The position numbers were made by a program, and so were the translations under genes. From positions 186,001-250,000 of the IMG/VR virus record IMGVR_UViG_3300009545_000018: DNA of 64,000 nt; one strand, written 5' to 3'. This document shows, piece by piece, positions 1 to 64,000 of the stretch; within the stretch, counting starts at the first letter, position 1; the number at the start of each line of letters is the position of its first letter. The notes under the pieces are model-generated. The model made no database searches, was not told where the DNA came from, and worked only from the letters and a program-made list of their open reading frames with translations.

Positions 1-7
1 TCAAGTT

Positions 8-844
8 ATGGAACCATGTTCCGACAATTTTAGTGTTTTAGAACAAAAATATAATTTAACTGGTATCGGATGTAAGATGTTATCAACAATAACATCAGCG
101 ACACCTGCTCAAAATAAAGTAATTACAGCAAATAAACTTTTAGTTTTTAAACTTTATCCGTCATATTATGGTCCCAAATATGAACAGATAGCTTTCTCCG
201 AAATTAAAGATGATAAAAGCAAAACTAAAGTATTATGCTTTTTTGAAAGAAGTGATAATGTCTATGGTAAGCAGCACAAAAATATTTGTCTTAATGGCAC
301 TAAGTCTAATTATGGAGATAAACTATCGTCTATTTTCCAAATATTTAAAGATGAAGCCTCTTTTTATTCAATTCAGAAGGATACTGATCCTGCTAGAATT
401 AAGAAAGATTTTGATGGGTTTGTGTTATTAGATGATTTTATTAATGAAAAAATTGTTAAATCTAATATGGATTTTGTAGGAATAAAGGCAGTTTCTAATT
501 ACTTTAATTATTCTTATTATAATGATTCTAATTATAAGAATCAAAAAACAGATGATTTACTAAATATTATAGACGACAAATCTGTTTATGCTAAAAGGGC
601 TATTGCAAATAAAAAGATTCTTTCTTTGAAAGAAAAACACTATATAATTCCTTTGTATGAACAATTATGTTCTGTTATTACAGATAAACAAATAAAAGAT
701 TGGTGGAATGCTCATCCTGAATTAGATTACAAAAAAATTCAAGATGAGTGTAATAAAAAATATCCATTATTAAGCTATAACATAGAGCATGTTGTAAGTA
801 TAGAACATATCGCACAATATATTAATTTCATTGATTCATTATAA
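8..844 (+). CDS. Probable rIIA-like protein, C-terminal part (likely truncated by window edge)
   Basis: Long ORF directly upstream of rIIB; rIIA-rIIB adjacency is conserved in T4-like and jumbo phages; no diagnostic motif in this fragment. Confidence 0.45.
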   Translation: MEPCSDNFSVLEQKYNLTGIGCKMLSTITSATPAQNKVITANKLLVFKLYPSYYGPKYEQIAFSEIKDDKSKTKVLCFFERSDNVYGKQHKNICLNGTKSNYGDKLSSIFQIFKDEASFYSIQKDTDPARIKKDFDGFVLLDDFINEKIVKSNMDFVGIKAVSNYFNYSYYNDSNYKNQKTDDLLNIIDDKSVYAKRAIANKKILSLKEKHYIIPLYEQLCSVITDKQIKDWWNAHPELDYKKIQDECNKKYPLLSYNIEHVVSIEHIAQYINFIDSL

Positions 845-859
845 TTTAGGAGAAATATT

Positions 860-1705
860 ATGAAAAACAAATTTTCGTGGGCTATATCAGATAGTAATGT
901 AACGGTTAATTTTGAGGGGAAAACACATATTGTTCCACTTCATGAACCCTTAGCAAAAGATTTAATTCAAGCTTTAAAAGAAAAGCGCCTGGAAGATATT
1001 CCAAATCTCATTTCAGTAGCCAAGAGAATTGAAAAAATGTCTCAAGGTGAATTTATTGTTCAAGATGGAGTTATATTGGTAGATAATATTCCAGCTCCTA
1101 AGGTGCTTAGTGATAAAATTTTGAATTTTTCAAATAGTGGTTTGCCATTCGAACCATTGCTTAATTTTGCTAAAAAGGTTCAGAAAAACCCATCTTTTAG
1201 AGCCGTAAATGAATTATATTCATTTTTGGAAAAAAATGACCATCCAATTACAGAAAGTGGAAATTTCATTGCTTATAAAAGAGTAAGGGGTGATTTTAAA
1301 GATATTCACAGCGGAACATTTGATAATTCTGTTGGGAAAACTATATCTATGCCACGAAATCAAGTTAATGAAGATCCAGATCAAACTTGTAGTCAAGGAT
1401 TACATGTTGCAAATTGGTGGTATGCTCATACACAATTTGCTAGCTCAAATTCAGATACTGATATTATGTTGGAGGTAGAAATAAATCCAGCAGATGTAGT
1501 AGCTGTACCCAATGATTATAATAATGCTAAAATGAGAGTTTGTAAGTATACAGTTTTAGGTGTTGTAAATTCGGAACATTCTAGTGATGTTCAATTAAAA
1601 TATTCAGGTGTGGCACCTTCAAATGATATATTTGAAGGTAATCCTCATTTTGAAGATGATTATCCATTTGAAGATGAACTAGATGTTGATGATTTAGAGT
1701 GGTAA
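860..1705 (+). CDS. rIIB: rIIB-like protein
   Basis: NPSFRAVNELYSFLE, ITESGNFIAYKRV, DIHSGTFDNSVG, MPRNQV, TCSQGLHV, DVVAVPNDY motifs typical of rIIB; AGGAG SD upstream. Confidence 0.85.
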   Translation: MKNKFSWAISDSNVTVNFEGKTHIVPLHEPLAKDLIQALKEKRLEDIPNLISVAKRIEKMSQGEFIVQDGVILVDNIPAPKVLSDKILNFSNSGLPFEPLLNFAKKVQKNPSFRAVNELYSFLEKNDHPITESGNFIAYKRVRGDFKDIHSGTFDNSVGKTISMPRNQVNEDPDQTCSQGLHVANWWYAHTQFASSNSDTDIMLEVEINPADVVAVPNDYNNAKMRVCKYTVLGVVNSEHSSDVQLKYSGVAPSNDIFEGNPHFEDDYPFEDELDVDDLEW

Positions 1706-1740
1706 TTAAAAATAAATTATATTGATGCCAACTAATTTAT

Positions 1741-1749
1741 TGATATAAA
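1741..1749 (+). promoter_or_regulatory. Extended -10-like element TGnTATAAA, 6 nt before the ATG at 1756
   Basis: TGATATAAA-TTATGT-ATG; one copy of a motif recurring upstream of many genes. Confidence 0.5.
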
Positions 1750-1755
1750 TTATGT

Positions 1756-2796
1756 ATGGTAATAAAGTTAGAAAACATAAATCCTAAGTTTAGAGAACAA
1801 ACTGATTTATTATTTTTTGGAAATAATCTGAATTTAGATATAAATAATTTTATTTTATTATTACATAGTAATTATATTCAACATTCAGAATATTTTTTTG
1901 ATAGATTCGTAAAATCTTGTGATATTTTTTGGGAAAATAATCAAGAACTTTGGTTTTATCGATTAAATTTTATCTTTTCTTTACAAGATAAAGGTCTTTC
2001 TAAGAAAGTTTCTTCTTTTTTAGAAAAAAGAATGTCAACCTTAATTCGTCGCAAATTTTGTATTTCTCCTAAATATGATGTGGAATTTTTACATTATTTA
2101 ACTTTATGTCAAATTAAAAAAAATAAAAATGAAGCTTTAGATTTTGCCTATAATTTTTTAGAAGAGTTGCCCTCTATATTCAAAATAGATAGTACTATTG
2201 AAGTCATAAAACATTTTATTCCTTTATTATATTCTGGAGTAGAAGATTATGCTGTAAGTATTTCTAAAAAAATAGATAATTCTTCCAAGAATTTTGTAAT
2301 ACTTAAAGCTTTAGAAAAACATGGTGTAGTTTATAATAGAAAGTATCTTATAGATTTAGCAGGCAATCTTTTAATTGAACGAGGAAATTCCGATAAAAAT
2401 AAAAGATTATTTTTTGCTTTAATTTCTGATTCAGAAATTTTGATTGGTTTAAAATCAAATTTTTCCTCTTTACATAAAAGAAAATTAATTGCATTTTTAA
2501 ATCAATGCGATCATACTTTATTAGAAGATTCTCATTTTAATAATATTAAAAATATTTTGGAATTAGATTGTTCTTTAGCGGAATCAGTAATTAAAATTTA
2601 TATTAGTAAATTATATTCACGACAATATACTCATACTAAATCTAATGCTGATAGATTAATTAGATTAATAAAGAAAGTTTCAATTATTTCTCCTAGAATA
2701 GTTTTTTCTTGTTTATCTGCTAAAAACAAAATGAGTGATATTAAATATATGCTTCCATATTTTCCAGAAGTAAAAAATATAGCGGCATTCTTATAA
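1756..2796 (+). CDS. Hypothetical helical protein ending in the recurrent C-terminal AF motif (NIAAFL)
   Basis: 346-aa ORF, no recognised family. Confidence 0.75.
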   Translation: MVIKLENINPKFREQTDLLFFGNNLNLDINNFILLLHSNYIQHSEYFFDRFVKSCDIFWENNQELWFYRLNFIFSLQDKGLSKKVSSFLEKRMSTLIRRKFCISPKYDVEFLHYLTLCQIKKNKNEALDFAYNFLEELPSIFKIDSTIEVIKHFIPLLYSGVEDYAVSISKKIDNSSKNFVILKALEKHGVVYNRKYLIDLAGNLLIERGNSDKNKRLFFALISDSEILIGLKSNFSSLHKRKLIAFLNQCDHTLLEDSHFNNIKNILELDCSLAESVIKIYISKLYSRQYTHTKSNADRLIRLIKKVSIISPRIVFSCLSAKNKMSDIKYMLPYFPEVKNIAAFL

Positions 2797-2823
2797 TTAG
2801 AAAGTTTAAATTAGGTATTTAAA

Positions 2824-3453
2824 ATGGGTTGTGATATTCATTTTTATATTGAACATTATTATAAAGATAAATGGCATTGTGTTAAGGAACCATCAGAATT
2901 TCGTCCTGAATGGGATAAAGATCCAAATATTAGATGGTATATAGGCAGAAGTTACCATTTATTTGGATTATTAGCGGGCGTTAGATCAAATGTATTACCA
3001 ACACCAATTGCTCCAAGAGGATTTCCTGAAGATGCTTCAGTTTTAGTTAAAAGAGAATTTAAAAAATGGGGTAGTGATGCACATACTCCATCATATATTC
3101 TTTTGACTGAATTATTAGATTTTGAAAATATAATAATAGATCAGCCTATCTATTTAAGCCCTCCAGAATATAAAAACTTTTTGAATAATTCTAATAATTT
3201 AGACATAAATTGTTTATATGAACGTGACGAAGATAATATTATCTCTTTTCAAGAATTAGAAAAAATAAGTAATTTATTGGCTTTTACCAATGATGATACG
3301 TACTTATATAAATATGCTAAAATTGATAATGTAAAATTACCACTTATTAGTTTTATAAATAATAATGTTATTTGGAAAGATGTAGTGCCAAAAATGAAAA
3401 AGTTAAATAAAGATCCATCTAAAGTAAGATGTGTTTTTTGGTTTGATAATTAA
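2824..3453 (+). CDS. Conserved phage hypothetical protein (MGCDIH...FWFDN type)
   Basis: Starts MGCDIH, contains RSYHLFGLLAGVR, PRGFPEDAS and HTPSY, ends VFWFDN. Confidence 0.75.
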   Translation: MGCDIHFYIEHYYKDKWHCVKEPSEFRPEWDKDPNIRWYIGRSYHLFGLLAGVRSNVLPTPIAPRGFPEDASVLVKREFKKWGSDAHTPSYILLTELLDFENIIIDQPIYLSPPEYKNFLNNSNNLDINCLYERDEDNIISFQELEKISNLLAFTNDDTYLYKYAKIDNVKLPLISFINNNVIWKDVVPKMKKLNKDPSKVRCVFWFDN

Positions 3454-4605
3454 ATGACACACCAATTATTTGATATAATTTGTAAAAAACAACCCTATTT
3501 AAAATGGGTTAAACAAAAAACCGTATTGTTAGTTCGTCATGGCAGCCACGCTTATGGAACTAATACCGAATCTTCAGATGAAGATTTTAAAGGAATTTTT
3601 ATTCCTCCCAAAAATTATTATCTGGGAACTGTCCATAGAATTGAACAGTTGGAGCTAAAAGCTCCAGATCCAGATTGTGTAATCTATGAACTTCGTAAAT
3701 TTTTTAATCTTGCTATGGACAACAATCCTAATATTATTGAAGTATTGCATACTTCTCCAGAAGATCACTTATTTGTTGACGAATTGGGCGAGATGATTTT
3801 AGATAGACGTAATGATTTTTTATCTAAAAAAGCGAAACATACGTTCTTGGGTTATAGTGTTAGTCAACTTAAGAGAATAAAAACACATAAAAAATGGTTA
3901 ATGAATCCGCCAGCAAAACCACCCACTCGTGAGCAAATGGGTCTTCCAGATTCAACATTGATTCCACAAGATCAGTTAATGGCAGTGCAAGCCGAAATTC
4001 AAAAAGAATTAGATAAAGCTCAATTTGATTTTATGGACAATTTAGATGAGCCAACTAAAATTGGCATCAGAACAATTATGTCTGAAATGTTGGCTGAATT
4101 AAAAATCACCAGTGATGATCATTGGATGGCAGCTTCTAGAAAAATTGGGCTTTCTGATAATTTCATAGAAATAATGAAGAAAGAAAGAGAGTATACTTCT
4201 AGAAAACGTGAATGGGACCAATATAATAATTGGAAAGCTAATCGCAATCCAACACGAGCAGCTTTAGAAGAAAAATATGGATTTGATTGTAAACACGCTT
4301 ATCACTTGGTTAGGCTAATTAGGATGTGTGAAGAAATTTTAACAACTGGTAAAGTTATTGTAAAGCGCCCGGATAGAGAAGAGCTTCTTTCTATTAGAAA
4401 TGGTGCTTGGTCTTATGAAAAATTAATTGATTTTGCTGAGTCCAAAGAGAAGAACTTAAATGAACTGTATAATACATGTAATGTTATTCCTAAAGTTCCT
4501 GATAAAGAATCTTTAGATAAATTATGCATTCAATTAATAGAAAAATCTATTTCTAACTATTCAATGTATTCTGTTAAAAAGAAATTTTATTCTATGATAA
4601 GATAA
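3454..4605 (+). CDS. Pol-beta superfamily nucleotidyltransferase (RlaP/YcgL-like) with helical insertion
   Basis: GSHAYGTNTESSDEDFKG (GS...DxD) motif; KHAYHLVRLIRMCEEIL C-terminal motif. Confidence 0.8.
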   Translation: MTHQLFDIICKKQPYLKWVKQKTVLLVRHGSHAYGTNTESSDEDFKGIFIPPKNYYLGTVHRIEQLELKAPDPDCVIYELRKFFNLAMDNNPNIIEVLHTSPEDHLFVDELGEMILDRRNDFLSKKAKHTFLGYSVSQLKRIKTHKKWLMNPPAKPPTREQMGLPDSTLIPQDQLMAVQAEIQKELDKAQFDFMDNLDEPTKIGIRTIMSEMLAELKITSDDHWMAASRKIGLSDNFIEIMKKEREYTSRKREWDQYNNWKANRNPTRAALEEKYGFDCKHAYHLVRLIRMCEEILTTGKVIVKRPDREELLSIRNGAWSYEKLIDFAESKEKNLNELYNTCNVIPKVPDKESLDKLCIQLIEKSISNYSMYSVKKKFYSMIR

Positions 4606-4638
4606 GAAAAATATCTCTCCGTAATAAGGCATAATTTT

Positions 4639-4989
4639 ATGAGTTATATAATCACCATCTCTCCCAAAGCCGCAATAGAGATTAAGAAAAAGTTAGTGGA
4701 ACGTAACTCTTCAAATTGTCATATAAGATTGGGAGTGAAAGGTGGTGGTTGTTCTGGATTTTCATATGTTCTTGAATATGAAGATAAAGAACCATTAGAA
4801 ACAGATCTTTTATTTTTTTCGGAAGATATTAAAATTGTAGTTGATAAAAAAAGTATTTTATATTTAAATGGCACTCAATTAGATTGGGAAAATAAATTAA
4901 TGTATACTGGATTTAAGTTTGTTAATCCATTAGAAACCTCAAAATGTGGTTGTGGACATTCTGTTAGCCTTAATAAGGAAAAATTATGA
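4639..4989 (+). CDS. iscA: A-type Fe-S carrier protein (IscA/HesB family)
   Basis: RLGVKGGGCSGFSY, IVVDKKSILYLNGTQLD, FKFVNP, CGCG. Confidence 0.92.
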   Translation: MSYIITISPKAAIEIKKKLVERNSSNCHIRLGVKGGGCSGFSYVLEYEDKEPLETDLLFFSEDIKIVVDKKSILYLNGTQLDWENKLMYTGFKFVNPLETSKCGCGHSVSLNKEKL

Positions 4990-5210
4990 TTCATGGAATT
5001 TATATAAAAAATAGACCCAAAGGTTCATGGCAATTAGTATCCATTGCTATTTCTGCTGAAGCAGTGAATCAAGATATACATAAAATAACTAAACAAGCAC
5101 AAAAAGAAGGAAAAACAGATATCCAAGTTGGTTTTCAGATTTTTGAATCTGAATATAATATTCCAGAGTTTCTTAAAGAATTAAAAGAACAAAAATTAAT
5201 CTATAATTAA
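4986..5210 (+). CDS. Hypothetical protein
   Basis: ATGA-coupled ORF, 74 aa. Confidence 0.7.
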   Translation: MIHGIYIKNRPKGSWQLVSIAISAEAVNQDIHKITKQAQKEGKTDIQVGFQIFESEYNIPEFLKELKEQKLIYN

Positions 5211-6166
5211 TGCAAATTTCACTGTTCTATCAATGGTTTAAAGACTTTAAACCACTTTATAATTATTTAGAAGAGAACCCTAATGATGTTATGTATTTTG
5301 ATAACATGTTAGAGGTGTTTATTAATAAACAAAATATTCTTAATTTAAATTCAATATTATCTACTTTTCAAAATAAAAGATATTATATTGGTAGTACTTT
5401 TAAAGAACATTTGATTCAATTTTTTGTTAAAAACGATGATGAAATTTTAGATTTAGCAATAAGTTATTTTTTAAGTTGTCAAGATAAAGAATATGCCCTC
5501 TTATTGTTAAACGAATTAAAAAAGCAAAATCATCATAAATATTTTAATTATATAGATGATTTTTTGGCTCTAGATGATTTTACTGATAATTTTGTTATAA
5601 ATAATTTTCTAAATATTATAGAAAAAAATCATAAATATATAATTCGGCAATTGCTTATCAAAAAGCAATTTATCTCCTTAAGTAACTATATACAAATTTT
5701 GGTACCATCATTATCTTCTTTTGATATTTCTTCATTATGTCAACAAATAGCTAGTATTAAATATTATGAAGGTCAGCATTTGCCAAATAATGACTATTTT
5801 TCCTTAATTCTCAAAATTTTTTACAAGTCTTCAACTTTTGATCATTATAACTTTAATTATTTGATCAGTAATTATGATAGGTTTCAATTTTCTTATTATC
5901 TAATAAACTACTATCATAATAACATTAACTTATTAAGTAAGTGGGGAACATATTTAAAATATTATTTTGAATATGATTATTTAACTTTTGAGGACATGAT
6001 TCTAGATAAAGTTGATGGATATAACTTGGTTTTATATAGTAAAATAAATTATGAATGTTCTAAAAGAAAATTTTTAGAAAAAATATTATCGCTTAAAGAT
6101 CAAGATTTATTAGCTAACTTTGTTAAATATCATAGTGAATTTCAAAAATTATTACCCTTATTGTGA
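5210..6166 (+). CDS. Hypothetical helical protein
   Basis: 318-aa ORF coupled to upstream gene (TAATG). Confidence 0.7.
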   Translation: MQISLFYQWFKDFKPLYNYLEENPNDVMYFDNMLEVFINKQNILNLNSILSTFQNKRYYIGSTFKEHLIQFFVKNDDEILDLAISYFLSCQDKEYALLLLNELKKQNHHKYFNYIDDFLALDDFTDNFVINNFLNIIEKNHKYIIRQLLIKKQFISLSNYIQILVPSLSSFDISSLCQQIASIKYYEGQHLPNNDYFSLILKIFYKSSTFDHYNFNYLISNYDRFQFSYYLINYYHNNINLLSKWGTYLKYYFEYDYLTFEDMILDKVDGYNLVLYSKINYECSKRKFLEKILSLKDQDLLANFVKYHSEFQKLLPLL

Positions 6167-6207
6167 TAAGCTTATGTAAAGACTCATGTTATATATTTAT
6201 GTGAAAC

Positions 6208-7320
6208 ATGAGTAATGCACTAAATCTTTCAGAAATAAATCAAGAAGAAGCTCTTAAGCTAGGTAAATTTTTTATTAAATCACGTCAAAACTTATTTCTC
6301 TTTGGCAGACGTGGAGTGGGTAAAACACATATAATTTTACAAGCAGCACAAGAGTGTAAGGTAAAAGTAAATTATATTAATTTAAGTGTGGTTGAAAGAC
6401 CTGATTTAGCTGGTTATCCTGATATTCATAGTAGTGGAGACGTAGTAACTTATAAATCTCCACAATTTCTTCCTAGATTATTAGAAGATGCTGATCCGGA
6501 TAGCATCATCCTATTTGATGAAGTAGATAAAGCCCCCATTGAAGTTACAGCTCCATTATTAGAAATCTTACAATTCGGTAAAGTTAACAATAATAAAGTT
6601 AATGCATTATGTTGTATTCTTACTGGAAATTTAATTAATGAGAATTCCTATTCTAATCAAATAAGTTCTGCCCTATTAGATAGGGGCGCAAAATATGTTT
6701 TATCATTTAATTTTGACAAATGGGTTGAATGGGCAAAAGATAATCAAATTAATGATTTAATTTTGGGTTTCTTAAAAAACAATATAGAATTTGCTTGTGG
6801 TAAAATTGAAGATTCTAATTATGCAAGTCCCTCTCCAAGAGGTTGGACATTAGCATCAGAAGCTTTGTTAAAAGCCAAATCATTAAAAATTTCTGATATA
6901 GAAAGTATAACTCAAATTATTTCTGGATTTGTAGGTAACGAAGCCGGTCTAAGATTTAAAATATGGTATGAGAATTTTAGAAGGTTTGAACCATATATTC
7001 ATCAATTAATTGATACTGGATCAATGTTATTCAATTTTAATGAACTATCACCTTCTGAAAAGTTAATATTTTCTATTTCAGTTTGTTATTATACTAAAAA
7101 TAAAGTATTAACAAACAATCGCAAATCCAAAAACAGATTTGCTGATTTAGAAAATTTATGTAAGTTTTTTAAATCATATGAGATGAGTGAAGAGGTCAAG
7201 GTTATGGGACTCAATAATTCATTTGACTTTAATATGATAACTAAAATGAAGCTATACGAGTGTAAAGAATTTTTTGATTTATTTAATCAAATAACTGAAA
7301 AATTACAATTCAAAAAATAA
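6208..7320 (+). CDS. AAA+ ATPase (MoxR/dynein-related-like)
   Basis: Walker A GRRGVGKT, Walker B ILFDEVDKA, SALLDR arginine-finger region, SPRGW. Confidence 0.85.
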   Translation: MSNALNLSEINQEEALKLGKFFIKSRQNLFLFGRRGVGKTHIILQAAQECKVKVNYINLSVVERPDLAGYPDIHSSGDVVTYKSPQFLPRLLEDADPDSIILFDEVDKAPIEVTAPLLEILQFGKVNNNKVNALCCILTGNLINENSYSNQISSALLDRGAKYVLSFNFDKWVEWAKDNQINDLILGFLKNNIEFACGKIEDSNYASPSPRGWTLASEALLKAKSLKISDIESITQIISGFVGNEAGLRFKIWYENFRRFEPYIHQLIDTGSMLFNFNELSPSEKLIFSISVCYYTKNKVLTNNRKSKNRFADLENLCKFFKSYEMSEEVKVMGLNNSFDFNMITKMKLYECKEFFDLFNQITEKLQFKK

Positions 7321-7376
7321 AACATTGTCCCTTGACACTTATTTTATAAAATTTACCTTATAAACATCGAGGATAA

Positions 7377-7700
7377 ATGAGCGCATTGAATCACATTAAT
7401 GATAATAATTTTGAAGCAGAAGTGATAAATTCTGAAGTACCAGTTTTAATAGAATTTGGTGCAGTGTGGTGTGGACCATGTAAAAGACAATTGCCAATAT
7501 TAGAAGAATTTGCAGAATCTAATAAAGACTCTGTAAAAGTATTATCTTTAGATATTGATGAGTCCCCAGTAGTTACTGGTAAATTTAATGTAAGAGGCGT
7601 TCCAACCCTCATGTTATTTAAAGATGGCAAAAAAGTTGGAGTTAAAGTTGGCTTAACAACCAAAGCTGGATTAGAAAATTTATTAAAGGAAAATTTATAA
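7377..7700 (+). CDS. trxA: Thioredoxin
   Basis: WCGPC active site, FNVRGVPTLMLFKDG; GGAGG SD. Confidence 0.95.
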   Translation: MSALNHINDNNFEAEVINSEVPVLIEFGAVWCGPCKRQLPILEEFAESNKDSVKVLSLDIDESPVVTGKFNVRGVPTLMLFKDGKKVGVKVGLTTKAGLENLLKENL

Positions 7701-7728
7701 ACTATTTTTAATAAGTTAAGCCAAGAGC

Positions 7729-7759
7729 AAAACCAGCTTTAAAGCTGGTTTTTTATTTT
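7729..7759 (+). terminator. Intrinsic terminator downstream of trxA
   Basis: Perfect inverted repeat AAAACCAGCTTT/AAAGCTGGTTTT running into a T tract. Confidence 0.75.
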
Positions 7760-7770
7760 GGAGTAATAGT

Positions 7771-8013
7771 ATGTGTCGTGATTGTAATATACCAAATGGA
7801 ACGTTTTTCATTGGTCAAAAAGTAAAAGTGGTAAAACCTATTAAAGGTTGGTTTGATTTTTCTATTAAACAAGAAATTCCAGTAGGAACTATTGGTTTAA
7901 TATTTAAAATTGAAAAAGTAAGTGTAGATTTAGAAGATGTAGAATATACAGTTAAATTTGTATCAGAATTTGATTATGTAAAAATAAAACATAAAGATTT
8001 AAATAATTTGTAA
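7771..8013 (+). CDS. Hypothetical small beta-rich protein
   Basis: 80-aa ORF with GGAG SD. Confidence 0.6.
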   Translation: MCRDCNIPNGTFFIGQKVKVVKPIKGWFDFSIKQEIPVGTIGLIFKIEKVSVDLEDVEYTVKFVSEFDYVKIKHKDLNNL

Positions 8014-8029
8014 GAAAGCAAAATAATAA

Positions 8030-8965
8030 ATGTCAGAAGTTATAATTGTTTGTGGTTTTCCTTCCAGTGGCAAGAGTACTGTAACTAAAAAATTAGCAGA
8101 GAAAGGTTACAGTATCTTAAATAGAGACACTGAAGGTGGAACTATTGCACAATTGCTTCCCAAGATGGAGGCTCTGTTAAATGATAATAAGAATGTCATA
8201 TTAGATAATCTATTTCCTACAGTTGAAAGTAGGAAGCCATTTATTGATTTAGCAAAAAGCAAAAATGTAAATATTAAATGTATTGTTATGAGTACAACTA
8301 TTGAAGAAGCTACTTTTAACTTTGTACAGCGTGCAATTGGCATATTAGGTGAATTTCCTACACCAGAGCTTATTAAAAAGGCTAAACACCCCAATATTTT
8401 TCCTCCTGCAGTAATGTTTAAATACAAAAAAGAATTTGAAAAACCAACTGTTGCTGAAGGTTTCTCAAGTGTAGAAATGTTTAAATTCAATAGAATTGAC
8501 GATCCTACCTTTACAAACAAGGCTTTAATTTTAGATTATGATGGTACCTTGAGAGAATGTATTGGAGGTAATGGTAAATATCCAGTTACTAAAGATCAAA
8601 TTGAAATTAAATCAAATAGAAAAGCCATTTTAGATAAATATAAATCTGAAGGTTATTTATTATTAGGAATGTCGAATCAGAGCGGAATATATAAAGGTGA
8701 TTTGAGTGATGCAGTAGCTCATGAGCTATTTCAACATACTAATAAACTATTAGGCATTGATATTGAGTATAACTTTTGCCCTCATCAATCTGCGCCAATT
8801 TCTTGTTATTGTAGAAAACCAATGCAAGGAAAATTTGTAGAGATGATGTTAAAGCATAAGCTTGATCGTAAACAATGTAAAATGGTTGGAGACTTTACGA
8901 GCGATTCCACTTTTGCGAAAAGAAGTGGCATCGAATATGTAGATCAGGCGGAGTTTTTTAAATGA
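8030..8965 (+). CDS. P-loop kinase fused to HAD-IIIA phosphatase (PNKP/GmhB-like)
   Basis: GFPSSGKST and ILNRD in the N-half; DYDGT, SNQSGI, CYCRKP, MVGD in the C-half. Confidence 0.85.
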   Translation: MSEVIIVCGFPSSGKSTVTKKLAEKGYSILNRDTEGGTIAQLLPKMEALLNDNKNVILDNLFPTVESRKPFIDLAKSKNVNIKCIVMSTTIEEATFNFVQRAIGILGEFPTPELIKKAKHPNIFPPAVMFKYKKEFEKPTVAEGFSSVEMFKFNRIDDPTFTNKALILDYDGTLRECIGGNGKYPVTKDQIEIKSNRKAILDKYKSEGYLLLGMSNQSGIYKGDLSDAVAHELFQHTNKLLGIDIEYNFCPHQSAPISCYCRKPMQGKFVEMMLKHKLDRKQCKMVGDFTSDSTFAKRSGIEYVDQAEFFK

Positions 8966-9300
8966 AAAATAAAATAATTAATCAAAAAATGAATTGTGAT
9001 ATTAGACTTACCAGCATAGAATATTGGAAAGGTAAGAATATTTTAATTCCAAAAAATTCTACTTATTCCTTAACTATTGATTATCCATTTAGTATACCAG
9101 GAATTTTTAAATTACAAACAAAAAAATCTGTAGGATTAATAGAACTATTAAAATTTATTCATAAATGCTATGAAAAACAATATAAAATAGCAGACAAAGA
9201 CGAAGATAATAGTTATTGGCACGGAATAGAAGATTTAGTTATTGAAGGTATTAATATTAATCATAAAACCAAAAAAATTACACTGTATATTGGCTCTTAA
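8962..9300 (+). CDS. Hypothetical protein
   Basis: ATGA-coupled ORF; TIDYPFS and YWHGIEDLVIE segments. Confidence 0.7.
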   Translation: MKNKIINQKMNCDIRLTSIEYWKGKNILIPKNSTYSLTIDYPFSIPGIFKLQTKKSVGLIELLKFIHKCYEKQYKIADKDEDNSYWHGIEDLVIEGININHKTKKITLYIGS

Positions 9301-9362
9301 TAACAAATATAACTAAATTTTAGATTTCTAAAAACAATTACAAAATTATTTAGGTAAATAAT

Positions 9363-9599
9363 ATGCCTGTGATAGATCCAGATTATCAAAATACATATTG
9401 GAGTATTGAGTCAACTGATAATACAGTTAGAATTTGTTTACATCAAAGATTTGATATAAATTATTATACCGGACTAGAGAAACTTGAAAATGATGAATGG
9501 ATTCATGTTACAGGCTCCAGTCGTGGTCATATGCAATCTAAAAGTAAGGCAATGCAAAGGGTTCAACATATATTAGAAACTTACACAACATTTAGTTAA
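9363..9599 (+). CDS. Hypothetical protein
   Basis: 78-aa ORF with AGGT SD. Confidence 0.6.
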   Translation: MPVIDPDYQNTYWSIESTDNTVRICLHQRFDINYYTGLEKLENDEWIHVTGSSRGHMQSKSKAMQRVQHILETYTTFS

Positions 9600-9600
9600 T

Positions 9601-9960
9601 ATGAAAAAATCTGATCAAACCACACCACTTCTTAATTTGATGTCTTTACCTGAACATTTTAAATTTATGGATAGAAAAATTATAGAGGAATTGCATATTA
9701 GACCGGCTGGCATATCCTCGATAGAACACCATAAACAAAAGCTGGGAAAACAAAAATATTGCTGGTCAGGCTTTGTAAAACATTGGGTTTGGGAAAGTGA
9801 TGCCTGGAGGGTATATGTTAGCAGTGAAGGTTCTTCTTTTGAAGTTTTAGAAAATTTATCTCCAGAAAATGCAATCGTTGCTTGGAAGGATTATTACTCT
9901 AAAGTAAAATCAGTTCCAGATTCTGTTATCGATAACTTTATGAGTAAGATGAAAAAATGA
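9601..9960 (+). CDS. Hypothetical protein
   Basis: 119-aa Trp-rich ORF within the operon. Confidence 0.65.
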   Translation: MKKSDQTTPLLNLMSLPEHFKFMDRKIIEELHIRPAGISSIEHHKQKLGKQKYCWSGFVKHWVWESDAWRVYVSSEGSSFEVLENLSPENAIVAWKDYYSKVKSVPDSVIDNFMSKMKK

Positions 9961-10199
9961 GAATTAATTGGGAAATATTTTTTGGAGCCTCTTCTCTTGT
10001 AGAAGCAATAATAGAATTTGCTTATTTGAATCATTCTTTTAAAGAATTTAAAAACAATTGTTATCCTAAAGAATGTAAAGAAGTAATTAGCAAATTAAAG
10101 CATAAGGGTTATAAAAAGAGTAGACGTTCGGCTCGAGAAGCTTTAATTCGTCGAGGATATAAAATTAAGACTAAATGGGAATTGGTATATTATGATTAA
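9957..10199 (+). CDS. Hypothetical basic protein
   Basis: ATGA-coupled ORF. Confidence 0.6.
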   Translation: MRINWEIFFGASSLVEAIIEFAYLNHSFKEFKNNCYPKECKEVISKLKHKGYKKSRRSAREALIRRGYKIKTKWELVYYD

Positions 10200-11160
10200 A
10201 ATTATATTAACAGTTGGGATACCAGCAAGCTCTAAAAGTACCTGGGCAAAAGCTGAGGTTGCTAAAGATCCAGAAGGAACCACTCGTATTAATCGAGATG
10301 ATTTAAGAAATATGATGTCTAACTATCACTTTTGTGATGCTAATGAAAAATTAGTGACAGAAGCCTCTGATGCTATACTACGTTCAGCTTTAAAGAAAGA
10401 TCGTAATATAATCTTGGATGAAACGAACCTTACGTCAAGAAACTTTGATAAGGTTTGTGATATTGTAAAGGAAATGAATATCCCTGCTATGGTGATGGAG
10501 AAAGCCTTTTATGTTGAACTAGAAGAGGCTTTACTCAGAAATTCTAAAAGAGAAGGGACCTCTAAGATTCCAGAAGATGTTATTCGTAAAATGTGGAGGA
10601 CTTCTGGTGGAAAACAACATAAATTTTATAAGCCTAAAGTTGAAGTATTTCAACCAGAAGATAAAAATGAAGTAATTTCAGCTCCATCCTACGATGTAAA
10701 TCTTCCAGATGCTATTATTTGTGATCTTGATGGTACTTGGGCATTATTCAATTCTATTGGTAAGAATGGCAAAGCTGTTATTAAACATCCTTCTGCTCAT
10801 TCTAGAAGTCCATATGATGCCTCTAAAGCTGACAAAGATGAAATTAATGAGCCCGTGCGCGACATTGTAGAAGCTTTTTATAATAAAGGCGTTAAAGTTA
10901 TATTTTGCTCGGGACGTGAAGATTGCTACCGTGTACAGACGGAGGCGCATATTAAAAAATATTCTAATATTAAATATGAATTATTTATGAGAACGACAGC
11001 TGATCAGCGTAAAGACTCTATCATTAAGAGTGAGTTATATGATAAATATATTAAGGGAAAATATAATATAAAATTTATTCTGGATGACCGGTCACAAGTG
11101 GTTTCTCTTTGGAGGTCCTTAGGGCTTACTTGCCTGCAAGTGGCGCCTGGCGACTTTTAA
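10192..11160 (+). CDS. pseT: T4-type polynucleotide 5'-kinase/3'-phosphatase
   Basis: GIPASSKST, RINRDDLR, ILDETN kinase motifs; DLDGT, SGRE, MR...D.RKDSIIKSELY, LDDR, LQVAPGDF phosphatase motifs. Confidence 0.92.
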   Translation: MIKIILTVGIPASSKSTWAKAEVAKDPEGTTRINRDDLRNMMSNYHFCDANEKLVTEASDAILRSALKKDRNIILDETNLTSRNFDKVCDIVKEMNIPAMVMEKAFYVELEEALLRNSKREGTSKIPEDVIRKMWRTSGGKQHKFYKPKVEVFQPEDKNEVISAPSYDVNLPDAIICDLDGTWALFNSIGKNGKAVIKHPSAHSRSPYDASKADKDEINEPVRDIVEAFYNKGVKVIFCSGREDCYRVQTEAHIKKYSNIKYELFMRTTADQRKDSIIKSELYDKYIKGKYNIKFILDDRSQVVSLWRSLGLTCLQVAPGDF

Positions 11161-11163
11161 TCA

Positions 11164-11673
11164 ATGTCACAGCAATTCATTATCTTCCATGATCCAGAAT
11201 ATGATTCAAATAATCAAGCCTATGGTTATTATATAACTGGCGTACTTCCCATTAACAAATTTATAGAAACTTGTCTGTTTGATACAAATGCACCTTATTC
11301 TAATCAAGGTTTTTATGTAGCTACTACAGAAAATAATAAAGTTTGTTATGAATGTATAATACAAAAAGATCCCCAAATATTAAATATTCTTAATTTTATT
11401 GTTACTGGCAATGATTATACGGCAAAAATAAAAAAGTTTGAATTGGGTATGGATGAGCTTAGGCGCATTACTCCAGTAGCTGATCCTTCTGCAAGAAGAT
11501 GCCCTATTTGTAAACAAAAGAAAGCATATAAACAATCTTTTGATGGTTATTATGGTTTTAAATGCAATGAGTGTCATATAGGTTATATTGGACCCGGACA
11601 ATTTTATTACAATGGTAAAATATATAATCCGATCCAAGCTGGGAAGATTTTCAAAATGAAGGCGTTTAAATAA
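11164..11673 (+). CDS. Hypothetical protein with Zn ribbon (CPIC...CNEC), ending KMKAFK
   Basis: Two CxxC pairs; C-terminal AF motif. Confidence 0.7.
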   Translation: MSQQFIIFHDPEYDSNNQAYGYYITGVLPINKFIETCLFDTNAPYSNQGFYVATTENNKVCYECIIQKDPQILNILNFIVTGNDYTAKIKKFELGMDELRRITPVADPSARRCPICKQKKAYKQSFDGYYGFKCNECHIGYIGPGQFYYNGKIYNPIQAGKIFKMKAFK

Positions 11674-12909
11674 ATGAAGCTTTTAGTTCAAGAATTCTTA
11701 GAGACAAACTCTTTTTACGATCTACAAATTAAGCATGGTGTTTATGCTACATTTTCTAAATCAGGACATAAATTCTCTTTAAACTATGATCAAATTGAGG
11801 CTAAAGAGAACGATCCATTAGCTCAAGAGTGTAGAGGACTAATCTTGTCTACTGGAAAAATTTTAATCGGAACCATTGATGAAAATGGTAAACCTAATAG
11901 AGCAAATTTAATTCCTGGAGTTACTTCTATAGTTGCTTTTCCTATGAAAAGATTTTTTAATCATGGACAGGGATCTGCTGCCCAAATAGATTGGTCAGAT
12001 CCCAATTTACAGGTTTTGGAAAAGCTTGATGGGACTTTATGCATTTTATATCATGATGTATATTTAGATGAATGGTGTGTTGCTACTCGTTCGGTGCCTG
12101 ATGCTGATATTATGTTAGATAATAATCTTTATACATTTAGGACTTTATTTGAAAAAGCATTAAAAGAAACTTCAGATTTGTCTTTTCAACACTATTGTAT
12201 GAAACTAAATCCGACCTCAACTTATTGCTTTGAATTAACTACTCCTCTAAATAGAATTGTAGTTAAATATGAAGATTATCGTCTTACATTACTCTCAATT
12301 AGAGACAACGTATATGATTTAAAAGAAAACCCTATCTCTAATTCTGTCTGCAATTCATTGTTTGGAGTCCCATCTGTACAGTCTTATTCTTTATCTGATA
12401 TAAATAAAATTGTTGATTGGGTCTCTTCTTTAAATCCCTTGGAACATGAAGGTGTAGTTGTTTTAGACTCTAATTTTAATAGAATAAAAGTTAAAAATGC
12501 TAATTATGTAGCTTTCAATAAAGCAAGAGATATATTAGGTTCATCTGAAAGAAATTGTTTAGAATTAATTCTTTCTGAAAAAGATGATGATGTAATGGCA
12601 TCATTACCACAAGAAATTGTAGATAATCTTTTAAAAATTAAATCTAATGTTGTTAAAATGTTTAAGGACTATGATTTACAATATCAAAATCTTTTACTTG
12701 AAAGTAATGCAATTAATGTTGGAGATAAGAAAACTTTTGCTATTACTTTACAATCCAAAAAAGATTTATGGCAAACTCCTTTCTTTCATATGTATGCTGG
12801 TAAGAGCAAAAATATGAAAGATTTTATTGCAAAATCAAGAAAAGAAGGGACTTGGACTAATAGTTTATTGGATAATATTTTAGATATTTCTAAAAAATAT
12901 AGTGAGTAA
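11674..12909 (+). CDS. RNA ligase 1 (T4 Rnl1-like)
   Basis: QECRGLI, FPMKRFFN, motif I EKLDGT, CFELTTP, EGVVV, RIKVK; adjacent to PNK. Confidence 0.88.
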   Translation: MKLLVQEFLETNSFYDLQIKHGVYATFSKSGHKFSLNYDQIEAKENDPLAQECRGLILSTGKILIGTIDENGKPNRANLIPGVTSIVAFPMKRFFNHGQGSAAQIDWSDPNLQVLEKLDGTLCILYHDVYLDEWCVATRSVPDADIMLDNNLYTFRTLFEKALKETSDLSFQHYCMKLNPTSTYCFELTTPLNRIVVKYEDYRLTLLSIRDNVYDLKENPISNSVCNSLFGVPSVQSYSLSDINKIVDWVSSLNPLEHEGVVVLDSNFNRIKVKNANYVAFNKARDILGSSERNCLELILSEKDDDVMASLPQEIVDNLLKIKSNVVKMFKDYDLQYQNLLLESNAINVGDKKTFAITLQSKKDLWQTPFFHMYAGKSKNMKDFIAKSRKEGTWTNSLLDNILDISKKYSE

Positions 12910-12956
12910 TCATAATATTATAGTGCATTGAATTACAATAATGATATATAATATGT

Positions 12957-13697
12957 ATGAACAAACTTTTGTTTGAAAGTGATTTTAGCTCAGACTCTTT
13001 AAGATGGATTAAAATTAGAGAAGAGAAAAAATTAAATAATTTTTCTAATAAAGAATCCTTTGATGATTTAAAGGTTACGATTTTAGAGCATCTACAAGAA
13101 GAAATTATAATGGCTAAGGATACTGCATTAGCGTATTTTTTTGCTTGTGACTTTTTATATAAAATATATAAAATGCAAAAAGTGATTTTAGATAATGGAG
13201 ACGCAAAATATGCTTTTTTATTTGCTCAAAACATTAAACATTGTGATGTAAAAGCATTACAAAATTTAGTTTTAAGTTCAAAAAAAACCAAGTATATTTG
13301 TAAATTTGCTTGTTTTGTTAAGAATGCAGATTTACTTTCTTTAGAAAAAGTAATTTTAAAATCTAAAAATGTTAAATATGCTCATATGTATTTAAAACAT
13401 GTGAAAAATGCGAATGTTGCTAAGTTTAAAAAAATAATTTTTAATTCAAAAAAACCCAGATATTTATATGAATTAGCTAGGCATTTAAAGGATCCAAAAG
13501 AAATATCTAAAATTGAAGATTTAATTATTGAATCCAAATCTTTTACTTACATGAGATTATTTGCAGAAAAAATAAAAACAGCTAATGTTGATAAAATAGA
13601 GACGGCAGTATTACAATTAGATAATACTTTAGAAATTCAAAAATTTGCCAAATATGTAAAGAAATCTAAAATGAAAAAATTCTTAATTGTTAGTTAA
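12957..13697 (+). CDS. Alpha-helical tandem-repeat protein (about 28-aa repeats)
   Basis: At least five repeats of the form xKYxxxFAxxvKxAdvxxlexxilxSKx. Confidence 0.75.
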   Translation: MNKLLFESDFSSDSLRWIKIREEKKLNNFSNKESFDDLKVTILEHLQEEIIMAKDTALAYFFACDFLYKIYKMQKVILDNGDAKYAFLFAQNIKHCDVKALQNLVLSSKKTKYICKFACFVKNADLLSLEKVILKSKNVKYAHMYLKHVKNANVAKFKKIIFNSKKPRYLYELARHLKDPKEISKIEDLIIESKSFTYMRLFAEKIKTANVDKIETAVLQLDNTLEIQKFAKYVKKSKMKKFLIVS

Positions 13698-14257
13698 TGA
13701 CAATCATATTTTTTACAGAAATTTTCAATATCGGTTTCTGTAATTTTATCGGCACCCATATCTATTATAGGGTACATTAAAGTATCAGGTTCATCTGTGT
13801 GTTCTAATCCAACTAAATGACCTAATTCATGTTCTACGACAACCTGATAATTATTCATGGTCATTCTAGTGGGCACTAATTTAATATATGGAATCATTCC
13901 ATAATTTTTACAAAACCCCAAAATACTAGGTCTACCTGATGTGATATCTAAAGCAATAATTTCTGGATCAATAGAATCTACTTTAAGAATTAAAATTCCT
14001 TTTTGAAGATCTACCTCTCTTTTTGTAGGTAAATTTATAATGGTAAATTTAACTTTACCATGAGTAGCTTCTTGCCAATCAAGAGCCGCATTAGAAATCA
14101 TTTTTATTTCTTGTTCATTAAATTTAAAATCTAAATATAAAATTGAATTAAATTCAGTTGGTTGTGTATATAATTCTTTATGTTGAATTAAAATAAATAC
14201 TTCTTTACAAAATATCGCCAAAATAATAATTAATAATATCTTATAGAAAATTTTCAA
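13694..14257 (-). CDS. Membrane-anchored metzincin (matrixin-like) Zn protease
   Basis: HELGHLVGLEH zinc motif, LMYP Met-turn, N-terminal hydrophobic segment. Confidence 0.88.
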   Translation of the reverse strand: MKIFYKILLIIILAIFCKEVFILIQHKELYTQPTEFNSILYLDFKFNEQEIKMISNAALDWQEATHGKVKFTIINLPTKREVDLQKGILILKVDSIDPEIIALDITSGRPSILGFCKNYGMIPYIKLVPTRMTMNNYQVVVEHELGHLVGLEHTDEPDTLMYPIIDMGADKITETDIENFCKKYDCH

Positions 14258-15023
14258 ATTTATCCTTCTTTCGTTTTAAAAAGAAAAATGCGTTATCATA
14301 AAGGTAGTGATATATTTTATCAATCTCTATTTGCTTATATAAGCAAATAACATATCCCTTTCCTTGATTTCTTAATTTTACATTAATATTATTATTTAAT
14401 AGTATTTTGTAAATTTCTTTTATAAATAACTCTGATCCTGAATATAAACTCCAAGATTTATTTTTCTTACCAATATACATACAGCCATCACCATCAAATA
14501 CTCCCCTAATAAAATCTTTGTGAAACTCTTTATTTATTAGTGGAAATTGTAAAATTAAACTTTTCTTAGGTACACAACCTAAATTTGATAAATCTTGACA
14601 CAACTTCCTACTACTAAATCGCACTTTACAATATTTATCATTTTTAATAACTTTAATTTTTTGGTTTGATTTTAATTCTTTTTTTAATTCTTCTAAATGA
14701 TTTAAATCTTTAACTGATAATTCAAATATTAATTCATCAGAGCTATTATAACAGTCTGCCATACAAAATCCCAACCAATATGCCTTATTAGCATTATCAA
14801 TTATTTCAAAATAATCTTCGTTCAAATCGAATTTTTTTGTTGCAAATTTACTACAAGCCAATGAACAGTATTTTCCTTGACCCCTTTTTTCATAAGCTAA
14901 ATTTTTTAAATAAAATGGATTCTTACATTTTAGGCAATATCGTAATCGTATATTTTTATTACACTCTTGTGAACAATATTTATTCAAATTTTTATGAAAA
15001 ATTCCACAATAACACTGCCTCAT
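14241..15023 (-). CDS. Free-standing LAGLIDADG homing endonuclease with N-terminal Cys-rich domain
   Basis: AYWLGFCMADC and FIRGVFDGDG motifs; N-terminal CxC/CSxxC clusters. Confidence 0.88.
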   Translation of the reverse strand: MRQCYCGIFHKNLNKYCSQECNKNIRLRYCLKCKNPFYLKNLAYEKRGQGKYCSLACSKFATKKFDLNEDYFEIIDNANKAYWLGFCMADCYNSSDELIFELSVKDLNHLEELKKELKSNQKIKVIKNDKYCKVRFSSRKLCQDLSNLGCVPKKSLILQFPLINKEFHKDFIRGVFDGDGCMYIGKKNKSWSLYSGSELFIKEIYKILLNNNINVKLRNQGKGYVICLYKQIEIDKIYHYLYDNAFFFLKRKKDKFENFL

Positions 15024-15064
15024 ATCACTGATATATAAATATTAGTAGAACACTACATTTAATT

Positions 15065-15712
15065 ATGAAATACCCACGAACTTATCATTTAACATTTTCA
15101 CCCGGCTGTACAAATGATGATAAAAAATTAGAAAAAAATGATTATTTTTTAAATACAAATCTTATTGTATCTGAAAAATTAGATGGTAGTAATTTGTGTT
15201 TTACAAAAAATGATTGTTTTGCAAGAAGCCATGGATCATCTCCAAAACACAAATCTTTTGACTTAGCAAAATCATATCATTCACAAATTGGATCTCAAAT
15301 ACCTGACAATTTATTTATATTTATGGAATATACTTTTGCAAAACACTCTATTTATTACAATAGCTTAGATAGTTATTTTCATGTTTTTGCTATATATAAT
15401 GAATTAACTAATAACTGGTTATCGTGGGAAGATGTAAAAAACATTTCAGTAAACTTAGGATTAATAACTGTCCCTGTGTTGTATGAAGGCAAGCTTTCTA
15501 CAGAAAAATCTTTAATAGAATTAAGTAGCAATTTTATGAGACAAAAGTCAGTGTATGGTCAAGAAATAGAGGGATTAGTATTTTCTACTACTAATGAGTT
15601 CTCTAATGATGATTTTTGGAAAAATAAAGCAAAAATAGTTAGAGCTAATCATGTTCAAACTTCTGAACATTGGAAAGACCAGGTAATCATTAAGAATAAA
15701 TTGCTTTCCTAA
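15065..15712 (+). CDS. Second ATP-dependent RNA ligase (short Rnl2/PF09414-like)
   Basis: KYPRTYHL, SEKLDGSN, FHVFAI, EGLV, KAKIVRANHVQ. Confidence 0.85.
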   Translation: MKYPRTYHLTFSPGCTNDDKKLEKNDYFLNTNLIVSEKLDGSNLCFTKNDCFARSHGSSPKHKSFDLAKSYHSQIGSQIPDNLFIFMEYTFAKHSIYYNSLDSYFHVFAIYNELTNNWLSWEDVKNISVNLGLITVPVLYEGKLSTEKSLIELSSNFMRQKSVYGQEIEGLVFSTTNEFSNDDFWKNKAKIVRANHVQTSEHWKDQVIIKNKLLS

Positions 15713-15787
15713 ACCATTTGCTTATTATAAATAATTTTCATGTGAATATCCAGATATTGCGTAGAGGGGAAACAAAAGGAAATTACA

Positions 15788-16027
15788 ATGAGGCGTTTTC
15801 ATTTCGAAAGAATAAAAGACGTAAGTGGTACGAGTGGTTGTGGAAATGTAGCTGATGGTGTGTTATTTGACGATGGACAGGTAGTTGTTCATTGGTTAGG
15901 TTGCCATTCTAGCATAAATGTATATCATTCATTGGAAGATGTAGAGTGGATACATGGTCATCAAGGTAGTACTAGAATAGTATTTGATGATCCAGAAAAG
16001 AGTTTAGATAAAGGTAATGAAAGTTAA
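15788..16027 (+). CDS. Conserved phage hypothetical protein
   Basis: RRFHFER.KDVSG.SGCG.VADGV.FDDG.VVVHW pattern. Confidence 0.75.
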   Translation: MRRFHFERIKDVSGTSGCGNVADGVLFDDGQVVVHWLGCHSSINVYHSLEDVEWIHGHQGSTRIVFDDPEKSLDKGNES

Positions 16028-16080
16028 ATTTTTAATAATTAAAAAAATAACGTTAAAATTACAAATAAATGTAAAGTATT

Positions 16081-16803
16081 GTGATGAATAATACAGAATA
16101 TCGTACTATCATTATTGGTGATATTCATGGTTGTTTAACAGAGTTTAATAATCTTTTAGATAAATTAAATTACAATCCCAATACAGATAGGGTTATTTTA
16201 TTGGGAGATCTAATTGATCGAGGACCCGACTCTATTGGTGTACTTAGAACAGCCAGACAATTGAATTTAGAATGTGTTATGGGCAACCATGAACATAAAT
16301 TCTTAAAATGGTATAAGTCTTTTGGTACTAAAGTTAATTTTTATGATGAAAAAGATTATTATAAACAATTAACGCAAGAAGATATTGATTATATTTTCAA
16401 AATGCCGAGCTATATACAAGTTAATAATTTTATTATTGTACATGCAGGCGTAAAGCCAAATTTATCTATTGATAAACAAAGTAAAGACGACTTGTTATAT
16501 TTAAGGTATACTGATAAAAATAGAAAATTTATCTCATTAAAGAAAGTTTTTACTTTAGGCAAAGAAGCAACTGATGCCCATTTTTGGACAGAATTTTGGA
16601 AAGGTCCGGAATCAATTGTATATGGTCACAATGTAAATTCTTTAGAAACTCCTTTAATTGAAGAAGTTTTACCTGGAATTTTTTGTTATGGAATCGATAC
16701 AGGCTGTTGTTTTGGTGGTAAATTAACTGCTTTTATTTTAGAAACAAAAGAAATTATACAAATTAAATCTGAAAAAATATATTATCAGAGTGGTTTTAGT
16801 TGA
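16081..16803 (+). CDS. Calcineurin-like metallophosphoesterase (ApaH/PrpE-like)
   Basis: GDIHG, GDLIDRG, GNHE, VHAG, YGH, GIDTGC. Confidence 0.92.
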   Translation: MMNNTEYRTIIIGDIHGCLTEFNNLLDKLNYNPNTDRVILLGDLIDRGPDSIGVLRTARQLNLECVMGNHEHKFLKWYKSFGTKVNFYDEKDYYKQLTQEDIDYIFKMPSYIQVNNFIIVHAGVKPNLSIDKQSKDDLLYLRYTDKNRKFISLKKVFTLGKEATDAHFWTEFWKGPESIVYGHNVNSLETPLIEEVLPGIFCYGIDTGCCFGGKLTAFILETKEIIQIKSEKIYYQSGFS

Positions 16804-16809
16804 GGTTAA

Positions 16810-17328
16810 ATGAAAGTAAGCAAATCATTAAAAGATATTAGTGAGTATTTGAAGCAAATAGAATATATTACAGAAAAAGTAAATTTTATAAAAAAAGAAA
16901 TTCCTGATATTAAAGTAAAACTTTATACAAATTGTATTTCTTTTTATCCTAGATTTGTGGCTGAATCTGTTAATCAAAATTATACTGGATTAGATTTTCA
17001 TAAACGTTATGATACATTATCAGTAAGCCCATATCAAACAGTTGATTTTTCTTTTAACAATAAAATTGAAAAAGTAAAAATACATTCTAATCCAGGAACA
17101 AGTAGATTGGTGTATATTACTCGTAGATATGATAATAAATCTGGCATTATGTTATATCAGTTAAATTTTTCAAAGATGACAATTAATTTTGAAAGAAATC
17201 AATTTAACAATTCGATGTTAAATAATTGTCGATTAGAAATTTTAAGTTTTATGAATAAACATTCAAATATTACAGTAAACACTAAGCATTTGGATCCTAA
17301 ATTAAAAAACTTAATGGCATTTACATAA
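16810..17328 (+). CDS. Hypothetical protein ending LKNLMAFT
   Basis: GAGG SD; C-terminal AF motif. Confidence 0.7.
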   Translation: MKVSKSLKDISEYLKQIEYITEKVNFIKKEIPDIKVKLYTNCISFYPRFVAESVNQNYTGLDFHKRYDTLSVSPYQTVDFSFNNKIEKVKIHSNPGTSRLVYITRRYDNKSGIMLYQLNFSKMTINFERNQFNNSMLNNCRLEILSFMNKHSNITVNTKHLDPKLKNLMAFT

Positions 17329-17336
17329 AGGATAAT

Positions 17337-17498
17337 ATGATTTTTTTGGTTTGTAAATTGTGTAATGGTGAATGTAATATTATAGCTAATGAAAGGGCTA
17401 TACATAAAAAGATTAAATGTAATAAATGTGGTTTCTCTAATGTTATAGAAAGAAAAGAGCCAGAAATTGTGATTATAAAAAAGAGAGTTATTACATGA
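17337..17498 (+). CDS. Small Zn-ribbon protein (53 aa, absent from ORF track)
   Basis: AAGGA SD; MIFLVCKLCNGEC...IKCNKCGFSN; its TGA overlaps the next ATG. Confidence 0.65.
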   Translation: MIFLVCKLCNGECNIIANERAIHKKIKCNKCGFSNVIERKEPEIVIIKKRVIT

Positions 17499-18277
17499 AA
17501 TATTTAACTTTAGGTTCTTGTTTAAAACAAGAAGAATCTTATATGGTAGATTTTGTTAAATTGCATCGTCATCTTGGGGTTGAAAAATTTGTATTTTTTG
17601 ATAGAGAATATTCTCCACTTACAAAACTTTTAGGTAATGAACCTGATATTGAAATTATTCATTTTCCTGATATTCCACAAAATATTCATGCTGAAGGATG
17701 GGCGCAGCTAATTAAGTATAATCAAGGTAAAACTAAATGGTTAGCTTTGATTGATGCAGACCAAGTTTTAGTTCCAGTCAAAAAAAATGATATTAAAGAA
17801 GTTCTTAAAGATTATGAATCTTACGCTAGTTTACAATGCAACTGGCATACCTTTGGCTCTTCTGGAAGAATAGAAAAAGGTGAGGGATCTGTATATGAAA
17901 GATTTTTAATGAGAGCTAAAAGCCAAGAAGGAGTTAATAATCATACTCAATTTATCTGTCAACCAGATAGAACCTTGGCAGTAAGGACACATGACCCTCA
18001 TCATCCTAGGTTGGCTCAACATGAAGTATCTGTTAATACAAATCATGTTATGATTAATAATAGTCCTTTTAATATACCCCCGCTTCATGACTCGATGTAT
18101 GTAGCTCATTATATTAGCAAATCAAAAGAAGAATGGGCTATCAAAAATGCTAAAGGCAGGGCAGATATTTTTGGCGATAAAATGCCTTTTGATTTATTTG
18201 ATAAGCATGATGAATTTTGCAATGTTGAAAAAGAAGATCGTGTCTTAGATCTTTGGAAAGCAGCTAATAATATCTAA
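17495..18277 (+). CDS. Glycosyltransferase (GT92/GT2-like)
   Basis: LHRHLGVEKFVFFD, WLALIDADQVLVP (DxD), LQCNWHTFGSSG, AHYISKSKEE. Confidence 0.8.
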   Translation: MKYLTLGSCLKQEESYMVDFVKLHRHLGVEKFVFFDREYSPLTKLLGNEPDIEIIHFPDIPQNIHAEGWAQLIKYNQGKTKWLALIDADQVLVPVKKNDIKEVLKDYESYASLQCNWHTFGSSGRIEKGEGSVYERFLMRAKSQEGVNNHTQFICQPDRTLAVRTHDPHHPRLAQHEVSVNTNHVMINNSPFNIPPLHDSMYVAHYISKSKEEWAIKNAKGRADIFGDKMPFDLFDKHDEFCNVEKEDRVLDLWKAANNI

Positions 18278-18317
18278 TATAATTAGGGGGACATATTTCT
18301 TCCCTTAAGGATAATAT

Positions 18318-18776
18318 ATGATTTATATTGCTCATAGGGCAAATTGCAATGGACCCAATCCATCTAAAGAAAATCACCCAGATTATATTAAAGAAGCATT
18401 AAAAAATGGTTATCATGCTGAAATTGATGTTTGGTTTGTTGGAAATCAATTTATTTTAGGACATGATTCTCCACAATATGAAGTTGATAGATCATTTTTA
18501 TCTAACAATAAAATTTGGGTTCATGCTAAAAATATCGAAACCTTACATATGCTTGCTTCTTTAGGTAATTTAATACATTATTTCTTTCATAATACAGATG
18601 ATGCCACTATAACATCTAAAGGGTGGCTTTGGACTTATCCTGGTAAGTTAGTGGGACATGCTAAAAGTATAGTTGTAATGCCAGAGAGAAATAAAATTCA
18701 ACCAAGCAATTTATATTTTTCTGGTGGTATTTGTACAGATTTTCCAGAAAAATATAAGAATTTAAATCATAAATAA
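18318..18776 (+). CDS. PI-PLC/GDPD-like phosphodiesterase
   Basis: IAHRAN, EIDVW, LGHD, VHAKN, GICTDF. Confidence 0.75.
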   Translation: MIYIAHRANCNGPNPSKENHPDYIKEALKNGYHAEIDVWFVGNQFILGHDSPQYEVDRSFLSNNKIWVHAKNIETLHMLASLGNLIHYFFHNTDDATITSKGWLWTYPGKLVGHAKSIVVMPERNKIQPSNLYFSGGICTDFPEKYKNLNHK

Positions 18777-18826
18777 TTTACTCATTTAAATTGATAAGAA
18801 TATTGTCATATTAAGTATGAGGAAAC

Positions 18827-20218
18827 ATGATTAAAGGTTTGTTTTTCGATTATGATGGAACTCTTTGTCACTTAGTAGAAGCTCACTATGTGTCATTAAA
18901 TCAAGCTATTATTGAATTAGCGGGTGAAAAATTTATAATTTCAAAAGAAGAGCAAGATAAAATATTTAATGGCTTATCTACTAAAACCAAATTAAAAATG
19001 TTGGTTGAAAAAAAGAACTTGCCATCAGAACTAATTGAAGAGATTAATAATTTAAAACAAAAATATACAATTGATTTTATTGAAAATAATATTTTTGAAA
19101 ATATAAATCTAAAACAAGATTTAGAAAGATTAAAATCAGAAGGATATTTAATATATTGTGTGTCAAATGCAATGTATCAAACCGTAGAACTCGGTTTAAA
19201 AAAACTTGGCATATATAACGTTTTTGATCACATTATTGGTAATGATAATATTAAAAGACAAAAACCAGCACCCGATATTTATTTACAAAGCTTTTTACAT
19301 GCATCTTTAGATCCTAAAGAGTGTTTAATCATTGAAGATAGTGGGCATGGTAGGGAGGCAGCCCAGCGTTCAGGAGCTTATGTTTGTACAGTGGATTCTG
19401 AACAAGATACTACTTATGATCATATTAAAAATACTATTAATAAAATAACGCCTAAAAATAAAAAATGGATTGATAATAAATTAACTATTGTATTACCAAT
19501 GGCTGGATTAGGTTCTAGATTTAGTATTATGGGTTTTACATTACCTAAACCATTAATTAATGTTAATGGTAAGCCTATGATACAAACCGTTGTAGAAAAT
19601 CTAAATACTGAGGCTCAATATGTTTTTATTGTTCAAAAGGCTCATTATGAACAATATAATTTAGGTTACTTATTACCATTAATTGCAAAAAATTGTAAAA
19701 TAGTTCAATTGGATGGTTTAACAGAAGGTGCAGCTTGTTCAGTTTTAAAAGGTAAAGAATTTATAGATAATGATAATCATTTATTTATTATTAATTCTGA
19801 TCAATTTTTAAATTGGAATAGTTTTGATTTTTTTAATAAAATGTTAACATCAAAAGCTGATGGTGGCATTTTAACTTTTAAAAAAGAAAATGATCCTAAA
19901 TGGAGTTATGTTAAATTAAATGAAGATAATTGTATAATACAAGTTAAAGAAAAGCAACCAATAAGTAATATGGCAACTATTGGTGGATATTATTTTAATA
20001 AAGGAAGTGATTTTGTTGAGGCGGCTGAAAAAATGATTGAAAATAATGATAGAACTAATAATGAATTTTATGTTGCACCAGTTTACAATTATTTAATTGA
20101 TCAAAATAAAATAGTTATTCCTTATGAAATTCCTACTGATGCTTTTTGGGGATTAGGCACACCAGAAGATTATAATATATTTTTAAATATGATTAATGAG
20201 AGAAAGCTTATAATTTAA
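18827..20218 (+). CDS. HAD phosphatase fused to GT-A nucleotidyltransferase
   Basis: DYDGT, KPAPDIY, IEDS; then PMAGLGSRF, LPKPLI, TEGAACSV, NSDQ, EFYVAPVYN, LGTPED. Confidence 0.85.
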   Translation: MIKGLFFDYDGTLCHLVEAHYVSLNQAIIELAGEKFIISKEEQDKIFNGLSTKTKLKMLVEKKNLPSELIEEINNLKQKYTIDFIENNIFENINLKQDLERLKSEGYLIYCVSNAMYQTVELGLKKLGIYNVFDHIIGNDNIKRQKPAPDIYLQSFLHASLDPKECLIIEDSGHGREAAQRSGAYVCTVDSEQDTTYDHIKNTINKITPKNKKWIDNKLTIVLPMAGLGSRFSIMGFTLPKPLINVNGKPMIQTVVENLNTEAQYVFIVQKAHYEQYNLGYLLPLIAKNCKIVQLDGLTEGAACSVLKGKEFIDNDNHLFIINSDQFLNWNSFDFFNKMLTSKADGGILTFKKENDPKWSYVKLNEDNCIIQVKEKQPISNMATIGGYYFNKGSDFVEAAEKMIENNDRTNNEFYVAPVYNYLIDQNKIVIPYEIPTDAFWGLGTPEDYNIFLNMINERKLII

Positions 20219-20233
20219 ATAATTTGGTGTTAA

Positions 20234-21724
20234 ATGAGTATAATTAAAACAATTATTGATTTTTATGGATCCGATTTTATGAGATTCAAAAAAGTATTAG
20301 ATATTGGCTGTGGGCATGGTGATATTAGTGGAGCCTTATGTAGATTAGGTAGTGATGTTACTTGTGTTGATGCTAGACAAGATTATTTAAAGATAATTTC
20401 AAAAAAATATTCTAGTATTAAAGTAGTTAAAGCAGATTTAGATGGAACTTGGCCATTTATTGGTAAAAAATTTGATTTAATTATTGATGTTGGGCTTTTA
20501 TGTCATTTGAGAGATTATGAGGCTCACCTAAAAGCTATTTGTCAATCTACTACACATTTAGTATTGGAAAGTGCCGTTTGTGACTCTAATGACGCTTATA
20601 GGTGCGTTTCTGTTGCCGAGAACCCTAAACTTAGTAATCTTTCAGCAAATGGATTAGGATGCCGCCCCAGTGCCTTAGCAATTGAAAGAATATTAAAAGA
20701 ATGTGGTATGAATTTTAAAAGAATTGATAATTCTAAATGTAATTCTGGAAAAAATATTTATGATTGGATCGAATCTAATGATGAAAGTATTGATTTAAAC
20801 AAAAGAAGAATTTGGTTTGCTATTAAATCTACCACTGCAAGTAAACTTAACTCTGTAAATTTTATTAATAAATCTTCAGTTCCACCTCCACCAATAAAAG
20901 GTTTTGTGCCTATACTTAAAGACAGTAAAGTACCTGTAACTCATTCTAATACTATTAGTGCTAGCCCCAAACAATTAAATCCACAACATAAAATATTAAA
21001 GGTTGCTATTTGCTTATCTGGACACATGAGGACATTTGAAAATAACTTTCAAAGTTTCAAAGATAATATTCTATCTAAATATGATTGTGATGTATTTATT
21101 CATACTTGGGATATTATGGGTTCATCATTTAGATTTACTGATAATAAATTACATTTAGTAAATACACAAAAATATTTAGAGAAAATAGAATTATTTTATA
21201 ACCCTAAAAAAATCGTTATTGAGCCTTTTAGATTGTTTGATTTAACACCACTTATGAAACAAAGAGCGGTTCATGGCAGAGATGCAGGCGGAACAATTAG
21301 TATGTATTATAAAATTGAGGCTTGTAATAATCTTAAAAAAGAATATGAAAAAGAAAATAATATGACTTATGATTGTGTTATTAGATACAGATCTGACCTA
21401 CATTTAGATCAACCTTTTCCATTAACTACTGGCACTGACTTATCAGCTATACATGTTCCTATGTATGGAAATTTTGGTGGAATTAATGATCAATTAGCTT
21501 TTGGTAATTCTGCCTTAATGGATATATATTGCTCGCTATATTCTAATATTGAAAACTTATTACAAAATGGCGCCAATTTAAATCCAGAGAAACTTTTAAT
21601 GGCTCACGTTAATTCCTATAATATTCCAATTATTAAAGATTATATTAAATATAGTATTAGAAGGGCTAATGGTATGGTACAAGATAATATGTTGTTAGAG
21701 CGGGCATTGGGATTCATTAAATGA
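20234..21724 (+). CDS. Class I SAM methyltransferase fused to a putative glycan-modifying domain
   Basis: VLDIGCGHG, CVDAR, GLLCHL; low-complexity Pro linker; then VAICLSGHMRTF...YDCVIRYRSDL...NDQLAFG. Confidence 0.75.
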   Translation: MSIIKTIIDFYGSDFMRFKKVLDIGCGHGDISGALCRLGSDVTCVDARQDYLKIISKKYSSIKVVKADLDGTWPFIGKKFDLIIDVGLLCHLRDYEAHLKAICQSTTHLVLESAVCDSNDAYRCVSVAENPKLSNLSANGLGCRPSALAIERILKECGMNFKRIDNSKCNSGKNIYDWIESNDESIDLNKRRIWFAIKSTTASKLNSVNFINKSSVPPPPIKGFVPILKDSKVPVTHSNTISASPKQLNPQHKILKVAICLSGHMRTFENNFQSFKDNILSKYDCDVFIHTWDIMGSSFRFTDNKLHLVNTQKYLEKIELFYNPKKIVIEPFRLFDLTPLMKQRAVHGRDAGGTISMYYKIEACNNLKKEYEKENNMTYDCVIRYRSDLHLDQPFPLTTGTDLSAIHVPMYGNFGGINDQLAFGNSALMDIYCSLYSNIENLLQNGANLNPEKLLMAHVNSYNIPIIKDYIKYSIRRANGMVQDNMLLERALGFIK

Positions 21725-22407
21725 AAATAGCAATTTGCTTATCAGGTCATTTAAGAAAATTTGAAAACACTTTTCCTTCTTTAGAAAAATATTTTCTTAG
21801 TCGATATGATTGTGACATTTTTATTCACACTTGGGATAAATTAGGATATCAATCCAGATTTAAACATGATTCAAGCATTAATAATACTGAACATAAGTTA
21901 GATATAATTAATTTATCATATAAGCCCAAGAAAATAGTTATAGAATCAAGTGATTTTATTGAAACTTTAAGAAAAGAATCTGTTTCGTATGCACCATACT
22001 TATTAAATGAGCCAAAGCCACCACATCATATGGCTTCTATGTTTTATAAAATCTTTGCATGTAATGAACTTAGAAAATATTATCAATTAGAAAATAAAAT
22101 AGAATATGATTGGATTATTAGATGTAGAAGTGATTTATTATTTCATGGTAATATTAATCTTCCAAATTTAGATATTGAAAATAAAATATTTATACCGCGT
22201 TCTATTTTTCATCCACAATGGTATAATGATCAATTTGCTATTGCTTCCCCAAATAACATGGATATATATGCATCTTCTTATTTTGATATTCCAGAATATT
22301 TTAAAATAAAAGAAGAATATTTTCCGGAAAAATTTATGATGTGGACCCTTAATCGTAAAGGTTTTTCGGCAGAAGTTTGTGACGGTCATTTTAGTATTTT
22401 AAGGTAA
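21721..22407 (+). CDS. Stand-alone paralogue of the SG(H)xR / DxxIRxRxD / NDQxA domain, putative glycosyltransferase-like
   Basis: KIAICLSGHLRKF, DIFIHTWD, YDWIIRCRSDL, NDQFAIA, PEKFM; clearly homologous to the C-half of the upstream gene. Confidence 0.7.
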   Translation: MKIAICLSGHLRKFENTFPSLEKYFLSRYDCDIFIHTWDKLGYQSRFKHDSSINNTEHKLDIINLSYKPKKIVIESSDFIETLRKESVSYAPYLLNEPKPPHHMASMFYKIFACNELRKYYQLENKIEYDWIIRCRSDLLFHGNINLPNLDIENKIFIPRSIFHPQWYNDQFAIASPNNMDIYASSYFDIPEYFKIKEEYFPEKFMMWTLNRKGFSAEVCDGHFSILR

Positions 22408-22424
22408 TTTTATTATATTACACT

Positions 22425-22958
22425 ATGGGAAATAAAGGTCGTTTTAATATTTTAAAAAAAATAGCTCAAGGTGCTATTAATCAAATGGTTACTGATGAGG
22501 TAAATAAAAATAAATCAGTAGCAGGATCTCCTACTTCCTTTACAGCCACAAATGCTTATCCTACTATAATTCAAGGTTTTGGTGCCAATAATATTTCTTG
22601 GATTAATGGATTGTCTAACGTATTAAATGATGCACTTTATTATACTAGTAATGGTCAAATTGATTTAAACTGGATGAAATCTAATAATTTTAATGCAGGT
22701 TCATCACAAGTTCCCTCTGAAGATTTAAAAAAAATTATAGCTTTTTGTAAAGCGGTTTACAATTATTTATATACTAATTTGGGACAAAATTTTACCCATT
22801 TGTTACCTAAAGACCAAATATTAGAAAAAGTTAAAATTTTAACTAATAATCAATCTTTAATTAATTTACCAACTGTAACTAATAATGGTCAATTAAGAAC
22901 CAAAATTGGTGGTAATTTAAAAACAATTATTCAAAATTATTTATTGCAAATAAAATAA
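22425..22958 (+). CDS. Hypothetical N/Q-rich protein, possible virion protein
   Basis: 177-aa ORF; N-terminal ILKKIAQ. Confidence 0.7.
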   Translation: MGNKGRFNILKKIAQGAINQMVTDEVNKNKSVAGSPTSFTATNAYPTIIQGFGANNISWINGLSNVLNDALYYTSNGQIDLNWMKSNNFNAGSSQVPSEDLKKIIAFCKAVYNYLYTNLGQNFTHLLPKDQILEKVKILTNNQSLINLPTVTNNGQLRTKIGGNLKTIIQNYLLQIK

Positions 22959-22979
22959 GTCAGTTATAGAGACTATAAA

Positions 22980-23765
22980 ATGTCTAATAATACTCTTAAA
23001 GACCGCATTGAGTCTTATCAAAAAACTACAAATTATACCCTGCTTAACAAAGTTCCGCTAATAATTAATGTTAATGGTAAAAATTTTTCAAAAATTACTT
23101 CATTATTAGAAAAGCCTTATGATAGTAATTTTGCTGAATGTATGTTTTCTACTGGATTAAGATTATGTAATGATATTGAAGGTATCGTTTTTGGTTATCA
23201 ACATAACGATGAAATTACTTTAATTATGCGTAATAATCAAAATGATGATACTATTCCTTGGTTTGATAATAATCTACAAAAAATTTGTTCAGTTACCTCT
23301 GCTATTGCAACCATGCATTTTAATGAATGTGCTTCTGAAATTAAAATGAATATGTTGGGAGATCCAATATTTACATGTGAAATATTTCCAGTACCTACAG
23401 TTGCAGAGGCTATTAATACTATGGTGTTTAAGCAACAACAAAATTTTCTTAGTTCTCTTCATTTTGCTTGTTTATACGAATTATTAAAAACTCATGATAA
23501 ACACACTATTAAAGAAATGTTATCTGGATTAAGTTCTGATGAAAAAATTGACTTATTAAAACAAGAAGCTAAAATAGATTTTAATAATTATCCATTACCA
23601 TTTAAACGAGGAATAGGTTATTATAAGGTTCCTAAAATAGTAGATGGTAAAATGAAAGCTAAATGGTTTCTTAATTCGGAATTGCCAATTTTTACTAGAG
23701 ATCAATCTTTTTTAAATAATATTTTAAAAAATGGGATGGATATTTTTAGAGAAAATGGTTTGTAA
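22980..23765 (+). CDS. Thg1-like (3'-5' polymerase fold) protein, first catalytic Asp apparently replaced by Asn
   Basis: LKDRIESYQ, IINVNGKNFSKIT (canonical xDGxxFxxxT), YQHNDEITL, WFDNNLQKICSV, FKRG. Confidence 0.8.
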   Translation: MSNNTLKDRIESYQKTTNYTLLNKVPLIINVNGKNFSKITSLLEKPYDSNFAECMFSTGLRLCNDIEGIVFGYQHNDEITLIMRNNQNDDTIPWFDNNLQKICSVTSAIATMHFNECASEIKMNMLGDPIFTCEIFPVPTVAEAINTMVFKQQQNFLSSLHFACLYELLKTHDKHTIKEMLSGLSSDEKIDLLKQEAKIDFNNYPLPFKRGIGYYKVPKIVDGKMKAKWFLNSELPIFTRDQSFLNNILKNGMDIFRENGL

Positions 23766-23784
23766 AATTTAAAAATAGTTTGAC

Positions 23785-23814
23785 TTGACGAAACTTTACC
23801 AGAGGTTATATTAT
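23785..23814 (+). promoter_or_regulatory. Sigma70-like promoter for the tRNA-Thr/tmRNA cluster
   Basis: TTGACG at 23785-23790; TATATT at 16-nt or TATTAT at 18-nt spacing; tRNA starts at 23841. Confidence 0.6.
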
Positions 23815-23840
23815 AGGCATAACAAAACATTTTTAAATAC

Positions 23841-23914
23841 GCTGATTTAGTATAGTGGTATTACCCCGCCCTTGTAACGCGGTCACAACAGTTCGATTCT
23901 GTTAATCAGCTCCA
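23841..23914 (+). tRNA. tRNA-Thr(UGU)
   Basis: Cloverleaf: GCTGATT/AATCAGC acceptor, anticodon loop CT-TGT-AA (C31:C39 mismatch), TTCGATT T-loop, encoded CCA. Confidence 0.9.
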
Positions 23915-23981
23915 ATAGATATTGAGAATAAAGAGTAATGAAATGTAACATTATTCTCAACATTTCAGCAATATCTAATAC

Positions 23982-24056
23982 GCTGTGGTAATTCAGTGAT
24001 AGAATCCCTGCATGGTAAGCAGGTTGTCGCGGGTTTGATTCCCGCCCACAGCTCCA
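23982..24056 (+). tRNA. tRNA-Thr(GGU)
   Basis: GCTGTGG/CCACAGC acceptor, CCTGC-ATGGTAA-GCAGG anticodon arm, GCGGG-TTTGATT-CCCGC T arm, CCA. Confidence 0.9.
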
Positions 24057-24074
24057 AATATTATAGGAATTATA

Positions 24075-24260
24075 ATGAATTATGTATGTTCAAATTGCGG
24101 ACATATTTGTGGTAAAGACACTCGTATGGGTGTTGATTATTATTTAATATGTAGTTGTAGTTCTAATAAAATTTGGATTGATGATGGTAGAGGCGGATAT
24201 TATTCATATTTGAATGATGCTCACCCAATACCTGCTAATCAATTTAAAAGCAGAAGTTAA
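24075..24260 (+). CDS. Small Cys-rich (Zn-binding) protein
   Basis: AGGA SD; CSNCGHIC...CSC. Confidence 0.6.
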   Translation: MNYVCSNCGHICGKDTRMGVDYYLICSCSSNKIWIDDGRGGYYSYLNDAHPIPANQFKSRS

Positions 24261-24279
24261 ATTCTGTTGTTACGAATAT

Positions 24280-24633
24280 GGGATCGACATAGTTTCGACG
24301 TGGTTTGAAGTATTGAATTGCAAGTCCCTAATTATTGTCAAAGGGTAATATAAACAATAAACGTTCAAATGCAAACGACAATAGCATTGCTCCATTAGCA
24401 CAAGTTGCTTGATGGATACCTTGAGATGAGATATTTTTGGTAATCAAAAAGGTATTAACCCACTAAAAATAGTTCTTAAATTATCTATGGATTTAAGAAT
24501 AAAATAAACATTAGATAGCCTGTAAAGCAAATTTTACAAATGTTGTTAATTACATTCTTAATTAACTAAACTTGTGAATGATTTTCAATATGAATTATCA
24601 CGGATTCCGGGGCAGTACCGGACGATTCCACCA
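24280..24633 (+). ncRNA. ssrA: tmRNA, one-piece; tag (A)ANDNSIAPLAQVA
   Basis: 5' GGGATCG pairs with 3' CGATTCC-ACCA giving a G3:U70 Ala determinant; TTCGAC 5' motif; tag ORF GCAAACGAC...GCT TGA at 24371-24412; T arm TCCGG-GGCAGTA-CCGGA. Confidence 0.92.
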
Positions 24634-24650
24634 AATAAGTAAATATCATC

Positions 24651-24944
24651 ATGATTAAAATTGTAGATTGGTTGCAACCATTAATAGATTGGTTTTGGGA
24701 TAATAGAAAAACCATTTTATTACAAGCAGAATCTAATACAGAAACTCTTGGAGACTATTTTGGTTACAATATTTATTATCCTAAATATGGCGGCATTCCA
24801 GAAGAAATTTATAAACAATTATCCGCAAAGCATTTAAGTACTTTAAATGTATGGACCGTTTATTTATTACAAACGACAAAAAACAAAAAAGAATTTAGTC
24901 AATCATTAATGAATGAATTAACCAATTATACTGTTATTGTTTAA
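24651..24944 (+). CDS. Hypothetical protein
   Basis: 97-aa ORF. Confidence 0.6.
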   Translation: MIKIVDWLQPLIDWFWDNRKTILLQAESNTETLGDYFGYNIYYPKYGGIPEEIYKQLSAKHLSTLNVWTVYLLQTTKNKKEFSQSLMNELTNYTVIV

Positions 24945-25542
24945 ATATATTTTTAAAAGTATCAAAGAAATTATTATTTGAAGTATCAATAGGTTCAGGA
25001 TCACTAGATAATTCTTTAATAGTATTTTCAAAAGTATTATCATTCATATATTTGTTAAAATAAAAATTCATTAATTTAACGTAATCAGCTTCAGATGCAG
25101 TATAGTAATAAGCTAATTTGAGTAAATGAGCAAAGGCGGCAGGATTACCAGACTCAACAGCGGACCATGCACTTTTAAATCTATTTGTTAGTTTTTCAAG
25201 ATAAAAGAACGCGCCTTCTTCTATATTTTCAAATGATCTAAACCAAGCTCCAGGATTTTCAGGATCTAAAACGACACGTGTTCCATTAATAATTTCCCAA
25301 ACTCCAGTTAAGGCACAATACTCAATAGTTTTATTAGGATCATCTATTGCTTTTATATTTCCCAAATTAAAATTCCAACAAGATTGTCCTTCTCCCGTTT
25401 CCACTCCCCATTGAGAATATAAAACGCCAATTTGTTCTTTTTTTGGAAATGAACCAAACTTATTTTTCCAGGCTATAGTTACTGATTTAATATAATCATT
25501 TTTAGTAAATTTTGTTTTTATGGCAGGGACTCTTTTTAACAT
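24934..25542 (-). CDS. GH73/glucosaminidase-like peptidoglycan hydrolase
   Basis: SQWGVETG (catalytic Glu), NFNLGNIK, FRSFENIEEG...Y, YYTA..Y. Confidence 0.72.
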   Translation of the reverse strand: MLKRVPAIKTKFTKNDYIKSVTIAWKNKFGSFPKKEQIGVLYSQWGVETGEGQSCWNFNLGNIKAIDDPNKTIEYCALTGVWEIINGTRVVLDPENPGAWFRSFENIEEGAFFYLEKLTNRFKSAWSAVESGNPAAFAHLLKLAYYYTASEADYVKLMNFYFNKYMNDNTFENTIKELSSDPEPIDTSNNNFFDTFKNIFKQ

Positions 25543-25563
25543 TGCAACCTCTTCATTAAAGAT

Positions 25564-25788
25564 ATGGAAATATTAACTGACATTTTTTATGATGAAAATG
25601 GTTTAGCAAAAATATTCTATATAGAGCCAGTGTTTGGGTGCTCTAATGTTAAATTAGCAACAGGTGTTTATTATTTATATAATGAGCCTTATTATAATAG
25701 AAAAGTGTATTTTCTGTTAGGAAAACAAATTAATTGTAGCTCTAACGAAGAATTTGAAAAAATTTTAAAGCTTAAAGCTTTTATGTAA
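25564..25788 (+). CDS. Small hypothetical protein ending SNEEFEKILKLKAFM
   Basis: 74-aa ORF; C-terminal AF motif. Confidence 0.7.
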   Translation: MEILTDIFYDENGLAKIFYIEPVFGCSNVKLATGVYYLYNEPYYNRKVYFLLGKQINCSSNEEFEKILKLKAFM

Positions 25789-25819
25789 TATTGTTATATA
25801 TAAATTAGGAGAAAATTAA

Positions 25820-26401
25820 ATGTTATAGAACGATCTAATCAAAGATATGCAAAACTGCTTACAAACACAAGGGCAGTCTATTTATCAGCACGGGCTCTCA
25901 GTAAAAGAGCATTATTTTGATTTATTATTTATGTTAAAAGAAAATACCGCACTTCCAGGATGGAGGTTACCAGAATGGTTTTTTCAATATCGAGAACAAA
26001 TATTAAATATATTATTGCCCGAAGATATTGTTAAAGAATATCTTATATTTCATGATTGCGGCAAACCTTATTGTTTACTAATTGATGAAGAAGGTGGTAG
26101 ACATTTTCCAAATCATGCAGATAAATCTTATGATATTTGGTTAAAAGTGGGCGGCAATATACAAGCAGCTAAACTTATGAAAATGGATATGTTAATTCAT
26201 AAAATGAAGGCTGTAGATATTGACCAATTTATAAAAAATCCAGAAGCTATTACACTACTTTTAAGTGGATTAGCTGAGACACACTCTAACGCTAAAATGT
26301 TTGGAGGAATAGAATCAGAATCATTTAAGATTAAGTGGAATCAAATTAACAAACGTGGTAAGGTTATTTGTAACAAATTATTTAATACAAAGGAAAAATA
26401 A
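25820..26401 (+). CDS. HD-domain protein with in-frame amber at codon 3 (ORF track starts it at 25847)
   Basis: AGGAG (25807-11), 8 nt, then ATG TTA TAG AAC GAT CTA ATC AAA GAT ATG in frame with the 184-aa ORF; QHG...FHDCGKP...HFPNHA HD motifs. Confidence 0.75.
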
Positions 26402-26746
26402 ATGTCGTAGATTCAATCAAATGATAAATTATATGTTGTGACTCGTGAAGATATTTCAAAAGGATATCAAGGAGTGCAAGGTATACACGCAGCAATTCAG
26501 TTTGCAATTGAACATCCTCAACTTAATAAAGAATGGTTTGAGAAATCTAATTATTTAGGATTTCTATCTGTAAATAATGAAAAAGATTTATTAGATTTGT
26601 CTCAAAAAGCATTAGAACTAGGAATTGAGTTGTCTATATTTAGAGAGCCAGATATAGATAATGCAGTAACTGCAATAGCCTTGGCGCCAGGCAAGAAAAG
26701 TAAAAAACTTTGCAGCAAACTAAATTTAGCTATGAAAGAAAAATAA
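26402..26746 (+). CDS. PTH2-fold (peptidyl-tRNA hydrolase 2/PTRHD1-like) protein with in-frame amber at codon 3 (ORF track starts it at 26438)
   Basis: AAGGA SD and TAA-ATG coupling; ATG TCG TAG ATT CAA TCA AAT GAT AAA TTA TAT GTT GTG; KLYVVTREDI...QGIHAA...FREPDI...VTAIALAP. Confidence 0.8.
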
Positions 26747-26752
26747 ATTTAT

Positions 26753-26874
26753 GCGTCAGTAGCTCAATTAAAGTGAAAGTAGTACATTAACGTGATGTAT
26801 AATAAATGAGTATCTTAAGACCGAGCAGTCCATATTTAATGGAAAGGATGCAAGTGCAAATCTTGCCTGGCGCC
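26753..26874 (+). tRNA. tRNA-like RNA (UUU, Lys-like) with a 57-nt D-loop
   Basis: GCGTCAG/CTGGCGC acceptor, D-stem GCTC (26762-65)/GAGC (26823-26), anticodon loop TA-TTT-AA, GCAAG-TGCAAAT-CTTGC T arm; no encoded CCA. Confidence 0.65.
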
Positions 26875-26880
26875 CTATAT

Positions 26881-26954
26881 TCTCCTGTAAGTTCAGCGGT
26901 TAGAACTATGCTCCCTAAAAGCATTGGTCGTAGGTTCGAATCCTACCAGGAGAG
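26881..26954 (+). tRNA. Amber suppressor tRNA (CUA) #1, U1-A72/G73 body
   Basis: TCTCCTG/CAGGAGA acceptor, ATGCT-CCCTAAA-AGCAT anticodon arm (CTA at 26915-17), GTAGG-TTCGAAT-CCTAC T arm; C33; followed by CAA, not CCA. Confidence 0.8.
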
Positions 26955-26959
26955 CAAAT

Positions 26960-27035
26960 GGTTTGTTAGCTCAGTGATTAGAGCAGAGGATTCTAAAACC
27001 TTTGGTCGTGAGTTTGAATCTCACACAAACCACCA
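26960..27035 (+). tRNA. Amber suppressor tRNA (CUA) #2
   Basis: GGTTTGT/ACAAACC acceptor, GCTC/GAGC D-stem, loop TT-CTA-AA (26993-95), GTGAG-TTTGAAT-CTCAC T arm, A73 and encoded CCA. Confidence 0.85.
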
Positions 27036-27545
27036 ATGAAAAAGTTGCTATTAGAAATAGAATTGATACCAGCATCTTCATGGTATAGCAACGTCAGATC
27101 AAACGTAACTAAAAAGCAATGGGATATTATTAGAAATAAAGTTTATTCTGAAGCCTATAATCTTTGTCAAATATGTGGTGAGCAAGGAAACAAGCACCCA
27201 GTTGAATGTCATGAAATGTGGGAATTTGATGATTTTAAATTAATACAAAAATTAATAGGAATGATAGCATTATGTCCAATGTGTCACGCTACTAAACATT
27301 ATGGTTTATCAAAAATACAAGGTAAAGAAGAGATAATTTTTAATCATTTTATAAAAATTAATAATATTGACAAGGTAGCGGTAAAGCACTACATTGATTC
27401 TGTTTTTAAAATTTGGGAAACACGTAGCCAAAAAGAATGGGAATTAGATATTTCCATATTAAAAAACTATGGAGTAGATATTTATGAATCCAATAATTCA
27501 AAAAAAGATAGAGTTGTTAAAAAATCAACAACAAAAAATAGATGA
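27036..27545 (+). CDS. HNH-type (treble-clef) nuclease-like protein
   Basis: IELIPASSWYSNVRS, CQICG, ECHEMW, IALCPMCH. Confidence 0.78.
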   Translation: MKKLLLEIELIPASSWYSNVRSNVTKKQWDIIRNKVYSEAYNLCQICGEQGNKHPVECHEMWEFDDFKLIQKLIGMIALCPMCHATKHYGLSKIQGKEEIIFNHFIKINNIDKVAVKHYIDSVFKIWETRSQKEWELDISILKNYGVDIYESNNSKKDRVVKKSTTKNR

Positions 27546-27885
27546 AGAAAAAGCAAAACAAGAACAAATTAGACGACAAATTGAATTGAAAAAAATAGAA
27601 AGCAAAGTCCCAGAAGCCAAAATTTGGGTCGAAAACTTTTTATTTGATTTAATAGCCAAAGAAGATTTAAAAATAGATGATTTAAATAAACATAGATATA
27701 GAGATGAACATCTGCCTAAGGAATTAGAGTTGTTTCATATCCCTGATAATATTCCTATCGAATCTATAGTTAAAGCAATTAAAACTTTTAGTGGTCTTTA
27801 TGTAAGAGAATCTTGGCAACCTGCCACACATGATATTGATGGTCCTAGTTATCCAGCATATATGGCATATTATGTTAGATGGTAA
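27484..27885 (+). CDS. Hypothetical protein with N-terminal coiled coil
   Basis: GGAG SD; 133 aa. Confidence 0.65.
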   Translation: MNPIIQKKIELLKNQQQKIDEEKAKQEQIRRQIELKKIESKVPEAKIWVENFLFDLIAKEDLKIDDLNKHRYRDEHLPKELELFHIPDNIPIESIVKAIKTFSGLYVRESWQPATHDIDGPSYPAYMAYYVRW

Positions 27886-27888
27886 AAT

Positions 27889-28161
27889 ATGAAAAAACCC
27901 AGCCCAATTAAAACTATAATATTTAGTGCGCGACAAATTAATGATTATATAATTAATCTTTATAATGTCAATGGTGACCAATTTTGGGATTGGTTTTATA
28001 GTGAATGTCGATGGGGAGAAACTAATTTATTATCACTATCAGAGGCAGATAATGAATATGGCTTTGAAGAGCCACTTTCAAGTTATTTTAAATTAATTAA
28101 ATCAGAATTTTCTGATCAAGTTGATGATGAAGAGTGTTTGGAGATCAAAAATGATCTTTAA
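27889..28161 (+). CDS. Hypothetical protein
   Basis: 90-aa ORF. Confidence 0.6.
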   Translation: MKKPSPIKTIIFSARQINDYIINLYNVNGDQFWDWFYSECRWGETNLLSLSEADNEYGFEEPLSSYFKLIKSEFSDQVDDEECLEIKNDL

Positions 28162-28199
28162 AATAATTTATTTTTGTATATAAGGAACATTAAATAAGA

Positions 28200-28718
28200 A
28201 TGATTACTAAGAATAGAGTTAATTTTCAAATAAAAGTGTTGCAAGTTAGATTGATTGATAGTAATGGAGATAATGTTGGAATAATTTCAACACAAGAAGC
28301 TCTAAAAAAAGCCAGAGAACAAAACTTAGATCTTGTTGAAATTAACTCTAAATCATTGCCGCCGGTTTGTAAAATTATTGATTATGGTAAGTTTAAGTAT
28401 GATGAAAAAAAGAAACAAAACGAAGCTAAAAAGAATCATAAAGTTCAAGAATTAAAAGAAATTACTTTTCGCCCTACTACTGATGAGAATGATTTAAATC
28501 ATAAATTGGCTTCTGCACGGAGTTTTCTTGAAGAAGGCGACAAAGTAAAATTTACTATTAGATTTAGAGGTAGAGAAATTGTTCATCCAGAAGTAGGTAG
28601 AGATAGAATTCTTTGGTTATTAGAACAATTAAAGGACATAATTGCAGTACCTCCTCCAATTTCAATGGAAGGGAAATTCATGTCGGTTGTAGTAATGCCA
28701 AGTAAAAAAGGTAACTAA
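28200..28718 (+). CDS. infC: Translation initiation factor IF-3
   Basis: RVNFQI..VRLID, ALKKAREQNLDLVEI, PPVCKIIDYGKFKY, KEITFRP, GDKVKFTIRFRGRE. Confidence 0.95.
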   Translation: MITKNRVNFQIKVLQVRLIDSNGDNVGIISTQEALKKAREQNLDLVEINSKSLPPVCKIIDYGKFKYDEKKKQNEAKKNHKVQELKEITFRPTTDENDLNHKLASARSFLEEGDKVKFTIRFRGREIVHPEVGRDRILWLLEQLKDIIAVPPPISMEGKFMSVVVMPSKKGN

Positions 28719-28734
28719 TGTTATATTAACTTGT

Positions 28735-29466
28735 ATGCAAGTTAAATCAGGTATTATTCTGGCTGGTGGCACTGGTTCAAGATTGGCTCCATTAAACTCT
28801 CTATTTAATAAACATTTAGTTCCAGTTTATAACAAATTTATTATAGATTATCCTCTGGATACATTAAAAAATTTGGGCGTAACAGATCTGACAATCGTTT
28901 TAGGAGGAGCTCATTTTAGTCAAGTGGTTTCTCACGTAAAAGATGGCAGTCATCTTGATATGACCGTAAATTATGTTTATCAAGACAAGCCTATGGGTAT
29001 TGCTCAAGCTGTTAATTTATGTAAAAAATTTGTTAATGAAGATTTTGTTGTAATTCTTGGTGATAACATTTTTGAAAAACCTGTAAAATTAAATCCTGAA
29101 CAATTAGAAGGTGCACAAATTGTTTTGCATAGTCATCCAGAATTGTATCGTTTTGGGGTGGCAGGAATTGATTCTAATAAAGACGTTAAACTTTTAGTAG
29201 AAAAACCAAAGCAACTCTCTAATGATTTGGATCACTATGCAGTAACTGGTTGTTATAAATTTGATTATAATTTTTTTAACTATTTCGATAATTTAAAACC
29301 AAGCCCTCGTGGTGAATATGAAATTGTTGATATTATTAAAAAATATTTAGAAGATGGAAAGCTTCATTATACCTTTGTAGAAGGTATGTGGAGTGATGCT
29401 GGTACCCATGAATCTATTAATTTTGTTAATAATTTCTTTTATAACAAACAAAATGGATCGTTATAA
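28735..29466 (+). CDS. rfbA: Glucose-1-phosphate thymidylyltransferase (RmlA-like)
   Basis: GIILAGGTGSRLAP, KHLVPVY, YVYQDKPMGIAQA, ILGDNIF, VEKP, PSPRGEYEI, WSDAGT. Confidence 0.92.
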   Translation: MQVKSGIILAGGTGSRLAPLNSLFNKHLVPVYNKFIIDYPLDTLKNLGVTDLTIVLGGAHFSQVVSHVKDGSHLDMTVNYVYQDKPMGIAQAVNLCKKFVNEDFVVILGDNIFEKPVKLNPEQLEGAQIVLHSHPELYRFGVAGIDSNKDVKLLVEKPKQLSNDLDHYAVTGCYKFDYNFFNYFDNLKPSPRGEYEIVDIIKKYLEDGKLHYTFVEGMWSDAGTHESINFVNNFFYNKQNGSL

Positions 29467-29500
29467 TAACATTCGTGATTGTTATTTTTATTGAGGTAAT

Positions 29501-30313
29501 ATGAAAATTTTAACTTTGGGTAAAGGCTTTGTAAGTGACCATTTACCTTATTTATCCATTTTGGATAGATTAACTCCAGATCCTAAACAAATAGAAAAAA
29601 TTATAGACAGAGATAAGCCAGACATATTAATTAATTGTATTGGGCGTTGTGGTAACCCAAATGTGGATCAGTGTGAGTTAATTAAGCATGAAACATATAC
29701 TGCTAATACAATTATTCCAGCTATAGTTGCTGAGGCTTGTTATAAGCACAGTATTCATTTTATCCACATCGGCTCTGGTTGTATTTTTTATGGAACCTCA
29801 CCTTCTGGTGAGGCTGGTTGGAAAGAAAATGATTTTGCAAATCCAGAATCATATTACAGCAAGACTAAGTATGCGGCAGATTTATTAATTGGAAGTTTAC
29901 CTAATACTTCTATTTTAAGAGTGCGAATGCCAATTTCGGATAAAAATCATCCAAGAAATTTGCTTAACAAACTCAGAAAATATAACAAATTAATTGATAT
30001 TCCAAACTCTATGACATTTATGTCAGATTTTGTAAAGTGTATCGATTGGTGTGCAAATAACCATAAAACTGGTATGTATCATGTAACTAATCCGGGAACA
30101 TTAACTGCCGCCCAAATTATGAGTGAATATAAAAATTATGTTCCAGAACATAATTTTGAAATAATTAATGAATCTCAATTAGGATCATTAACTGTAGCTA
30201 AACGTTCTAATTGTATACTTAATTCAGATAAGTTAAAAGCTGATGGTTTTCATATGACATCAGCAGAAGATGCTCTTAAAGCATGTATGAAAAATTATAT
30301 GAGAAATATTTAA
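29501..30313 (+). CDS. NDP-4-keto-6-deoxyglucose 3,5-epimerase/4-reductase (UER1/NRS-ER-like, RmlD superfamily)
   Basis: GRCGNPNVDQCE, HIGSGCIF, SYYSKTK (YxxxK), LRVRMPI, RNLLNKL, IPNSMT. Confidence 0.8.
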   Translation: MKILTLGKGFVSDHLPYLSILDRLTPDPKQIEKIIDRDKPDILINCIGRCGNPNVDQCELIKHETYTANTIIPAIVAEACYKHSIHFIHIGSGCIFYGTSPSGEAGWKENDFANPESYYSKTKYAADLLIGSLPNTSILRVRMPISDKNHPRNLLNKLRKYNKLIDIPNSMTFMSDFVKCIDWCANNHKTGMYHVTNPGTLTAAQIMSEYKNYVPEHNFEIINESQLGSLTVAKRSNCILNSDKLKADGFHMTSAEDALKACMKNYMRNI

Positions 30314-30324
30314 TTGGAGATTTT

Positions 30325-30519
30325 ATGTCTAGCAAAAATGTAATTATTGATTTAAAAAGCAGAAAAGATAAAGATGGTGCCACTTTTTATGTAGGCAAAG
30401 TTGAGGCTCCAGTTTTAATTGATTGTTCAAAGGGTGTAGTGTTTTTAGTTTTTGTATCTGATAAAGGTGAAGAACAATTACAAATAGCTCCAATGGATGA
30501 AAAAAATTCCGGGGATTAA
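30325..30519 (+). CDS. Small beta-rich hypothetical protein
   Basis: GGAG SD before ATG 30325; RKDKDGATFYVGK. Confidence 0.65.
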   Translation: MSSKNVIIDLKSRKDKDGATFYVGKVEAPVLIDCSKGVVFLVFVSDKGEEQLQIAPMDEKNSGD

Positions 30520-30526
30520 ATATTGT

Positions 30527-30820
30527 ATGACTCAACATTTTGAAGAATTATGGGAAAAATGTGAAAAACTCCACCAAGAAGCGGAAACTTCTATTTCTGC
30601 ATCTTTAATGGAACTAGATTTAAAATTCAAACTTTATAAAAATATTAATGATCAAGAATTTACAAAAGAAGAAGCTGAAGCAATAAAATCTCGCATTTTG
30701 GGCGAGATTTTATTAACTATTACTAATATATCTTTAGTTGACAATATCAACGTATTTAAAGCGCTTACAGAAGCACTTCAATTTAGAAGCATTGAAATTT
30801 ACACAGAAAAGTATAAATAA
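30527..30820 (+). CDS. Hypothetical helical protein (possibly MazG-like fold)
   Basis: FEELWEKCE...LGEILL...NINVFKAL. Confidence 0.55.
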   Translation: MTQHFEELWEKCEKLHQEAETSISASLMELDLKFKLYKNINDQEFTKEEAEAIKSRILGEILLTITNISLVDNINVFKALTEALQFRSIEIYTEKYK

Positions 30821-31177
30821 TTACGCTACTTGCTTAATTGCATAACTAGCACCTGGTAACATATTTCTGCTAGCTAAATTCTCTACTGTTTTTTGAATAG
30901 CTTTGAATGCGGCATCAGAAGCTTTACCTGGTACAAATTGTACTTTAACAACACCATCAAAAGCGGCATCATTAGATGGATGAACTTCTAAAACACCTAC
31001 TAAAGCTCTAACAGCTGGAGGTAAGGCGCCTAAGATAGTTTCAGCTTCTTTAACATTTGGGTGAACTGGAGCTGGAAGTTCTTGTGCGGGAGCTTGTGCT
31101 TGGGCAAGTTTGATAAGAATTTTTTGTTGATTCTCAGCAATCTTTAATAATTTTTTTAGTACTTCTTGGTCACTCAT
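30821..31177 (-). CDS. Hypothetical protein with shared N-terminal leader
   Basis: GAGGA SD before ATG 31177; VLKKLLKIAENQQKILIKLAQ. Confidence 0.7.
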   Translation of the reverse strand: MSDQEVLKKLLKIAENQQKILIKLAQAQAPAQELPAPVHPNVKEAETILGALPPAVRALVGVLEVHPSNDAAFDGVVKVQFVPGKASDAAFKAIQKTVENLASRNMLPGASYAIKQVA

Positions 31178-31192
31178 GTAGATATTCCTCAA

Positions 31193-31543
31193 TTAAAGGG
31201 TAGTTTTTACATCCAAATCAAACGATTTAGATTTAAGATTAGGGTCTGATTGAAATTTAGTTGTTAAAAATGCCTTAACATCATCAACAACACTCTCTGA
31301 TAATGGTGTTTTAGTGGCAGGTGATAATGTAATCATAATCTTAAAATTATTCTGATCTATTTGCTCTAAAGTGTGATTTTCTTTAGCAAATACTCCATTA
31401 TTAACCAAAAATAAGGCAATGGAATTTTTAATAAAATTACTTAAATATTCCATATCATTATTTAATTGAGACAATTTTATTATTGTCTTTTGTTGCAATT
31501 CGGCAATTTTTATAAGTTTTTTTAAGATATTTTGATTATTCAT
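31193..31543 (-). CDS. Hypothetical protein with shared N-terminal leader
   Basis: AAGGA SD; ILKKLIKIAELQQKTIIKLSQ. Confidence 0.7.
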   Translation of the reverse strand: MNNQNILKKLIKIAELQQKTIIKLSQLNNDMEYLSNFIKNSIALFLVNNGVFAKENHTLEQIDQNNFKIMITLSPATKTPLSESVVDDVKAFLTTKFQSDPNLKSKSFDLDVKTTL

Positions 31544-31544
31544 A

Positions 31545-31988
31545 TTATCCTTTTAGAACTTGCTGTAATAAATAAACAGCCTCTTCTCTTTTGCTAGAAA
31601 TTGACATAATCATATCATCTAGTCCTAATGTTAGCTTATCTTCATCATCAAAACAATTATAAGCGTCCCTGGACAATTTAATAAAATCTTTCTCAGCTGC
31701 TAAGGACATTTCCACTGGAGAGCCTTCCAGATTATTATATTTTGACAGAACCCTGTTTAACAGTTCATTTTGAAACTCATAGTCCAAACAGTCATTACCA
31801 ATAAGTCCTAAAAATTTCTCAGCCGCTTCATCTAAATTTTCTAATACAGATTTATAAAGTCTTTCAAATAATAAATGATCACCATAAAAACTAGCGCCTT
31901 TGGTAGTCCAATGATTATTTTGATGTATAATAGCTAAACTTTTAAGGGTAGCAATATACAAAGCTGCAACTTTATTACATTTATCCAT
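31545..31988 (-). CDS. Dps/ferritin-like protein
   Basis: HQNNHWTTKGASFYGDHLLFERLY, LDEAAEK, EEAVYLL. Confidence 0.8.
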   Translation of the reverse strand: MDKCNKVAALYIATLKSLAIIHQNNHWTTKGASFYGDHLLFERLYKSVLENLDEAAEKFLGLIGNDCLDYEFQNELLNRVLSKYNNLEGSPVEMSLAAEKDFIKLSRDAYNCFDDEDKLTLGLDDMIMSISSKREEAVYLLQQVLKG

Positions 31989-32036
31989 ATTTACTTCTTT
32001 AAAGAAAATTCAAAAAGATATGTTTTTATTAGTATC

Positions 32037-32633
32037 TTAAAGTAAAATTGTTTCTTTTAAACCATATTGATCAACTTCTTGGGCATAAACTTTATTATTA
32101 GAGCTATAAATATTGCCTAATTGCATTGAATAATTATAAAACTGCGGTTCTTTTTCAGTTAAAGGATTGTTACTTATTATATAACCATATGCTCCACCAT
32201 ATGATTTATGCCAACTTTCATTGTTAAATAATGAAACAAAACTAATTTCTAAATTATCTTGCAAATCTTCCTTTTCCATATTTGGGGTTAACCCGCCCCC
32301 TACAATAACTAAATTAAACTTATTAATAAATTCTATTATAATTGCATTTGGCTTCAAATTAATCCACGTTCTTATTTTTTCTGGAAGCGTAATATCTAAC
32401 AAGGCTCTTAAATCAAATTCTCCTACATTAAATATCCATTTACTATTAAACAAATCTATTCTTTTATTTAATTCTTCTATCCTTTGATAAGGATATAATA
32501 AATTACCATTTATAATAATAAAATCATAATTAGATTCCATCTCTTTAATCTTATCAAAGATATTAACTTTGTCATAAATTGGTCCAACAACTAAAACTTT
32601 ATTTTGACATTTTTTAATCGTAAGAATACCCAT
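32037..32633 (-). CDS. Degenerate metallophosphoesterase-fold protein (metal ligands lost)
   Basis: VVGPIYD, INGNLLY, NVGEFD, IVGGG, MQLG occupy the positions of GDIHG, GDxIDRG, GNHE, VHAG, IDTG. Confidence 0.55.
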   Translation of the reverse strand: MGILTIKKCQNKVLVVGPIYDKVNIFDKIKEMESNYDFIIINGNLLYPYQRIEELNKRIDLFNSKWIFNVGEFDLRALLDITLPEKIRTWINLKPNAIIIEFINKFNLVIVGGGLTPNMEKEDLQDNLEISFVSLFNNESWHKSYGGAYGYIISNNPLTEKEPQFYNYSMQLGNIYSSNNKVYAQEVDQYGLKETILL

Positions 32634-32757
32634 AGTTAAAGAAGATATAACTATGTCAAAATTTTATCTTTCGTTAATAATTGTAAAAAATTAAACGAAC
32701 TTTTTCTCGACATCTGTTGAGGGGATCTATAGGGGAATAGGTGTTATATACGATCAC

Positions 32758-33105
32758 ATGAAGAAAACTAAAACCATTAAGTCATTTTTCTTTAAAGGTT
32801 ATACTCATAATGAGACTGTTAATATAATTAACAAAGAACTTCCTATAAGTTTAAAATATAATGAAGATTTAATTGATAGAATACATTTTAAATATCCAAT
32901 ATTAAACAAAACTGAAATTACTATAATAGTCAAATTGATATTCGAGTCTATAAGAGAATTAATGATATTAGGAAAAATACTTAATTTTAATAATTTATTT
33001 TTTGATACAAAATTTCATTTCTTTAAATATAGAAAAGAAGGTCGTATATTACCTGCACTAAAAGTAAAAATATCTACTCCACCACCTATGAGGAAAAATG
33101 TTTGA
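32758..33105 (+). CDS. Divergent HU/IHF-like protein
   Basis: LIDRIH...LNKTEITIIVKLIFESIRELMILGKILNFNNLF resembles the HU/IHF helical core. Confidence 0.5.
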   Translation: MKKTKTIKSFFFKGYTHNETVNIINKELPISLKYNEDLIDRIHFKYPILNKTEITIIVKLIFESIRELMILGKILNFNNLFFDTKFHFFKYRKEGRILPALKVKISTPPPMRKNV

Positions 33106-33415
33106 TTTTAATGATTTAGATAATAATGAACCTATTGACAATATTAAATTTAATATTACAGATATTAAAGATAAAATTCCAACTCATAGTTCTAAAAAAT
33201 TATGTGAAATGATTGTTGTTGCAAGATATTTTGGTTTACATTCAGATTTAGATACATATTGTATGGAAGAATTAGCCTCTAGAAGATTGAATGGTGATTC
33301 TTTTGATTTTGAATCATATATTGAGGAATCTACTAAAGAACTTCCAGTTTTAGATTTTTCTCCCAGTGGTTTTGATATAAGACAAGTATTAAATCAAGCA
33401 ATGAGTATTAAATGA
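33098..33415 (+). CDS. Hypothetical protein
   Basis: GAGG SD; 105 aa. Confidence 0.7.
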   Translation: MFDFNDLDNNEPIDNIKFNITDIKDKIPTHSSKKLCEMIVVARYFGLHSDLDTYCMEELASRRLNGDSFDFESYIEESTKELPVLDFSPSGFDIRQVLNQAMSIK

Positions 33416-33948
33416 ATTTGAAATTAACTTCAACTATAATTGAACATATTTTTTGCAGTTTGTTAATGATAAAATCTGATTTTATCAAAACTGTAGGTGC
33501 TAAATCTCTTTTAGATAAAGATTTTTTATTAGATCAAACTCTTAATTTAAATGATAGTGTTAATAACTTTTATAATAAAGTTTGGTCTTGTCAATCCGAG
33601 ATTTCTGGTAAAAAGATATTTTTATTAGTAGCAGATTGTAGTTTAGAAAAAGATATTAAAGAATATAGTTTAATAGTTAAATTAGAAGATGCCCCTATTT
33701 ATGGTTGTTATTTAGTTTTGAATGAAAATTATAATTCAGATGCTTTAATTGCCTGTACTTTAGACGGTAAAAATTGGATGGAATGCAATACCTATTTGCA
33801 AGCCACCTTTTTAGCTGGGATGGAACAAATAAAGGAATTAAATAGTAATTGGAATAAAGTTATTAATTATGAGCAAGAATTTAATTTATTAAAGTCATTT
33901 TTATCATTCCACAATTCTATATATGGAGAAATTACTGATGAGAGGTAA
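33412..33948 (+). CDS. Hypothetical protein
   Basis: ATGA-coupled, 178 aa. Confidence 0.7.
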   Translation: MNLKLTSTIIEHIFCSLLMIKSDFIKTVGAKSLLDKDFLLDQTLNLNDSVNNFYNKVWSCQSEISGKKIFLLVADCSLEKDIKEYSLIVKLEDAPIYGCYLVLNENYNSDALIACTLDGKNWMECNTYLQATFLAGMEQIKELNSNWNKVINYEQEFNLLKSFLSFHNSIYGEITDER

Positions 33949-34399
33949 AAAAATAGATAATGAATTTTTAACTGAATTCATAACCTTTTGTTCTAGTAAT
34001 AATAAATGTTTACCGCAAGAAATAATCAATGAAGCTAAAAAAGAAATTGAAATTATTGAGCAAAAAATTAAAGAAGTGGAATCTTTGAAGATAAAAAGAT
34101 CAAAACTTCTTGATGTTATTACTATATTTAATTCGGAGAAAAAAATTGTAAAACAAGATGATTTAAATCTATTACAATATTTTAATATTGAAAATCAACA
34201 TATTTGCAAATTTATTTGTGATTTATTAACTGATAATAGTTTTAAAATTAATGAGATTAAATCAGATATTTTTTCTCAAAATGATATTTTATATTGTATT
34301 AAACAATTATTAGAGTATAAAGTAATATATAAAGTTGATGATTGTATTTTGCGCGGAATAAAATATAATGAATATTATAAAGTGGTTTTAGGAAAGTAA
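33938..34399 (+). CDS. Hypothetical protein, coiled coil plus possible winged helix
   Basis: GGAG SD before ATG 33938. Confidence 0.65.
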   Translation: MRGKKIDNEFLTEFITFCSSNNKCLPQEIINEAKKEIEIIEQKIKEVESLKIKRSKLLDVITIFNSEKKIVKQDDLNLLQYFNIENQHICKFICDLLTDNSFKINEIKSDIFSQNDILYCIKQLLEYKVIYKVDDCILRGIKYNEYYKVVLGK

Positions 34400-34740
34400 T
34401 GCTTGTTGCTATCTTAGGAAATAAAGATAAAATATGTTTATTAGATTGTAAGTCTAAAATTAATAATATGTATTATGCTATTTGTGGTAAAGACTATGAA
34501 AAACAAACTCATACATTATTTTCTTTAGATCAACAAATTGATAATATATGTTCTATGTGTAAAAAACATATAAAAGATTTGTATGGATCAAATGATAATG
34601 CGTTATATTATAATATACAACAACAAAATATAATTAATTCTCATGGAGAATATCAGATATTTTTATCAAAAACTAAAAGAAAATTAAATTTATTTAATAT
34701 TTCCATTAATAAAATAAAAAGGATTTATGAATCAAGATAA
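34399..34740 (+). CDS. Hypothetical protein
   Basis: TAATG-coupled, 113 aa. Confidence 0.55.
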   Translation: MLVAILGNKDKICLLDCKSKINNMYYAICGKDYEKQTHTLFSLDQQIDNICSMCKKHIKDLYGSNDNALYYNIQQQNIINSHGEYQIFLSKTKRKLNLFNISINKIKRIYESR

Positions 34741-35077
34741 TGTTAGTAAAAGAGATTTTTGGAAATTTGTTAATTCTAAGTCTCATAATATTCATTACTA
34801 TCATATTGGATCTATAATAAATATATTATTTGAAGAAATTGCTGAAGATTTAAAAAATGAAAAATTAATTAAGATTCATAATTTTGGAGAAATTTCTTTA
34901 CAAAAAACTAAACCAAAAAAATATTTCGATGTTAGATATCAACAGGTCATGCAATCAACAGGTTCTAAAATATTAAAATTTTCAGTAGCTTCTTTATTAA
35001 GAAAAAAGTTATTTTCTTTTTTAGATCTTGACAAAACATTCCAGGATGCTTACGATGAAGAGGAAAAGAAAACCTAG
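34727..35077 (+). CDS. HU/IHF-family DNA-binding protein
   Basis: SKRDF, INILFEEIAEDL, IKIHNFGEI, KFSVASLLR; the only accepted gene I saw ending in TAG. Confidence 0.72.
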   Translation: MNQDNVSKRDFWKFVNSKSHNIHYYHIGSIINILFEEIAEDLKNEKLIKIHNFGEISLQKTKPKKYFDVRYQQVMQSTGSKILKFSVASLLRKKLFSFLDLDKTFQDAYDEEEKKT

Positions 35078-35450
35078 ACCAATATTTTTTGTTTGTACAG
35101 GAATTAATAGTACAATAAATGAATTGAAAACAAAAGCTATTCAAGCATCGTCTATAGACGATGCTGTTATTTTATTTGATAATGAATTTGGATTCAAACC
35201 TAAAGATGTTTTAGGTCCATTTTATAAAAAACAAACTAAAGTATTAGAAAATACTATGTCAATTAAAATGTCTACTAAATGGGAAAATGCAGAATATAAT
35301 GGTTGGAATGTAAAAGCAAACTTTTTGCATGAGCCTAAAAATAAAGCTTTTCTACTATTTAATAGTAGAGTTGATGGAGAAAATTTACAAAAACCACAAG
35401 GTATTACTATTGTACCAATTTATGATTTAAGGATATTAAATGTTAAGTAA
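35055..35450 (+). CDS. Hypothetical protein
   Basis: Likely start MKRKRKPRP; 131 aa. Confidence 0.65.
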   Translation: MKRKRKPRPIFFVCTGINSTINELKTKAIQASSIDDAVILFDNEFGFKPKDVLGPFYKKQTKVLENTMSIKMSTKWENAEYNGWNVKANFLHEPKNKAFLLFNSRVDGENLQKPQGITIVPIYDLRILNVK

Positions 35451-35799
35451 ATCGTTTATTAAAAAAATTAAAGAAACTTTAATTAAAGAAAGAAAAGGTC
35501 TTTTATCAAAAACTCAAGTAGATTCTGATATAGAATCAGTGGATCTGGATGGTGATGAGACTGATGAAATTCAAGGCGCTATGTTAATTGAAATGCAAAA
35601 TAGAATAGCTTCTCGACACGCTGAGAAAATTTCTCAGATTGATAATGCGTTGCAAAGAATAGAAGATTCTAGCTATGGTATTTGTGATGATTGTGAAGGA
35701 GATATTCCTGAAAAAAGATTAACTGCAAATCCTTATTTTTTAACATGTGTATCTTGTGCTGAAGACAGAGAGTTAGAATTAAAGCAAAAAAGGAATTAA
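35440..35799 (+). CDS. dksA: DksA/TraR family RNA polymerase-binding factor
   Basis: Coiled coil with DGDETDE, IDNALQRIEDSSYGICDDC, IPEKRL, TCVSC. Confidence 0.9.
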   Translation: MLSKSFIKKIKETLIKERKGLLSKTQVDSDIESVDLDGDETDEIQGAMLIEMQNRIASRHAEKISQIDNALQRIEDSSYGICDDCEGDIPEKRLTANPYFLTCVSCAEDRELELKQKRN

Positions 35800-35801
35800 A
35801 T

Positions 35802-36389
35802 TTGAATACAATCATAACCGAAACTACTGAGCACGGTGAAGTTCCGATTGACATTTATCAAAAATTATCTAACGATAGAATTTTATTTTTGACAGATTTT
35901 ATAGATGATAAGGTTGCAACTGACATTTCAGCTACTCTCTTATTAAAAGATGCAGAAAATCCTAACGCTAAAATAACTATTTTTATAAATTCTGAAGGGG
36001 GTGATATTAGAGCTGTTTTTATGATTTATGATACTATGAATATGATCTCTTCTGAGATAGAAGTTATTTGTTTTGGAAGTGCTATGAATGAATCTGTTAT
36101 CTTATTAGTTGGAGGATCTCCAGGTAAACGATATGCAACTAAAAATTCTATAATAGCTGTAGGACAATTAATTGCTCAATGGGCAAAAAAATCTAATATG
36201 GTTGACGCTACCAAAACTTTAAATCAAGTTACTAAAGATAATAAAAGAATGATGGAAATCTTAGCTAAACATAGTAATAAGAAGATAACACAAATAATTA
36301 AAGATTTTGATAGGATTGTGTTTTTAGAGCCTGCAAAAGCTGCTAAATATGGGTTTATTGATGGTATAATTAAATTTGGAAAAAAATAA
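35802..36389 (+). CDS. ClpP-fold subunit lacking the catalytic triad (ClpR-like)
   Basis: DIYQKL..DRILFL, FINSEGG; Ser to Asn (GSAMNES), His to Gly (IAVGQL), Asp to Ile (DRIVFL); TTG start. Confidence 0.8.
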   Translation: MNTIITETTEHGEVPIDIYQKLSNDRILFLTDFIDDKVATDISATLLLKDAENPNAKITIFINSEGGDIRAVFMIYDTMNMISSEIEVICFGSAMNESVILLVGGSPGKRYATKNSIIAVGQLIAQWAKKSNMVDATKTLNQVTKDNKRMMEILAKHSNKKITQIIKDFDRIVFLEPAKAAKYGFIDGIIKFGKK

Positions 36390-36981
36390 GGATTTAATGA
36401 AAAAAATAGAAGAGCATTCTCATAAAGAACTTGAATCTAATTCTCCTCATTATTATGATACTTATATAAAAGCTGCTAAGAGTAGAGTGGTTTTCTTTTC
36501 TGATGTTGTCACTAAAAAAACAGCGGCAGATTTAGTTGCAATGTTATTATATTATGACAATATAAGTCATGAAGATATATTTTTGTATATTAATTCGCCT
36601 GGCGGAGATGCTTCTGGATTATCATGTATTTATGATATCATTCAGATGATTAAATCACCAGTACGTACTATTTGTATGGGAAGAGCTTATTCGGCAGGTG
36701 CTATTTTATTAGCAGCTGGAACTAAGGGAAAGCGTTATGCATTTAAAAATTCTCAAATCATGATTCATGGTATTCAATGTATTTTTCCAATGCCAGGAGA
36801 AGATATTGCTAACTCTAAAAATTATTTTTCTTTTTTAAAGGACAATGATGATAAAGTTATGAAAATTTTAGCAAAACACACTAATCATCCTTTAAGTAAA
36901 TTGAAAAAGGATTGTGAACAAGATTTGTGGTTAACTGCTCCAGAAGCGCTAAAATATGGAATTATTGATGATATTCTTTGA
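36376..36981 (+). CDS. clpP: ClpP protease with intact Ser-His-Asp triad
   Basis: YINSPGG, CMGRAYSAGAILL, IMIHG, QDLWLTAPEALKYGIID. Confidence 0.92.
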   Translation: MEKNKDLMKKIEEHSHKELESNSPHYYDTYIKAAKSRVVFFSDVVTKKTAADLVAMLLYYDNISHEDIFLYINSPGGDASGLSCIYDIIQMIKSPVRTICMGRAYSAGAILLAAGTKGKRYAFKNSQIMIHGIQCIFPMPGEDIANSKNYFSFLKDNDDKVMKILAKHTNHPLSKLKKDCEQDLWLTAPEALKYGIIDDIL

Positions 36982-37010
36982 TAATATCAATAATTACCTA
37001 TTCTTTAGTA

Positions 37011-38369
37011 ATGAAGAAAATTGCCAGAAAACCATCTACCGATCCAGCCCAAGAGAAATTAAGGCAAGCAAAATCTCTATGGAATAAAGATGTTTCGCTT
37101 TTTATTACAGATTTAATAAATTTAAAAAAAACGATGAATGGATGGCCATCCAAATTTCATATGGAAAGATCTTATATTAAGGATCCAATTCCAGCTGATC
37201 CACATTCTATTTTAGGGGTTTTAGCATCTGATTTTCAAGAGTTAGCACAAAAGGGCAACTCAATTATTCAAGAGCAACTTGAATATTCTAAAAATAGAAG
37301 AAAAAAACAACCAAAACAAAATATTATCTCTACTCAACCATCTTCGACAATTGATTTATCTCAACAACTTTCTGCTGCTAGTTTAAATTTCAACTTAATT
37401 GCAGAAGGATCAAATACTGTAAGTAGATTTTTTTCTCGTTTAAAAGGACCTTGGTTTGGTGATTCTTCTGAAGTTAGAATAAGAAAATACAGGCTTTCTA
37501 TGCTAAGAGCTTGTACTATTTTAGAAAAAGACTTAGAAAAGTTTGAAGCTACTATCGTAGGTTCTTCTGGAGAAAGTATTTTTGTAGGAAGTAAATTATT
37601 ACATCAAATTGAAAATCATTTAAAATTTGTATTAGAATCCTTAAATGCAGTTTCTTTATTAGAAAACAATGTAACTAATTCTATACCTGAAAGTTCTATT
37701 AATAATGAAATAGATCAGGCAACCAAAGCAATTACTGATTTTCGTAAAAATTATGCTAATTTTAATGATTTAGATGCTTTGTTAGTTAAACAATTTTCTA
37801 GTTTAATTTTAAAGTTTTTAGCAGATGATTCTGTAAAAGAGGCATTGGCTCCAGAAATACTTAATATTTACAGATTAATAATATCTGATATTAATAATAA
37901 GAGAGGAACCTCTTTTGATAATCTTTCAGATATTATAAATAAAAAAGCTAATTTGCACGTCATTGCGCAAAATTTATTAGATAAATGGGTTGGTAAATTA
38001 AATCATAATATTAATCCATTTGATAAAACTTCGGCATTAAGATTAGATGCCGCACGTTTAGCTAGAGATGCCATTAAGTTGCTTGATAAATTAATGAATT
38101 CTTTAGAAAAAGAATTAGATGCTAACCAAATTAAATCACTGCTATCAGAAATTAGTAATAAAATAATTATGATTAAAGCAACAATGAAACCTCTTGAAGC
38201 CACCATTCAAGGTAAATTATTTGATCGTACTTTTGTAGATTTATTACAAGATAATAGATTATCAGGTTATGATTCAAAATTAGATAAAAAAACAAAAGAA
38301 AAACTTGAAAAGATGATTCAAACCAAAAAATTTAAAGATTTAACAGAGATGTATTCTAAAAAGGGATAA
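37011..38369 (+). CDS. Large helical hypothetical protein
   Basis: 452 aa from the likely start MKKIARKP. Confidence 0.7.
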   Translation: MKKIARKPSTDPAQEKLRQAKSLWNKDVSLFITDLINLKKTMNGWPSKFHMERSYIKDPIPADPHSILGVLASDFQELAQKGNSIIQEQLEYSKNRRKKQPKQNIISTQPSSTIDLSQQLSAASLNFNLIAEGSNTVSRFFSRLKGPWFGDSSEVRIRKYRLSMLRACTILEKDLEKFEATIVGSSGESIFVGSKLLHQIENHLKFVLESLNAVSLLENNVTNSIPESSINNEIDQATKAITDFRKNYANFNDLDALLVKQFSSLILKFLADDSVKEALAPEILNIYRLIISDINNKRGTSFDNLSDIINKKANLHVIAQNLLDKWVGKLNHNINPFDKTSALRLDAARLARDAIKLLDKLMNSLEKELDANQIKSLLSEISNKIIMIKATMKPLEATIQGKLFDRTFVDLLQDNRLSGYDSKLDKKTKEKLEKMIQTKKFKDLTEMYSKKG

Positions 38370-38370
38370 T

Positions 38371-38724
38371 ATGAAAAATACATATGTATTTATTAATAAT
38401 AATATTTTCCCTTCTTTATTAGCAGAATCAGCTCAAGAACAAGAACAAGGATTAATGTTCATTGAGCCGCCAGCACCAATTATGACATTTGCTTACAATA
38501 CACCTCGTGTTAATAAATTTTGGATGAAAAATACCAAAGCCCCTCTTGATATTATTTTTTGTTGTAATGGTAAAGTTATTGATATTTGTTATGGAGAGCC
38601 ATTTTCAACTAAAATATTAGGTCCAGATAAAAGTTCAGATTTAGTTATTGAAGTACCTTCAGGAACTGCGGCTATAGCAGATATTAAAATCGGTCATTTA
38701 GCAGGATTAATTTCAAATATTTAA
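38371..38724 (+). CDS. DUF192-like protein
   Basis: QEQGLMF, FWMKNTKAPLDIIF, VIEVPSG. Confidence 0.8.
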   Translation: MKNTYVFINNNIFPSLLAESAQEQEQGLMFIEPPAPIMTFAYNTPRVNKFWMKNTKAPLDIIFCCNGKVIDICYGEPFSTKILGPDKSSDLVIEVPSGTAAIADIKIGHLAGLISNI

Positions 38725-38787
38725 TATTTTTAAAATTACAAGCACTTGCTTTTATTTTATAAAAATCTATCATAACTTAGATTTTCC

Positions 38788-39786
38788 ATGGAAACTATAG
38801 ATAAAATTAATTCATTTAATAAAACATTACAGTCGTTTAAAATTAAAGCAATTTGCGTTGCTTATAAACATATAGACAACTATTTCTATTATGATATTAA
38901 ATTAAATCCTAGCACTAAAGTTAAAGATTTAACAAAATATCTTGATGAAATTTCTTTAAGTTTACAGGCGCCGTGTAAACCTAGCATTAAAGTTATACAT
39001 AATAAAGGTATAATAAGATTAGAGTTTGCCCAAGTGAGAGCTTCAAGCCTTAATTTATTTGACTTATTTACTAATACAAATATCCCAAGAGGAGACTTAA
39101 TTTGTTTATTAGGTCAAACAGTTGATGGTAGAAAAATGTGGATGGATTTAACACAAAATCCACACTTAATTGTATCAGGTACTACCGGTTCAGGTAAAAG
39201 TTGTTTATTGCATAACATTATTGCTAATGTATTTAATTATTCTGGAGCAAAACTTTTTTTAATGGACCCAAAGAATATTGAATTTTCAGAGTATGATAGA
39301 AGAATTAAAGATAAAGTGAATGTAGTTTATTCTTATGAAGAATCTTTATTTATGTTAGATAATTTATTAGAAATAATGGAAACAAGGTATTCTCTTCTTA
39401 GAAAAGGTAAAAACATTACAGATTTTCCATATATATTGCTTATTGTAGATGAATTTGCAGATTTAATTATGCAGGATAATGAAGATCAATTTTATAATAA
39501 ACTTTGTCGTTTAGCTCAAAAATGTCGGGCAGCTCGAATTCATATAATTTTATCTACACAAAGACCTTCCGTTAATATTATTAACGGAACAATTAAAGCT
39601 AATTTTCCTGCAAGAATAGCCTGTCGAGTTGCCAGCCAAGTTGACTCAAAAGTAATATTAGATACTGGTGGTGCTGAAAACTTATTAGGACAAGGAGATG
39701 CTCTCATTAGAGATAATTTTAGACAACTTGAAAGATTTCAAATAGCATATACTACTCCAAACGAAGTGTGTAATTATTATGCATAA
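38788..39786 (+). CDS. FtsK/SpoIIIE-like ATPase
   Basis: PHLIVSGTTGSGKS, MDPKNIEF, IVDEFADL, LAQKCRAARIHIILSTQRPS, ENLLGQGDAL. Confidence 0.92.
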   Translation: METIDKINSFNKTLQSFKIKAICVAYKHIDNYFYYDIKLNPSTKVKDLTKYLDEISLSLQAPCKPSIKVIHNKGIIRLEFAQVRASSLNLFDLFTNTNIPRGDLICLLGQTVDGRKMWMDLTQNPHLIVSGTTGSGKSCLLHNIIANVFNYSGAKLFLMDPKNIEFSEYDRRIKDKVNVVYSYEESLFMLDNLLEIMETRYSLLRKGKNITDFPYILLIVDEFADLIMQDNEDQFYNKLCRLAQKCRAARIHIILSTQRPSVNIINGTIKANFPARIACRVASQVDSKVILDTGGAENLLGQGDALIRDNFRQLERFQIAYTTPNEVCNYYA

Positions 39787-41086
39787 TGATTTAAACGATG
39801 TTGATATTTTAATAAATAAATTTTTAGTTGACAGACAATTGGGGCTTGTTACTCTACATAAACTTTATTTTAAAAATGATAATTATAAATCTTATCGAGT
39901 TTTTATTGAAGAATTGTTTTATGAATTACAAAATACTTGCAAAGTATTTATTAGTAAAAATAATTGTACAGAAGGTTTAGAAGATTATTTATTTTATGCC
40001 GCTAATGATTTTTGTAAAAAACAAAACCCTCCTTTGGTCAAAAAAAGTAAAGATTTTATCTGTCCTGGTTGCTTATTTCTAGGAAAGCAAAATTTATTAA
40101 TTAATCAATCCGATTTAATTTGCCAGGAATGTCTTGATTGTTATAAAAAAACAGATGATCCAAAATGGATAAAATTTTTTACTACATTTAAAAAGCATGC
40201 TAAAATTGGATTTAGGTGTATTGATTGTAGTAGATTTATACCCCAACCTTTTTCTAAATCTACAGATATAATCTGCCCATATATAGATTGTTTATTTGTT
40301 GGATCATCAAACGATCTAAAAAAAATGATTCATCCAAATTCAGATTCTAAAATAGAAAATTTTAAAACAATTAAAGAAAATTTTCATTTAAATAATGAAA
40401 TAAATGTATTAGATAATACTGAAATTTCAGAAGAGATGAAGTTAAAAATTAAAACTATTACAGAAGTAATAGATCAGCAAATAAGCGCTATTCATTGGGA
40501 TAGTTTTAATTTTAATGTTAAGCATAAGTTATTTGCATATCAAGCTTTTAAAAAAATAATAGAACAATGTCCTATAGAAATGTCTTCATATTTATTAGAA
40601 AAATCTCGTTCAGGAGGGTTTCAACATAAACTATTTCAAGAATATGTTTCTATTTTAGAATCAAATTTACCACTTATTTATAAAAAAAATAATGAAGTGT
40701 TTAGTATTCAGAGTTTGCTTGATTCTAAATTATCATTATTTGATGGAATTTCTTCTTTTGAAGGACAAATTAATAACAAAGGGGTTATTAAAAATAATAC
40801 GCAGGAAATATATATTGGTGGTAGAAAAGCTTCTTATGTTAAACCTTTTTATATTGGTAAGTTATTAAATGTGGTATTATCAGATACTGATGAGCCAATT
40901 ATGCATTTAGTTGAGAGTTATAGTTTTTCTAGAATAAAATTAACTAGTATTCCAAAATCTTTAAAAGTTAAAGTCTCACATTTAAGAATTGCGCCTCATT
41001 ATCAAATGGGAGCAATGGTGTATATTAATAGAGCTAGGACTCATATTATAGATGAAGTAAATTATCTATTAAAAAATCAAATATGA
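39779..41086 (+). CDS. Hypothetical protein with multiple CxxC Zn fingers
   Basis: CPGC, CQEC, CIDC, CPYIDC. Confidence 0.7.
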   Translation: MHNDLNDVDILINKFLVDRQLGLVTLHKLYFKNDNYKSYRVFIEELFYELQNTCKVFISKNNCTEGLEDYLFYAANDFCKKQNPPLVKKSKDFICPGCLFLGKQNLLINQSDLICQECLDCYKKTDDPKWIKFFTTFKKHAKIGFRCIDCSRFIPQPFSKSTDIICPYIDCLFVGSSNDLKKMIHPNSDSKIENFKTIKENFHLNNEINVLDNTEISEEMKLKIKTITEVIDQQISAIHWDSFNFNVKHKLFAYQAFKKIIEQCPIEMSSYLLEKSRSGGFQHKLFQEYVSILESNLPLIYKKNNEVFSIQSLLDSKLSLFDGISSFEGQINNKGVIKNNTQEIYIGGRKASYVKPFYIGKLLNVVLSDTDEPIMHLVESYSFSRIKLTSIPKSLKVKVSHLRIAPHYQMGAMVYINRARTHIIDEVNYLLKNQI

Positions 41087-41508
41087 AAAAATTTTCTTTA
41101 CCAAAGATTAAAATAAAAATTTCTAGCTCTTTTCCTGTACGTACATTATGTAAATATTGTTTGACCGGTCCAACTTATTATTTTCGTGTTTCAAAAAAGA
41201 AAATTAAAAGAAAACCAGATAATCAAATAAATTATAAACATTATTCGACACGTTTAGAGCCTGATGATTTTATTATAACTTGTCGTAGTTTAAAAATAAA
41301 AGATGTATCATATTCAACAAATTTTATTGCATATAATCCAAAGATACATAGACAAAGAAAATTATTAAGATCAATAAATGTTGATGATATTTTATATTGC
41401 GAATGTTCTTTAACTAATTGGGCATTTAATGTTTCTTCTTCTAAAGGTAGAAAAGAAATTGAACAACGAAAATCTAAAATAACATTTGATAAAAAATTTA
41501 CATATTAA
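41083..41508 (+). CDS. Basic hypothetical protein with split Zn site
   Basis: CKYC ... CEC. Confidence 0.65.
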   Translation: MKKFSLPKIKIKISSSFPVRTLCKYCLTGPTYYFRVSKKKIKRKPDNQINYKHYSTRLEPDDFIITCRSLKIKDVSYSTNFIAYNPKIHRQRKLLRSINVDDILYCECSLTNWAFNVSSSKGRKEIEQRKSKITFDKKFTY

Positions 41509-41905
41509 TTTTATGTAATTTTTCTTTCACTTGTGATTCTATTAGTTTAAAGTTATCTGCAAGTTCTTCAAATAATTTCCATTGTTTATTTATTAATAAA
41601 TAACATGAATAGTAAGATGATTGAGCAATTATATCATAATATTCTTTAGAAGAATATTTTAAATGATTGGGGGCGAAAGTATTAGAAAAAAATATCCAAT
41701 CACCTATATTTTGATAAATAGAAAAATTATGTTGAAGTTTAGCTTCAGCATATAATAATGTGATACTATTTTTTGATAAATCAAAAGTGTTGGATTTATA
41801 TTTATCATATATACTGATGATATAGGCTCTAGTGTCTCTTTGACAATCTATGTCTGATAATATTTCGTTGAAAAAAGAATTTATATTATTATACGAAACA
41901 AACAT
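41498..41905 (-). CDS. Hypothetical protein (likely start MFVSYNN)
   Basis: TRAYIISI, LLYAEAK, QNIGDWIFF, AQSSYYSCY; the longer track ORF runs into topA. Confidence 0.65.
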   Translation of the reverse strand: MFVSYNNINSFFNEILSDIDCQRDTRAYIISIYDKYKSNTFDLSKNSITLLYAEAKLQHNFSIYQNIGDWIFFSNTFAPNHLKYSSKEYYDIIAQSSYYSCYLLINKQWKLFEELADNFKLIESQVKEKLHKINM

Positions 41906-41963
41906 AATTAAATAATTTAATATTAGTACATACAATATATTTAGTAAATAGGTAATTAGCAAT

Positions 41964-43757
41964 ATGAAAAATTCAAAAACTCTTATAATTGTAGAATCTC
42001 CTGCCAAAGGACAAAAAATACAAGAATATCTTGGTAAAGATTATATAGTAATGGCAAGTAAAGGTCATATAACAGATTTGGCTAAAGGAGGAAAACATGG
42101 GCTTGGTGTGGATATTAATAATGATTTTAAGCCTCACTATGTTTTATCTGACGATAAAATAGATATTTTAGATGCTTTATTGGCTGCTTCTAAAAAAGTA
42201 GATCGTATTTTTGTAGCTAGTGATCCCGATAGAGAAGGTGAAGCTATAGCTTGGCATTTGGCTACTAGATTGGCAGATACTGGAAAACCTATTAAAAGAA
42301 TGGTTTTTAATAAGATAAAAAAAGATTTATTACAAAAAGCTGTTACAGAAACTCGTGATATTGATATGAATCTTTTTCATTCTCAGGAGGCTAGAAGAAT
42401 ACTAGATAGACTAGTAGGATTTAAGGCATCTCCATTTTTAATGAACTTTTTTGGAGCCAAATTATCAGCTGGTAGAGTACAATCTGTTGTTACTAAAATG
42501 GTAATTGATAGAGAGAGAGAGATTGAAAATTTTATTCCAGAAGAATTTTGGACAATTCAAGTTAATCTTACAGATAATGATGGTAAAAAGTTTACAACAA
42601 AATATATTAATAAAATTTTAGATTTAAATACCGCTAATAATACTAAAAATCTTCTTGATGAAGAAGAATACATTATATTAAATGTTTTGGCAGAGGAAGA
42701 AAGAAAGTCACCACAGGCACCATTAGTTACGTCAACATTACAAAGATTTATGTCTAAAACAGAAGGTTTTAACGCTGAAAGAACTATGAAGGCAGCTCAG
42801 TCATTATATGAGAATGGATATATTTCTTATATTAGAACTGATTCTGTTAGAGTTTCTGATGAAGATATTTTCGCTGTTCGAGATTGGTTAACTCAAAATA
42901 AAATGGGAGTTCCACAAAAACCAAATGTCTTTAAAAATAAAGATTCTGTTCAGGATGCTCATGAATGTATACATCCAACAGACTTATCGTTACAGCCCAA
43001 TGAAGATAATTATGCCATTATTGATACTGATGAAAAGTTAGTTTATAAAGCTGTCTGGAACGCTTTTGTAGCTAGTCAAATGTTGCCAGCCATATATGAT
43101 ACACTTACTGTTATTGCTCATCCCAAATCTAATTCTAACTTAAAAGTTAAGGCAACTGGAAAATCATTGAAATCAGAAGGGTTTTTAAAATTATTTGTTT
43201 CTGCTGATGATGATAAAGAGATCTCTAAGATAGAGATACCAAATCTTAAAGAAGGTGCCGTTGTGTTTCTTAAAGAGAAAAAAGATTTAAAGATGGAGAA
43301 AAAAGCAACGCAGCCTCCGCCTAGATTTTCTGAAGATAAACTAATTAAAGAATTAGTTAACAAAAATATTGGCAGACCAGCTACTTATGCAGAATTGTTA
43401 TCAAAAATTTGCTCTAGGAATTATGTCGAAAAAAAGGGAAATGTATTCCATGCTACTGATCTAGGTAAAAAGATCACAGATGTATTGACTCAATATTTTT
43501 CATTTATGGATTATAATTATACAGCAAAAATGGAGCTTCAGTTAGATGAAATTGAAAATGGAAAAGTAGATCATATTGTGATGTTAAAGAAATTTTACCC
43601 AGAATTTAAAGAACAATTAGATAAAGCTTATCTTAATCAAGGTGGTTTTTTATGTGAAAAATGTGGATCGCCCATGATAACAAGAGATACAAAAGGTGGG
43701 AAATTTTTAGCATGTTCTTCTTATCCTAAATGTTATAATACTAGAAATATACAATAA
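41964..43757 (+). CDS. topA: DNA topoisomerase I (type IA)
   Basis: LIIVESPAK, ASDPDREGEAIAWHL, SAGRVQS, LYENGYISYIRTDS, QDAHECI, IGRPATY, C-terminal Zn ribbon. Confidence 0.96.
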   Translation: MKNSKTLIIVESPAKGQKIQEYLGKDYIVMASKGHITDLAKGGKHGLGVDINNDFKPHYVLSDDKIDILDALLAASKKVDRIFVASDPDREGEAIAWHLATRLADTGKPIKRMVFNKIKKDLLQKAVTETRDIDMNLFHSQEARRILDRLVGFKASPFLMNFFGAKLSAGRVQSVVTKMVIDREREIENFIPEEFWTIQVNLTDNDGKKFTTKYINKILDLNTANNTKNLLDEEEYIILNVLAEEERKSPQAPLVTSTLQRFMSKTEGFNAERTMKAAQSLYENGYISYIRTDSVRVSDEDIFAVRDWLTQNKMGVPQKPNVFKNKDSVQDAHECIHPTDLSLQPNEDNYAIIDTDEKLVYKAVWNAFVASQMLPAIYDTLTVIAHPKSNSNLKVKATGKSLKSEGFLKLFVSADDDKEISKIEIPNLKEGAVVFLKEKKDLKMEKKATQPPPRFSEDKLIKELVNKNIGRPATYAELLSKICSRNYVEKKGNVFHATDLGKKITDVLTQYFSFMDYNYTAKMELQLDEIENGKVDHIVMLKKFYPEFKEQLDKAYLNQGGFLCEKCGSPMITRDTKGGKFLACSSYPKCYNTRNIQ

Positions 43758-43773
43758 TAAAGAAGTTTATATA

Positions 43774-45135
43774 ATGAATAAAAATCAAATAACGGAATTC
43801 TTAACTAAGAGCACTATAGAATCTCAAGAAAATCTAACAAAGGAAATGTTAGAAGAAATTCTATCACCTTTAGATCAAGAAATGATCTATAAGTGTGGGG
43901 CTCATCTGGTTCGACCAAGGGAAAGCTTTTTAGAACTAATGAATTGGGTTGAAATTCAGTTTAAGAATAACTTAAAAGACATTGAAAACTTAAATAAGTT
44001 TGTTCATAATAGAATTATAATTGATGGACAATTTATTGCTTTTGCCAAACAATATGGAATAAAAATAACTTGTTTATATAAAGATTCAATTATTTCTTGG
44101 AAAACTGATAGTGGGCACGAAAAATTTTTCGCACAGGGCGTTTTTAAAATTGAATATAATAATTGTGAATTTATTCATGCAGCTTTGTTTCATAAAGGAA
44201 ATCAAAATGAAGATGAAGTAAGTTTCTTTATTTTAACTTCCTCTAATAATTTTAATGGCTATCTAGAATTAAGAAATAAATTTGATGAATGGGTTCAAGA
44301 AAGAGATCGTGGTAACCTTAATATTAAAGTAATAGATGGAGAAGATATTCCATATACTAAAGATTATGGTTGGGAAGATTTATTTTTACCTGATAATATT
44401 AAAACAGAAATTAAATCTATAGTAGAGAATTTCTTAAATTCTAAAGATTTTTATGAAAAAAATAAAATTCCATGGAAACGTGGCTTGCTGTTATATGGTA
44501 AGCCAGGTAATGGTAAAACTTCTTTAATTAGAACAATTATATCAAAATATAATTTTAAGCCAGTTACTATTTCATCTAATGCAAACGATGATACGGTACG
44601 AGAAGCCTTTTCTTATGCTGAAGAACAAAGTCCAGCTTTATTATATTTTGAAGATTTAGACTCATTATTTGATAAGGTGGACGTTTCTTCATTTTTAAAT
44701 TTGATGGATGGTATTGCTGCCAAAAATGGACTATTTGTTATAGCTACGGCTAATGAGGTTCATAAATTAAAAGCCTCTATTACAGACCGACCTTCAAGAT
44801 TTGACAGAAAATATGAGATACCGTTACCAAATCAGAAAATGGCTCATATATATCTTAAAAAGTGGTTTGGAAAATTATTTGACGACTCTTACTATAAAGA
44901 GTTATCATTAATTTCAGAAAAATATAATTTTTCATATGTTTATTTAAAAGAACTTTATATATCTGCAATGTATGAGGCTCTTTCTAGAAATAGAAAAGCC
45001 CCTACTAAAGCAGATGTAAAAAAAGCACTACTGTGCTTAATTAAGGATAAAAATATTTTGAATAATAAAATGTTTAATACTTCAAAATATTTAGAGCAGA
45101 AAGTTAAAAATAGGTTAGTTGATATTTATGAATAA
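43774..45135 (+). CDS. Soluble AAA+ ATPase (FtsH/Cdc48/BCS1-like clade)
   Basis: KRGLLLYGKPGNGKT, LYFEDLDS, FLNLMDG, ATAN, DRPSRFDRK. Confidence 0.88.
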   Translation: MNKNQITEFLTKSTIESQENLTKEMLEEILSPLDQEMIYKCGAHLVRPRESFLELMNWVEIQFKNNLKDIENLNKFVHNRIIIDGQFIAFAKQYGIKITCLYKDSIISWKTDSGHEKFFAQGVFKIEYNNCEFIHAALFHKGNQNEDEVSFFILTSSNNFNGYLELRNKFDEWVQERDRGNLNIKVIDGEDIPYTKDYGWEDLFLPDNIKTEIKSIVENFLNSKDFYEKNKIPWKRGLLLYGKPGNGKTSLIRTIISKYNFKPVTISSNANDDTVREAFSYAEEQSPALLYFEDLDSLFDKVDVSSFLNLMDGIAAKNGLFVIATANEVHKLKASITDRPSRFDRKYEIPLPNQKMAHIYLKKWFGKLFDDSYYKELSLISEKYNFSYVYLKELYISAMYEALSRNRKAPTKADVKKALLCLIKDKNILNNKMFNTSKYLEQKVKNRLVDIYE

Positions 45136-45451
45136 AGATAACAAAAGTAAGAAACCCTTTAAAAGAGATTTGAAGGGAGGTGAGTCTGTTAATCCAAGTA
45201 AGTTTGCACATATTAAACCATTGCAAGCTCGTCCATTAGAAGTTAGAGTTTATAACAATAATTTTGATAGGGCATTAAAAGCATTTAGAGCTTTAGTTCA
45301 AAAAGAAAGAGTTCTATCTGCTTATAAAGATAAGCAGACTTATGAAAAGCCTTCTGATAAGCGTAGAAGAAAAAAGAATGAGTCAATTAGAAAAATGAAA
45401 GAATTAGAATTTAAAAATAAGAATTTTTTCAAAAATGACTTTTTAGATTAA
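45119..45451 (+). CDS. rpsU: Ribosomal protein bS21 with N-terminal extension
   Basis: VYNNNFDRALKAFR...YEKPSDKRRRKKNESIRK. Confidence 0.85.
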   Translation: MIFMNKDNKSKKPFKRDLKGGESVNPSKFAHIKPLQARPLEVRVYNNNFDRALKAFRALVQKERVLSAYKDKQTYEKPSDKRRRKKNESIRKMKELEFKNKNFFKNDFLD

Positions 45452-45463
45452 AACTGGAAAATA

Positions 45464-46036
45464 ATGAACAATATAAAGATTTATAAAAACAAGTTAAGAA
45501 ATATAAAAGATAATTATCAACCTCCTGTTCCACAATATCAAGAGCTAAATATAGAGCCTATGGAATATAAAAGTGGTATTGTTCCACCTAATACTCCTAT
45601 GATTAAATCTCAAGATGTTGCAAATAGAAATAGACAATTTTCTATAAGAGAAGATAATGTATCTCAAGTAGTATTACCTAATATCAATAAAGTTCCACAA
45701 CAAACCTGGAGTTCTCTTGATGGGGAAATTATTGATGATGTTTTTGATCAATCACATAAAATGATTGATAATAATTTTTATATTGAGGAAGTTGACCCAA
45801 CAAAAGAAGATAATGATCAGAGTTTTATTTCAATTGTTAATGATTTAAAAAATGATCATTATCTTCTTTTTCTTTATGGAGAGGCTATATGTTCAGGTCC
45901 AGTAGAAGAGATTGAAACTGAAGCCCGCGCGCTCATTTTTGGTGAGCACGTATTATGTAATGGTGAACCAATCTCAGAAGAAAATATAGTTGTTTTGAAA
46001 AAAATACAGATTAAAGTTGGAGTATTTTTACAATAA
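45464..46036 (+). CDS. Hypothetical protein
   Basis: 190 aa. Confidence 0.7.
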   Translation: MNNIKIYKNKLRNIKDNYQPPVPQYQELNIEPMEYKSGIVPPNTPMIKSQDVANRNRQFSIREDNVSQVVLPNINKVPQQTWSSLDGEIIDDVFDQSHKMIDNNFYIEEVDPTKEDNDQSFISIVNDLKNDHYLLFLYGEAICSGPVEEIETEARALIFGEHVLCNGEPISEENIVVLKKIQIKVGVFLQ

Positions 46037-46047
46037 GGAGTGTTGGA

Positions 46048-46785
46048 GTGTCAGATTCTAGAAAAGCAACTGATGTATTATTATCGATAGAACAAAAATT
46101 AGAAAAATTAATTGAATTATTACAAAATAATAATTTATCCGATAAAATATTATCAAATAAACTTAATACTGTGATAAGTTCATTATCGGAGAAGAAAAAT
46201 TCATCTCCAATATTTACAGCTGAAGCAGTTAATATATCTGTACCTTCAACAGTTCCTGTTGTTGCCGAAGAGGCATTACATATTAATGATACTCCAGCAA
46301 GTAATGGATTTAGCAGAACATCAAGATCAGAAACTTTTGCGGGAGATAATTCTTATTTCAAAAAAATTGACAAGAAAGAAAAGTCTACAAAAATGCCTAT
46401 ACAAATTCCTAAAGGAGATTATGTAGAGGTAATTGTTCCAACACAAACAAATGAAGTTCAACAAACAAAGGTTGTAACATCAACACCTGCGACAAAACTA
46501 AATACTAGTAACGTAGTTTCTGTTGTTCAAAGGGTAGTTGATAAAAATGGAAAATCATTATTTTTAGCTGATGTAGAAATAATTAATAAAGATGATTTGC
46601 AGGTTATTCAAAAATTAAAGACAAATGCTACTGGTAAGTGGATGTGTTCTCTTCCGATAGGACAATATAGTGTTCTTATTAAAAAAAGAGATCATATTAC
46701 AAAGCAAATAGTAGAAATAGGTCAAAATTTAGAAGTTAATGGGAGTTCTAATCCATTGGAGCTTCCAATGGCTATAATTAAATAA
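46048..46785 (+). CDS. Hypothetical protein with C-terminal prealbumin/CarboxypepD-like beta domain
   Basis: GTG start after GGAG; QRVVDKNGKSLFLADVEI...KTNATGKW...PIGQY. Confidence 0.65.
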   Translation: MSDSRKATDVLLSIEQKLEKLIELLQNNNLSDKILSNKLNTVISSLSEKKNSSPIFTAEAVNISVPSTVPVVAEEALHINDTPASNGFSRTSRSETFAGDNSYFKKIDKKEKSTKMPIQIPKGDYVEVIVPTQTNEVQQTKVVTSTPATKLNTSNVVSVVQRVVDKNGKSLFLADVEIINKDDLQVIQKLKTNATGKWMCSLPIGQYSVLIKKRDHITKQIVEIGQNLEVNGSSNPLELPMAIIK

Positions 46786-46830
46786 ATATTCTATATTAAA
46801 TGCTCTGATATATAAAAGTTAGGAAATATC

Positions 46831-47508
46831 ATGAGCAAAGAAAAATTCCAGACTATTGTGGCTGATCCGGCTTGGTCGTTTTTAGATTCTCTTAAAATGT
46901 CAGATGTCGCTCGAGGGGCGCAAGCCAATTACAATACCATGACAATTTCTAGGATTAAAGAGCTGCCTGTTAAACAGGTTTCGGATCCTAATGGAGCCCT
47001 CCTAGTTTTATGGGTTCCTTCTTCTTTACTGCAAGAAGGATTAGATGTTATGAAAAGTTGGGGATTTATTCATAAACAAACTTATATTTGGGTAAAGCAT
47101 AAAAAAGAGCCATTATTATCTTTATTGAAAAAATTTGTTATTCAAGTTAATAATAACGGTTTTAAAAAAACAATATTAGATATTTCTAAATCATTTAATT
47201 TAAATGATACTTTAGCTTTTGGTATGGGTCGTCTATTTAGACAAACTCATGAAATTGCTTTAGTGGGAATTAATAACAAAAATATTTATAAATTATTAAA
47301 AAATAAATCTCAACGATCAGTATCTTTAGATGTAAACATGAAGCATTCTAAAAAACCAGATCATCTCCAAAATTCATTGGAAATTATGTTTCCTGATACC
47401 AATAAATTAGAGCTTTTTGCTAGAAGAAAAAAAGATGGTTGGACTTGTATTGGAAATGAAGTTTGCAATGGAGAGGATATTTTTATATCTCTCTCAAAAT
47501 TATTATAA
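46831..47508 (+). CDS. MT-A70 family N6-adenine methyltransferase
   Basis: TIVADPAW (DPPW-like), LVLWV, FRQTHE, HSKKP, LELFARR...GWTCIGNE. Confidence 0.9.
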   Translation: MSKEKFQTIVADPAWSFLDSLKMSDVARGAQANYNTMTISRIKELPVKQVSDPNGALLVLWVPSSLLQEGLDVMKSWGFIHKQTYIWVKHKKEPLLSLLKKFVIQVNNNGFKKTILDISKSFNLNDTLAFGMGRLFRQTHEIALVGINNKNIYKLLKNKSQRSVSLDVNMKHSKKPDHLQNSLEIMFPDTNKLELFARRKKDGWTCIGNEVCNGEDIFISLSKLL

Positions 47509-47554
47509 ATTATAGACACTTGACTTTTAAATTTTAAGGATTTAACCATATATT

Positions 47555-48067
47555 ATGTCGAGAAAAACTTTATTATTAAGTGCTGGATATGAAGTAATAT
47601 CTTTTATTCCAGAGAGAAAAATGTTTAAGCTTCTTTTTAAGGATAAAGTAGAAGTTGTATCTGCATGGGATATTAATATTAGTTGGGGACCAGATAAAAT
47701 TAAACACCCTTCAATAATAAGATTAAAGAATCCTGTTAAAAGACATTATTATAATTCTAATTTTAGTCGTAAAGCTTTAGTTAAAAGAGATAGATCTACG
47801 TGCCAATATTGTGGCAGAAAGCTTACTGCATCTCAAGTAACTATTGATCACGTTGTACCAAGAGCCCAGGGAGGCATTACTTCTTTCACTAATTGTGTAG
47901 TTTGTTGTCAAATATGTAATAATAAAAAGGCAGATAATACTCCAGATCAAGCAAACATGACTTTGTTAAAAAAACCAACACATCCTTCATTTTCTTCAGC
48001 GTATTATGTGGCAGATCCACAAGATTATTGGCATCAGGATTGGGATGATTTTTTAGGAAGAACTTAA
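47555..48067 (+). CDS. HNH endonuclease
   Basis: RDRSTCQYCG, TIDHVVPRAQGG, NCVVCCQICNNKK. Confidence 0.92.
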   Translation: MSRKTLLLSAGYEVISFIPERKMFKLLFKDKVEVVSAWDINISWGPDKIKHPSIIRLKNPVKRHYYNSNFSRKALVKRDRSTCQYCGRKLTASQVTIDHVVPRAQGGITSFTNCVVCCQICNNKKADNTPDQANMTLLKKPTHPSFSSAYYVADPQDYWHQDWDDFLGRT

Positions 48068-48197
48068 TGTAACTTATTAATAATAAACGAATATTTATAA
48101 TATTTTAATGAATACAGTTTAATTTAATGAATTAATGTCTTAATATCATTCAATATTTACGAATACTAATTAGTCTCTTTGATATATAGGACTGATC

Positions 48198-48425
48198 ATG
48201 AGCCAAGAAAGCTGTAACTGTATAGTATGTGCTAATGAATTTAATGTAGATGAACTAGAGAGCATTGCTGCGTCTAGTTATTTTAAGATTTGTCAATCTT
48301 GCCTTAATAAATCTGATCCTACTGATGATTATCGTCAAGCACGTGAAATTGTAGAAGCTTATTTTTCTGATCCAAAAAAGCTATTTAAAGAGGCTCAATT
48401 AATTCTTGATACTTTGAAAAAATAA
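48198..48425 (+). CDS. Small Zn-finger protein
   Basis: CIVC ... CQSC. Confidence 0.7.
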   Translation: MSQESCNCIVCANEFNVDELESIAASSYFKICQSCLNKSDPTDDYRQAREIVEAYFSDPKKLFKEAQLILDTLKK

Positions 48426-48574
48426 TTATAATAAATCTATTATAATAACATACTCTTCTTCATCTAATTCTTCTTCATGTTTTATAGGATAATAAATATC
48501 TTCTATATATAATGGAATTTGTTTAAATTCTTCATCTTTATTTTTTCGTAAATGAATGGATAGATTGGAAGCAT
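48426..48574 (-). pseudogene. Small ORF apparently broken by a 1-nt shift in an A6 run
   Basis: MLPIYPFIYEK in one frame, NKDEEFKQIPLYIED...IIIDLL* in another; span 149 nt. Confidence 0.35.
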
Positions 48575-48602
48575 ATTATTAATATTCTAATATTAATAAG
48601 TT

Positions 48603-48809
48603 ATGCTATGTATTGGTTGTAGAAAATTAGTTTTTCAATATACAAATAAAAATTGTTTACGTTGTCATGGATCTGTAAATAATTCCATTTACACAATTTG
48701 TGAAAATTGTTCGTTAACTTCTAAACAGTGTGCTGCTTGTTTAAAAAAAATTCAAAATTCAGCCTCGATAAAACATTATTTTGCTGGTTGCAATGCTTGT
48801 AAACGATAA
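48603..48809 (+). CDS. Cys-rich small protein
   Basis: CxxC x4 plus a terminal CNAC. Confidence 0.7.
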   Translation: MLCIGCRKLVFQYTNKNCLRCHGSVNNSIYTICENCSLTSKQCAACLKKIQNSASIKHYFAGCNACKR

Positions 48810-48836
48810 AAATAAGGTGTGATATATAAATATTGT

Positions 48837-49367
48837 ATGATTATTACGAATAATGAAGCCGCCCTACGTGTAAAATGTAAAGATGTTTTACCTGAGGAAG
48901 CGGGAGAATTAATTGATCTTTTAGAAAGAGAATTAACTAATGCTAATCGTTTAGGTAAAAGTGGTATTGGTTTAGCTGCACCACAAATAGGTATAGCTAA
49001 AAAAATTGCTATAATTAGATTAGGTAATAAAGATTTAAATATTAATTTAGTTAATCCAATCATTAATAATGCTTATGATTCTAGAATTTTTAGACAAGAG
49101 GGATGTTTATCTTTTCCGGGTAGGGTAGAAGACACTACTAGATTTAATGAAATTCATATGACTAATAATTATATTTATCCTCAAAATTTAATTATAACAG
49201 GATTATTATCTGTAGTTTGTCAACATGAAATTGATCATTTAAATGAATCATTGTTTATGGATCATATTTTACCACAGAATAAAAAAAATAAGGTAGGACC
49301 AAATGATCAATGTATTTGTGGGTCAGGTAAAAAGTATAAGAAATGTTGTCGAGGATTAAATGAATAA
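48837..49367 (+). CDS. def: Peptide deformylase with C-terminal SEC-C motif
   Basis: GIGLAAPQIG, EGCLS, QHEIDH; KVGPNDQCICGSGKKYKKCC. Confidence 0.93.
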   Translation: MIITNNEAALRVKCKDVLPEEAGELIDLLERELTNANRLGKSGIGLAAPQIGIAKKIAIIRLGNKDLNINLVNPIINNAYDSRIFRQEGCLSFPGRVEDTTRFNEIHMTNNYIYPQNLIITGLLSVVCQHEIDHLNESLFMDHILPQNKKNKVGPNDQCICGSGKKYKKCCRGLNE

Positions 49368-49602
49368 ATCAGATATTACTAGCGATGTTTTAATCGCTGA
49401 TGCTTTATTAAGAGTACAAGCATTACAAAATCTTCTTATTAAAAAGGGTCTTATTTCGAATGATGAGTTTCAAGAAGAAATAAAATTAGTGTCTCGCACC
49501 ATTCTTAAATCAGTTTTAGAAAAAGCAAATGTAACTGATAATCTAGATCGTTTAATTGAGGACTTAGAAAATATAAATAATAAAAAATCTACAGATAATT
49601 AA
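49360..49602 (+). CDS. Hypothetical protein
   Basis: GAGG SD; LLIKKGLIS. Confidence 0.65.
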   Translation: MNKSDITSDVLIADALLRVQALQNLLIKKGLISNDEFQEEIKLVSRTILKSVLEKANVTDNLDRLIEDLENINNKKSTDN

Positions 49603-49910
49603 TGTTGTTTTTAACATCAGAAGATGAATTAATTTTACAAGAAAAATTACAAGTATTGTATTTTTATGCATCATGGATGCCTTATCATAAAAAAATGCAA
49701 ACTATGATTTTTAAGGTAGCAAAAAAATATCCAGATATAGATTTTTTTGCTATAGATGTGGATTATTTTAAATCCTTTATTAAAAGATTCTCAGTAGAGT
49801 CAATCCCAACTGTTTTGATATTAAATAATGGAAAAGAAATAAAAAGAATAAATGGATTAGTTTTAACTTCAGCTTTCAAGAGCGCTTTTGCTGATATATG
49901 TAAAAATTAA
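49602..49910 (+). CDS. Thioredoxin-fold protein lacking CxxC
   Basis: LYFYASWMPYH, AIDVD, VESIPTVLILNNGKEI. Confidence 0.75.
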   Translation: MLFLTSEDELILQEKLQVLYFYASWMPYHKKMQTMIFKVAKKYPDIDFFAIDVDYFKSFIKRFSVESIPTVLILNNGKEIKRINGLVLTSAFKSAFADICKN

Positions 49911-49932
49911 TACCATTGTACTAGGAGATTTT

Positions 49933-50202
49933 ATGGAAGTTAAGGAATCAAAATCTGAAAAAAACAAAACTGTTGCAGCCAAAATTTGGGAAGAAATTAA
50001 AGATAAACAAATAAATATGTTTGCTTTACCCAATCAAACAATAAGTAATTATTGTACTCCTACTGCTATAGAGCCTAGTAAATGTTATTTAACATATACA
50101 GTTACTGCACTTTTACCAGCCTTAGAGGCTTCTTTAGGTGATAAGTATAAGGTTGAAATGGCTGGTAGATTTTTAACCGTTTCTTATGCCAATTCAATAT
50201 AA
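49933..50202 (+). CDS. Hypothetical protein
   Basis: AGGAG SD before ATG 49933. Confidence 0.7.
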   Translation: MEVKESKSEKNKTVAAKIWEEIKDKQINMFALPNQTISNYCTPTAIEPSKCYLTYTVTALLPALEASLGDKYKVEMAGRFLTVSYANSI

Positions 50203-50211
50203 AGGATTATT

Positions 50212-50664
50212 ATGCCATTTGATGAAGAGGATGAGGAAGTTATAACTCCCAAAAAATCTGGATTAAAAAAAATTAGCTCTCAAAAATCTATTTTTGAAGG
50301 AATGGCTAAAAAGCCTAATCAGAAAGACTTTGAAAAACAAGTAAAAAATAGTCAAGAAAAATTATCAGGATATAAGGCTGAAGCGGCTGAATTATCTAAA
50401 AAATATATTGGACTTTTACAAGATAAAACTTTAAAACAAAATAAAAGTTTATTTACTCGTCAAATGGAGCAAGAGTTAATTGCTGCTATGATTCAACTAG
50501 CAGTGACTATTAATAATGATCCTGATGAGCAAGAAGGTATGGGATCATTAAGTTGGATTACATTATTATTAAAAGTTTGTTTATCTCAAAATATGAAAAT
50601 AAATGAATTAGAATATAAAGTTTCTAAATTAGAGTCATTTGACAATGTTAAGCATAATGGATAA
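50212..50664 (+). CDS. Hypothetical protein
   Basis: AAGGA SD; 150 aa. Confidence 0.7.
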   Translation: MPFDEEDEEVITPKKSGLKKISSQKSIFEGMAKKPNQKDFEKQVKNSQEKLSGYKAEAAELSKKYIGLLQDKTLKQNKSLFTRQMEQELIAAMIQLAVTINNDPDEQEGMGSLSWITLLLKVCLSQNMKINELEYKVSKLESFDNVKHNG

Positions 50665-50670
50665 ATTATT

Positions 50671-50850
50671 ATGATATCTAAGCAGATGTTATTATCCCTT
50701 ATAGCTGAAGAAAAAGAAAATTATAGTAAATATTCTCAATCATGCGCGAATTATCAAACAGTGGAAGATCCGATAGTGAATGCCAGACATCTTGGGAGGA
50801 TGGAGGTTTTATTGAAACTTTTACAGGAAAAGAGTTTTATCAAAACCTAA
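50671..50850 (+). CDS. Small hypothetical protein (59 aa, absent from ORF track), overlapping the next gene
   Basis: MISKQMLLSLIAEEKENYSKY...KSFIKT fills the gap after 50664. Confidence 0.45.
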   Translation: MISKQMLLSLIAEEKENYSKYSQSCANYQTVEDPIVNARHLGRMEVLLKLLQEKSFIKT

Positions 50851-51377
50851 TCAATCAAGCCAGTCACGTTGCACTTTCTCAAGTTCTTAAATTATACAAT
50901 ATAAAAATTATTACTGGTAGTAATAAAATTACTTGCCCTCTTAAAAACCATAAAGGGGGAAAAGAGCGCACACCTTCTTTTCAAATATTTTTACATACTA
51001 ATACTTTTTATTGTTATGGTTGTGCCTCACATGGGAATAGCGTAGATTTTGTATCTAAAATGGATGGTATATCTAAAATTAATGCCGCCCAAAAAATATT
51101 ATCTTTATTTCAAATAAATTATGACGAGTCTTCAGTTTTAAACAACCAAGATTTAGATGTTAGATTGGATTTGGTAATAAAATTTTCTGAATCTGTTAGA
51201 AAATTTCGACATACTCATTTTGATAAAAATTCAGAAGTATTTATTGAAAAAATTTGTGAGGTATATGATCAGGTATATAATAAACACAAATTATATAATG
51301 ATAATGAAAGTTTAGAATCAGCTATAGATAAATTTATTTATATAATTAACTCATATACACCATGCTACAAACTATAA
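50742..51377 (+). CDS. Stand-alone CHC2 zinc finger (DnaG primase N-terminal-like)
   Basis: CPLKNH...ERTPSF...FYCYGC..HGNSVDFV; no TOPRIM domain. Confidence 0.82.
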   Translation: MRELSNSGRSDSECQTSWEDGGFIETFTGKEFYQNLINQASHVALSQVLKLYNIKIITGSNKITCPLKNHKGGKERTPSFQIFLHTNTFYCYGCASHGNSVDFVSKMDGISKINAAQKILSLFQINYDESSVLNNQDLDVRLDLVIKFSESVRKFRHTHFDKNSEVFIEKICEVYDQVYNKHKLYNDNESLESAIDKFIYIINSYTPCYKL

Positions 51378-52561
51378 TTTTAGGCGATATTCATCTCGGT
51401 AAGGGATTGTCATATGGCAAAACATCTTTAGGATCTATTGTTAATAGTAGAGTAACTGATCAGTCTAATTTATTAGATTGGACATTAGAGCAGGCTATTA
51501 CTAATAATGTTGATGATATTATTATTACTGGAGATGTATTTGAAGATCCAAAGCCACACCCAACACTTATTGCTATATTTTTTTCTTGGCTTAAAAAATG
51601 TGAAATTAACAATGTTTTCGTACATATTATTTTAGGTAATCATGATATGTTGCGAAGTGGTTCAATGTTTACGTCTTGTTTGGATGTTGTTAGTGAAGCA
51701 GATCTTTCAAACGTAACTGTTTATAAAAATATAAATACTATATTTATAGGAACAACGGCATTTACTTTAATGCCATTTAGAGATAGAAAATCTTTTAGCA
51801 CTAATTCTAATGCTGAAGCTATGAGTCTTCTGAAGGACTCATTGGTTTATGAGTTGGCAGGAATACCTACTACTTATAAAAAAGTAATAATTGGACACTT
51901 AGCAATTGAAGGTTCTATTCCTGTTGGTGATGAAATTGATGATGTATCTAATGAACTTTTTTGTCCTTTAAATATGTTTGAAGGTTATGATTTTGTTTGG
52001 ATGGGGCATGTTCATAAACCACAAGTAATGCAAAAGAAATCTCCTTATATTGCACATATTGGCAGTATGGATATTTCTAATTTTGGAGAAACAGATCATA
52101 GTAAGAATATTATAATCTTTGATTGTGTATCACAAGATAGTAATTTTAATAATATTGAAATACCAACTAGACCACTAAAAAAAATCACAGTTACAGTACC
52201 TAAAGATACTTTAGATCCAACACAATATGTTTTAGATGAAATTAAAAATAGTGGAGATGATTTTGATAAATCAATAGTAAAAGTAGAGGTGTCATTAGCT
52301 GATTCTGATTTAGAATCAATTAATAAATCTAAGATTGAAAAATCTCTTTTAGATCTTGGCGTATTTAATATTTCATCTATTTCTCAATCAAAAAAAGTAT
52401 CTGTAATAAAAAGAGATATATCAAACAATATTGATACTAAAATGGATGTTAATACAGCCATTAAAGCTTATGCTGAAAAATATATTAGTTCAGATAAAAA
52501 AAGTGCTTTTATAGATTTATCTATGCGTCTTGTAAAAAAATATAAGGATTCAGAAAAGTGA
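51362..52561 (+). CDS. sbcD: SbcD/Mre11 nuclease
   Basis: GDIHLG, TGDVFE, LGNHD, GHL, MGHVHKPQ, HIGSM. Confidence 0.92.
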   Translation: MLQTIILGDIHLGKGLSYGKTSLGSIVNSRVTDQSNLLDWTLEQAITNNVDDIIITGDVFEDPKPHPTLIAIFFSWLKKCEINNVFVHIILGNHDMLRSGSMFTSCLDVVSEADLSNVTVYKNINTIFIGTTAFTLMPFRDRKSFSTNSNAEAMSLLKDSLVYELAGIPTTYKKVIIGHLAIEGSIPVGDEIDDVSNELFCPLNMFEGYDFVWMGHVHKPQVMQKKSPYIAHIGSMDISNFGETDHSKNIIIFDCVSQDSNFNNIEIPTRPLKKITVTVPKDTLDPTQYVLDEIKNSGDDFDKSIVKVEVSLADSDLESINKSKIEKSLLDLGVFNISSISQSKKVSVIKRDISNNIDTKMDVNTAIKAYAEKYISSDKKSAFIDLSMRLVKKYKDSEK

Positions 52562-54792
52562 AACCGCTTAGATTATATATAGAAAACTTTATGTGCCATG
52601 GCTCTAGTTTTATAGATTTTAGAGAATTTAATTCTGCTCTTATTGTAGGTAAAGTAGATAATAATGAATTATATTCAAATGGTGTTGGGAAAACAACTAT
52701 TTTTAAAGCCATAGAATATGTGTTATTTAACCAAGCCGATGTTAATTTAGAAAAAATAATTAGAGATGGTTGTGATAGTTGTTGTGTTACATTAGATTTT
52801 ATGGTAAATAATGTAGAGTATAGAATATCTAGAAGACGCACAAGAAAAAGTACAGACTTTTCTCTATATGAAAGAACGCCCGAAATTGGCGTAGAAACTG
52901 ATGTATATCATCAACTAATTGATAACTCTAATGTAATTTATAAGCCTTTATCTATTGATAAAGATAATAAATTTTGGAAAGATAAATCTGGAAGCAGGGC
53001 ATCTGATACAGAAAAAGATGTTGATAAATTAATTAAAGTTAATTATAAATCTTTTAGAAGCACTATTCATTTTATACAAAATGATTTTGGTGGATTAGCT
53101 ACAGCAACACCTGAAAAAAGAAAAGGTATTTTAAAAGATGCTTTAAATATTATAGTTTATTCTAAGTTAGAAAAATTAGCAAAAGAAGAATATTCTATTT
53201 TATCAAAAGAAATTGATAAATCTAAAATAATTATAGATACGTTAGGCACGCCTCTTAAAGATATAAAATTGCTTGAAAATCAAATTATAAGTTTGGATGA
53301 TTTGATTGCGCAAAAAACCGAATCATTGAATGAAGTACAATTTGAAATAGATAATTTAAATAAACAAATAAATAATCAAACAAATGTTCTTTCTAATTTA
53401 GAATCTAAATTTTCAAATCTTCTTTTAAAAAGAAAGACTTTAGAATCTGAAAAATCAAAATTAGAAATTTCTGTAAAAGAATATACTTCTAAAAAAAATA
53501 ATGCAATAAATGCGGCAAATGATCTTATTAAAGAGATTAACATTCTTAAGGAACAACAATCTAAATTAATTGAAATAGATTTTTCACAGATTGATATTTT
53601 AACAGATTTATTAACAAATAAAAAACATAAAATAACAGAATTGAATTTAATTATTCAACAATCATTAGCCAAATGTGAAGAGTTGAAAGTTCCATTACCA
53701 AATGATAGTATTTGTAAACATTGTCGTCAAATATTAACCGAAAAACACAAAATAGAGTGTCAAAAGCAAATAAATAATGAATTAGATTTAACAAATATTT
53801 TAATAAAAAACTCTCAAAAAGAAATACAACAAATTAATATAGATGTTCAAAAAGATCAACAAACTATTAATTCATTAAATTTATCTAAAAAGCAATTAGA
53901 AAATATCAATACTAATATTTCTTCTAAAAATAAAGAAATACAAGATAAAAAAGTACTTTATAATGAATACTTAGAGTTGCTTAATAAATTTATTTCTGAA
54001 TTAGCAGAAAAAAATGAAGAAATAATAAAATCTGAAGAAGAGTTAAAAAAATCTTCTATGAACGAAGCTGCTATAGTAAAAAATATAATATCAAATCTAA
54101 AAGTAAAACTTACTGAGACTAATAGTAACATTAATTCTCTATCTAAAGAGATAACTCAAGCCACTAGCAGTAAGGCTATTATTCTACATAATGTAGAACA
54201 AAAAAACAAAGATTCTTTAAAGATTAAAGAAATTCAATCTGAACTTTATAAACTTCAACAAGAATCAGAAATGTATCCTGAAGTAATACAAGCATTTTCT
54301 ACTACTGGAATACCTAATCTTATAATTCAAAATGTTTTAGATGATTTACAAATAGAAGCTAATAATTTATTAGCTCAATTAAAGCCAGGACTTCAATTAT
54401 CTTTCTTTGTTGAAAAAACAGTAGAGAAAACCAAAGATGTAACAGATACTTTAGAAATTAATTATCATATTAATGGTAAAGAGCGATATTATGAGCAACT
54501 TTCTGGAGCCCAAAAAATAGCTATTACTTTTAGCTTAAAATTGGGTCTTTCATTTTTGTTACAAAAAATAATTGGTACAGATATTAAATTTTTAATGTTA
54601 GATGAAATAGATCAATCTTTAGATAAAGCAAGCGTTGATGCTTTCGCAGATATTGTAAAGTTTTTTCAAAAAGATTTTACAATATTAGTTATTACTCATA
54701 ATGATAGATTAAAAGATAAATTTTTGCATGCCATTCTCGTTGAACAAGATATAAATATGGTATCAAGCGCGTCGGTGGTTTCATCTTGGTAA
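52558..54792 (+). CDS. sbcC: SbcC/Rad50 ATPase
   Basis: NGVGKTT, coiled coil with CKHC hook, LSGAQK, LMLDE, LVITH. Confidence 0.93.
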   Translation: MKPLRLYIENFMCHGSSFIDFREFNSALIVGKVDNNELYSNGVGKTTIFKAIEYVLFNQADVNLEKIIRDGCDSCCVTLDFMVNNVEYRISRRRTRKSTDFSLYERTPEIGVETDVYHQLIDNSNVIYKPLSIDKDNKFWKDKSGSRASDTEKDVDKLIKVNYKSFRSTIHFIQNDFGGLATATPEKRKGILKDALNIIVYSKLEKLAKEEYSILSKEIDKSKIIIDTLGTPLKDIKLLENQIISLDDLIAQKTESLNEVQFEIDNLNKQINNQTNVLSNLESKFSNLLLKRKTLESEKSKLEISVKEYTSKKNNAINAANDLIKEINILKEQQSKLIEIDFSQIDILTDLLTNKKHKITELNLIIQQSLAKCEELKVPLPNDSICKHCRQILTEKHKIECQKQINNELDLTNILIKNSQKEIQQINIDVQKDQQTINSLNLSKKQLENINTNISSKNKEIQDKKVLYNEYLELLNKFISELAEKNEEIIKSEEELKKSSMNEAAIVKNIISNLKVKLTETNSNINSLSKEITQATSSKAIILHNVEQKNKDSLKIKEIQSELYKLQQESEMYPEVIQAFSTTGIPNLIIQNVLDDLQIEANNLLAQLKPGLQLSFFVEKTVEKTKDVTDTLEINYHINGKERYYEQLSGAQKIAITFSLKLGLSFLLQKIIGTDIKFLMLDEIDQSLDKASVDAFADIVKFFQKDFTILVITHNDRLKDKFLHAILVEQDINMVSSASVVSSW

Positions 54793-54802
54793 GGAATATT
54801 TT

Positions 54803-55399
54803 ATGATTAAAATAGCTATTTCTGGTAAGGCGAATTCAGGAAAAAATACTTTATCTAAATTGTTAATAAAAGAAATTCAAAGAAGAGATCCTAATTTTGA
54901 TTATTACGTGCAGCAAATAGCTTTTGCTGATCCTATAAAAAAAATTGTTAAAACAATGTTTCCAAATGTGAAGAAAAAACATTTGTTTGGTTCTTCAAAG
55001 TTTAGAAATGAAATAATACCTAATGCTTATAAAAATGGAATACCTTTAACAATAAGACAAGCCCTTATTGATATTGGAACTTCTGCTAGAGAATATAATG
55101 ATAATATTTGGATTGATCATTTAAAAGAAACACTTTTATTTGATTCAAATTATGAAATTGAAGGTTCAATATTTATAGTTCCTGATTTAAGATTTAAAAA
55201 TGAATTTGATTTTTTAAAAGAGCTAAAATTCTTTTTTGTTAGAATTAACAGAAAAGAATCGCAATTGATTGATCATGTTAGTGAATCATTACAAGACCAA
55301 ATAACAGATTCAAATTTTGATTATGTAATATCTAATAATGGATCATTAAATGATTTAAAAAATGAAGCTTTTAATGTAGTAAATAAATTAAATAAATAA
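54803..55399 (+). CDS. Deoxynucleoside monophosphate kinase (T4 gp1-like)
   Basis: ISGKANSGKNT, AFADPIK, RQALIDIG, PDLRFKNE, HVSE, NNGSL. Confidence 0.88.
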   Translation: MIKIAISGKANSGKNTLSKLLIKEIQRRDPNFDYYVQQIAFADPIKKIVKTMFPNVKKKHLFGSSKFRNEIIPNAYKNGIPLTIRQALIDIGTSAREYNDNIWIDHLKETLLFDSNYEIEGSIFIVPDLRFKNEFDFLKELKFFFVRINRKESQLIDHVSESLQDQITDSNFDYVISNNGSLNDLKNEAFNVVNKLNK

Positions 55400-55424
55400 T
55401 AAGTATAATTTGGCATATCAATAA

Positions 55425-55742
55425 ATGTCAGATGTAGATATTTTAAAGTCACAGTTTGTTGTTAAATACCATGAAATGGGTCCCTATAAATTCTATAGGT
55501 TCCTGATGGTTTATGCTTTAAATAAACTTATTTTGATAGAAAAAGATGATTATAAAGGTATTTTACCTAATTTAGAATTTATAGAATACCATGATAAGTT
55601 CATAATTTTGTATAGGAGAGAAGGCGAAGATGTTTACTTAGAATTAGCTAAGCTATTCAGAAAAATCGCTCATAAAATATATAGAGTTATGTTGAAGAAA
55701 AAAATGACTCCTCCTAGCACAAAATTTTTAACATTGGTTTAA
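55425..55742 (+). CDS. Hypothetical protein
   Basis: 105 aa. Confidence 0.7.
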   Translation: MSDVDILKSQFVVKYHEMGPYKFYRFLMVYALNKLILIEKDDYKGILPNLEFIEYHDKFIILYRREGEDVYLELAKLFRKIAHKIYRVMLKKKMTPPSTKFLTLV

Positions 55743-56726
55743 ATGGCAGTTATAAGCATCACTATCACAGCATCAGAAGAACAAGTAGTATCAGGTATAC
55801 CTAGAAATATTGCTTTATCTTCCAATATTACATCTACTATATTTTATACTTTAAATGGAGAAGATCCTACAATTTTATCTGATATTTATATTACACCTAT
55901 TTTAATACCAAATTCTACATTATCTATTACACTTAAAGTTTTAGCCACTAATGGTACAGATTATTCTCCAATCATTACTGAAATTTATCAAACAAATATT
56001 TTAGATAATGCTAGATTAGCACATTCTACTACAGATCAACCAACTGGATCTCAAGCAGATCCTTTATATCCATTTGGAACCGATGAGTCTCAGCCCGTTG
56101 GAATGTTTGTAAATACAGCTGGTATTACAGTAGACAATTCTATATTACCAACTTATTCTAATGCTTTTAACGCTGACGGTTATCCAGCAGCATTTACAAA
56201 TGAGCCATATACTATTGAAAATTACAGTATTATTTACAGTACTAAAAATGCTCAAGGACAACAAGGACCAGGTATTGGTACATTGCCAGGAAATGTAACT
56301 ATAGATGTTCCAGCTTCTCCACCACAAGAATCTGATCAGTTTAGCAATATGTTTGATCCTAGAGCTTTAGTTATTTTTCAGGATTTTTCTAAAGAAAATC
56401 CTGAAGACCCACCTATTATTAATAGACAATTTTTTACTTTAGATAATCCAGAACGTTCACGTGATGGTAATGCTTTTTATACTACAGCAATGGATGCCCC
56501 CGCCGCAACAGGCTCCTTTTTAAGGTCTCATTATAATCCAAGAGATGGTACTATAACTTATTATTATTTAGATACATCTACTAACAGATGGATCATTTCA
56601 AAAACCCCTTATAAACCAACAGGCACATGGGATGGTAATTTGGCAGGCGTAGTAAGTGGCGGTAAATCAAATGGTTCTCATTATGTCTATGAATGGGTGC
56701 CGTTTCAAAGAAGAGTTTTATTTTAA
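55743..56726 (+). CDS. Probable structural/surface protein with N-terminal Fn3-associated (IFYTLNGEDPT) domain
   Basis: IFYTLNGEDPT..S..Y..PI..LKVLA motif; Pro/Thr/Asn-rich. Confidence 0.65.
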   Translation: MAVISITITASEEQVVSGIPRNIALSSNITSTIFYTLNGEDPTILSDIYITPILIPNSTLSITLKVLATNGTDYSPIITEIYQTNILDNARLAHSTTDQPTGSQADPLYPFGTDESQPVGMFVNTAGITVDNSILPTYSNAFNADGYPAAFTNEPYTIENYSIIYSTKNAQGQQGPGIGTLPGNVTIDVPASPPQESDQFSNMFDPRALVIFQDFSKENPEDPPIINRQFFTLDNPERSRDGNAFYTTAMDAPAATGSFLRSHYNPRDGTITYYYLDTSTNRWIISKTPYKPTGTWDGNLAGVVSGGKSNGSHYVYEWVPFQRRVLF

Positions 56727-56798
56727 AAATTGTAAATATTTGTAATCATTTGTAAGATGTTATATAAATCCGTATCACATAAAACAAAATGAATTATA

Positions 56799-57590
56799 AT
56801 GTCAGATAAAATAAAAGATTTACGGTTGTCGGTTTCTAAAACTAAAACATATTTAGATTGTCAAGCTAGATATAAATTCTCATATGTTTTAAAGTTGCCT
56901 CAAAAAGATAATACTTATACAATTTTTGGCAAATTTTGCCATAAGGTTTTAGAAGATTTTCATTTAACTTATATTAATGGTTCACAAGAAAAATACAATG
57001 TAACTATGTCTAAAGCATTTAAAGATGCTTTAACTGAATATAAAGATAAAATGACACCAGAAATGAAAAAGGAATGTTGGGACATTATAAATCAATATTT
57101 AAAAATTGTAACATATGATAAGAAAAATAATGTTTCTGCAAATGTTTTATCTTGTGAAAAAAGATTTGAATTTGAATGCGCTCCCAATCTTATTTTAAAT
57201 GGTATGATTGACAGAATTCAATTAGATGATGATGGTATTATTCACGTGGGCGACTATAAAACAATTAAAAATAAAAAATATTTAAAAAATAACGATCTAC
57301 AATTGCTGACATATGCGTATTATCTTTTTTCACAAGAATATCCTGATGCTGATAAAGTCAGGTGCTCTTATATCTTATTAAGACATGATTTTGAATATGT
57401 TACGTATGAATTTACTAAAGAAGAAGCTATGAAAGCAAGAGATTTATATGTAGATTATAGTCAAAGAATTTTAAGTGAAACAGAGTATAATCCTACTGTT
57501 TCAGCACTTTGTGCTTATTGTCCATATTTAAATTTATGTGAGCCTGGACAGAAAAAAGCAAATATATTTAATGGTGAAGTAACTTGGTAA
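56799..57590 (+). CDS. PD-(D/E)XK nuclease (RecB/Cas4-like, 1+3 Cys)
   Basis: DCQARYKF, GMIDRI, DYKT, QLLTYA, CAYCPYLNLC. Confidence 0.88.
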   Translation: MSDKIKDLRLSVSKTKTYLDCQARYKFSYVLKLPQKDNTYTIFGKFCHKVLEDFHLTYINGSQEKYNVTMSKAFKDALTEYKDKMTPEMKKECWDIINQYLKIVTYDKKNNVSANVLSCEKRFEFECAPNLILNGMIDRIQLDDDGIIHVGDYKTIKNKKYLKNNDLQLLTYAYYLFSQEYPDADKVRCSYILLRHDFEYVTYEFTKEEAMKARDLYVDYSQRILSETEYNPTVSALCAYCPYLNLCEPGQKKANIFNGEVTW

Positions 57591-57600
57591 TGAGGAAAAA

Positions 57601-58848
57601 ATGCAAATTGAAATAAAAGAATTGGAACCATGTAAATTATTAGTTAGTTATGAGGCAGATGCCGATCAAATACTAAATAAACGCGGAGAAGTTATTAATG
57701 TTTTTAAAAAAGCTCCAGTACCAGGTTTTCGTCCTGGTAAAGCTAGTGTGGAGGCAATTAAAAAACATTATCGAGATCAAATTGAATCTTCTTTAAAAAG
57801 GGCTTTAGCAGAAGATGCGTATCATAATACTTTATTTGAAAAAAAGATTAAACCACATGGTGCTCCTAAATTTACCACAGCAATGTTGAGTGATGGTAAA
57901 TTTACTTGTGAATTTGAAGTGTTAACTAAACCTATTTTTGATTTAGCTCCATTTAAAGGAATAAATATTCCTCGCCCCGCCAATGTGCAAAACCCCGTAG
58001 AAATCACAGAAAGTATTTTACAAGACTTGCGTGTTCGTGGTGGAGAAATTGTACCATATACTGAAAATGATTTTGTTCAGGAAGGTGATAATATTATTTT
58101 AGATTATACTGGAATGATAGATGGTGAAAAACAAGATTCTCTTTCGGCTGAAGGTGAAATGTTAACAGTTGGTCTTAGTAAATTAAAAGAGTTTGATGAT
58201 AATTTGTTAGGGATGAGCATTGGCGATACTCGTAAATTTAATATAGTAGTTCCTGAACATGGATTACCTTCTTTAAAGGGTAAAACTATTAATTTTACAG
58301 TTACTTTAACTATGGGGTCTAAGAATTTACTATGTCCATTAGACGATCAATTAGCAATTAAATTTGGAAAAAATTCTTTTTCTGAATTAAAAGAGTACGT
58401 TAATGGATTAGCTATTAGTAAAGCAGAAGATGATAGAAGAACTGCCTTATTAGAGTCTATTGTTAATCGTATTGTAGATGATAATAAGTTTGAAGTTCCA
58501 CATTGGGCTTCTTTATCTGAAGCGCAATATTTGGCACATAAATCTAATGTTAATTGGGATACAAGTATTGATGAAGATAAAGAAAGATTTTTAGCTCTTG
58601 CGGAAAAAAATTGCAAACTTGCTCTAATTCTTGATAAGATTAGAGAAGAAGAGCCGGAAGCCCAAATAAGTGATCAAGAAGTTTTTGATATGATTAAACA
58701 AAATATTGCTAAATCAAAATCAGATAAATCTCCAGATGAAATAATTAAAGAACATTCAAAAACAGGATATTTACAAATTCTGTTTTCAAGAATTAAAGAT
58801 GAACATACATTAGATTTTATTGTTAAATCAATAAATATTATAGAATAA
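57601..58848 (+). CDS. tig: Trigger factor
   Basis: VPGFRPGKA ribosome-binding loop; FKBP domain (VQEGDNIILDYTG, FDDNLLGMSIGD); C-terminal helical domain. Confidence 0.92.
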   Translation: MQIEIKELEPCKLLVSYEADADQILNKRGEVINVFKKAPVPGFRPGKASVEAIKKHYRDQIESSLKRALAEDAYHNTLFEKKIKPHGAPKFTTAMLSDGKFTCEFEVLTKPIFDLAPFKGINIPRPANVQNPVEITESILQDLRVRGGEIVPYTENDFVQEGDNIILDYTGMIDGEKQDSLSAEGEMLTVGLSKLKEFDDNLLGMSIGDTRKFNIVVPEHGLPSLKGKTINFTVTLTMGSKNLLCPLDDQLAIKFGKNSFSELKEYVNGLAISKAEDDRRTALLESIVNRIVDDNKFEVPHWASLSEAQYLAHKSNVNWDTSIDEDKERFLALAEKNCKLALILDKIREEEPEAQISDQEVFDMIKQNIAKSKSDKSPDEIIKEHSKTGYLQILFSRIKDEHTLDFIVKSINIIE

Positions 58849-58861
58849 AGGAAAATGAATA

Positions 58862-59167
58862 ATGAGTAATGAAGTAATATTTCCAGAAAAATATGCAAAA
58901 GTATTAAAAGAACTTCCAGAATTTAAAGACACAGCAGATGCGGCTTCTGCTGAAGAATTAAAGAAAATTATTGTTACTTGTGAAGGTAACATTTATACCA
59001 CCGAAAAAGCAAAAGAAGATGATACTAAGCTTAATGGGGCTAAAGAGTTAGTAAAAGAATACTCTGCTCCGTATCGAGACGCTATTAAAGTACAGACCAC
59101 TAAAATTAAATATGCTTTGTTTTTGCTTGAGGGTAAGGGGGAAGACCTAGATCATAAGGAAGATTGA
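58862..59167 (+). CDS. Hypothetical protein
   Basis: 101 aa; AAGGA SD. Confidence 0.7.
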   Translation: MSNEVIFPEKYAKVLKELPEFKDTADAASAEELKKIIVTCEGNIYTTEKAKEDDTKLNGAKELVKEYSAPYRDAIKVQTTKIKYALFLLEGKGEDLDHKED

Positions 59168-59172
59168 TTTAA

Positions 59173-59451
59173 ATGAAAACTGAAAGATATACAGTTCAAG
59201 CCTGTTGCGGTAAAACATCAGTTATTTTAAAAACTGATACTCCGCTAACTATTGAACATTTAAGGAAATTAGTGGAATTAGGATTTAATGAATCCAAACA
59301 TTTTACACAAGCTGGTATATTATATGCCGATAATTCGGACTTTATATTGTCAGGACCTTTAGGATCTGATCGCCTACAAATTAAATGTAAAAAATCGGGA
59401 TGTGAAGAAAAAATACCAGATTTGGAGGCGCAACTAGAAAAAATAGGATAA
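59173..59451 (+). CDS. Hypothetical protein (ACCG motif)
   Basis: 92 aa. Confidence 0.65.
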   Translation: MKTERYTVQACCGKTSVILKTDTPLTIEHLRKLVELGFNESKHFTQAGILYADNSDFILSGPLGSDRLQIKCKKSGCEEKIPDLEAQLEKIG

Positions 59452-59454
59452 AAC

Positions 59455-60117
59455 ATGCCAAATAAGGTAGGTTCCATCAATAATCTTCGTAAGAAAGTAA
59501 CTAAAACTCACGAACTTATTGCAGTTTCCTATCATGAGGCTGGTCATACTATTTTTGGACTATTAAATTTTATGAAGATTGGATCTGTATCTGTCTTTAA
59601 TAATTCTAAGAGTTCTAGAGGTGAAGGTACTACTAATTATGAAGCGCCTTTTGATGATTCTATTGAAGATCCAATTTTATTAAATTATTGGATAAAATCT
59701 GAGATTGGTTTATGTTATGCTGGCACATGTGCCGAACGTATTTATTTTAAAATTATTTCAGGATCAGATAAATTACCTAAATTTTTAAAAGATGGTTCCG
59801 AAGATGATATAGCTTCGGCTTCATTTATTTTTAGAAGATATAATCTCGCTCCAGCTGGAAAAAAGAGATATGCTTTAAAACAAAAGATGTTAAAAGAAAC
59901 TGCAATAATTTTAAAAAAATATTGGGATGATATTACAATTATTTCTCATGCTCTCTTTGATAAAAAGAGAATTTATTACAATGATATAAAGAATTTACTG
60001 TGCAAGAAATCTTCTAACAAAAATTTTTGGAAAGAGCAATTTAAAATAATTGATTATATTTCTGATAATGCAGGGCTTCTTGAACATAAAGAATTAAGAA
60101 AATTAATGTCACTATAA
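59455..60117 (+). CDS. Stand-alone peptidase M41 (FtsH protease domain)-like
   Basis: SYHEAGH, YAGTCAE, GSEDD; no AAA or TM domain. Confidence 0.8.
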   Translation: MPNKVGSINNLRKKVTKTHELIAVSYHEAGHTIFGLLNFMKIGSVSVFNNSKSSRGEGTTNYEAPFDDSIEDPILLNYWIKSEIGLCYAGTCAERIYFKIISGSDKLPKFLKDGSEDDIASASFIFRRYNLAPAGKKRYALKQKMLKETAIILKKYWDDITIISHALFDKKRIYYNDIKNLLCKKSSNKNFWKEQFKIIDYISDNAGLLEHKELRKLMSL

Positions 60118-60137
60118 ATTGTATTCCCTGATAATCA

Positions 60138-60170
60138 CACAACATCTATATTTAGATGTTAGTGCTTTTT
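60138..60170 (+). terminator. Probable intrinsic terminator before dnaE
   Basis: CACAACATCTA-TATT-TAGATGTT(A)GTG hairpin followed by CTTTTT. Confidence 0.55.
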
Positions 60171-60218
60171 ATAAGCCTGATGTGATGTATTAAAATACAC
60201 AACAATAAGGAAAGTACT

Positions 60219-63200
60219 ATGACTGATTTTGTATCTTTGCATAATCAAACTGATTATTCTATATTAGATTCTACTATTGCCACTAAAGATCTTTTTAAAC
60301 GAGCTAAAGAGCTTGGACAACAAGCGATAGCCATTACTGATCATGGAACTTTGGCAGCAGCTTGGGATGCTCTAAAGGCTTCCAGAGAAACTGGTGTTAA
60401 GCTTATTATGGGGTGTGAATGTTATTTTGTTAATGATGCAAAAAATTTGGAAGGTAAGTTTAGACATATAATTCTATTAGCTAAAAATGCGATAGGTTAT
60501 AGAAACTTATTAACTATTAATAAAAAAGGTTTTGATCAAGGTTCTTTTATTGGTAAAAGAGTGTATCCATTAGTCGATTGGAATTTGTTAGAACAATACA
60601 AAGATGGATTAATTTGTCTAACTGCATGCGGTAATGGAATTGTGTCGCAACTTTTGAATACTGGTAAAATGGATGAGGCAGAAAAAACACTATTAAAATT
60701 AAAAGATTTATTTGGAGATAATTTGGGAATTGAAATTCAACCAAATAATATGAAGCGTGGTGGTAATATTTACAATGATGAGATTGATCAGTTTTTTCTT
60801 AATAGACAATTAATACTCTTGGGAAAAAAACATAATATTAAAATTGTTCCGGCTTGTAATTCTCATTATTTAACAAAGCAAGATCATGAGGTTCATGATG
60901 TATTGTTAGCTATTGGATCTCATCAGCCTGTTTTTTCTAACTTTAGATTAAAATATCCTGTATCAGATTTTTATTTAAAATCGGGCGAGGAAGTAGAATC
61001 ATTTTTTGCCAGAAATTATGATGCTATGTATGGAACTGGTTTTGCAAAAAGTTTATGTGACAATACTATTTATTTTGCAAATATGTGTGAAATGCCAGAT
61101 TGGATTGATCCAAAATATTCTAATCCTTCTGGTAAAGAGTTACCAGTTTTTCCAATTACGGAGGAAGAAGATTATTCTGATTTTCTTATATGGAAAAATA
61201 ATCAAACCGATGAAATTAAAATCTTACAAGATGATAACTTATATTTAAGATTTAGGTGTGCACAGGCATATGCAGTTAAAATATTAAATCTAAGTCCAGA
61301 AGATAAAAAAATATATGATGATCGTATTGCTGAAGAAATTGATGTACTAGAATTTCATGGATTTTCTAGTTACATGTTAATTGTAGCAGATTATATTAAT
61401 TGGGCACGAAAAAATGATATTGCAGTGGGTGAGGGGAGAGGATCAGTCGGTGGATCTTTAATTGCTTACTTATTAGGAATTCATCAAGCAGATCCTATTA
61501 AATATAATTTAATTTTTGCTAGATTTCATAATAAAGAAAAATCTAGCTTTCCAGACATTGATACAGATTTCGCCCCTTCTGGTCGGGCATTAGTACAAGA
61601 ATATTTGCGTAAAAAATATGGCGAAGATCATGTAGCTCATGTTTCTAACGTTAATACTATCACGCCCAAAGTATATGCCCGGGACATTTCAAGATCTTGT
61701 GAACTCGGTGGCTCTAGAGAAGATGCAATAAAGATTGGCAATGATGTTGCTGATTGTTTGCCGGGAGATATCAAATCTATTGAAGAAGCCTTAATTAAGG
61801 TTCCATTATTTACAGAATATGTAAAAAAATATCCACAATTTGAAAAATACAAAAGTATTTGTGGTAAGTTTAGAGCTTGGTCTACACATGCGGGTGGTAT
61901 TATTATATCTGCTAGACCATTAACTGGACTTGTACCATTACGTCGAGATAAAGATGGCTCTTTAGCCTTAGAATATGATAAAGAAAAAGCAGAAGAGAAT
62001 GGTTTGGTCAAGATGGATACATTAGGATTATCTACTCTTGATATTATTGGTCAAACAATTAAACTTATTAAAGCAACAGGAAAAGATATTACTCCATTGG
62101 AGGCTTTGAGTTATGATAGTTATGATGAAAAATCTTATGATTTAGTTTCCAAAGGCGATACGTTTTGTGTTTTTCAATTGGGAACTTCTGGCGGAACTAT
62201 TGATTTATGTAGAAAAATAAAACCGAAATCCATTAATGATATTAGCTATATTAATTCATTAGCTCGTCCTTCTGCTAGGGATATGCGTGAGGATTTTATT
62301 TCTACCAAAGATGGAAAAAAGCCATTTAGTTTATTGCATCCAAACTTAGCTAGAGCATTTAATAATACTTTTGGTTTTGGTTTGTATGAAGAGAGTTTAA
62401 TGTATCTTGCCCAAGATATAGCTGGGTGGACTTTGCACTCTGCCGATCGTTTAAGAAAACTTACTAAAGAAAAAGGAAAGAATCCCAAAAGGGCTCAACA
62501 ATGGAGACTAGAGTTTATTACTGATTCAGTTAAGAATGGTGTAAATGAAGAAATAGCAAAACGTATTTGGGATGAAGTAGTAGAGAAATTTCAGGGTTAT
62601 GGTTTTAATCAATCGCATTCCGTTTTATATTCTATGACTAGTTATAAGACTGCTTATCTGAAGGCACATTATCCAATTGAATTTTTGCTAGCTAATTTAA
62701 TGGCTGAAGTTAAATCTAATGCCCCTGATGCTAAAGCTAATATTGAAAAAATTAAAAAAGAAATTAGACAACATAAAGTAAAAATTATTGCACCTGATAT
62801 TAATAAGTCCTTGTTATCTTATACTATGGAAGGTGAAGATAAATTAATTACTGGATTAGATGCTCTTAAATATGTAGGCGAAGATGCCATTAATGATATT
62901 ATTTTAAAAAGACCCTTTCATTCTTTTCTAGATTTTATGTCTAGAGTTGATTCTAAAAAGGTTAGAGCCAATACTATTCAAGCTTTAGCCGCATCAGGGT
63001 GCTTGGATGCTTTTAAAATTTCTAGAAAACATATGTTTTTATATTGTTCAGATTATCGTAAAAAACTTCAGGTTTGGATGAAAAAACATGATCCTACTAA
63101 AGAAGAATTTATTTATCCATGGACTTCTGAAGAAGATTGGACTATACCAGAAAAATATGCATTAGAAACATATTATTTAAATGAATCATTCGTGTGTAAG

Positions 63201-63761
63201 CCGCATGAAGCTTATAAAAATTTCTTTAATACAGATCATAAAACAATAAGAGATATTAAAAAAGCTGGAAATAAAACACAACTAGATCCTATTAATTGTA
63301 TTGTTAGGAGCTTTTTTGAGTTTAAAGTTAAAAAAGAAACTTCTAAATATTATGGTCAATCTATGATTAAAGCTATTATTGAAGATAAAAATGGAGAACA
63401 ATGTTCTTGTACTATTTTTCCAGATAGATGGGCTGATGTACAAAGACGCATTAAGGAAGTAAATAGTAAAGCGGTATTTGATGCGGGTATTGCATTAAGT
63501 TTTACTGGGACTACAAATATTTATGAAGATGATATTGGTGTTATTTTAAATGGACTATTTAATGTAGCAACTCCCCCTTCTGTTCCTTCTGATTTAAAAC
63601 CTAAAAAAATAAACTTAAAACTTGCTAAAGCTAAAAATGGGATATCTACTGAGGAAAATATTATTGAGAATCCCACGGATCTCTCTAATTTATTAGAGAA
63701 AATTGAAGATGCCTTGTATGATGAAGGTTTAATAGATTTAGATGAAGAGACAAATGATTAA
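60219..63761 (+). CDS. dnaE: DNA polymerase III alpha subunit
   Basis: PHP LHNQTDYS and ITDHG, GRGSVGGS, FPDIDTDF, HAGG, KMDTLGL, GYGFNQSH, OB fold; no intein seen. Confidence 0.96.
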   Translation: MTDFVSLHNQTDYSILDSTIATKDLFKRAKELGQQAIAITDHGTLAAAWDALKASRETGVKLIMGCECYFVNDAKNLEGKFRHIILLAKNAIGYRNLLTINKKGFDQGSFIGKRVYPLVDWNLLEQYKDGLICLTACGNGIVSQLLNTGKMDEAEKTLLKLKDLFGDNLGIEIQPNNMKRGGNIYNDEIDQFFLNRQLILLGKKHNIKIVPACNSHYLTKQDHEVHDVLLAIGSHQPVFSNFRLKYPVSDFYLKSGEEVESFFARNYDAMYGTGFAKSLCDNTIYFANMCEMPDWIDPKYSNPSGKELPVFPITEEEDYSDFLIWKNNQTDEIKILQDDNLYLRFRCAQAYAVKILNLSPEDKKIYDDRIAEEIDVLEFHGFSSYMLIVADYINWARKNDIAVGEGRGSVGGSLIAYLLGIHQADPIKYNLIFARFHNKEKSSFPDIDTDFAPSGRALVQEYLRKKYGEDHVAHVSNVNTITPKVYARDISRSCELGGSREDAIKIGNDVADCLPGDIKSIEEALIKVPLFTEYVKKYPQFEKYKSICGKFRAWSTHAGGIIISARPLTGLVPLRRDKDGSLALEYDKEKAEENGLVKMDTLGLSTLDIIGQTIKLIKATGKDITPLEALSYDSYDEKSYDLVSKGDTFCVFQLGTSGGTIDLCRKIKPKSINDISYINSLARPSARDMREDFISTKDGKKPFSLLHPNLARAFNNTFGFGLYEESLMYLAQDIAGWTLHSADRLRKLTKEKGKNPKRAQQWRLEFITDSVKNGVNEEIAKRIWDEVVEKFQGYGFNQSHSVLYSMTSYKTAYLKAHYPIEFLLANLMAEVKSNAPDAKANIEKIKKEIRQHKVKIIAPDINKSLLSYTMEGEDKLITGLDALKYVGEDAINDIILKRPFHSFLDFMSRVDSKKVRANTIQALAASGCLDAFKISRKHMFLYCSDYRKKLQVWMKKHDPTKEEFIYPWTSEEDWTIPEKYALETYYLNESFVCKPHEAYKNFFNTDHKTIRDIKKAGNKTQLDPINCIVRSFFEFKVKKETSKYYGQSMIKAIIEDKNGEQCSCTIFPDRWADVQRRIKEVNSKAVFDAGIALSFTGTTNIYEDDIGVILNGLFNVATPPSVPSDLKPKKINLKLAKAKNGISTEENIIENPTDLSNLLEKIEDALYDEGLIDLDEETND

Positions 63762-63848
63762 TTTTATTTAATTATCATAAATATGCAAATATCTCATTTT
63801 GTTTTCTAATCTATCAATTAGGTGATATAAAAGATATCAAAGGAAGTT

Positions 63849-64000
63849 ATGAAGACAATAAAATTAGCAGATTGGTGTGAAAAAACAGGTGTAAAATATT
63901 TGACGGCTTGGCGTTGGTTCAAAACAGACAAAATGCCAGTAAGAGCTTATCAAACTGATTCTGGTACTATCTTAGTTGAGGATGATGATCAACCAATAGT
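63849..64000 (+). mobile_element. IS607 TnpA-like N-terminal HTH (3'-truncated by window)
   Basis: AGGA SD; MKTIKLADWCEKTGVKYLTAWRWFKTDKMPVRAYQTDSGTILV. Confidence 0.55.

What the first reader, a model, noticed from the sequence alone, without database searches (positions are those of the whole stretch)
1756..25788. Unrelated proteins share a C-terminal K-x-[LIM]-x-A-F-x-COOH motif
Seen: 1756-2796 ends VKNIAAFL, 11164-11673 IFKMKAFK, 16810-17328 LKNLMAFT and 25564-25788 ILKLKAFM. An internal copy EKISNLLAFT occurs in 2824-3453, and looser basic-hydrophobic tails occur in 5210-6166 (FQKLLPLL) and 12957-13697 (MKKFLIVS). The protein bodies are otherwise dissimilar. Inference: a shared C-terminal address, such as a degron for the phage ClpP/AAA/M41 proteases, a virion-packaging or injection tag, or a docking peptide for one hub protein.
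Basis: partly seen in the sequence, partly recalled or inferred. Interest (0 to 1): 0.6.

Follow-up and report, generated by a model that had tools for sequence, protein, structure and literature searches.

The report
Shared C-terminal tag on phage proteins
About one gene in seven of this 448-kb uncultured soil phage ends in the same short, position-locked peptide (…K-L-K-A-F-x-COOH) on otherwise unrelated small proteins. This looks like a proteome-wide address tag read by one still-unknown partner, and I found no description of such a tag in phages.

Summary
All four cited tails are present. In the whole 447,763-bp genome, 71 of 745 ORFs end in A-F-x-COOH against about 1.9 expected. A 12-residue profile finds about 100 tails at C-termini but only 5-13 matches among 129,720 internal windows.

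The consensus is [KR](-9) Φ(-8) x K(-6) [LM](-5) K(-4) [A/S/V](-3) F(-2) x(-1)-COOH.

- **Protein-level selection.** Synonymous codons and stop codons vary as in the rest of the genome.
- **Unrelated bodies.** The 99 tail proteins fall into 59 groups with no detectable similarity: a MORN-like family, a zinc-ribbon family and 54 singletons. None has a membrane segment.
- **Modular tail.** Homologous bodies occur with and without it. It is the best-conserved segment of the families that have orthologues.
- **Lineage dialects.** Four sister megaphages have 13-30 F-type tails each. A more distant one has about 40 tails with Met in place of Phe and no F-type tails.

Best reading: a docking or address tag read by one shared partner, possibly the phage's own proteolysis set (two ClpP, a Cdc48-like AAA ATPase, a stand-alone FtsH-type peptidase). 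The partner is not identified. One co-folding test gave no answer. I found no description of this motif in the papers searched.

The parts
1756..2796 (+). 346-aa tail-bearing protein, possibly an alpha-solenoid. The tail is coded at 2758-2793 (...YFPEVKNIAAFL).
   Evidence: Profile score 10.0. An orthologue at 41% identity in a 354-kb IMG/VR phage ends ...FPNLKKLAAFI. The ESM Atlas model is low-confidence and ARM/TPR-like.
11164..11673 (+). 169-aa orphan tail-bearing protein. The tail is coded at 11635-11670 (...QAGKIFKMKAFK).
   Evidence: Profile score 18.3. No relatives found. Only a weak, sub-threshold Pfam zinc-ribbon hit.
16810..17328 (+). 172-aa tail-bearing protein of a conserved family ('family A'). 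The tail is coded at 17290-17325 (...LDPKLKNLMAFT).
   Evidence: Three of the 9 invariant columns of the six-sequence family alignment lie in the last 7 residues. All 15 further IMG/VR orthologues end ...LKKL[LM]xF[TIR]-stop, though these were found through the tail pattern itself. AlphaFold2 pLDDT is 87, with the tail as helix 163-170.
25564..25788 (+). 74-aa degenerate MORN-like protein. The tail is coded at 25750-25785 (...EFEKILKLKAFM).
   Evidence: Profile score 28.2. It belongs to the S-x-E-E-F-E-K-L-L-K-L-K-A-F-W subfamily, which a tail profile finds 30 times among 1.84 billion proteins; 29 of the 30 matches end at the C-terminus.
3253..3288 (+). Internal copy of the tail (LEKISNLLAFT, ending at residue 155 of 209) inside ORF 2824-3453.
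   Evidence: Best internal profile match in the genome, 19.6 bits. The whole ORF matches phrog_10141 of unknown function.
13650..13685 (+). Near-terminal copy of the tail (KKSKMKKFL) followed by three more residues (IVS) in ORF 12957-13697.
   Evidence: Profile score 12.2.
35802..36981 (+). Two tandem ClpP paralogues (35802-36389 and 36376-36981). They are candidate, unproven readers or effectors of the tag.
   Evidence: Pfam CLP_protease at 155 and 170 bits. Present in all relatives examined, including the Met-dialect genome.
43774..45135 (+). Single-ring AAA ATPase of the Cdc48/VAT/YjoB type with a conserved 200-residue N-domain. It is a candidate, unproven receptor.
   Evidence: Co-folding with a tail protein gave no answer.
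59455..60117 (+). Stand-alone FtsH-type (M41) peptidase domain with the HEAGH motif. It is a candidate, unproven effector.
   Evidence: HEAGH is kept in all five genomes.

Best explanation
The tail is a modular, position-locked C-terminal docking tag. It is a short helix ending in [LM]-K-[A/S/V]-F-x-COOH, preceded by [KR]-hydrophobic-x-K, and it sits on about 100 otherwise unrelated small soluble proteins of this megaphage. It is read in trans by one shared partner.

Shown:
- The motif exists and is locked to the free C-terminus.
- It is selected at the protein level.
- It is carried by unrelated bodies and can be present or absent on homologous bodies.
- It is conserved across a clade of 330-480-kb phages.
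- Its key residue differs by lineage: Phe in five genomes, Met in one.

Inferred: a single receptor pocket takes the penultimate Phe (or Met) together with the terminal carboxylate. That would explain why exactly one residue, of almost any kind, must follow the Phe.

Most speculative step: the receptor belongs to the phage's own proteolysis set (ClpP pair, Cdc48-like AAA unfoldase, stand-alone FtsH peptidase domain). The fast-evolving bodies (MORN hairpins, zinc ribbons, an alpha-solenoid) would then be either timed substrates (tail as degron) or adaptors that bring bound host proteins to the protease (tail as tether). Poxvirus ankyrin/F-box proteins and the SspB tail that tethers cargo to ClpX work this way.
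For: Enrichment and position lock:
- 71 of 745 ORFs end in A-F-x against 1.9 expected.
- The profile gives 95-102 C-terminal hits against 5-13 of 129,720 internal windows.
- All 38 K[LIM]KAFx occurrences are terminal.
- Shadow ORFs show no enrichment.

Protein-level selection: codon use at the six motif positions tested matches the genome (p = 0.05-0.69), stop codons vary and downstream DNA is not conserved.

Unrelated bodies: 54 BLAST groups among 71. Iterated profile searches give 59 groups among 99, with only two large families.

Modularity:
- G000 151913 (348 aa, with tail) aligns over residues 1-319 to a G004 homologue that has no tail.
- G000 103433 shares its domain with a 170-aa G004 protein that has a different C-terminus.

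Constraint:
- Identity in the last 9 residues is 56-62% whether bodies are 25% or 53% identical.
- In family A, 3 of 9 invariant columns are in the last 7 residues.
- The locus-search tool picked the tail as the most conserved stretch of that family.

Spread: G001 has about 30 tails, G004 about 25 and G003 about 13. A 394-kb phage has 9 among 48 neighbouring genes.

Dialects:
- G005 has 38 C-termini of the form [KR]-[LFY]-x-[VI]-M-x against 9 internal matches, and no F-type tails. The other four genomes have no M-type tails.
- One orthologous family switches ...DPKLWAFK / ...NLWVFH to ...DPKLWNMK.
- G006 has about 20 paralogues ending ...YL[VI]F-x.

Solubility: 0 of 99 tail proteins have a membrane-like segment, against 37 of 303 other small ORFs.

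A protease set is encoded in the window.
Against: - No receptor was identified.
- ClpP, the AAA ATPase, trigger factor and the M41 domain are all present in G005, which uses the other dialect. Their presence therefore does not track the F-type tail. The N-domain of the AAA ATPase is highly conserved even in G005.
- Both AlphaFold2 models place the tail as a confident helix (pLDDT 85-92). It could therefore be packed on its own body rather than free.
- Only one clear orthologous family shows the Phe-to-Met switch. The dialects could therefore reflect separate expansions from different founders.
- Tail-bearing bodies share an unusual composition: Tyr 7.5% against 4.4%, Ala 2.6% against 5.2% in other small ORFs. 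That hints at a shared structural class.
Confidence: 0.45

Rival explanations
1. One hyper-diverged multigene superfamily. All tail proteins descend from a few small beta-rich founders whose C-terminal helix is a core structural element that covers the sheet. Bodies diverged beyond recognition while the helix stayed, so no external partner is needed.
For: - Narrow size range: 92 of 99 are 51-135 aa.
- Tandem arrays: 40 of 99 tail genes are followed by another tail gene.
- Shared Tyr/Asn/Ile-rich, Ala-poor composition.
- Two families hold 39 of the 99.
- AlphaFold2 gives the helix high confidence.
- In solved MORN4-Myo3a, which is among the weak fold matches, a helix lies on the MORN sheet (plus my own knowledge of that structure).
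Against: - The tail also sits on a 346-aa possible alpha-solenoid, on 348-, 212- and 172-aa proteins, and on small proteins that by my reading of their sequences, not by a prediction, look helical.
- It is present or absent on homologous bodies.
- Identity-level invariance (Phe and never Leu/Ile/Tyr; exactly one residue after it; Lys at -4, -6 and -9) exceeds what packing on unrelated cores needs.
- The two dialects are mutually exclusive by lineage.
Confidence: 0.25
2. Encapsidation or ejection tag. The tail binds the inside of the procapsid (coat, scaffold or portal), so a cocktail of small proteins is packed and injected with the DNA. Encapsulin cargo-loading peptides and the coat-binding C-terminal helix of the P22 scaffolding protein work this way.
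For: - A short basic-hydrophobic C-terminal peptide on soluble cargo is the design of those known systems (my own knowledge).
- The bodies are diverse and fast-evolving, as expected of anti-defence cargo.
- The ClpP genes are followed by a 463-aa ORF that, by my reading of its sequence, looks all-helical. PHROG scores the ClpP genes as head maturation protease.
Against: - Tail genes lie in small-gene arrays far from the large-gene block at 260-360 kb, which I take to be structural; this was not checked.
- About 100 different cargo species would be unprecedented.
- No virion proteome exists.
- The Pfam ClpP scores (155-170 bits, full length) fit true ClpP better than a prohead protease.
Confidence: 0.12
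3. Action in cis as a nascent peptide. The last roughly 12 residues sit in the ribosome tunnel when the stop codon is reached. They modulate release by RF2 or re-initiation on the overlapping next gene.
For: - The position lock relative to the stop codon is what termination-stage arrest peptides show (my own knowledge).
- Tail genes are more often within 10 nt of the next start: 61 of 92 against 137 of 302, p = 5e-4.
- The phage RF2 gene is present in all four F-type genomes compared and absent from G005, G006 and G007.
Against: - The tail is predicted as part of a folded protein.
- Tight spacing also follows simply from tandem duplication.
- The RF2 correlation is a single phylogenetic contrast, and G006 has Hb-F-x tails without RF2 on its 76%-complete record.
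- Tails end at TAA, TGA and, twice, TAG.
Confidence: 0.07
4. Membrane-targeting amphipathic helix of the MinD/FtsA type.
For: The tail is basic and hydrophobic, lies at the extreme C-terminus and has a net charge of about +2.
Against: - The hydrophobic moment at 100 degrees (alpha-helix) is average: 0.255 against 0.274 for random windows.
- The periodicity is 3 residues, with the peak at 120 degrees: 0.456 against 0.261.
- Invariance of a single Phe and of the exact end position is not a feature of such helices.
Confidence: 0.03
5. A DNA- or RNA-level signal (promoter, terminator or recombination site) that happens to be translated, or a chance or compositional effect of an AT-rich genome.
For: The genome is 31% G+C, and the tail residues K, L and F have AT-rich codons.
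Against: - All four Ala codons, six Leu codons, both Lys and both Phe codons are used as in the genome at large.
- Composition-preserving shuffles give at most 5 cases.
- The motif persists in genomes of 33-39% G+C.
- It is absent from other frames.
Confidence: 0.01

Closest known systems
Poxvirus ankyrin-repeat proteins with a C-terminal PRANC/F-box-like domain
   Same: A large, fast-evolving viral multigene family. Variable protein-binding bodies carry one conserved C-terminal element that plugs them into a single degradation hub.
   Different: PRANC is a domain of about 40-50 residues that binds eukaryotic Skp1. Here the element is about 12 residues, depends on the free C-terminus, occurs in a phage, and has an unknown hub. 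No sequence relation (Pfam scans negative).
C-terminal tags and tethers of bacterial AAA+ proteases (ssrA ...YALAA, MuA ...RRKKAI, the SspB C-terminal ClpX-binding peptide ...LRVVK)
   Same: Short basic and/or non-polar peptides at the extreme C-terminus, read by one unfoldase, and transferable between proteins.
   Different: Different sequence, with an invariant penultimate Phe. The phage has no ClpX. Those tags mark a handful of proteins or are added by tmRNA; they are not genome-encoded on about 100 proteins.
HbYX motif (hydrophobic-Tyr-any-COOH) of proteasome activators
   Same: The same logic at the end of the chain: a small or hydrophobic residue, then an invariant aromatic residue, then one free-choice residue whose carboxylate is needed.
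   Different: The residue is Phe or Met, not Tyr. The carriers are small and diverse proteins not known to form rings. No 20S or HslV gene is in the phage.
Encapsulin cargo-loading peptides and microcompartment encapsulation peptides
   Same: Short terminal peptides that address otherwise unrelated soluble proteins to one protein shell. Encapsulin shells have the phage HK97 fold.
   Different: Those peptides usually follow a flexible linker and mark a few enzymes encoded next to the shell gene. The consensus differs (for example LTVGSLRR). No shell link is shown here.
C-terminal secretion signals read by FtsK/HerA-type ATPases (the last residues of type VII EsxB; type IV effectors)
   Same: Substrates of about 100 aa with a C-terminal signal. 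An FtsK-family ATPase is encoded in the window (38788-39786).
   Different: The phage ATPase matches the FtsK DNA-translocase motor far better (E = 1e-42) than EccC or YukB (E = 1e-12). No secretion apparatus is seen.

Membership tests
ssrA-like / ClpX C-motif degrons | Signal at the extreme C-terminus with a free carboxylate | tested here: met
   All strong matches are terminal. 29 of 30 database matches end at the last residue.
ssrA-like / ClpX C-motif degrons | Sequence of the known classes (...LAA, or basic-basic-Ala-hydrophobic) | tested here: not met
   The consensus K-[LM]-K-A-F-x has an invariant penultimate Phe that is absent from those classes (the classes are from my own knowledge).
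ssrA-like / ClpX C-motif degrons | A cognate ClpX, and degradation that depends on the tag | not testable with these tools
   No ClpX gene in the phage. The host is unknown. Degradation needs an experiment.
HbYX proteasome-docking motif | Hydrophobic-Tyr-any at the C-terminus | tested here: not met
   Position -2 is Phe (Met in G005) and never Tyr in the 71 A-F-x tails. Position -3 is mostly Ala.
HbYX proteasome-docking motif | A 20S or HslV ring to dock on | tested here: not met
   No Proteasome-family match in the genome. A host ring cannot be excluded.
Sliding-clamp binding motifs (beta-clamp QL[SD]LF; PIP box QxxLxxFF) | Conserved Gln and the spacing of the hydrophobic residues | tested here: not met
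   Position -8 is Tyr/Leu/Phe/Ile, not Gln. Only the L-x-x-F spacing resembles a PIP box.
Sliding-clamp binding motifs (beta-clamp QL[SD]LF; PIP box QxxLxxFF) | A clamp gene, with replication or repair proteins as carriers | tested here: not met
   No DnaN found. The carriers are small orphan proteins, not replication enzymes.
MinD/FtsA-type membrane-targeting sequence | Amphipathic alpha-helix (high hydrophobic moment at 100 degrees) | tested here: not met
   The moment at 100 degrees is 0.255 against 0.274 for random windows. The peak is at 120 degrees.
Encapsulin cargo-loading / microcompartment encapsulation peptides | Terminal peptide after a flexible linker, with cargo encoded beside the shell gene | tested here: inconclusive
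   The tail is terminal, but it is modelled as continuous with the fold. Tail genes are scattered over 18-168 kb and 310-433 kb, with most in 18-168 and 360-433 kb. The shell gene was not identified.
MORN-repeat proteins (bodies of one subfamily only) | Match to the Pfam MORN models, and a beta-hairpin repeat fold | tested here: inconclusive
   No Pfam hit. The AlphaFold2 model is a hairpin array whose only fold matches are weak ones to MORN1 and MORN4 (E about 0.3).
Poxvirus PRANC / F-box | F-box-like domain detectable by profile | tested here: not met
   No Pfam family in 27 of the 28 tail proteins and related window ORFs scanned; the exceptions are one sub-threshold zinc-ribbon hit and one sub-threshold DUF5057 hit. 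Scans. The resemblance is functional only.

The most novel reading that the evidence does not exclude
This clade of uncultured megaphages runs a genome-encoded, proteome-wide tagging system. More than 100 rapidly diversifying small binder proteins (MORN hairpins, zinc ribbons, helical repeats) each carry a 12-residue C-terminal plug (...K-L-K-A-F-x-COOH). The plug docks them onto a phage-encoded protease assembly (ClpP pair, Cdc48-like AAA, split FtsH peptidase), so host defence or housekeeping proteins bound by the bodies are destroyed. It would be a bacterial-virus counterpart of viral hijacking of ubiquitin ligases. The plug and its socket would co-evolve, which would explain the Phe and Met dialects.
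Probability: 0.15. Interest if true: 0.92.

Novelty: new variant of a known kind. Interest (0 to 1): 0.78.

Why it matters
Short terminal address tags are a known principle: ssrA, F-box adaptors, cargo-loading peptides, secretion signals. I found no report of a phage devoting about 13-16% of its genes to proteins that share one genome-encoded C-terminal tag.

If the tag is read by one partner, it gives a direct handle on roughly 100 orphan 'dark matter' genes per genome. One pull-down with a 12-residue peptide would name the hub. The hub would then suggest a common function for the whole set.

The two lineage-specific forms, Phe and Met, offer a natural specificity-swap experiment. The tag could also become a portable tool for degradation, targeting or loading.

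If instead the tail is a structural helix of one exploded gene family, the result still defines the largest multigene family seen in these phages and gives a simple way to recognise its members.

Tried and rejected
- **Database searches on the bodies.**
  - A word-indexed search of 5.8 billion proteins with the 74-aa window protein returned only itself.
  - Megablast of 15.7 kb against cultured phages found nothing.
- **Cultured jumbo phages.** Atu_ph07 and PA5oct have MORN-like small proteins but no tail.
- **Literature.** Full-text searches for the peptide strings, and for huge phages with a C-terminal motif, found nothing relevant.
- **Co-folding.** The phage AAA ATPase with a MORN-type tail protein scored 0.00. 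The verdict was 'no answer', so this is evidence neither for nor against binding.
- **Phyletic profile.** 75 G000 proteins are shared with the three F-type relatives and absent from G005. They include RecA, two Dam-type methylases, a 5'-3' exonuclease, CYTH and RF2. That is too many, and too ordinary, to single out a receptor.
- **HbYX-like end of the AAA ATPase.** It ends ...IYE in G000 and ...YFK in G001, G003 and G004. In G006 the same ...DKYFK is followed by SKG, and G005 lacks it, so this lead is weak.
- **FtsK-like ATPase (38788-39786) as a type VII or type IV style signal receptor.** It resembles the FtsK DNA motor far more than EccC.
- **Genes not found in the phage.** ClpX, DnaN and proteasome/HslV.
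- **Fold searches.** The family A model gave only sub-noise matches, Z of 5.3 or less.
- **Expression.** The only run holding the sequence is the probable source rhizosphere DNA run. There is no RNA run, so I did not use read laying.
- **Limits of the tools.** Model coordinates are not returned, so I could not measure whether the tail is buried.

Full report
**Where the window lies.** The window is bases 186,001-250,000 of a single 447,763-bp virus record with 31% G+C. The only sequencing run that holds it is a rhizosphere metagenome, which is probably its source. The window carries a replication and proteostasis block:
- DnaE-type Pol III alpha;
- a topoisomerase;
- a primase-like zinc finger;
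- SbcCD-like proteins;
- an FtsK-like motor;
- two ClpP genes;
- an AAA ATPase;
- trigger factor;
- an M41-like peptidase domain;
- two tRNAs with anticodon CTA.

Relatives are uncultured IMG/VR phages of up to about 480 kb, 53 loci in all, with 52-87% Pol III identity.

**The observation.** I called ORFs of at least 50 aa over the whole genome with a crude longest-ORF, non-overlapping rule, which gave 745 ORFs. Of these, 71 end in A-F-x-COOH. Most end in K-[LM]-K-A-F-[LIWT].

Controls:
- Composition predicts 1.9 cases. Shuffles give a mean of 1.6 and a maximum of 5.
- The dipeptide A-F is found 71 times with one residue after it, but only 0-4 times at any other offset from the end.
- All 38 K[LIM]KAFx strings in the proteome are terminal.
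- Rejected shadow ORFs show 3 of 529.

A 12-residue profile built from the A-F-x tails of three genomes scores 95-102 G000 C-termini above 8-10 bits, but only 5-13 of 129,720 internal windows. Once the 99 positives are removed, Leu(-5) with Phe(-2) is still eight-fold enriched. Among ORFs of 200 aa or fewer, Phe stands at -2 in 137 against 27.6 expected. The true number is therefore about 100-120, or 13-16% of all ORFs.

The consensus is hydrophobic(-11) x [KR](-9) [YFLI](-8) x K(-6) [LM](-5) K(-4) [A/S/V/I](-3) F(-2) [L/I/W/T...](-1). It is often preceded by a Ser/Asp-x-x-Glu helix cap.

**Protein level, not DNA level.** The tail codons use all four Ala codons, six Leu codons and both Lys and Phe codons in genome-typical proportions (chi-square p = 0.05-0.69). 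Stops are TAA, TGA or TAG, and the DNA after the stop is unrelated. The motif also persists in relatives with 33-39% G+C. A promoter, terminator, recombination site or compositional artefact is excluded.

**Who carries it.**
- Tail proteins are small: 92 of 99 are 51-135 aa.
- They lie in tandem arrays at 18-168 kb and 310-433 kb, with most in 18-168 and 360-433 kb, always on the local coding strand.
- None has a membrane-like segment, against 37 of 303 other small ORFs.

With the tail removed, BLAST gives 54 groups among 71 bodies. Iterated profile searches against four genomes give 59 groups among 99:
- a 24-member family that I take to be the one starting M-x-C-P-x-C (zinc ribbon);
- a 15-member family that I take to be the one with H-R-x-D-G-P-A...W-Y-x-N-G repeats;
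- three pairs;
- 54 singletons.

The repeat family folds with high confidence (pLDDT 89.7) into a beta-hairpin array plus a C-terminal helix at residues 88-99, with Phe100 and Trp101 just after the helix. Its only fold matches are weak ones to MORN proteins.

The 172-aa window protein (16810-17328) folds at pLDDT 87 into an alpha/beta domain with no clear known fold, and its tail is helix 163-170. The 346-aa window protein (1756-2796) looks like an alpha-solenoid in a low-confidence Atlas model. By my own reading of the sequences, some small bodies look helical. The tail therefore sits on different kinds of body. However, most small bodies share a Tyr/Asn/Ile-rich, Ala-poor composition.

**Modularity and constraint.**
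- A 348-aa tail protein aligns over residues 1-319 with a G004 homologue that ends differently and has no tail. A 95-aa tail protein shares its domain with a 170-aa G004 protein that continues differently.
- Where orthologues exist, the tail is the best-kept part. In the family of window ORF 16810-17328, three of nine invariant columns are in the last seven residues.
- The locus-search tool chose the tail as the most conserved stretch of that family. All 15 further orthologues, at 30-49% identity, end ...L-K-K-L-[LM]-x-F-[TIR]-stop. They were found through that same pattern, so this set is biased.
- The orthologue of window ORF 1756-2796, at 41% identity, ends ...LKKLAAFI.
- Over 75 homologous pairs, identity in the last nine residues is 56-62% whatever the body identity (25-53%). 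It is still 42% between unrelated tail proteins.

**Spread and dialects.** I fetched six related genomes whole.

| Genome | Pol III identity to G000 | Tails found |
|---|---|---|
| G001 | 72-77% group | about 30 F-type |
| G004 | 72-77% group | about 25 F-type |
| G003 | 72-77% group | about 13 F-type |
| G005 (48% G+C) | 57% | no F-type; 38 C-termini of the form [KR]-[LFY]-x-[VI]-M-x, often with Cys at -8, against 9 internal matches |
| G006 | 61% | about 20 paralogues ending ...Y-L-[VI]-F-x |
| G007 | 57% | none; an unrelated repeated C-terminus |

- In G005, Met at -2 occurs 55 times against 13.5 expected. The four F-type genomes have no M-type tails.
- One orthologous family reads ...DPKLWAFK (and the paralogue ...DPKLWIFK) in G000, ...NLWVFH in G001 and G004, and ...DPKLWNMK in G005. 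A G005 protein ends ...EEEFEKLKCML, like the repeat subfamily.
- A 394-kb phage from another sample has 9 tails among 48 neighbouring genes, plus a ...I-T-F-S variant.
- A profile of the tails searched against 1.84 billion proteins returns 30 significant hits. All are small unnamed metagenomic proteins of the repeat subfamily, and 29 of the 30 matches end at the last residue.
- Cultured jumbo phages with similar repeat proteins lack the tail.

**What this means.** Four features argue for one trans-acting partner whose pocket takes the penultimate side chain and the terminal carboxylate:
- an element that must end exactly one residue after an invariant Phe;
- tolerance of almost any last residue;
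- transfer between unrelated bodies;
- a change of key residue by lineage.

This is the logic of HbYX tails, PDZ ligands and the C-terminal peptides read by AAA+ proteases.

The hydrophobic positions repeat every three residues (-11, -8, -5, -2). The hydrophobic moment is high at 120 degrees and average at 100 degrees. That fits a groove-docking helix better than a membrane-surface helix.

The main rival is common descent: a structural helix retained in one exploded family of small beta-rich proteins. The confident helix in both models, the tandem arrays and the shared composition support it. The dialects could come from different founders, because only one clear orthologous switch was found. 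I could not inspect model coordinates to see whether the Phe is buried.

**The partner.**
- two full-length ClpP genes;
- a Cdc48/VAT/YjoB-like AAA ATPase with a conserved N-domain;
- a 220-aa stand-alone FtsH-type peptidase domain with HEAGH, so FtsH appears to be split into two soluble proteins;
- trigger factor.

All of these also occur in G005, so they do not discriminate between dialects. The phage has no ClpX, DnaN or proteasome gene. The one co-folding job, AAA ATPase with a repeat-type tail protein, gave no answer. I therefore hold 'shared receptor' at moderate confidence and 'the receptor is the phage protease set' as a minority sub-claim.

Other rivals:
- **Packaging tag.** The precedents are encapsulin cargo peptides and the P22 scaffold helix.
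- **Nascent-peptide effect at termination.** Tail genes are more tightly coupled to the next gene, 66% against 45% within 10 nt. The phage RF2 gene is present in the four F-type genomes compared and absent from G005, G006 and G007. However, tandem duplication explains the spacing, and G006 has F-ended tails without RF2 on its 76%-complete record.

**Novelty.** I found no paper mentioning these peptides or such a motif in huge phages. No family model covers the carriers. The principle of a terminal address tag on many proteins is known. A genome-encoded tag on about a seventh of a phage's genes, with lineage dialects, is to my knowledge not.

Noticed in passing
G000 (outside the window): 2-19 kb, 45 kb and 437-447.5 kb; loci L099, L101: A second C-terminal motif. 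Fifteen small ORFs (58-169 aa) end in P-I-x-COOH against 1.85 expected. All but one sit at the two ends of the record, where the Phe-type tail is absent. G001 and G004 have only 3 and 2.
   Followed up: partly
window 26881-27035; G000 425360-426439 (L113:5360-6439): Two adjacent tRNAs with anticodon CTA (amber suppressors) and a phage-encoded RF2-type release factor (SPF and GGQ motifs). TAG ends only 39 of 745 ORFs, and the large genes at 250-350 kb are not fragmented. TAG therefore looks rare rather than widely recoded.
   Followed up: partly
window 43774-45135 and 59455-60117: FtsH appears to be split into two soluble proteins. One is a Cdc48/VAT/YjoB-like AAA ATPase with its own 200-residue N-domain. 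The other is a 220-aa stand-alone M41 peptidase domain with HEAGH. Both are kept in G000, G001, G003, G004 and G005.
   Followed up: partly
window 35802-41086 and 57601-58848: A conserved block: ClpP, ClpP, a 463-aa protein that looks all-helical by my reading, a 117-aa ORF, a 332-aa FtsK-motor-like ATPase and a 435-aa ORF with no family. A full-length trigger factor lies elsewhere in the window. All six genes of the block and the trigger factor have homologues in G001, G003, G004 and G005.
   Followed up: partly
G005 (loci L118-L139), e.g. 29-61 kb and 340-390 kb: About 40 small ORFs end in [KR]-[LFY]-x-[VI]-M-x-COOH, often with Cys at -8. This is a Met 'dialect' of the tail in a 48% G+C relative that has no Phe-type tails.
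   Followed up: yes
G006 (L181-L197) and G007 (L198-L214): G006 has about 20 paralogues of roughly 110 aa ending ...KYHDQVM[DG]YL[VI]F-x. G007 has about 17 proteins sharing a different C-terminus...K[IV]VEIDGKRYKLEE[VI].
   Followed up: no
proteins P0004 and P0009 (other metagenomic phages); L163:10001-10489: Two-unit proteins in which the first unit's tail (...KLKAFF...KLKAFG) is internal and a second unit with its own terminal tail follows. They are either fused tandem genes or a lost stop codon.
   Followed up: no
G000 arrays, e.g. 428.9-432.8 kb (L113) and 51-52.5 kb (L101): 38 ORFs start with a C-x-x-C pair in the first 14 residues, mostly M-x-C-P-x-C. At least 22 of them carry the tail. 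Many overlap the previous stop codon as ATGA.
   Followed up: partly
window 2824-3453: The 209-aa ORF matches phrog_10141 (unknown function) end to end and carries the strongest internal copy of the tail, at residues 144-155.
   Followed up: no

What the first reader, a model, noticed from the sequence alone, without database searches (positions are those of the whole stretch)
25807..27035. Candidate amber-gated operon: two genes with TAG at codon 3, directly followed by their own CUA suppressor tRNAs
Seen: both genes of the pair read SD-ATG-NNN-TAG-A in frame with the rest of the protein (ATG TTA TAG at 25820; ATG TCG TAG at 26402). The two genes are coupled by TAA-ATG, and the next features are a tRNA array with two CUA anticodons (26915-17, 26993-95). 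TAG occurs in no other accepted gene body and ends only one of about 90 genes read by eye. Established: CUA tRNAs insert an amino acid at UAG, and UAG followed by A is a leaky, easily suppressed context in E. coli. Inference: full-length HD and PTH2-fold proteins are made only when charged suppressor tRNA is available. That would be a local stop-codon switch (a timer, or a sensor of tRNA integrity or aminoacylation), not genome-wide recoding. The same codon position in two adjacent genes argues against sequencing error or decay. I do not know of a described HD+PTH2+tRNA-CUA module.
Basis: partly seen in the sequence, partly recalled or inferred. Interest (0 to 1): 0.95.

Follow-up and report, generated by a model that had tools for sequence, protein, structure and literature searches.

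The report
Amber-codon gate on phage tRNA enzymes
A huge phage puts a TAG stop codon at codon 3 of two neighbouring genes for enzymes that work on tRNA ends, next to two tRNAs that can read TAG; over a hundred other large phages keep this layout, including cultured ones whose suppressor tRNAs had no known target.

Summary
Both genes read SD-ATG-NNN-TAG in frame (TAG at 25826-28 and 26408-10), are joined TAA-ATG, and are followed by two tRNA(CUA) genes. No other gene in the 64-kb window carries an in-frame TAG, and TAG ends 1 of 92 crude genes.

Comparative data settle the main question. In IMG/VR relatives (38-100% identity), the first in-frame stop upstream of the conserved core is TAG, with a start codon just before it, in 59/63 unique HD-like genes and 62/66 unique PTH2-like genes. 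It is never TAA or TGA used in that way. A tRNA(CUA) lies within 6 kb of 57/62 gated PTH2 genes.

Cultured phages share the feature: XacN1, RsoM2USA, ME3, Arash and the GAP32/fHe-Yen9-04 clade. The XacN1 authors reported that they could not find targets for its suppressor tRNAs.

The residues between the TAG and the first downstream start are conserved as protein, through synonymous codon changes. Ungated homologues translate them from an ordinary ATG.

The proteins are a Pth2-fold hydrolase and an HD phosphohydrolase closest to the HD region of CCA-adding enzymes. They are fused in either order in some phages.

Best reading: a local, suppressor-tRNA-dependent translational gate. Its purpose is inferred, not shown. 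I found no prior description.

The parts
25807..25811 (+). Shine-Dalgarno AGGAG, 8 nt before ATG 25820
   Evidence: There is no comparable motif before the in-frame ATG at 25847.
25820..26401 (+). HD-like phosphohydrolase gene read through the gate: ATG-TTA-TAG, then 190 codons, then TAA
   Evidence: Matches phrog_14850 at 1.3e-63. Conserved His, HD, His, His and Asp positions. Model pLDDT 94.2. The best sequence and fold matches are class-II tRNA nucleotidyltransferases 3wfo-3wfs.
25826..25828 (+). Gate 1: in-frame TAG at codon 3, followed by A
26390..26394 (+). Shine-Dalgarno AAGGA, 7 nt before ATG 26402
26402..26746 (+). PTH2-fold hydrolase gene read through the gate: ATG-TCG-TAG, then 111 codons, then TAA
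   Evidence: Pfam PTH2 1.2e-8, starting at Lys 26426. PDB 2zv3 at 1.8e-8. Model pLDDT 95.6, TM 0.73-0.78 to Pth2 structures.
26408..26410 (+). Gate 2: in-frame TAG at codon 3, followed by ATT
26753..26874 (+). tRNA-like gene with a 54-nt insertion in the D-loop and an odd anticodon loop; role unknown
   Evidence: Rfam tRNA 38.7 bits. The fold keeps the acceptor, anticodon and T arms. ARAGORN does not call it.
26881..26955 (+). tRNA(CUA) no. 1: anticodon 26915-17, U1-A72, G73, C33, no encoded CCA
26960..27035 (+). tRNA(CUA) no. 2: anticodon 26993-95, A73, encoded CCA, A-A mismatch at positions 31-39
24280..24633 (+). Phage tmRNA. It shares the translation island; a link to the gate is only inferred.
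   Evidence: Rfam RF00023 51.4 bits, gathering score 47

Best explanation
The module is a suppressor-tRNA-dependent translational gate.

How it works: ribosomes start at the SD-preceded ATG, make a dipeptide and meet UAG at codon 3. If release factor 1 wins, a dipeptide is released and no enzyme is made. If one of the phage's own tRNA(CUA) molecules, charged by a host synthetase, decodes the UAG, the full-length protein is made. The output of the HD-like and PTH2-like enzymes therefore follows the ratio of active suppressor tRNA to RF1 in the infected cell.

The two enzymes belong together. They are adjacent here and fused in either order in other phages. Their folds suggest that both act on the 3' end of tRNA: ester hydrolysis by the Pth2 fold, and phosphoester hydrolysis by an HD domain of the kind found in CCA-adding enzymes.

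Shown here: the anatomy, its conservation, its co-location with tRNA(CUA), protein-level selection across the gate, and the folds.

Inferred: that read-through occurs (my estimate about 0.8), and the purpose. My preferred purpose is to couple the dose of tRNA-end recycling or repair enzymes to the level of UAG suppression. This could be feed-forward, clearing peptidyl-tRNA and stalled-ribosome by-products of read-through together with the neighbouring tmRNA. Or it could be feedback that holds the charged suppressor at a set point. My estimate for this group of purposes is about 0.4. A simple delay timer is about 0.25.
For: 1. Anatomy at the stated coordinates, with SD motifs placed for the upstream ATGs.
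2. Conservation: 59/63 unique HD-like and 62/66 unique PTH2-like loci have a start codon, 1-12 codons and then TAG, most often with TAG as codon 3. In none of these loci is a TAA or TGA used that way; the few that have TAA or TGA upstream start from an ordinary ATG after it. The codons between ATG and TAG and their number vary freely, while the TAG stays.
3. In 13 distinct loci that carry both genes, both are gated. PTH2-HD fusions are gated once, at the N-terminus. The XacN1 HD-PTH2 fusion reads ATG-AAG-TAG.
4. tRNA(CUA) lies within 6 kb of 57/62 gated PTH2 genes. The survey loci hold 146 CUA tRNAs against 3 UCA.
5. The base after the TAG is A 84, G 29, C 8, T 0. By my recollection of E. coli work, UAG-U is the strongest RF1 context.
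6. The segment after the TAG is coding. Leu at +3 is written TTA/CTA/CTC/TTG, Ile at +4 ATT/ATC, Asp at +6 GAT/GAC. It forms a helix at pLDDT 94 in the HD model and strand 1 in the PTH2 model. Ungated homologues start upstream of it with a normal ATG and keep the same internal Met.
7. TAG also sits deep inside these genes in some lineages, where re-initiation cannot rescue the protein: about codon 47 in GAP32 and fHe-Yen9-04, and internal sites in L049/L213, L084 and L222.
8. No RNA structure flanks the TAGs (z -0.28 and +0.93), which fits decoding by a cognate tRNA.
9. Other genes are at background for the pattern: 84 TAG against 108 TAA and 83 TGA.
Against: There are no expression, proteomic or ribosome-profiling data, so read-through is inferred.

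The amino-acid identity of the two tRNAs is unresolved. Similarity to reference tRNAs is weak and mixed. tRNA 1 has C33 and tRNA 2 has a mismatched 31-39 pair, so their efficiency is unknown.

An in-frame ATG (Met 7) follows the HD gate, and ATT follows the PTH2 gate in 37/62 loci. A shorter or non-canonically started product cannot be excluded.

In mycobacteriophages Myrna and Catera the TAG sits directly before a GTG with good SD spacing, so there the gate reading is ambiguous.

The survey used sequence patterns that reach one subclade. In the wider family (670 clusters at 50% identity), roughly a third of the top 150 look ungated. Loci are phylogenetically related, so the counts are not independent events.

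Only 34/59 gated HD loci show a CUA tRNA within 6 kb.

Only 64 kb of a 447-kb genome was examined for other in-frame TAGs.
Confidence: 0.75

Rival explanations
1. Leader mini-ORF with downstream initiation. ATG-NNN-TAG is a 2-5 codon upstream ORF. The enzymes are made by initiation or termination-reinitiation just after it (Met 7 in the HD gene; ATT, GTT or GTG in the PTH2 gene), independently of the CUA tRNAs.
For: Met 7 is ATG in 62/63 HD loci. ATT, a known weak start codon, follows the TAG in 37/62 PTH2 loci. In Myrna and Catera the annotated GTG start directly follows the TAG with ideal SD spacing. Gene callers already predict such products (43 of the top 150 clusters start at Met 7).
Against: A leader ORF could end in any stop, yet it is TAG in 121 gated loci and never TAA or TGA. 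The same Met is conserved as an internal residue in ungated homologues. The residues between the TAG and Met 7 show synonymous-codon conservation and form a confident helix. 60/62 PTH2 loci have no canonical start before the invariant Lys-Leu, and GTT and GTA (16 loci) are not start codons. Internal TAGs in the GAP32 clade cannot be bypassed this way. The tight linkage to tRNA(CUA) would be left unexplained.
Confidence: 0.1
2. Incipient genome-wide recoding (code 15). TAG is simply a rare sense codon in these phages, and its presence in these two genes has no regulatory meaning.
For: TAG ends only 1 of 92 genes in the window. The phages encode CUA tRNAs. Some homologues carry extra internal TAGs. 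Borges et al. propose stop-codon depletion followed by gain of a suppressor tRNA as the route to recoding.
Against: No other gene in the window or in the neighbourhoods of relatives carries an in-frame TAG above background. TAG still ends about 8% of crude genes in relatives and 18 genes in XacN1. A neutral sense codon would not hold one position, in a stretch whose neighbouring residues are not conserved, in two families across sequences down to about 40% identity.
Confidence: 0.1
3. Bar-like minigene. The 2-5 codon ORF is the functional unit. It produces short peptidyl-tRNAs that drop off the ribosome, as lambda bar minigenes do, and it sits in front of a Pth gene for that reason.
For: The form matches: SD, ATG, one or a few codons, stop. 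The link with a peptidyl-tRNA hydrolase fold is suggestive. The bar/Pth connection is from my own knowledge of the lambda literature.
Against: The second codon is not conserved, whereas bar toxicity depends on the particular tRNA sequestered. Neither the exclusive use of TAG nor the in-frame continuation into the conserved protein is needed for a minigene. The HD gene has the same feature.
Confidence: 0.03
4. Artefact or decay: sequencing errors or pseudogenes.
For: None beyond the presence of a stop codon in the reading frame.
Against: The same feature occurs in more than 120 independent metagenome assemblies and in finished genomes of cultured phages. Strong protein-level conservation continues after the TAG.
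Confidence: 0.01

Closest known systems
Stop-codon recoding in phages (TAG read as an amino acid, 'code 15': crAss-like, Lak and other gut phages; Borges et al. preprint 10.1101/2021.08.26.457843; PMC9523058)
   Same: A phage-encoded tRNA(CUA) reads UAG in a host that uses the standard code. Translation of the genes that carry the codon is proposed to wait for the suppressor.
   Different: In those phages, in-frame TAGs are scattered through many genes, mostly late, structural and lysis genes, and the 'code-change' genes themselves are written in standard code. Here TAG is confined to one enzyme pair, at a fixed N-terminal position, in otherwise standard-code genomes.
bldA tRNA-Leu(UAA) and TTA codons in Streptomyces (for example adpA; PMC10732093; mechanism from my own knowledge)
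   Same: One dedicated tRNA controls translation of a few genes that carry an otherwise avoided codon. The effect is a developmental or timing switch.
   Different: That codon is a rare sense codon in a cellular genome. Here it is a stop codon in competition with RF1. The tRNA is physically linked to its targets, and the codon is placed at the very start of the gene.
prfB (RF2) autoregulation through an early in-frame UGA (from my own knowledge)
   Same: An in-frame stop codon early in the mRNA acts as a sensor of decoding activity at that same stop codon and sets the yield of full-length protein.
   Different: prfB escapes by a +1 frameshift and senses its own product. Here escape is by a cognate suppressor tRNA, and whether the enzymes act back on that tRNA is unknown.
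Synthetic suppressor-tRNA gates and feed-forward loops in E. coli (PMC7969014; PMC13276491)
   Same: An amber codon placed near the N-terminus of a target gene, plus an expressed suppressor tRNA, gives tight tRNA-dependent translation.
   Different: Those circuits are engineered. This appears to be a natural and widespread counterpart.
Archaeal/eukaryotic Pth2 and the HD domain of bacterial CCA-adding enzymes
   Same: Fold and sequence similarity: Pth2 E 1.8e-8 and TM 0.73-0.78; class-II nucleotidyltransferase HD region E 0.015 and TMq up to 0.60.
   Different: In the alignment to 2zv3, the 'GK' of the Pth2 motif is replaced by an invariant Tyr-Gln, and there is a family-specific FREPDIDN motif. 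The HD protein stands alone, without the nucleotidyltransferase head. Neither activity has been tested.

Membership tests
Genome-wide TAG-recoded phage (code 15) | In-frame TAG in many genes; coding density collapses under the standard code | tested here: not met
   The window is 94% coding under code 11. Only these two genes carry an in-frame TAG. There is no excess of TAG junctions in relatives.
Genome-wide TAG-recoded phage (code 15) | Phage-encoded tRNA with a CUA anticodon | tested here: met
   Two in the window and 146 in the survey loci.
Genome-wide TAG-recoded phage (code 15) | TAG not used as a terminator | tested here: inconclusive
   1/92 genes in the window, but about 8% of crude genes in relatives and 18 genes in XacN1.
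Pth2 (PF01981) peptidyl-tRNA hydrolase | Pth2 alpha/beta fold over the whole length | tested here: met
   Pfam 35.6 bits against a cut-off of 23. Foldseek TM 0.73-0.78 to 2zv3, 3erj, 1q7s, 1wn2 and 1xty.
Pth2 (PF01981) peptidyl-tRNA hydrolase | Catalytic Lys and Asp of characterised Pth2 enzymes (their roles recalled from memory) | tested here: inconclusive
   In the alignment to 2zv3, the 'GKGK' Lys aligns with an invariant Tyr19-Gln20. An acidic residue is kept in FREPDIDN.
Pth2 (PF01981) peptidyl-tRNA hydrolase | Hydrolysis of peptidyl-tRNA | not testable with these tools
   Needs an enzyme assay.
HD-superfamily metal-dependent phosphohydrolase | His, His-Asp and Asp metal ligands in an all-helical fold | tested here: met
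   Conserved H21; invariant H75-D76, H92, H96, D120, H124. Helical model at pLDDT 94. No Pfam HD model reaches E 0.01. The best matches are the HD region of 3wfo-3wfs, then the PhnZ and PgpH HD domains.
Pyrrolysine system (ARAGORN labels every CUA tRNA 'tRNA-Pyl') | The atypical tRNA-Pyl architecture plus pylS and pylBCD genes | tested here: not met
   Both tRNAs are ordinary 75-76 nt cloverleaves scoring 58-64 bits on the general tRNA model. No pyl genes appeared among the ORFs I scanned against Pfam/PHROGs, but the window was not scanned exhaustively.
Autoregulatory stop-codon sensor (prfB type) | The gene product changes decoding at its own in-frame stop | not testable with these tools
   The early in-frame stop is present. 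Any action of the HD or PTH2 protein on tRNA(CUA) or RF1 is unknown.
Lambda bar-type minigene | A short SD-ATG-codon-stop ORF whose effect depends on a particular tRNA and needs no downstream frame | tested here: not met
   The second codon varies freely. The frame always continues into the conserved protein, and the stop is always TAG.

The most novel reading that the evidence does not exclude
The module is a closed-loop homeostat built around a tRNA. The HD and PTH2 enzymes would act on the suppressor tRNA itself, by deacylating or trimming its 3' end, or on the peptidyl-tRNA and stalled-ribosome products that UAG read-through creates. The early UAG in their own mRNAs would then measure suppressor activity against RF1 and set it. 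This would be a natural analogue of RF2 autoregulation, and it would explain why standard-code jumbo phages carry 'orphan' amber suppressors. It would also imply that the suppressor has a separate main job, such as reading through host or phage TAG stops, which needs to be held within bounds.
Probability: 0.25. Interest if true: 0.9.

Novelty: new variant of a known kind. Interest (0 to 1): 0.85.

Why it matters
1. It gives concrete targets to phage suppressor tRNAs whose function was an admitted puzzle. The XacN1 paper states that no target genes could be identified. The RsoM2USA paper only counts UAG triplets.
2. It is a natural, portable translational switch at a single codon, the design that synthetic biologists built independently (PMC7969014). 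It comes with many ready-made tRNA and context variants.
3. It links stop-codon suppression to two enzymes that act on tRNA 3' ends, in islands that also hold tmRNA, IF3 and Thg1. That points to an unexplored layer of phage control over translation quality control.
4. It may represent the first step, or a stable alternative, on the path to full stop-codon reassignment.
5. It corrects annotation. Gene callers truncate or split these genes: 43 of the top 150 clusters start at Met 7, Arash gp84c is called as 50 aa, the GAP32 gene is called as three ORFs, and XacN1 ORF364 starts 9 nt too late.

Tried and rejected
- tRNA isotype by similarity to XacN1 and E. coli tRNAs. The best matches were weak and mixed (Lys, Met, Val, Arg at 0.6-0.78 identity), so there is no call. 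tRNA 1 has a Gln/Asn-type U1-A72 and G73. One internal TAG aligns with Glu or Gln, which is only a hint.
- A stimulatory RNA structure near the TAGs: none.
- The XacN1 genes flanking its two tRNA-Sup (ORF087 and ORF088) are unrelated to the window's proteins. The real homologue is ORF364, 208 kb away.
- Further amber-gated gene families in 160 loci: nothing above background, only small SD-less clusters.
- Co-variation of the gate codon with other suppressors. Lak-B9 shows ATG-AAT-ATC-TAA upstream of its PTH2-like gene, near a tRNA(UUA), but this is not conserved in Lak-A1, so I treat it as chance. Atu_ph07 (UCA suppressor) was not examined.
- Promoter and terminator scans gave no usable operon boundaries.
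- Seven literature searches found no description of this module. The library lacks most subscription journals, so absence is not proof.
Full report
**What is in the window.** The window is part of IMG/VR contig UViG_3300009545_000018, which is 447,763 bp long. Its GC content is 27.9%. At 25807-11 an AGGAG precedes ATG 25820, TTA and TAG 25826-28. The frame then runs open to TAA at 26399-401. The next base starts ATG 26402, TCG, TAG 26408-10, preceded by AAGGA at 26390-94, and this frame runs to TAA at 26744-46. ARAGORN and Rfam place two tRNAs with CUA anticodons at 26881-26955 and 26960-27035. A third tRNA-like gene at 26753-26874 has a 54-nt insertion in its D-loop. An HNH endonuclease gene starts at 27036, directly after the encoded CCA of the second tRNA. 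The surroundings form a translation island: a Thg1-like gene (22980-23765), two tRNA-Thr genes, a tmRNA (24280-24633, 51.4 bits) and IF3 (28200-28718).

**Is TAG special in this window?** A crude standard-code gene call covers 94% of the window with 92 genes. They end in TAA 76 times, TGA 15 times and TAG once. Reading through that single terminal TAG would add only nine codons. Twelve genes have TAG as the nearest upstream in-frame stop, but only the two in question have an SD and an ATG just before it. The bare pattern of ATG, a few codons, a stop and then a long open frame is common by chance in this A+T-rich DNA: TAG 3, TAA 6, TGA 5. The window alone could not settle the matter.

**Comparative evidence.** Single-sequence scans of IMG/VR returned 26 loci for each protein. 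Nearly all had the early TAG. Profile scans extended this to 80 loci each. I anchored on the invariant Met 7 of the HD-like protein and the invariant Lys 6 of the PTH2-like protein, then asked which in-frame stop comes first upstream.
- HD-like genes: TAG in 59 of 63 unique loci, TAA in 2, TGA in 2. All 59 have a start codon within 12 codons upstream, most often two codons, which makes TAG codon 3.
- PTH2-like genes: TAG in 64 of 66 unique loci, 62 of them with a start codon close upstream.
- About ten of the HD cases are PTH2-HD fusion proteins, gated once at the fusion's N-terminus.
- In 13 distinct loci that hold both genes, both are gated.
- The codons between ATG and TAG, and their number, vary freely. 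The TAG does not.
- The base after the TAG is A 84 times, G 29, C 8 and T never.
- A tRNA(CUA) lies within 6 kb of 57/62 gated PTH2 genes, often within 60-200 nt, and of 34/59 gated HD genes.
- Across the same 160 loci, other genes with the pattern number 84 for TAG, 108 for TAA and 83 for TGA. They form no sizeable families.
- Internal stop junctions between long open frames show no TAG excess.

The recoding is therefore local.

**Cultured phages.**
- Xanthomonas phage XacN1: ORF364 is an HD-PTH2 fusion. Its frame starts ATG-AAG-TAG nine bases upstream of the annotated start. The XacN1 paper reports two CUA suppressor tRNAs and says no target genes could be identified.
- Ralstonia phage RsoM2USA: gp91 reads ATG-AAA-TCG-TAG. 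Its paper notes the CUA tRNA without naming a target.
- Acinetobacter phage ME3: gp266 (PTH2-like) reads ATG-ACT-TAG-ATT, with a CUA tRNA about 450 nt upstream.
- Salmonella phage Arash: its PTH2-like gene reads ATG-CTG-TAG and is annotated only as a 50-residue fragment.
- In ME3 and Arash the HD gene overlaps the end of the gated PTH2 gene and has no gate of its own, which suggests one gate serves both.
- Cronobacter phage GAP32 and Yersinia phage fHe-Yen9-04: the HD-like gene carries its single TAG at about codon 47, inside the domain, and an annotated Sup-CTA tRNA lies 2.7-2.9 kb downstream.
- Mycobacteriophages Myrna and Catera: RTG-TAG-GTG sits at the start of their PTH2-like gene, and ARAGORN reads a neighbouring tRNA as CUA (GenBank labels it Ser or Arg). 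SD spacing favours the GTG after the TAG, so this case is ambiguous.

**Is the TAG translated or bypassed?** Four lines of evidence favour translation.
1. The six codons between the HD gate and Met 7 show protein-level selection. Leu is written TTA, CTA, CTC or TTG. Ile is ATT or ATC. Asp is GAT or GAC.
2. These residues form a helix at pLDDT 94 in a model with mean pLDDT 94.2. In the PTH2 model, Lys 6 to Arg 12 form strand 1 (mean pLDDT 95.6). The GTG at 26438 would delete part of that strand. The Pfam and PDB alignments start at the Lys.
3. Ungated homologues start with an ordinary ATG upstream of the same segment and keep the same Met as an internal residue.
4. Only 2 of 62 gated PTH2 genes have any canonical start codon between the TAG and Lys 6, and the internal TAGs of the GAP32 clade and of L049, L084 and L222 cannot be skipped.

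No local RNA structure accompanies the TAGs.

**What the proteins are.** The PTH2-like protein matches archaeal and human Pth2 in sequence (2zv3, E 1.8e-8) and in fold (TM 0.73-0.78). An invariant Tyr-Gln replaces the Gly-Lys motif, and the family has its own FREPDIDN motif. The HD-like protein has the His, His-Asp, His, His and Asp pattern. Its best matches in both sequence (E 0.015) and fold (TMq 0.53-0.60) are the class-II tRNA nucleotidyltransferase structures 3wfo-3wfs, over the region with the FHDxGKP motif. These are weak but concordant matches. Fusion in both orders argues that the two act together, plausibly on tRNA 3' ends.

The family is small and almost confined to large phages. 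It has 670 clusters at 50% identity among 1.84 billion representatives. Only four full-length hits occur in one genome from each of 185,579 prokaryotic species, and at least one of the four (L225) looks phage-derived.

**Limits.**
- The survey patterns reach one subclade. In the wider family, about 43 of the top 150 clusters start exactly at Met 7, as expected for gated genes truncated by gene callers. About 54 have natural N-termini, and about 41 are fusions.
- Ungated examples that I could place had no CUA tRNA nearby: L238 over 16.6 kb, the T4-like phage ZPAH1, and L226-L228. The sample is small. Three ungated HD genes (L087, L120, L142) do sit near CUA tRNAs.
- tRNA identity is unresolved.
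- Nothing here shows expression.

**Mechanism and purpose.** The gate itself is competition between RF1 and the phage tRNA(CUA) at codon 3, and it is well supported. Its purpose is inferred. Placing the stop at the N-terminus wastes only a dipeptide when the gate is closed. It also sits in a stretch whose neighbouring residues are not conserved, so whatever residue the suppressor inserts may be tolerated. Because both enzymes probably handle tRNA 3' ends and lie beside a tmRNA, I favour coupling of their dose to suppressor activity. This could compensate for the peptidyl-tRNA and non-stop ribosome load that read-through causes, or it could feed back on the charged suppressor. A simple delay timer is the main alternative purpose.

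**Novelty.** Phage suppressor tRNAs and stop-codon recoding are known. Related principles are also known: codon-gated translation by a dedicated tRNA (bldA), stop-codon sensing (prfB) and engineered amber gates (PMC7969014). A conserved, gene-specific N-terminal amber gate on an HD/PTH2 enzyme pair linked to tRNA(CUA), in otherwise standard-code phages, was not found in seven literature searches. I class it as a new variant of a known kind, of high interest, and directly testable in cultured phages.

Noticed in passing
window 24280-24633 (+): Phage-encoded tmRNA. Rfam RF00023 scores 51.4 bits against a gathering score of 47. ARAGORN misses it. It lies 1.2 kb upstream of the gated genes, in an island that also holds Thg1, tRNA-Thr x2 and IF3.
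   Followed up: partly
window 26753-26874 (+): tRNA-like gene (Rfam 38.7 bits) with a 54-nt insertion in the D-loop and an anticodon arm reading UAUUUAA (A at position 33, or a 5-nt loop). It may be a pseudo-tRNA, an intron-bearing tRNA or a processing element. It sits between the PTH2-like gene and the first CUA tRNA.
   Followed up: partly
46 unique CUA tRNAs: IMG/VR loci L001-L052 plus cultured-phage loci L053-L064; window tRNA no. 2, 26960-27035: 22 of 46 unique phage CUA tRNAs have a non-Watson-Crick 31-39 pair (C-A, C-U, C-C, A-A), giving a 4-bp anticodon stem. Only 1 of 32 reference tRNAs does. Window tRNA no. 1 also has C33 instead of the near-universal U33.
   Followed up: partly
L054 about 2492-3349 (XacN1 ORF364); L061 about 2164-2496 (Arash); L055 2477-3043 (GAP32); L241 3480-4046 (fHe-Yen9-04): Public annotations truncate or split these genes at the TAG. 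XacN1 ORF364 starts 9 nt too late. The Arash PTH2-like gene is called as a 50-aa gp84c. The GAP32 gene is called as three ORFs and the fHe-Yen9-04 gene as two.
   Followed up: yes
L058 1966-2037 (Myrna), L059 2114-2187 (Catera), L061 3482-3556 (Arash): tRNAs annotated in GenBank as Ser, Arg and Phe fold best with a CUA anticodon in ARAGORN. They sit next to the PTH2-like gene. About 200 cluster C mycobacteriophage records carry this gene, with RTG-TAG-GTG at its start.
   Followed up: partly
window 27036-27545 (+): HNH endonuclease gene (phrog_5200, 1.2e-52) whose ATG directly follows the encoded CCA of tRNA(CUA) no. 2. This looks like a homing-endonuclease insertion beside the tRNA array. Related HNH genes occur next to the tRNAs in other jumbo phages.
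   Followed up: no
window 27469-27477, upstream of ORF 27484-27885: A third ATG-GAG-TAG lies in frame with the next ORF, without an SD and inside the 3' end of the HNH gene. The closest relative (L066) has a similar arrangement. It is probably chance, but it was not excluded as a third gated gene.
   Followed up: partly
L010 2229-2306, L021 4694-4772, L034 4510-4579, L041 2421-2501, L046 6983-7062: ARAGORN reports tRNAs with 2- or 4-base 'anticodons' (odd-sized anticodon loops) close to or directly beside tRNA arrays that include the CUA tRNAs in several relatives.
   Followed up: no
L232 (Lak-B9) and L235 (Lak-A1), tRNA at about 2250-2360: Lak megaphages have a PTH2-like homologue without a TAG gate, and a tRNA with a UUA anticodon about 650-750 nt upstream. 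An upstream in-frame ATG-AAT-ATC-TAA in Lak-B9 is not conserved in Lak-A1.
   Followed up: partly
window 57601-58848, 3454-4605, 22980-23765: The phage encodes a trigger-factor homologue, an RlaP (RNA-repair pathway) family protein and a Thg1-like tRNA-His guanylyltransferase. This adds to an unusually rich complement of translation and RNA-repair genes.
   Followed up: no
L214 about 6689 and L217 about 5606: Two related proteins of 82-84 aa lie near the PTH2-like gene, each preceded by ATG-x-TAG in frame. They could be a third gated family, but there are only two members and no SD.
   Followed up: no

Follow-up and report, generated by a model that had tools for sequence, protein, structure and literature searches.

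A conserved early stop codon in a jumbo-phage PTH2-like gene and its apparent gating by neighboring suppressor tRNAs

Two adjacent genes share an ATG-x-TAG start

We analyzed a window of 64,000 nucleotides (positions 186,001 to 250,000) of the IMG/VR virus record IMGVR_UViG_3300009545_000018, a jumbo phage of 447,763 bp. The features of the locus described here are on the plus strand and are numbered relative to the window. A full PTH2-like gene occupies positions 26402 to 26746. It begins with an ATG (26402-26404) immediately after the TAA stop (26399-26401) of the upstream ORF and is preceded at a distance of 7 nt by an AAGGA Shine-Dalgarno (SD)-like motif (26390-26394). The ATG is followed by TCG, an in-frame amber codon (TAG, 26408-26410) and 111 codons starting with ATT at 26411 and ending at TAA 26744-26746. 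By contrast, the mechanical ORF call starts at a GTG (26438-26440), which is codon 10 after the TAG and falls inside the KLYVVTR sequence (26426-26446). The earlier note had proposed, from this arrangement, that the gene cannot be complete without reading through the amber codon.

The upstream gene (25820-26401) has the same layout, with ATG 25820, TTA, an in-frame TAG (25826-25828) and 190 codons to TAA 26399-26401. An AGGAG SD-like motif (25807-25811) lies 8 nt before its ATG. SD-like 4-mers precede 39% of the first ATGs of long ORFs in this genome, against 9.4% of random ATGs. Such motifs precede both upstream ATGs but neither GTG 26438 nor ATG 25847, an internal ATG of the upstream gene.

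Three tRNA or tRNA-like elements follow the PTH2-like gene. A tRNA-like element with a 54-nt insertion in the D-loop (26753-26874) starts 6 nt after the stop codon; it scores 38.7 bits with the Rfam tRNA model (gathering score 29) but is not called by ARAGORN. Two tRNA(CUA) genes are found 135 nt downstream of the PTH2-like gene by both ARAGORN and Rfam. The first (26881-26955, 58.4 bits) has a U1-A72 pair, G73, no encoded CCA and an unusual C at position 33. The second (26960-27035, 63.9 bits) has G1-C72, A73, an encoded CCA and a canonical anticodon loop. Apart from tRNAs and a tmRNA, no ribozyme or other Rfam family was found between 23500 and 29000 at E up to 0.1. Promoter-like sites are not above the shuffled expectation, and we found no plus-strand terminator between the gene and the tRNAs.

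Predicted fold and family of the two proteins

The sequence after the TAG matches Pfam PTH2 (PF01981) with 35.6 bits (cut-off 23, E=1.2e-8, profile positions 2-104 of 115; 34.8 bits in the genome search). The match starts at the Lys of KLYVVTR, which is profile position 2. An AlphaFold model (pLDDT 95.9) places strand beta-1 at residues 6-12, KLYVVTR, and the Lys is invariant in 18 diverse homologues. Foldseek aligns the model to archaeal Pth2 and human Bit1/PTRH2 (PDB 2zv3, 3erj, 1xty and 1q7s) with TM 0.75-0.81 and E about 1e-8, and the overall size and the HA motif of helix 1 are conserved. Nevertheless, the protein scores far below the NCBIfam equivalog cut-offs (NF003314, 32.6 bits against 126; TIGR00283, 32.0 bits against 82).

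In an HMM alignment to solved Pth2 structures, the catalytic Lys of the GK motif aligns with an invariant Tyr (26465-26467) and the catalytic Asp of the DAG motif aligns with the Glu of an invariant FREPDIDN motif (26639-26662), with a 2-residue and a 4-residue deletion around these sites. The caution in the earlier note that hydrolase activity is not guaranteed therefore holds. Its remark that the sequence looks closer to PTRHD1-like members is not borne out by fold ranking, in which the top 30 Swiss-Prot matches are all PTH2, although this is not a direct comparison with a PTRHD1 sequence. The family is almost exclusively phage-encoded; the one hit in a cellular genome is a 425-kb contig identical in length and coordinates to an IMG/VR phage contig. 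The same phage also encodes a canonical PTH2 without any early stop.

The upstream protein resembles the C-terminal HD domain of bacterial (class II) CCA-adding enzymes. ESM Atlas structural matches to the HD domain of PolyA_pol/CCA-adding enzymes have TM 0.76-0.82 by query, PHROG 14850 matches at E=1e-63 and the protein keeps an HD...H-type motif, HDCGKP. Conversely, there is no significant Pfam HD hit for the window protein, which is a stand-alone protein of about 190 aa with no nucleotidyltransferase head. The phage encodes separate PolyA_pol-type genes elsewhere. The HD-like domain is fused in frame with the PTH2-like domain in three lineages, represented by the related loci L025/L107 and L108 and by Xanthomonas phage Xoo-sp13.

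The early stop is conserved at one position

We next examined 77 non-duplicate related loci at 38-100% identity. In 76 of them, an in-frame ATG lies 1-10 codons before an in-frame stop (1-4 codons in 70 of 77), and in 75 of the 77 this stop lies 1-12 codons before the invariant Lys. The stop is TAG in 68, TAA in 5 and TGA in 4. The 68 TAG-type genes hold 7,346 codons and 69 TAGs, of which 68 are at this one site, against 414 CAA/CAG codons. The base after the stop is a purine in 75 of 77 (A in the window gene), a context known from established E. coli work to favor tRNA suppression. The first canonical start after the stop lies beyond the invariant Lys in 74 of 77 loci; it is at least 16 codons inside the domain in 40 and absent in 5. 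In the HD-like family, ATG plus 1-4 codons plus TAG is present in 14 of 14 homologues that are separate genes, although the HD-like gene has a conserved internal ATG 6 codons after its TAG that could serve as a start. A blind scan of the loci for ATG, 0-4 codons, TAG and an open frame of at least 70 codons gave 102 hits, of which 71 are PTH2-like and 15 are HD-like.

The stop type matches the anticodon of the linked suppressor. A tRNA(CUA) lies in the same locus in 44 TAG cases, and the only two loci in which a tRNA(UCA) was found, L090 and L108, have TGA at the site (Fisher p 0.001-0.003). No TAG was found next to tRNA(UCA). One TGA locus with a tRNA(CUA), L027, has its own ATG after the TGA. 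The linkage is not complete: twenty-four TAG-type loci show no tRNA(CUA), many of them short contigs but some with 6 kb of flank, and the five TAA-type loci, all on short contigs, have no detected tRNA(UUA). The TGA and TAA variants are nested in different TAG clades, so the switches were independent.

The genome is otherwise in the standard code

The phage encodes RF2 (prfB, TIGR00020, 398 bits against a cut-off of 370; an uninterrupted 359-aa ORF), which reads UAA and UGA but not UAG. To test for genome-wide recoding, we compared ORF statistics under four stop sets, stop usage, and codon-usage scores on both sides of every stop. Standard-code ORFs of at least 100 aa already cover about 90% of the genome, and long ORFs end in TAA (219), TGA (81) and TAG (14). 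Only 4 TAGs have coding-like sequence on both sides, compared with 13 TGA and 40 TAA controls, and at least two of these (88011 and 74454) are ordinary gene ends followed by a start codon. Coding-like cases of ATG, 1-6 codons, then TAG number eight in the genome, no more than the TGA/TAA controls when scaled by triplet frequency, and all except the PTH2-like and HD-like genes have an obvious downstream start or look spurious. No special pattern of backup stops was found after TAG-terminated genes.

Among the tRNAs compared, the U1-A72 pair of the first tRNA(CUA) is otherwise seen only in the phage's tRNA-Gln genes, and together with G73 it suggests that insertion of Gln by this tRNA is plausible. 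However, the second tRNA(CUA) and the linked suppressors of relatives fall into several acceptor types, no GlnRS/GluRS gene is present, and a second TAG in the related locus L024 aligns with Q/E/D/T.

Discussion

Taken together, these data strongly support the inference of the earlier note that read-through of the codon-3 amber is required, with a probability for our overall reading of roughly 0.78. The note did not include four observations that explain the feature: the two amber-suppressor tRNA genes, the position-specific conservation of the stop, the match between stop type and suppressor anticodon, and the same start in the HD-like gene. We propose that the gene is a stop-codon-gated PTH2-fold gene belonging to the suppressor-tRNA module of the phage. 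Ribosomes would start at ATG 26402, add Ser and meet UAG at codon 3. Without a suppressor, release factor 1 would end translation after a dipeptide. When the tRNA(CUA) genes 135-290 nt downstream (26881-27035) are expressed, matured and charged, the UAG would be decoded and the full 114-residue protein made. Both products would therefore be made in proportion to suppressor activity, and because the genome is otherwise in the standard code, the early stop would act as a sensor or gate rather than as ordinary recoding. This reading is inferred from comparative genomics only, without expression, proteomic or biochemical evidence, and it leaves unexplained why a standard-code phage keeps suppressors at all.

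That the two proteins act on tRNA 3' ends is likewise inferred. The PTH2-like protein would act as an esterase with a non-canonical Tyr/Glu site on peptidyl-, N-acyl- or aminoacyl-tRNA, and the HD protein would heal 3' ends. Their job would be either to cope with the consequences of read-through (a feed-forward, alongside the phage tmRNA and canonical PTH2) or to set the level of suppressor activity (a feedback). A more speculative and rather unlikely possibility is a closed control loop, in which both proteins act on the 3' end of the suppressor tRNA itself by deacylating it, hydrolyzing its peptidyl form, or healing or trimming its CCA end, while their own synthesis requires that tRNA. Such a module would be a homeostat or, if the action is activating, a bistable switch setting how strongly stop codons are read through in the infected cell. 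It would be a tRNA-level analogue of RF2 autoregulation, retargeted independently to UGA, and probably to UAA, by paired changes of the stop and the anticodon.

Alternatively, the TAG could be one Gln codon in a phage that reads TAG as Gln everywhere (code 15). Suppressor tRNAs and RF2 are indeed hallmarks of TAG-recoded phages (preprint 10.1101/2021.08.26.457843), public gene callers translated the site as Q under code 15, and L024/L026 and LR756501 have a second in-frame TAG. We consider this unlikely given the standard-code genome, the retention of the stop at one site and its change to TGA or TAA while staying in place; no homologue with a linked suppressor has a sense codon there. About equally improbable, the ATG-x-TAG could be a tiny upstream ORF, with the enzyme translated by re-initiation at or just after the stop. 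In Mycobacterium cluster C phages the layout is ATG or GTG, then TAG, then GTG, and the SD spacing favors the GTG after the TAG, which in IkeLoa and Myrna is the annotated start, so the protein could be made there without suppression. The internal ATG of the HD-like gene and the frequent ATT or ATA after the stop, which are near-cognate starts, also fit this view. However, in 29 of 77 loci the next codon begins with G (mainly GTT, GTA or GTC), and these are not start codons; no canonical start is conserved before the invariant Lys. Re-initiation predicts neither the match between stop type and anticodon nor a mini-ORF in frame with the enzyme in 76 of 77 loci.

A start at GTG 26438, with the TAG merely bounding the open frame, is less likely still. 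GTG is a legal start and many database entries are called that way, but this start removes the invariant Lys and four residues of beta-1, lacks an SD-like motif, is not a start in most homologues and leaves the conserved in-frame ATG unexplained. Homologues appear to start at the VVTR position only because database proteins are truncated code-11 calls, and those showing Q at the site are code-15 calls of a stop. Finally, a stop at codon 3 is what a nonsense mutation would look like, but a pseudogene or assembly error is refuted by the presence of the same layout in about 70 independent assemblies and in GenBank phage genomes and by strong protein-level conservation, with 16 invariant residues.

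In the literature examined, we found no description of an early stop in PTH2-like or HD genes. The code-change modules of alternatively coded phages (preprint 10.1101/2021.08.26.457843) combine suppressor tRNAs, release factors and aaRS. The present phage likewise encodes a suppressor tRNA(CUA) and RF2; in both cases TAG is depleted as a terminator, and in-frame stops would make translation of particular genes depend on the suppressor. In those modules, however, the genes are in the standard code, and 26-71% of the phage's genes, notably lysis and structural genes, carry in-frame stops. Here, the gated genes are two inferred tRNA-end enzymes next to the tRNAs, each with a single stop 1-10 codons after the ATG at a position conserved across lineages. 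A PTH2 of jumbo phages has been proposed for ribosome rescue (Iyer et al. 2021, PMC7824862), and the present protein is likewise a jumbo-phage PTH2-fold protein encoded among tRNA, tmRNA and IF3 genes; that paper mentions neither an early stop nor suppressor linkage, and the present protein belongs to the divergent FREPDIDN subfamily rather than being the canonical enzyme. The arrangement also resembles the established decoding sensors of prfB, where an in-frame UGA senses RF2, and infC, where an AUU start senses IF3, in that an early, conserved decoding obstacle makes synthesis of a translation-related protein report on one decoding activity. Here no frameshift is involved, and the sensed activity would be a suppressor tRNA rather than the product itself.

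These results also bear on annotation. Standard gene callers truncate this family and code-15 callers write a Gln that has not been shown, so database entries are systematically wrong at the N-terminus. Related genes with an adjacent tRNA(CUA) exist in cultured Mycobacterium smegmatis phages, making experiments feasible, and the compact leader-plus-tRNA pairs could serve as natural orthogonal translational switches. Phage suppressor tRNAs are currently seen as tools for genome-wide code change that delays late genes. In this standard-code jumbo phage, the only conserved in-frame stops sit at the very start of two putative tRNA-end enzymes next to the suppressors, and the stop type tracks the anticodon across independent lineages. 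This points to a dedicated sensor of suppressor activity and gives a concrete, testable handle on how phages control or cope with stop-codon read-through.

An in-frame amber at codon 3 of the PTH2-like gene

The + strand reads TAA (26399-26401, the end of the upstream ORF), ATG 26402, TCG, TAG 26408-26410, ATT 26411 and then an open frame of 111 codons to TAA 26744-26746. An AAGGA motif lies at 26390-94, 7 nt before the ATG, whereas the mechanical ORF list starts the gene at GTG 26438. The sequence downstream of the TAG matches the Pfam PTH2 domain (PF01981; E=1.2e-8, 35.6 bits, cut-off 23), and the match begins at the Lys of KLYVV, which is profile position 2. An AlphaFold model built on 18 homologues has a pLDDT of 95.9 and places strand beta-1 on residues 6-12, KLYVVTR, with the GTG at residue 10. 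The observation in the earlier note, that the GTG start falls inside this strand while the upstream ATG follows a Shine-Dalgarno (SD) motif and abuts the previous stop, is therefore correct as written.

Genomic context

The gene is carried by a 447,763-bp virus record with 31% G+C from a rhizosphere metagenome (hereafter G000), of which the window covers bases 186001-250000. Six bases after the stop codon of the gene lies a tRNA-like element (26753-26874, + strand) that is found by the Rfam tRNA model (38.7 bits, full model) but not by ARAGORN. This element has a 54-nt insertion in the D-loop that folds into its own hairpin and an odd anticodon loop (UAUUUAA, with A at position 33), and it could be an interrupted tRNA, a tRNA with an unusual intron, or a processing signal. 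Two tRNA(CUA) genes follow on the + strand at 26881-26955 and 26960-27035, and no + strand terminator-like site separates the PTH2-like gene from the tRNAs. The first tRNA(CUA) has C rather than the near-universal U at position 33, an extra base between the acceptor and D stems and no encoded CCA, and it shares U1-A72/G73 with the tRNA-Gln(UUG) of the phage. The second is canonical and encodes CCA. The ATG of an HNH endonuclease gene (27036-27545, + strand; PHROG 5200, E=1e-52) directly abuts this CCA end, and the gene is conserved at this place in seven relatives.

Nearby are two tRNA-Thr genes (23841-23914 and 23982-24056), just downstream of which lies a tmRNA (24280-24633, + strand; Rfam RF00023, 51.4 bits against a gathering score of 47), and a full-length translation initiation factor IF3 gene (28200-28718, + strand; TIGR00168, 206 bits). 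A tmRNA is also found near the PTH2-like gene in the related loci L048 and L027, and the IF3 gene is conserved downstream of the module in the related loci L004 and L006-L008. In L048 the IF3 homologue is itself preceded by an in-frame ATG-x-TAG, although this is a single case and may be due to chance. Elsewhere the phage encodes 37 tRNAs, two PolyA_pol-type (CCA-adding-like) genes, RF2 and a canonical PTH2. The RF2 gene (prfB, 398 bits; 425360-426439 of G000, corresponding to 835-1914 of the fetched locus L032) is one uninterrupted 359-aa ORF without the programmed +1 frameshift typical of bacterial prfB. The canonical PTH2 gene (154530-154973 of G000, 1444-1887 of locus L030; Pfam 84 bits) has the GK and DAG motifs and an ordinary ATG start. 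The phage thus carries both a standard and a divergent, gated PTH2-fold protein.

We next asked whether the amber could reflect a general recoding of the genome. Standard-code open frames of at least 100 aa already cover about 90% of the genome, and treating TAG as sense barely adds long ORFs. Long ORFs end in TAA 219 times, TGA 81 times and TAG 14 times. Only 4 TAGs have coding-like sequence on both sides, against 13 TGA and 40 TAA, and at least two of the four are ordinary gene ends followed by an SD and a start codon. The amber at codon 3 is therefore not one of thousands of recoded codons. A possible internal amber read-through was noted at 116475-117008 of G000 (locus L119), where a 71-codon zinc-finger-like piece and a 106-codon endonuclease-like piece are in the same frame, separated only by TAG 116688, with no start codon soon after the TAG.

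The early stop is conserved in position

A protein search identified 220 relatives, many of them on contigs of 150-510 kb. Their called N-termini fall into two classes, namely truncated forms such as MITR, VITR, LYVITR or forms starting still deeper in the domain, and full forms with Q at the site, such as MSQIK and MCLQIK. We fetched the DNA of two of the Q forms and found a stop at the site in both, so the Q is a code-15 gene call. Public protein collections hold this family in two wrong forms (for example entries P0003, P0012, P0016 and P0041; loci L028:220-567 and L029:195-545), some truncated at an internal GTG, TTG or ATG by code-11 calls, others with a Gln written at the stop by code-15 calls although the inserted residue is undetermined.

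We then collected 25 viral, 80 metagenomic and 8 GenBank loci. In 77 non-duplicate viral and metagenomic loci at 38-100% identity, the first stop upstream of the invariant Lys is TAG in 68, TAA in 5 and TGA in 4, and in 75 of the 77 it lies 1-12 codons before the Lys. An in-frame ATG lies 1-4 codons before that stop in 70 loci and 1-10 codons before it in 76. The base after the stop is A in 46, G in 29, C in 2 and T in 0. The first canonical start after the stop is at or before the invariant Lys in only 3 loci, at least 16 codons inside the domain in 40, and absent in 5. The 68 TAG-type genes contain 7,346 codons with one further TAG and 414 CAA/CAG. The stop is thus a position-specific conserved element and not a synonym of Gln codons. 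The gene cannot be expressed from an internal start in most lineages.

The stop type matches the linked suppressor tRNA

A tRNA(CUA) lies within the fetched flanks in 44 of the 68 TAG loci, commonly within a few hundred bases on either side, and many of the other 24 loci are short contigs. Linked suppressors in relatives fall into several acceptor-stem classes. The only two loci with a tRNA(UCA) are L090 and L108, and both have TGA at the early site (MKW-TGA-VNEHSKLYVV and MKKTFDNL-TGA-..., respectively). Fisher's exact p is 0.001, or 0.003 if locus L027 is counted, which has a TGA boundary but also its own ATG after it. Four homologues on short metagenome contigs (L084, L102, L106 and L112) have TAA rather than TAG or TGA at the early site, after an in-frame ATG, which would need an ochre suppressor tRNA(UUA). 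None is found on these short contigs.

On a maximum-likelihood tree the TGA and TAA variants are scattered among TAG clades, with L090 sister to L022, L108 to L025, L106 to L096 and L084 to L052. Well-supported branches force at least three changes for each of the TGA and TAA types. The stop and the anticodon therefore changed together at least twice. This is what read-through by the linked tRNA predicts, and the rival explanations do not predict it.

A second gated gene

The upstream ORF is preceded by AGGAG (25807-11), ATG 25820, TTA and TAG 25826-8, after which the frame continues (NDLIKDMQNC...) to 26401. The same layout of ATG, 1-4 codons and TAG is present in all 14 homologues that are separate genes. 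The residues between the TAG and the next Met are conserved, and they are retained where the domain is fused downstream of the PTH2-like domain and so must be translated (in loci L025/L107 behind a TAG gate and in L108 behind a TGA gate). In Xanthomonas phage Xoo-sp13 the two domains are fused in the other order, with no stop and no nearby suppressor. In most close relatives (L003-L008, L017, L037 and others) the HD-like ORF runs in frame through the PTH2-like ATG and ends at the same TAG. Suppression would then also produce an HD-PTH2-like fusion, as is hard-wired in Xoo-sp13. In the window a TAA (26399-26401) separates the two genes, although they remain in the same frame. The HD-like protein has no significant Pfam hit, but its Atlas model (pTM 0.90) matches the C-terminal HD domain of bacterial CCA-adding enzymes at TM 0.76-0.82.

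In this genome SD-like motifs precede 39% of the starts of long ORFs against 9.4% of random ATGs. Both upstream ATGs have one, whereas GTG 26438 and ATG 25847 do not. To ask how specific the layout is, we performed a blind scan of all loci for ATG, 0-4 codons, TAG and an open frame of at least 70 codons. The scan gives 102 hits, against 32 for TAA and 12 for TGA. Of the 102, 71 are PTH2-like, 15 are HD-like and 16 are mostly spurious. In G000 itself no other convincing case exists. The design is specific to two tRNA-end-enzyme-like genes.

Predicted fold and conserved residues of the PTH2-like protein

The predicted fold is Pth2, with TM 0.75-0.81 to 2zv3, 3erj, 1q7s and 1xty, and all of the top 30 Swiss-Prot matches are Pth2. 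The protein nevertheless belongs to a distinct subfamily. The invariant residues are K6, Y19, Q20, Q23, H26, W42, L52, FREPDIDN (77-84) and T87. In the HMM alignment the catalytic Lys of the GK motif is replaced by Tyr19 and the Asp of DAG by Glu79, with small deletions next to both, and the protein scores far below the NCBIfam Pth2 equivalog thresholds. We regard it as a PTH2-superfamily member with a non-canonical, strictly conserved active site, for which peptidyl-tRNA hydrolase activity is not established. The family is almost confined to phages, and the Atlas clusters are 75-100% viral. The one hit in 185,579 species genomes is a 425-kb contig (L033; JBBACR010000001.1, 425,361 bp) filed as part of a 'Candidatus Pacearchaeota archaeon' MAG, which is the same sequence as an IMG/VR viral contig of the same length and coordinates (L011) and is probably a jumbo phage binned into an archaeal MAG.

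Ungated members and the mycobacteriophage case

Homologues without an early stop occur in Aeromonas phage ZPAH1, Xoo-sp13 and Prevotella phage Lak-B9. None has a tRNA(CUA) in the 2.5-kb flanks, although Lak-B9 has a tRNA(UUA) about 570 nt upstream of its ungated homologue (L125:1856-1928). The huge phages LR756500, LR756501 and LR756504 have M-x-TAG. In Mycobacterium cluster C phages, 206 records are annotated 'peptidyl tRNA hydrolase' or hypothetical. In these cultured phages the layout is ATG-TAG-GTG (IkeLoa; L120, 2483-2491) or GTG-TAG-GTG (Myrna; L121, 2474-2482), with a tRNA(CUA) 130-250 nt downstream that is labelled tRNA-Ser in the GenBank record of Myrna, and the motif is xEPDLGDE rather than FREPDIDN. 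The SD spacing favours the GTG after the TAG, so suppression may not be needed in those phages. This is the main caveat to a universal read-through model, in what is also the most accessible experimental system.

Relation to known systems and possible role of the gate

Phage suppressor tRNAs, RF2 and stop-codon gating of late genes are known (10.1101/2021.08.26.457843; PMC13037316), and so is PTH2 in jumbo phages (PMC7824862). In the described code-change modules the module genes are in the standard code and many other genes carry stops. Here the reverse holds. We found no paper that describes an early stop in PTH2-like or HD genes, or its match with the anticodon.

Sequence and comparison show that the start, the stop and the ORF are in one frame, and that the stop is conserved in position and matches the linked suppressor. 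From this we infer that without the suppressor, translation ends after 2-10 residues, and that with the suppressor the full-length proteins are made in proportion to its activity. The purine after the stop fits the context that classically favours efficient tRNA suppression in E. coli. The gate may serve one of two uses. Most linked suppressors lack an encoded CCA (52 of 67), which makes 3'-end metabolism relevant but does not decide between the two models. In a feed-forward model, read-through of host and phage stops creates stalled ribosomes and peptidyl-tRNA, and rescue or repair enzymes would be produced in step with suppression, the phage also carrying a tmRNA nearby and a canonical PTH2. 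Alternatively, in a feedback model, the enzymes would act on the 3' end of the suppressor tRNA itself and set its activity, by analogy with prfB and infC.
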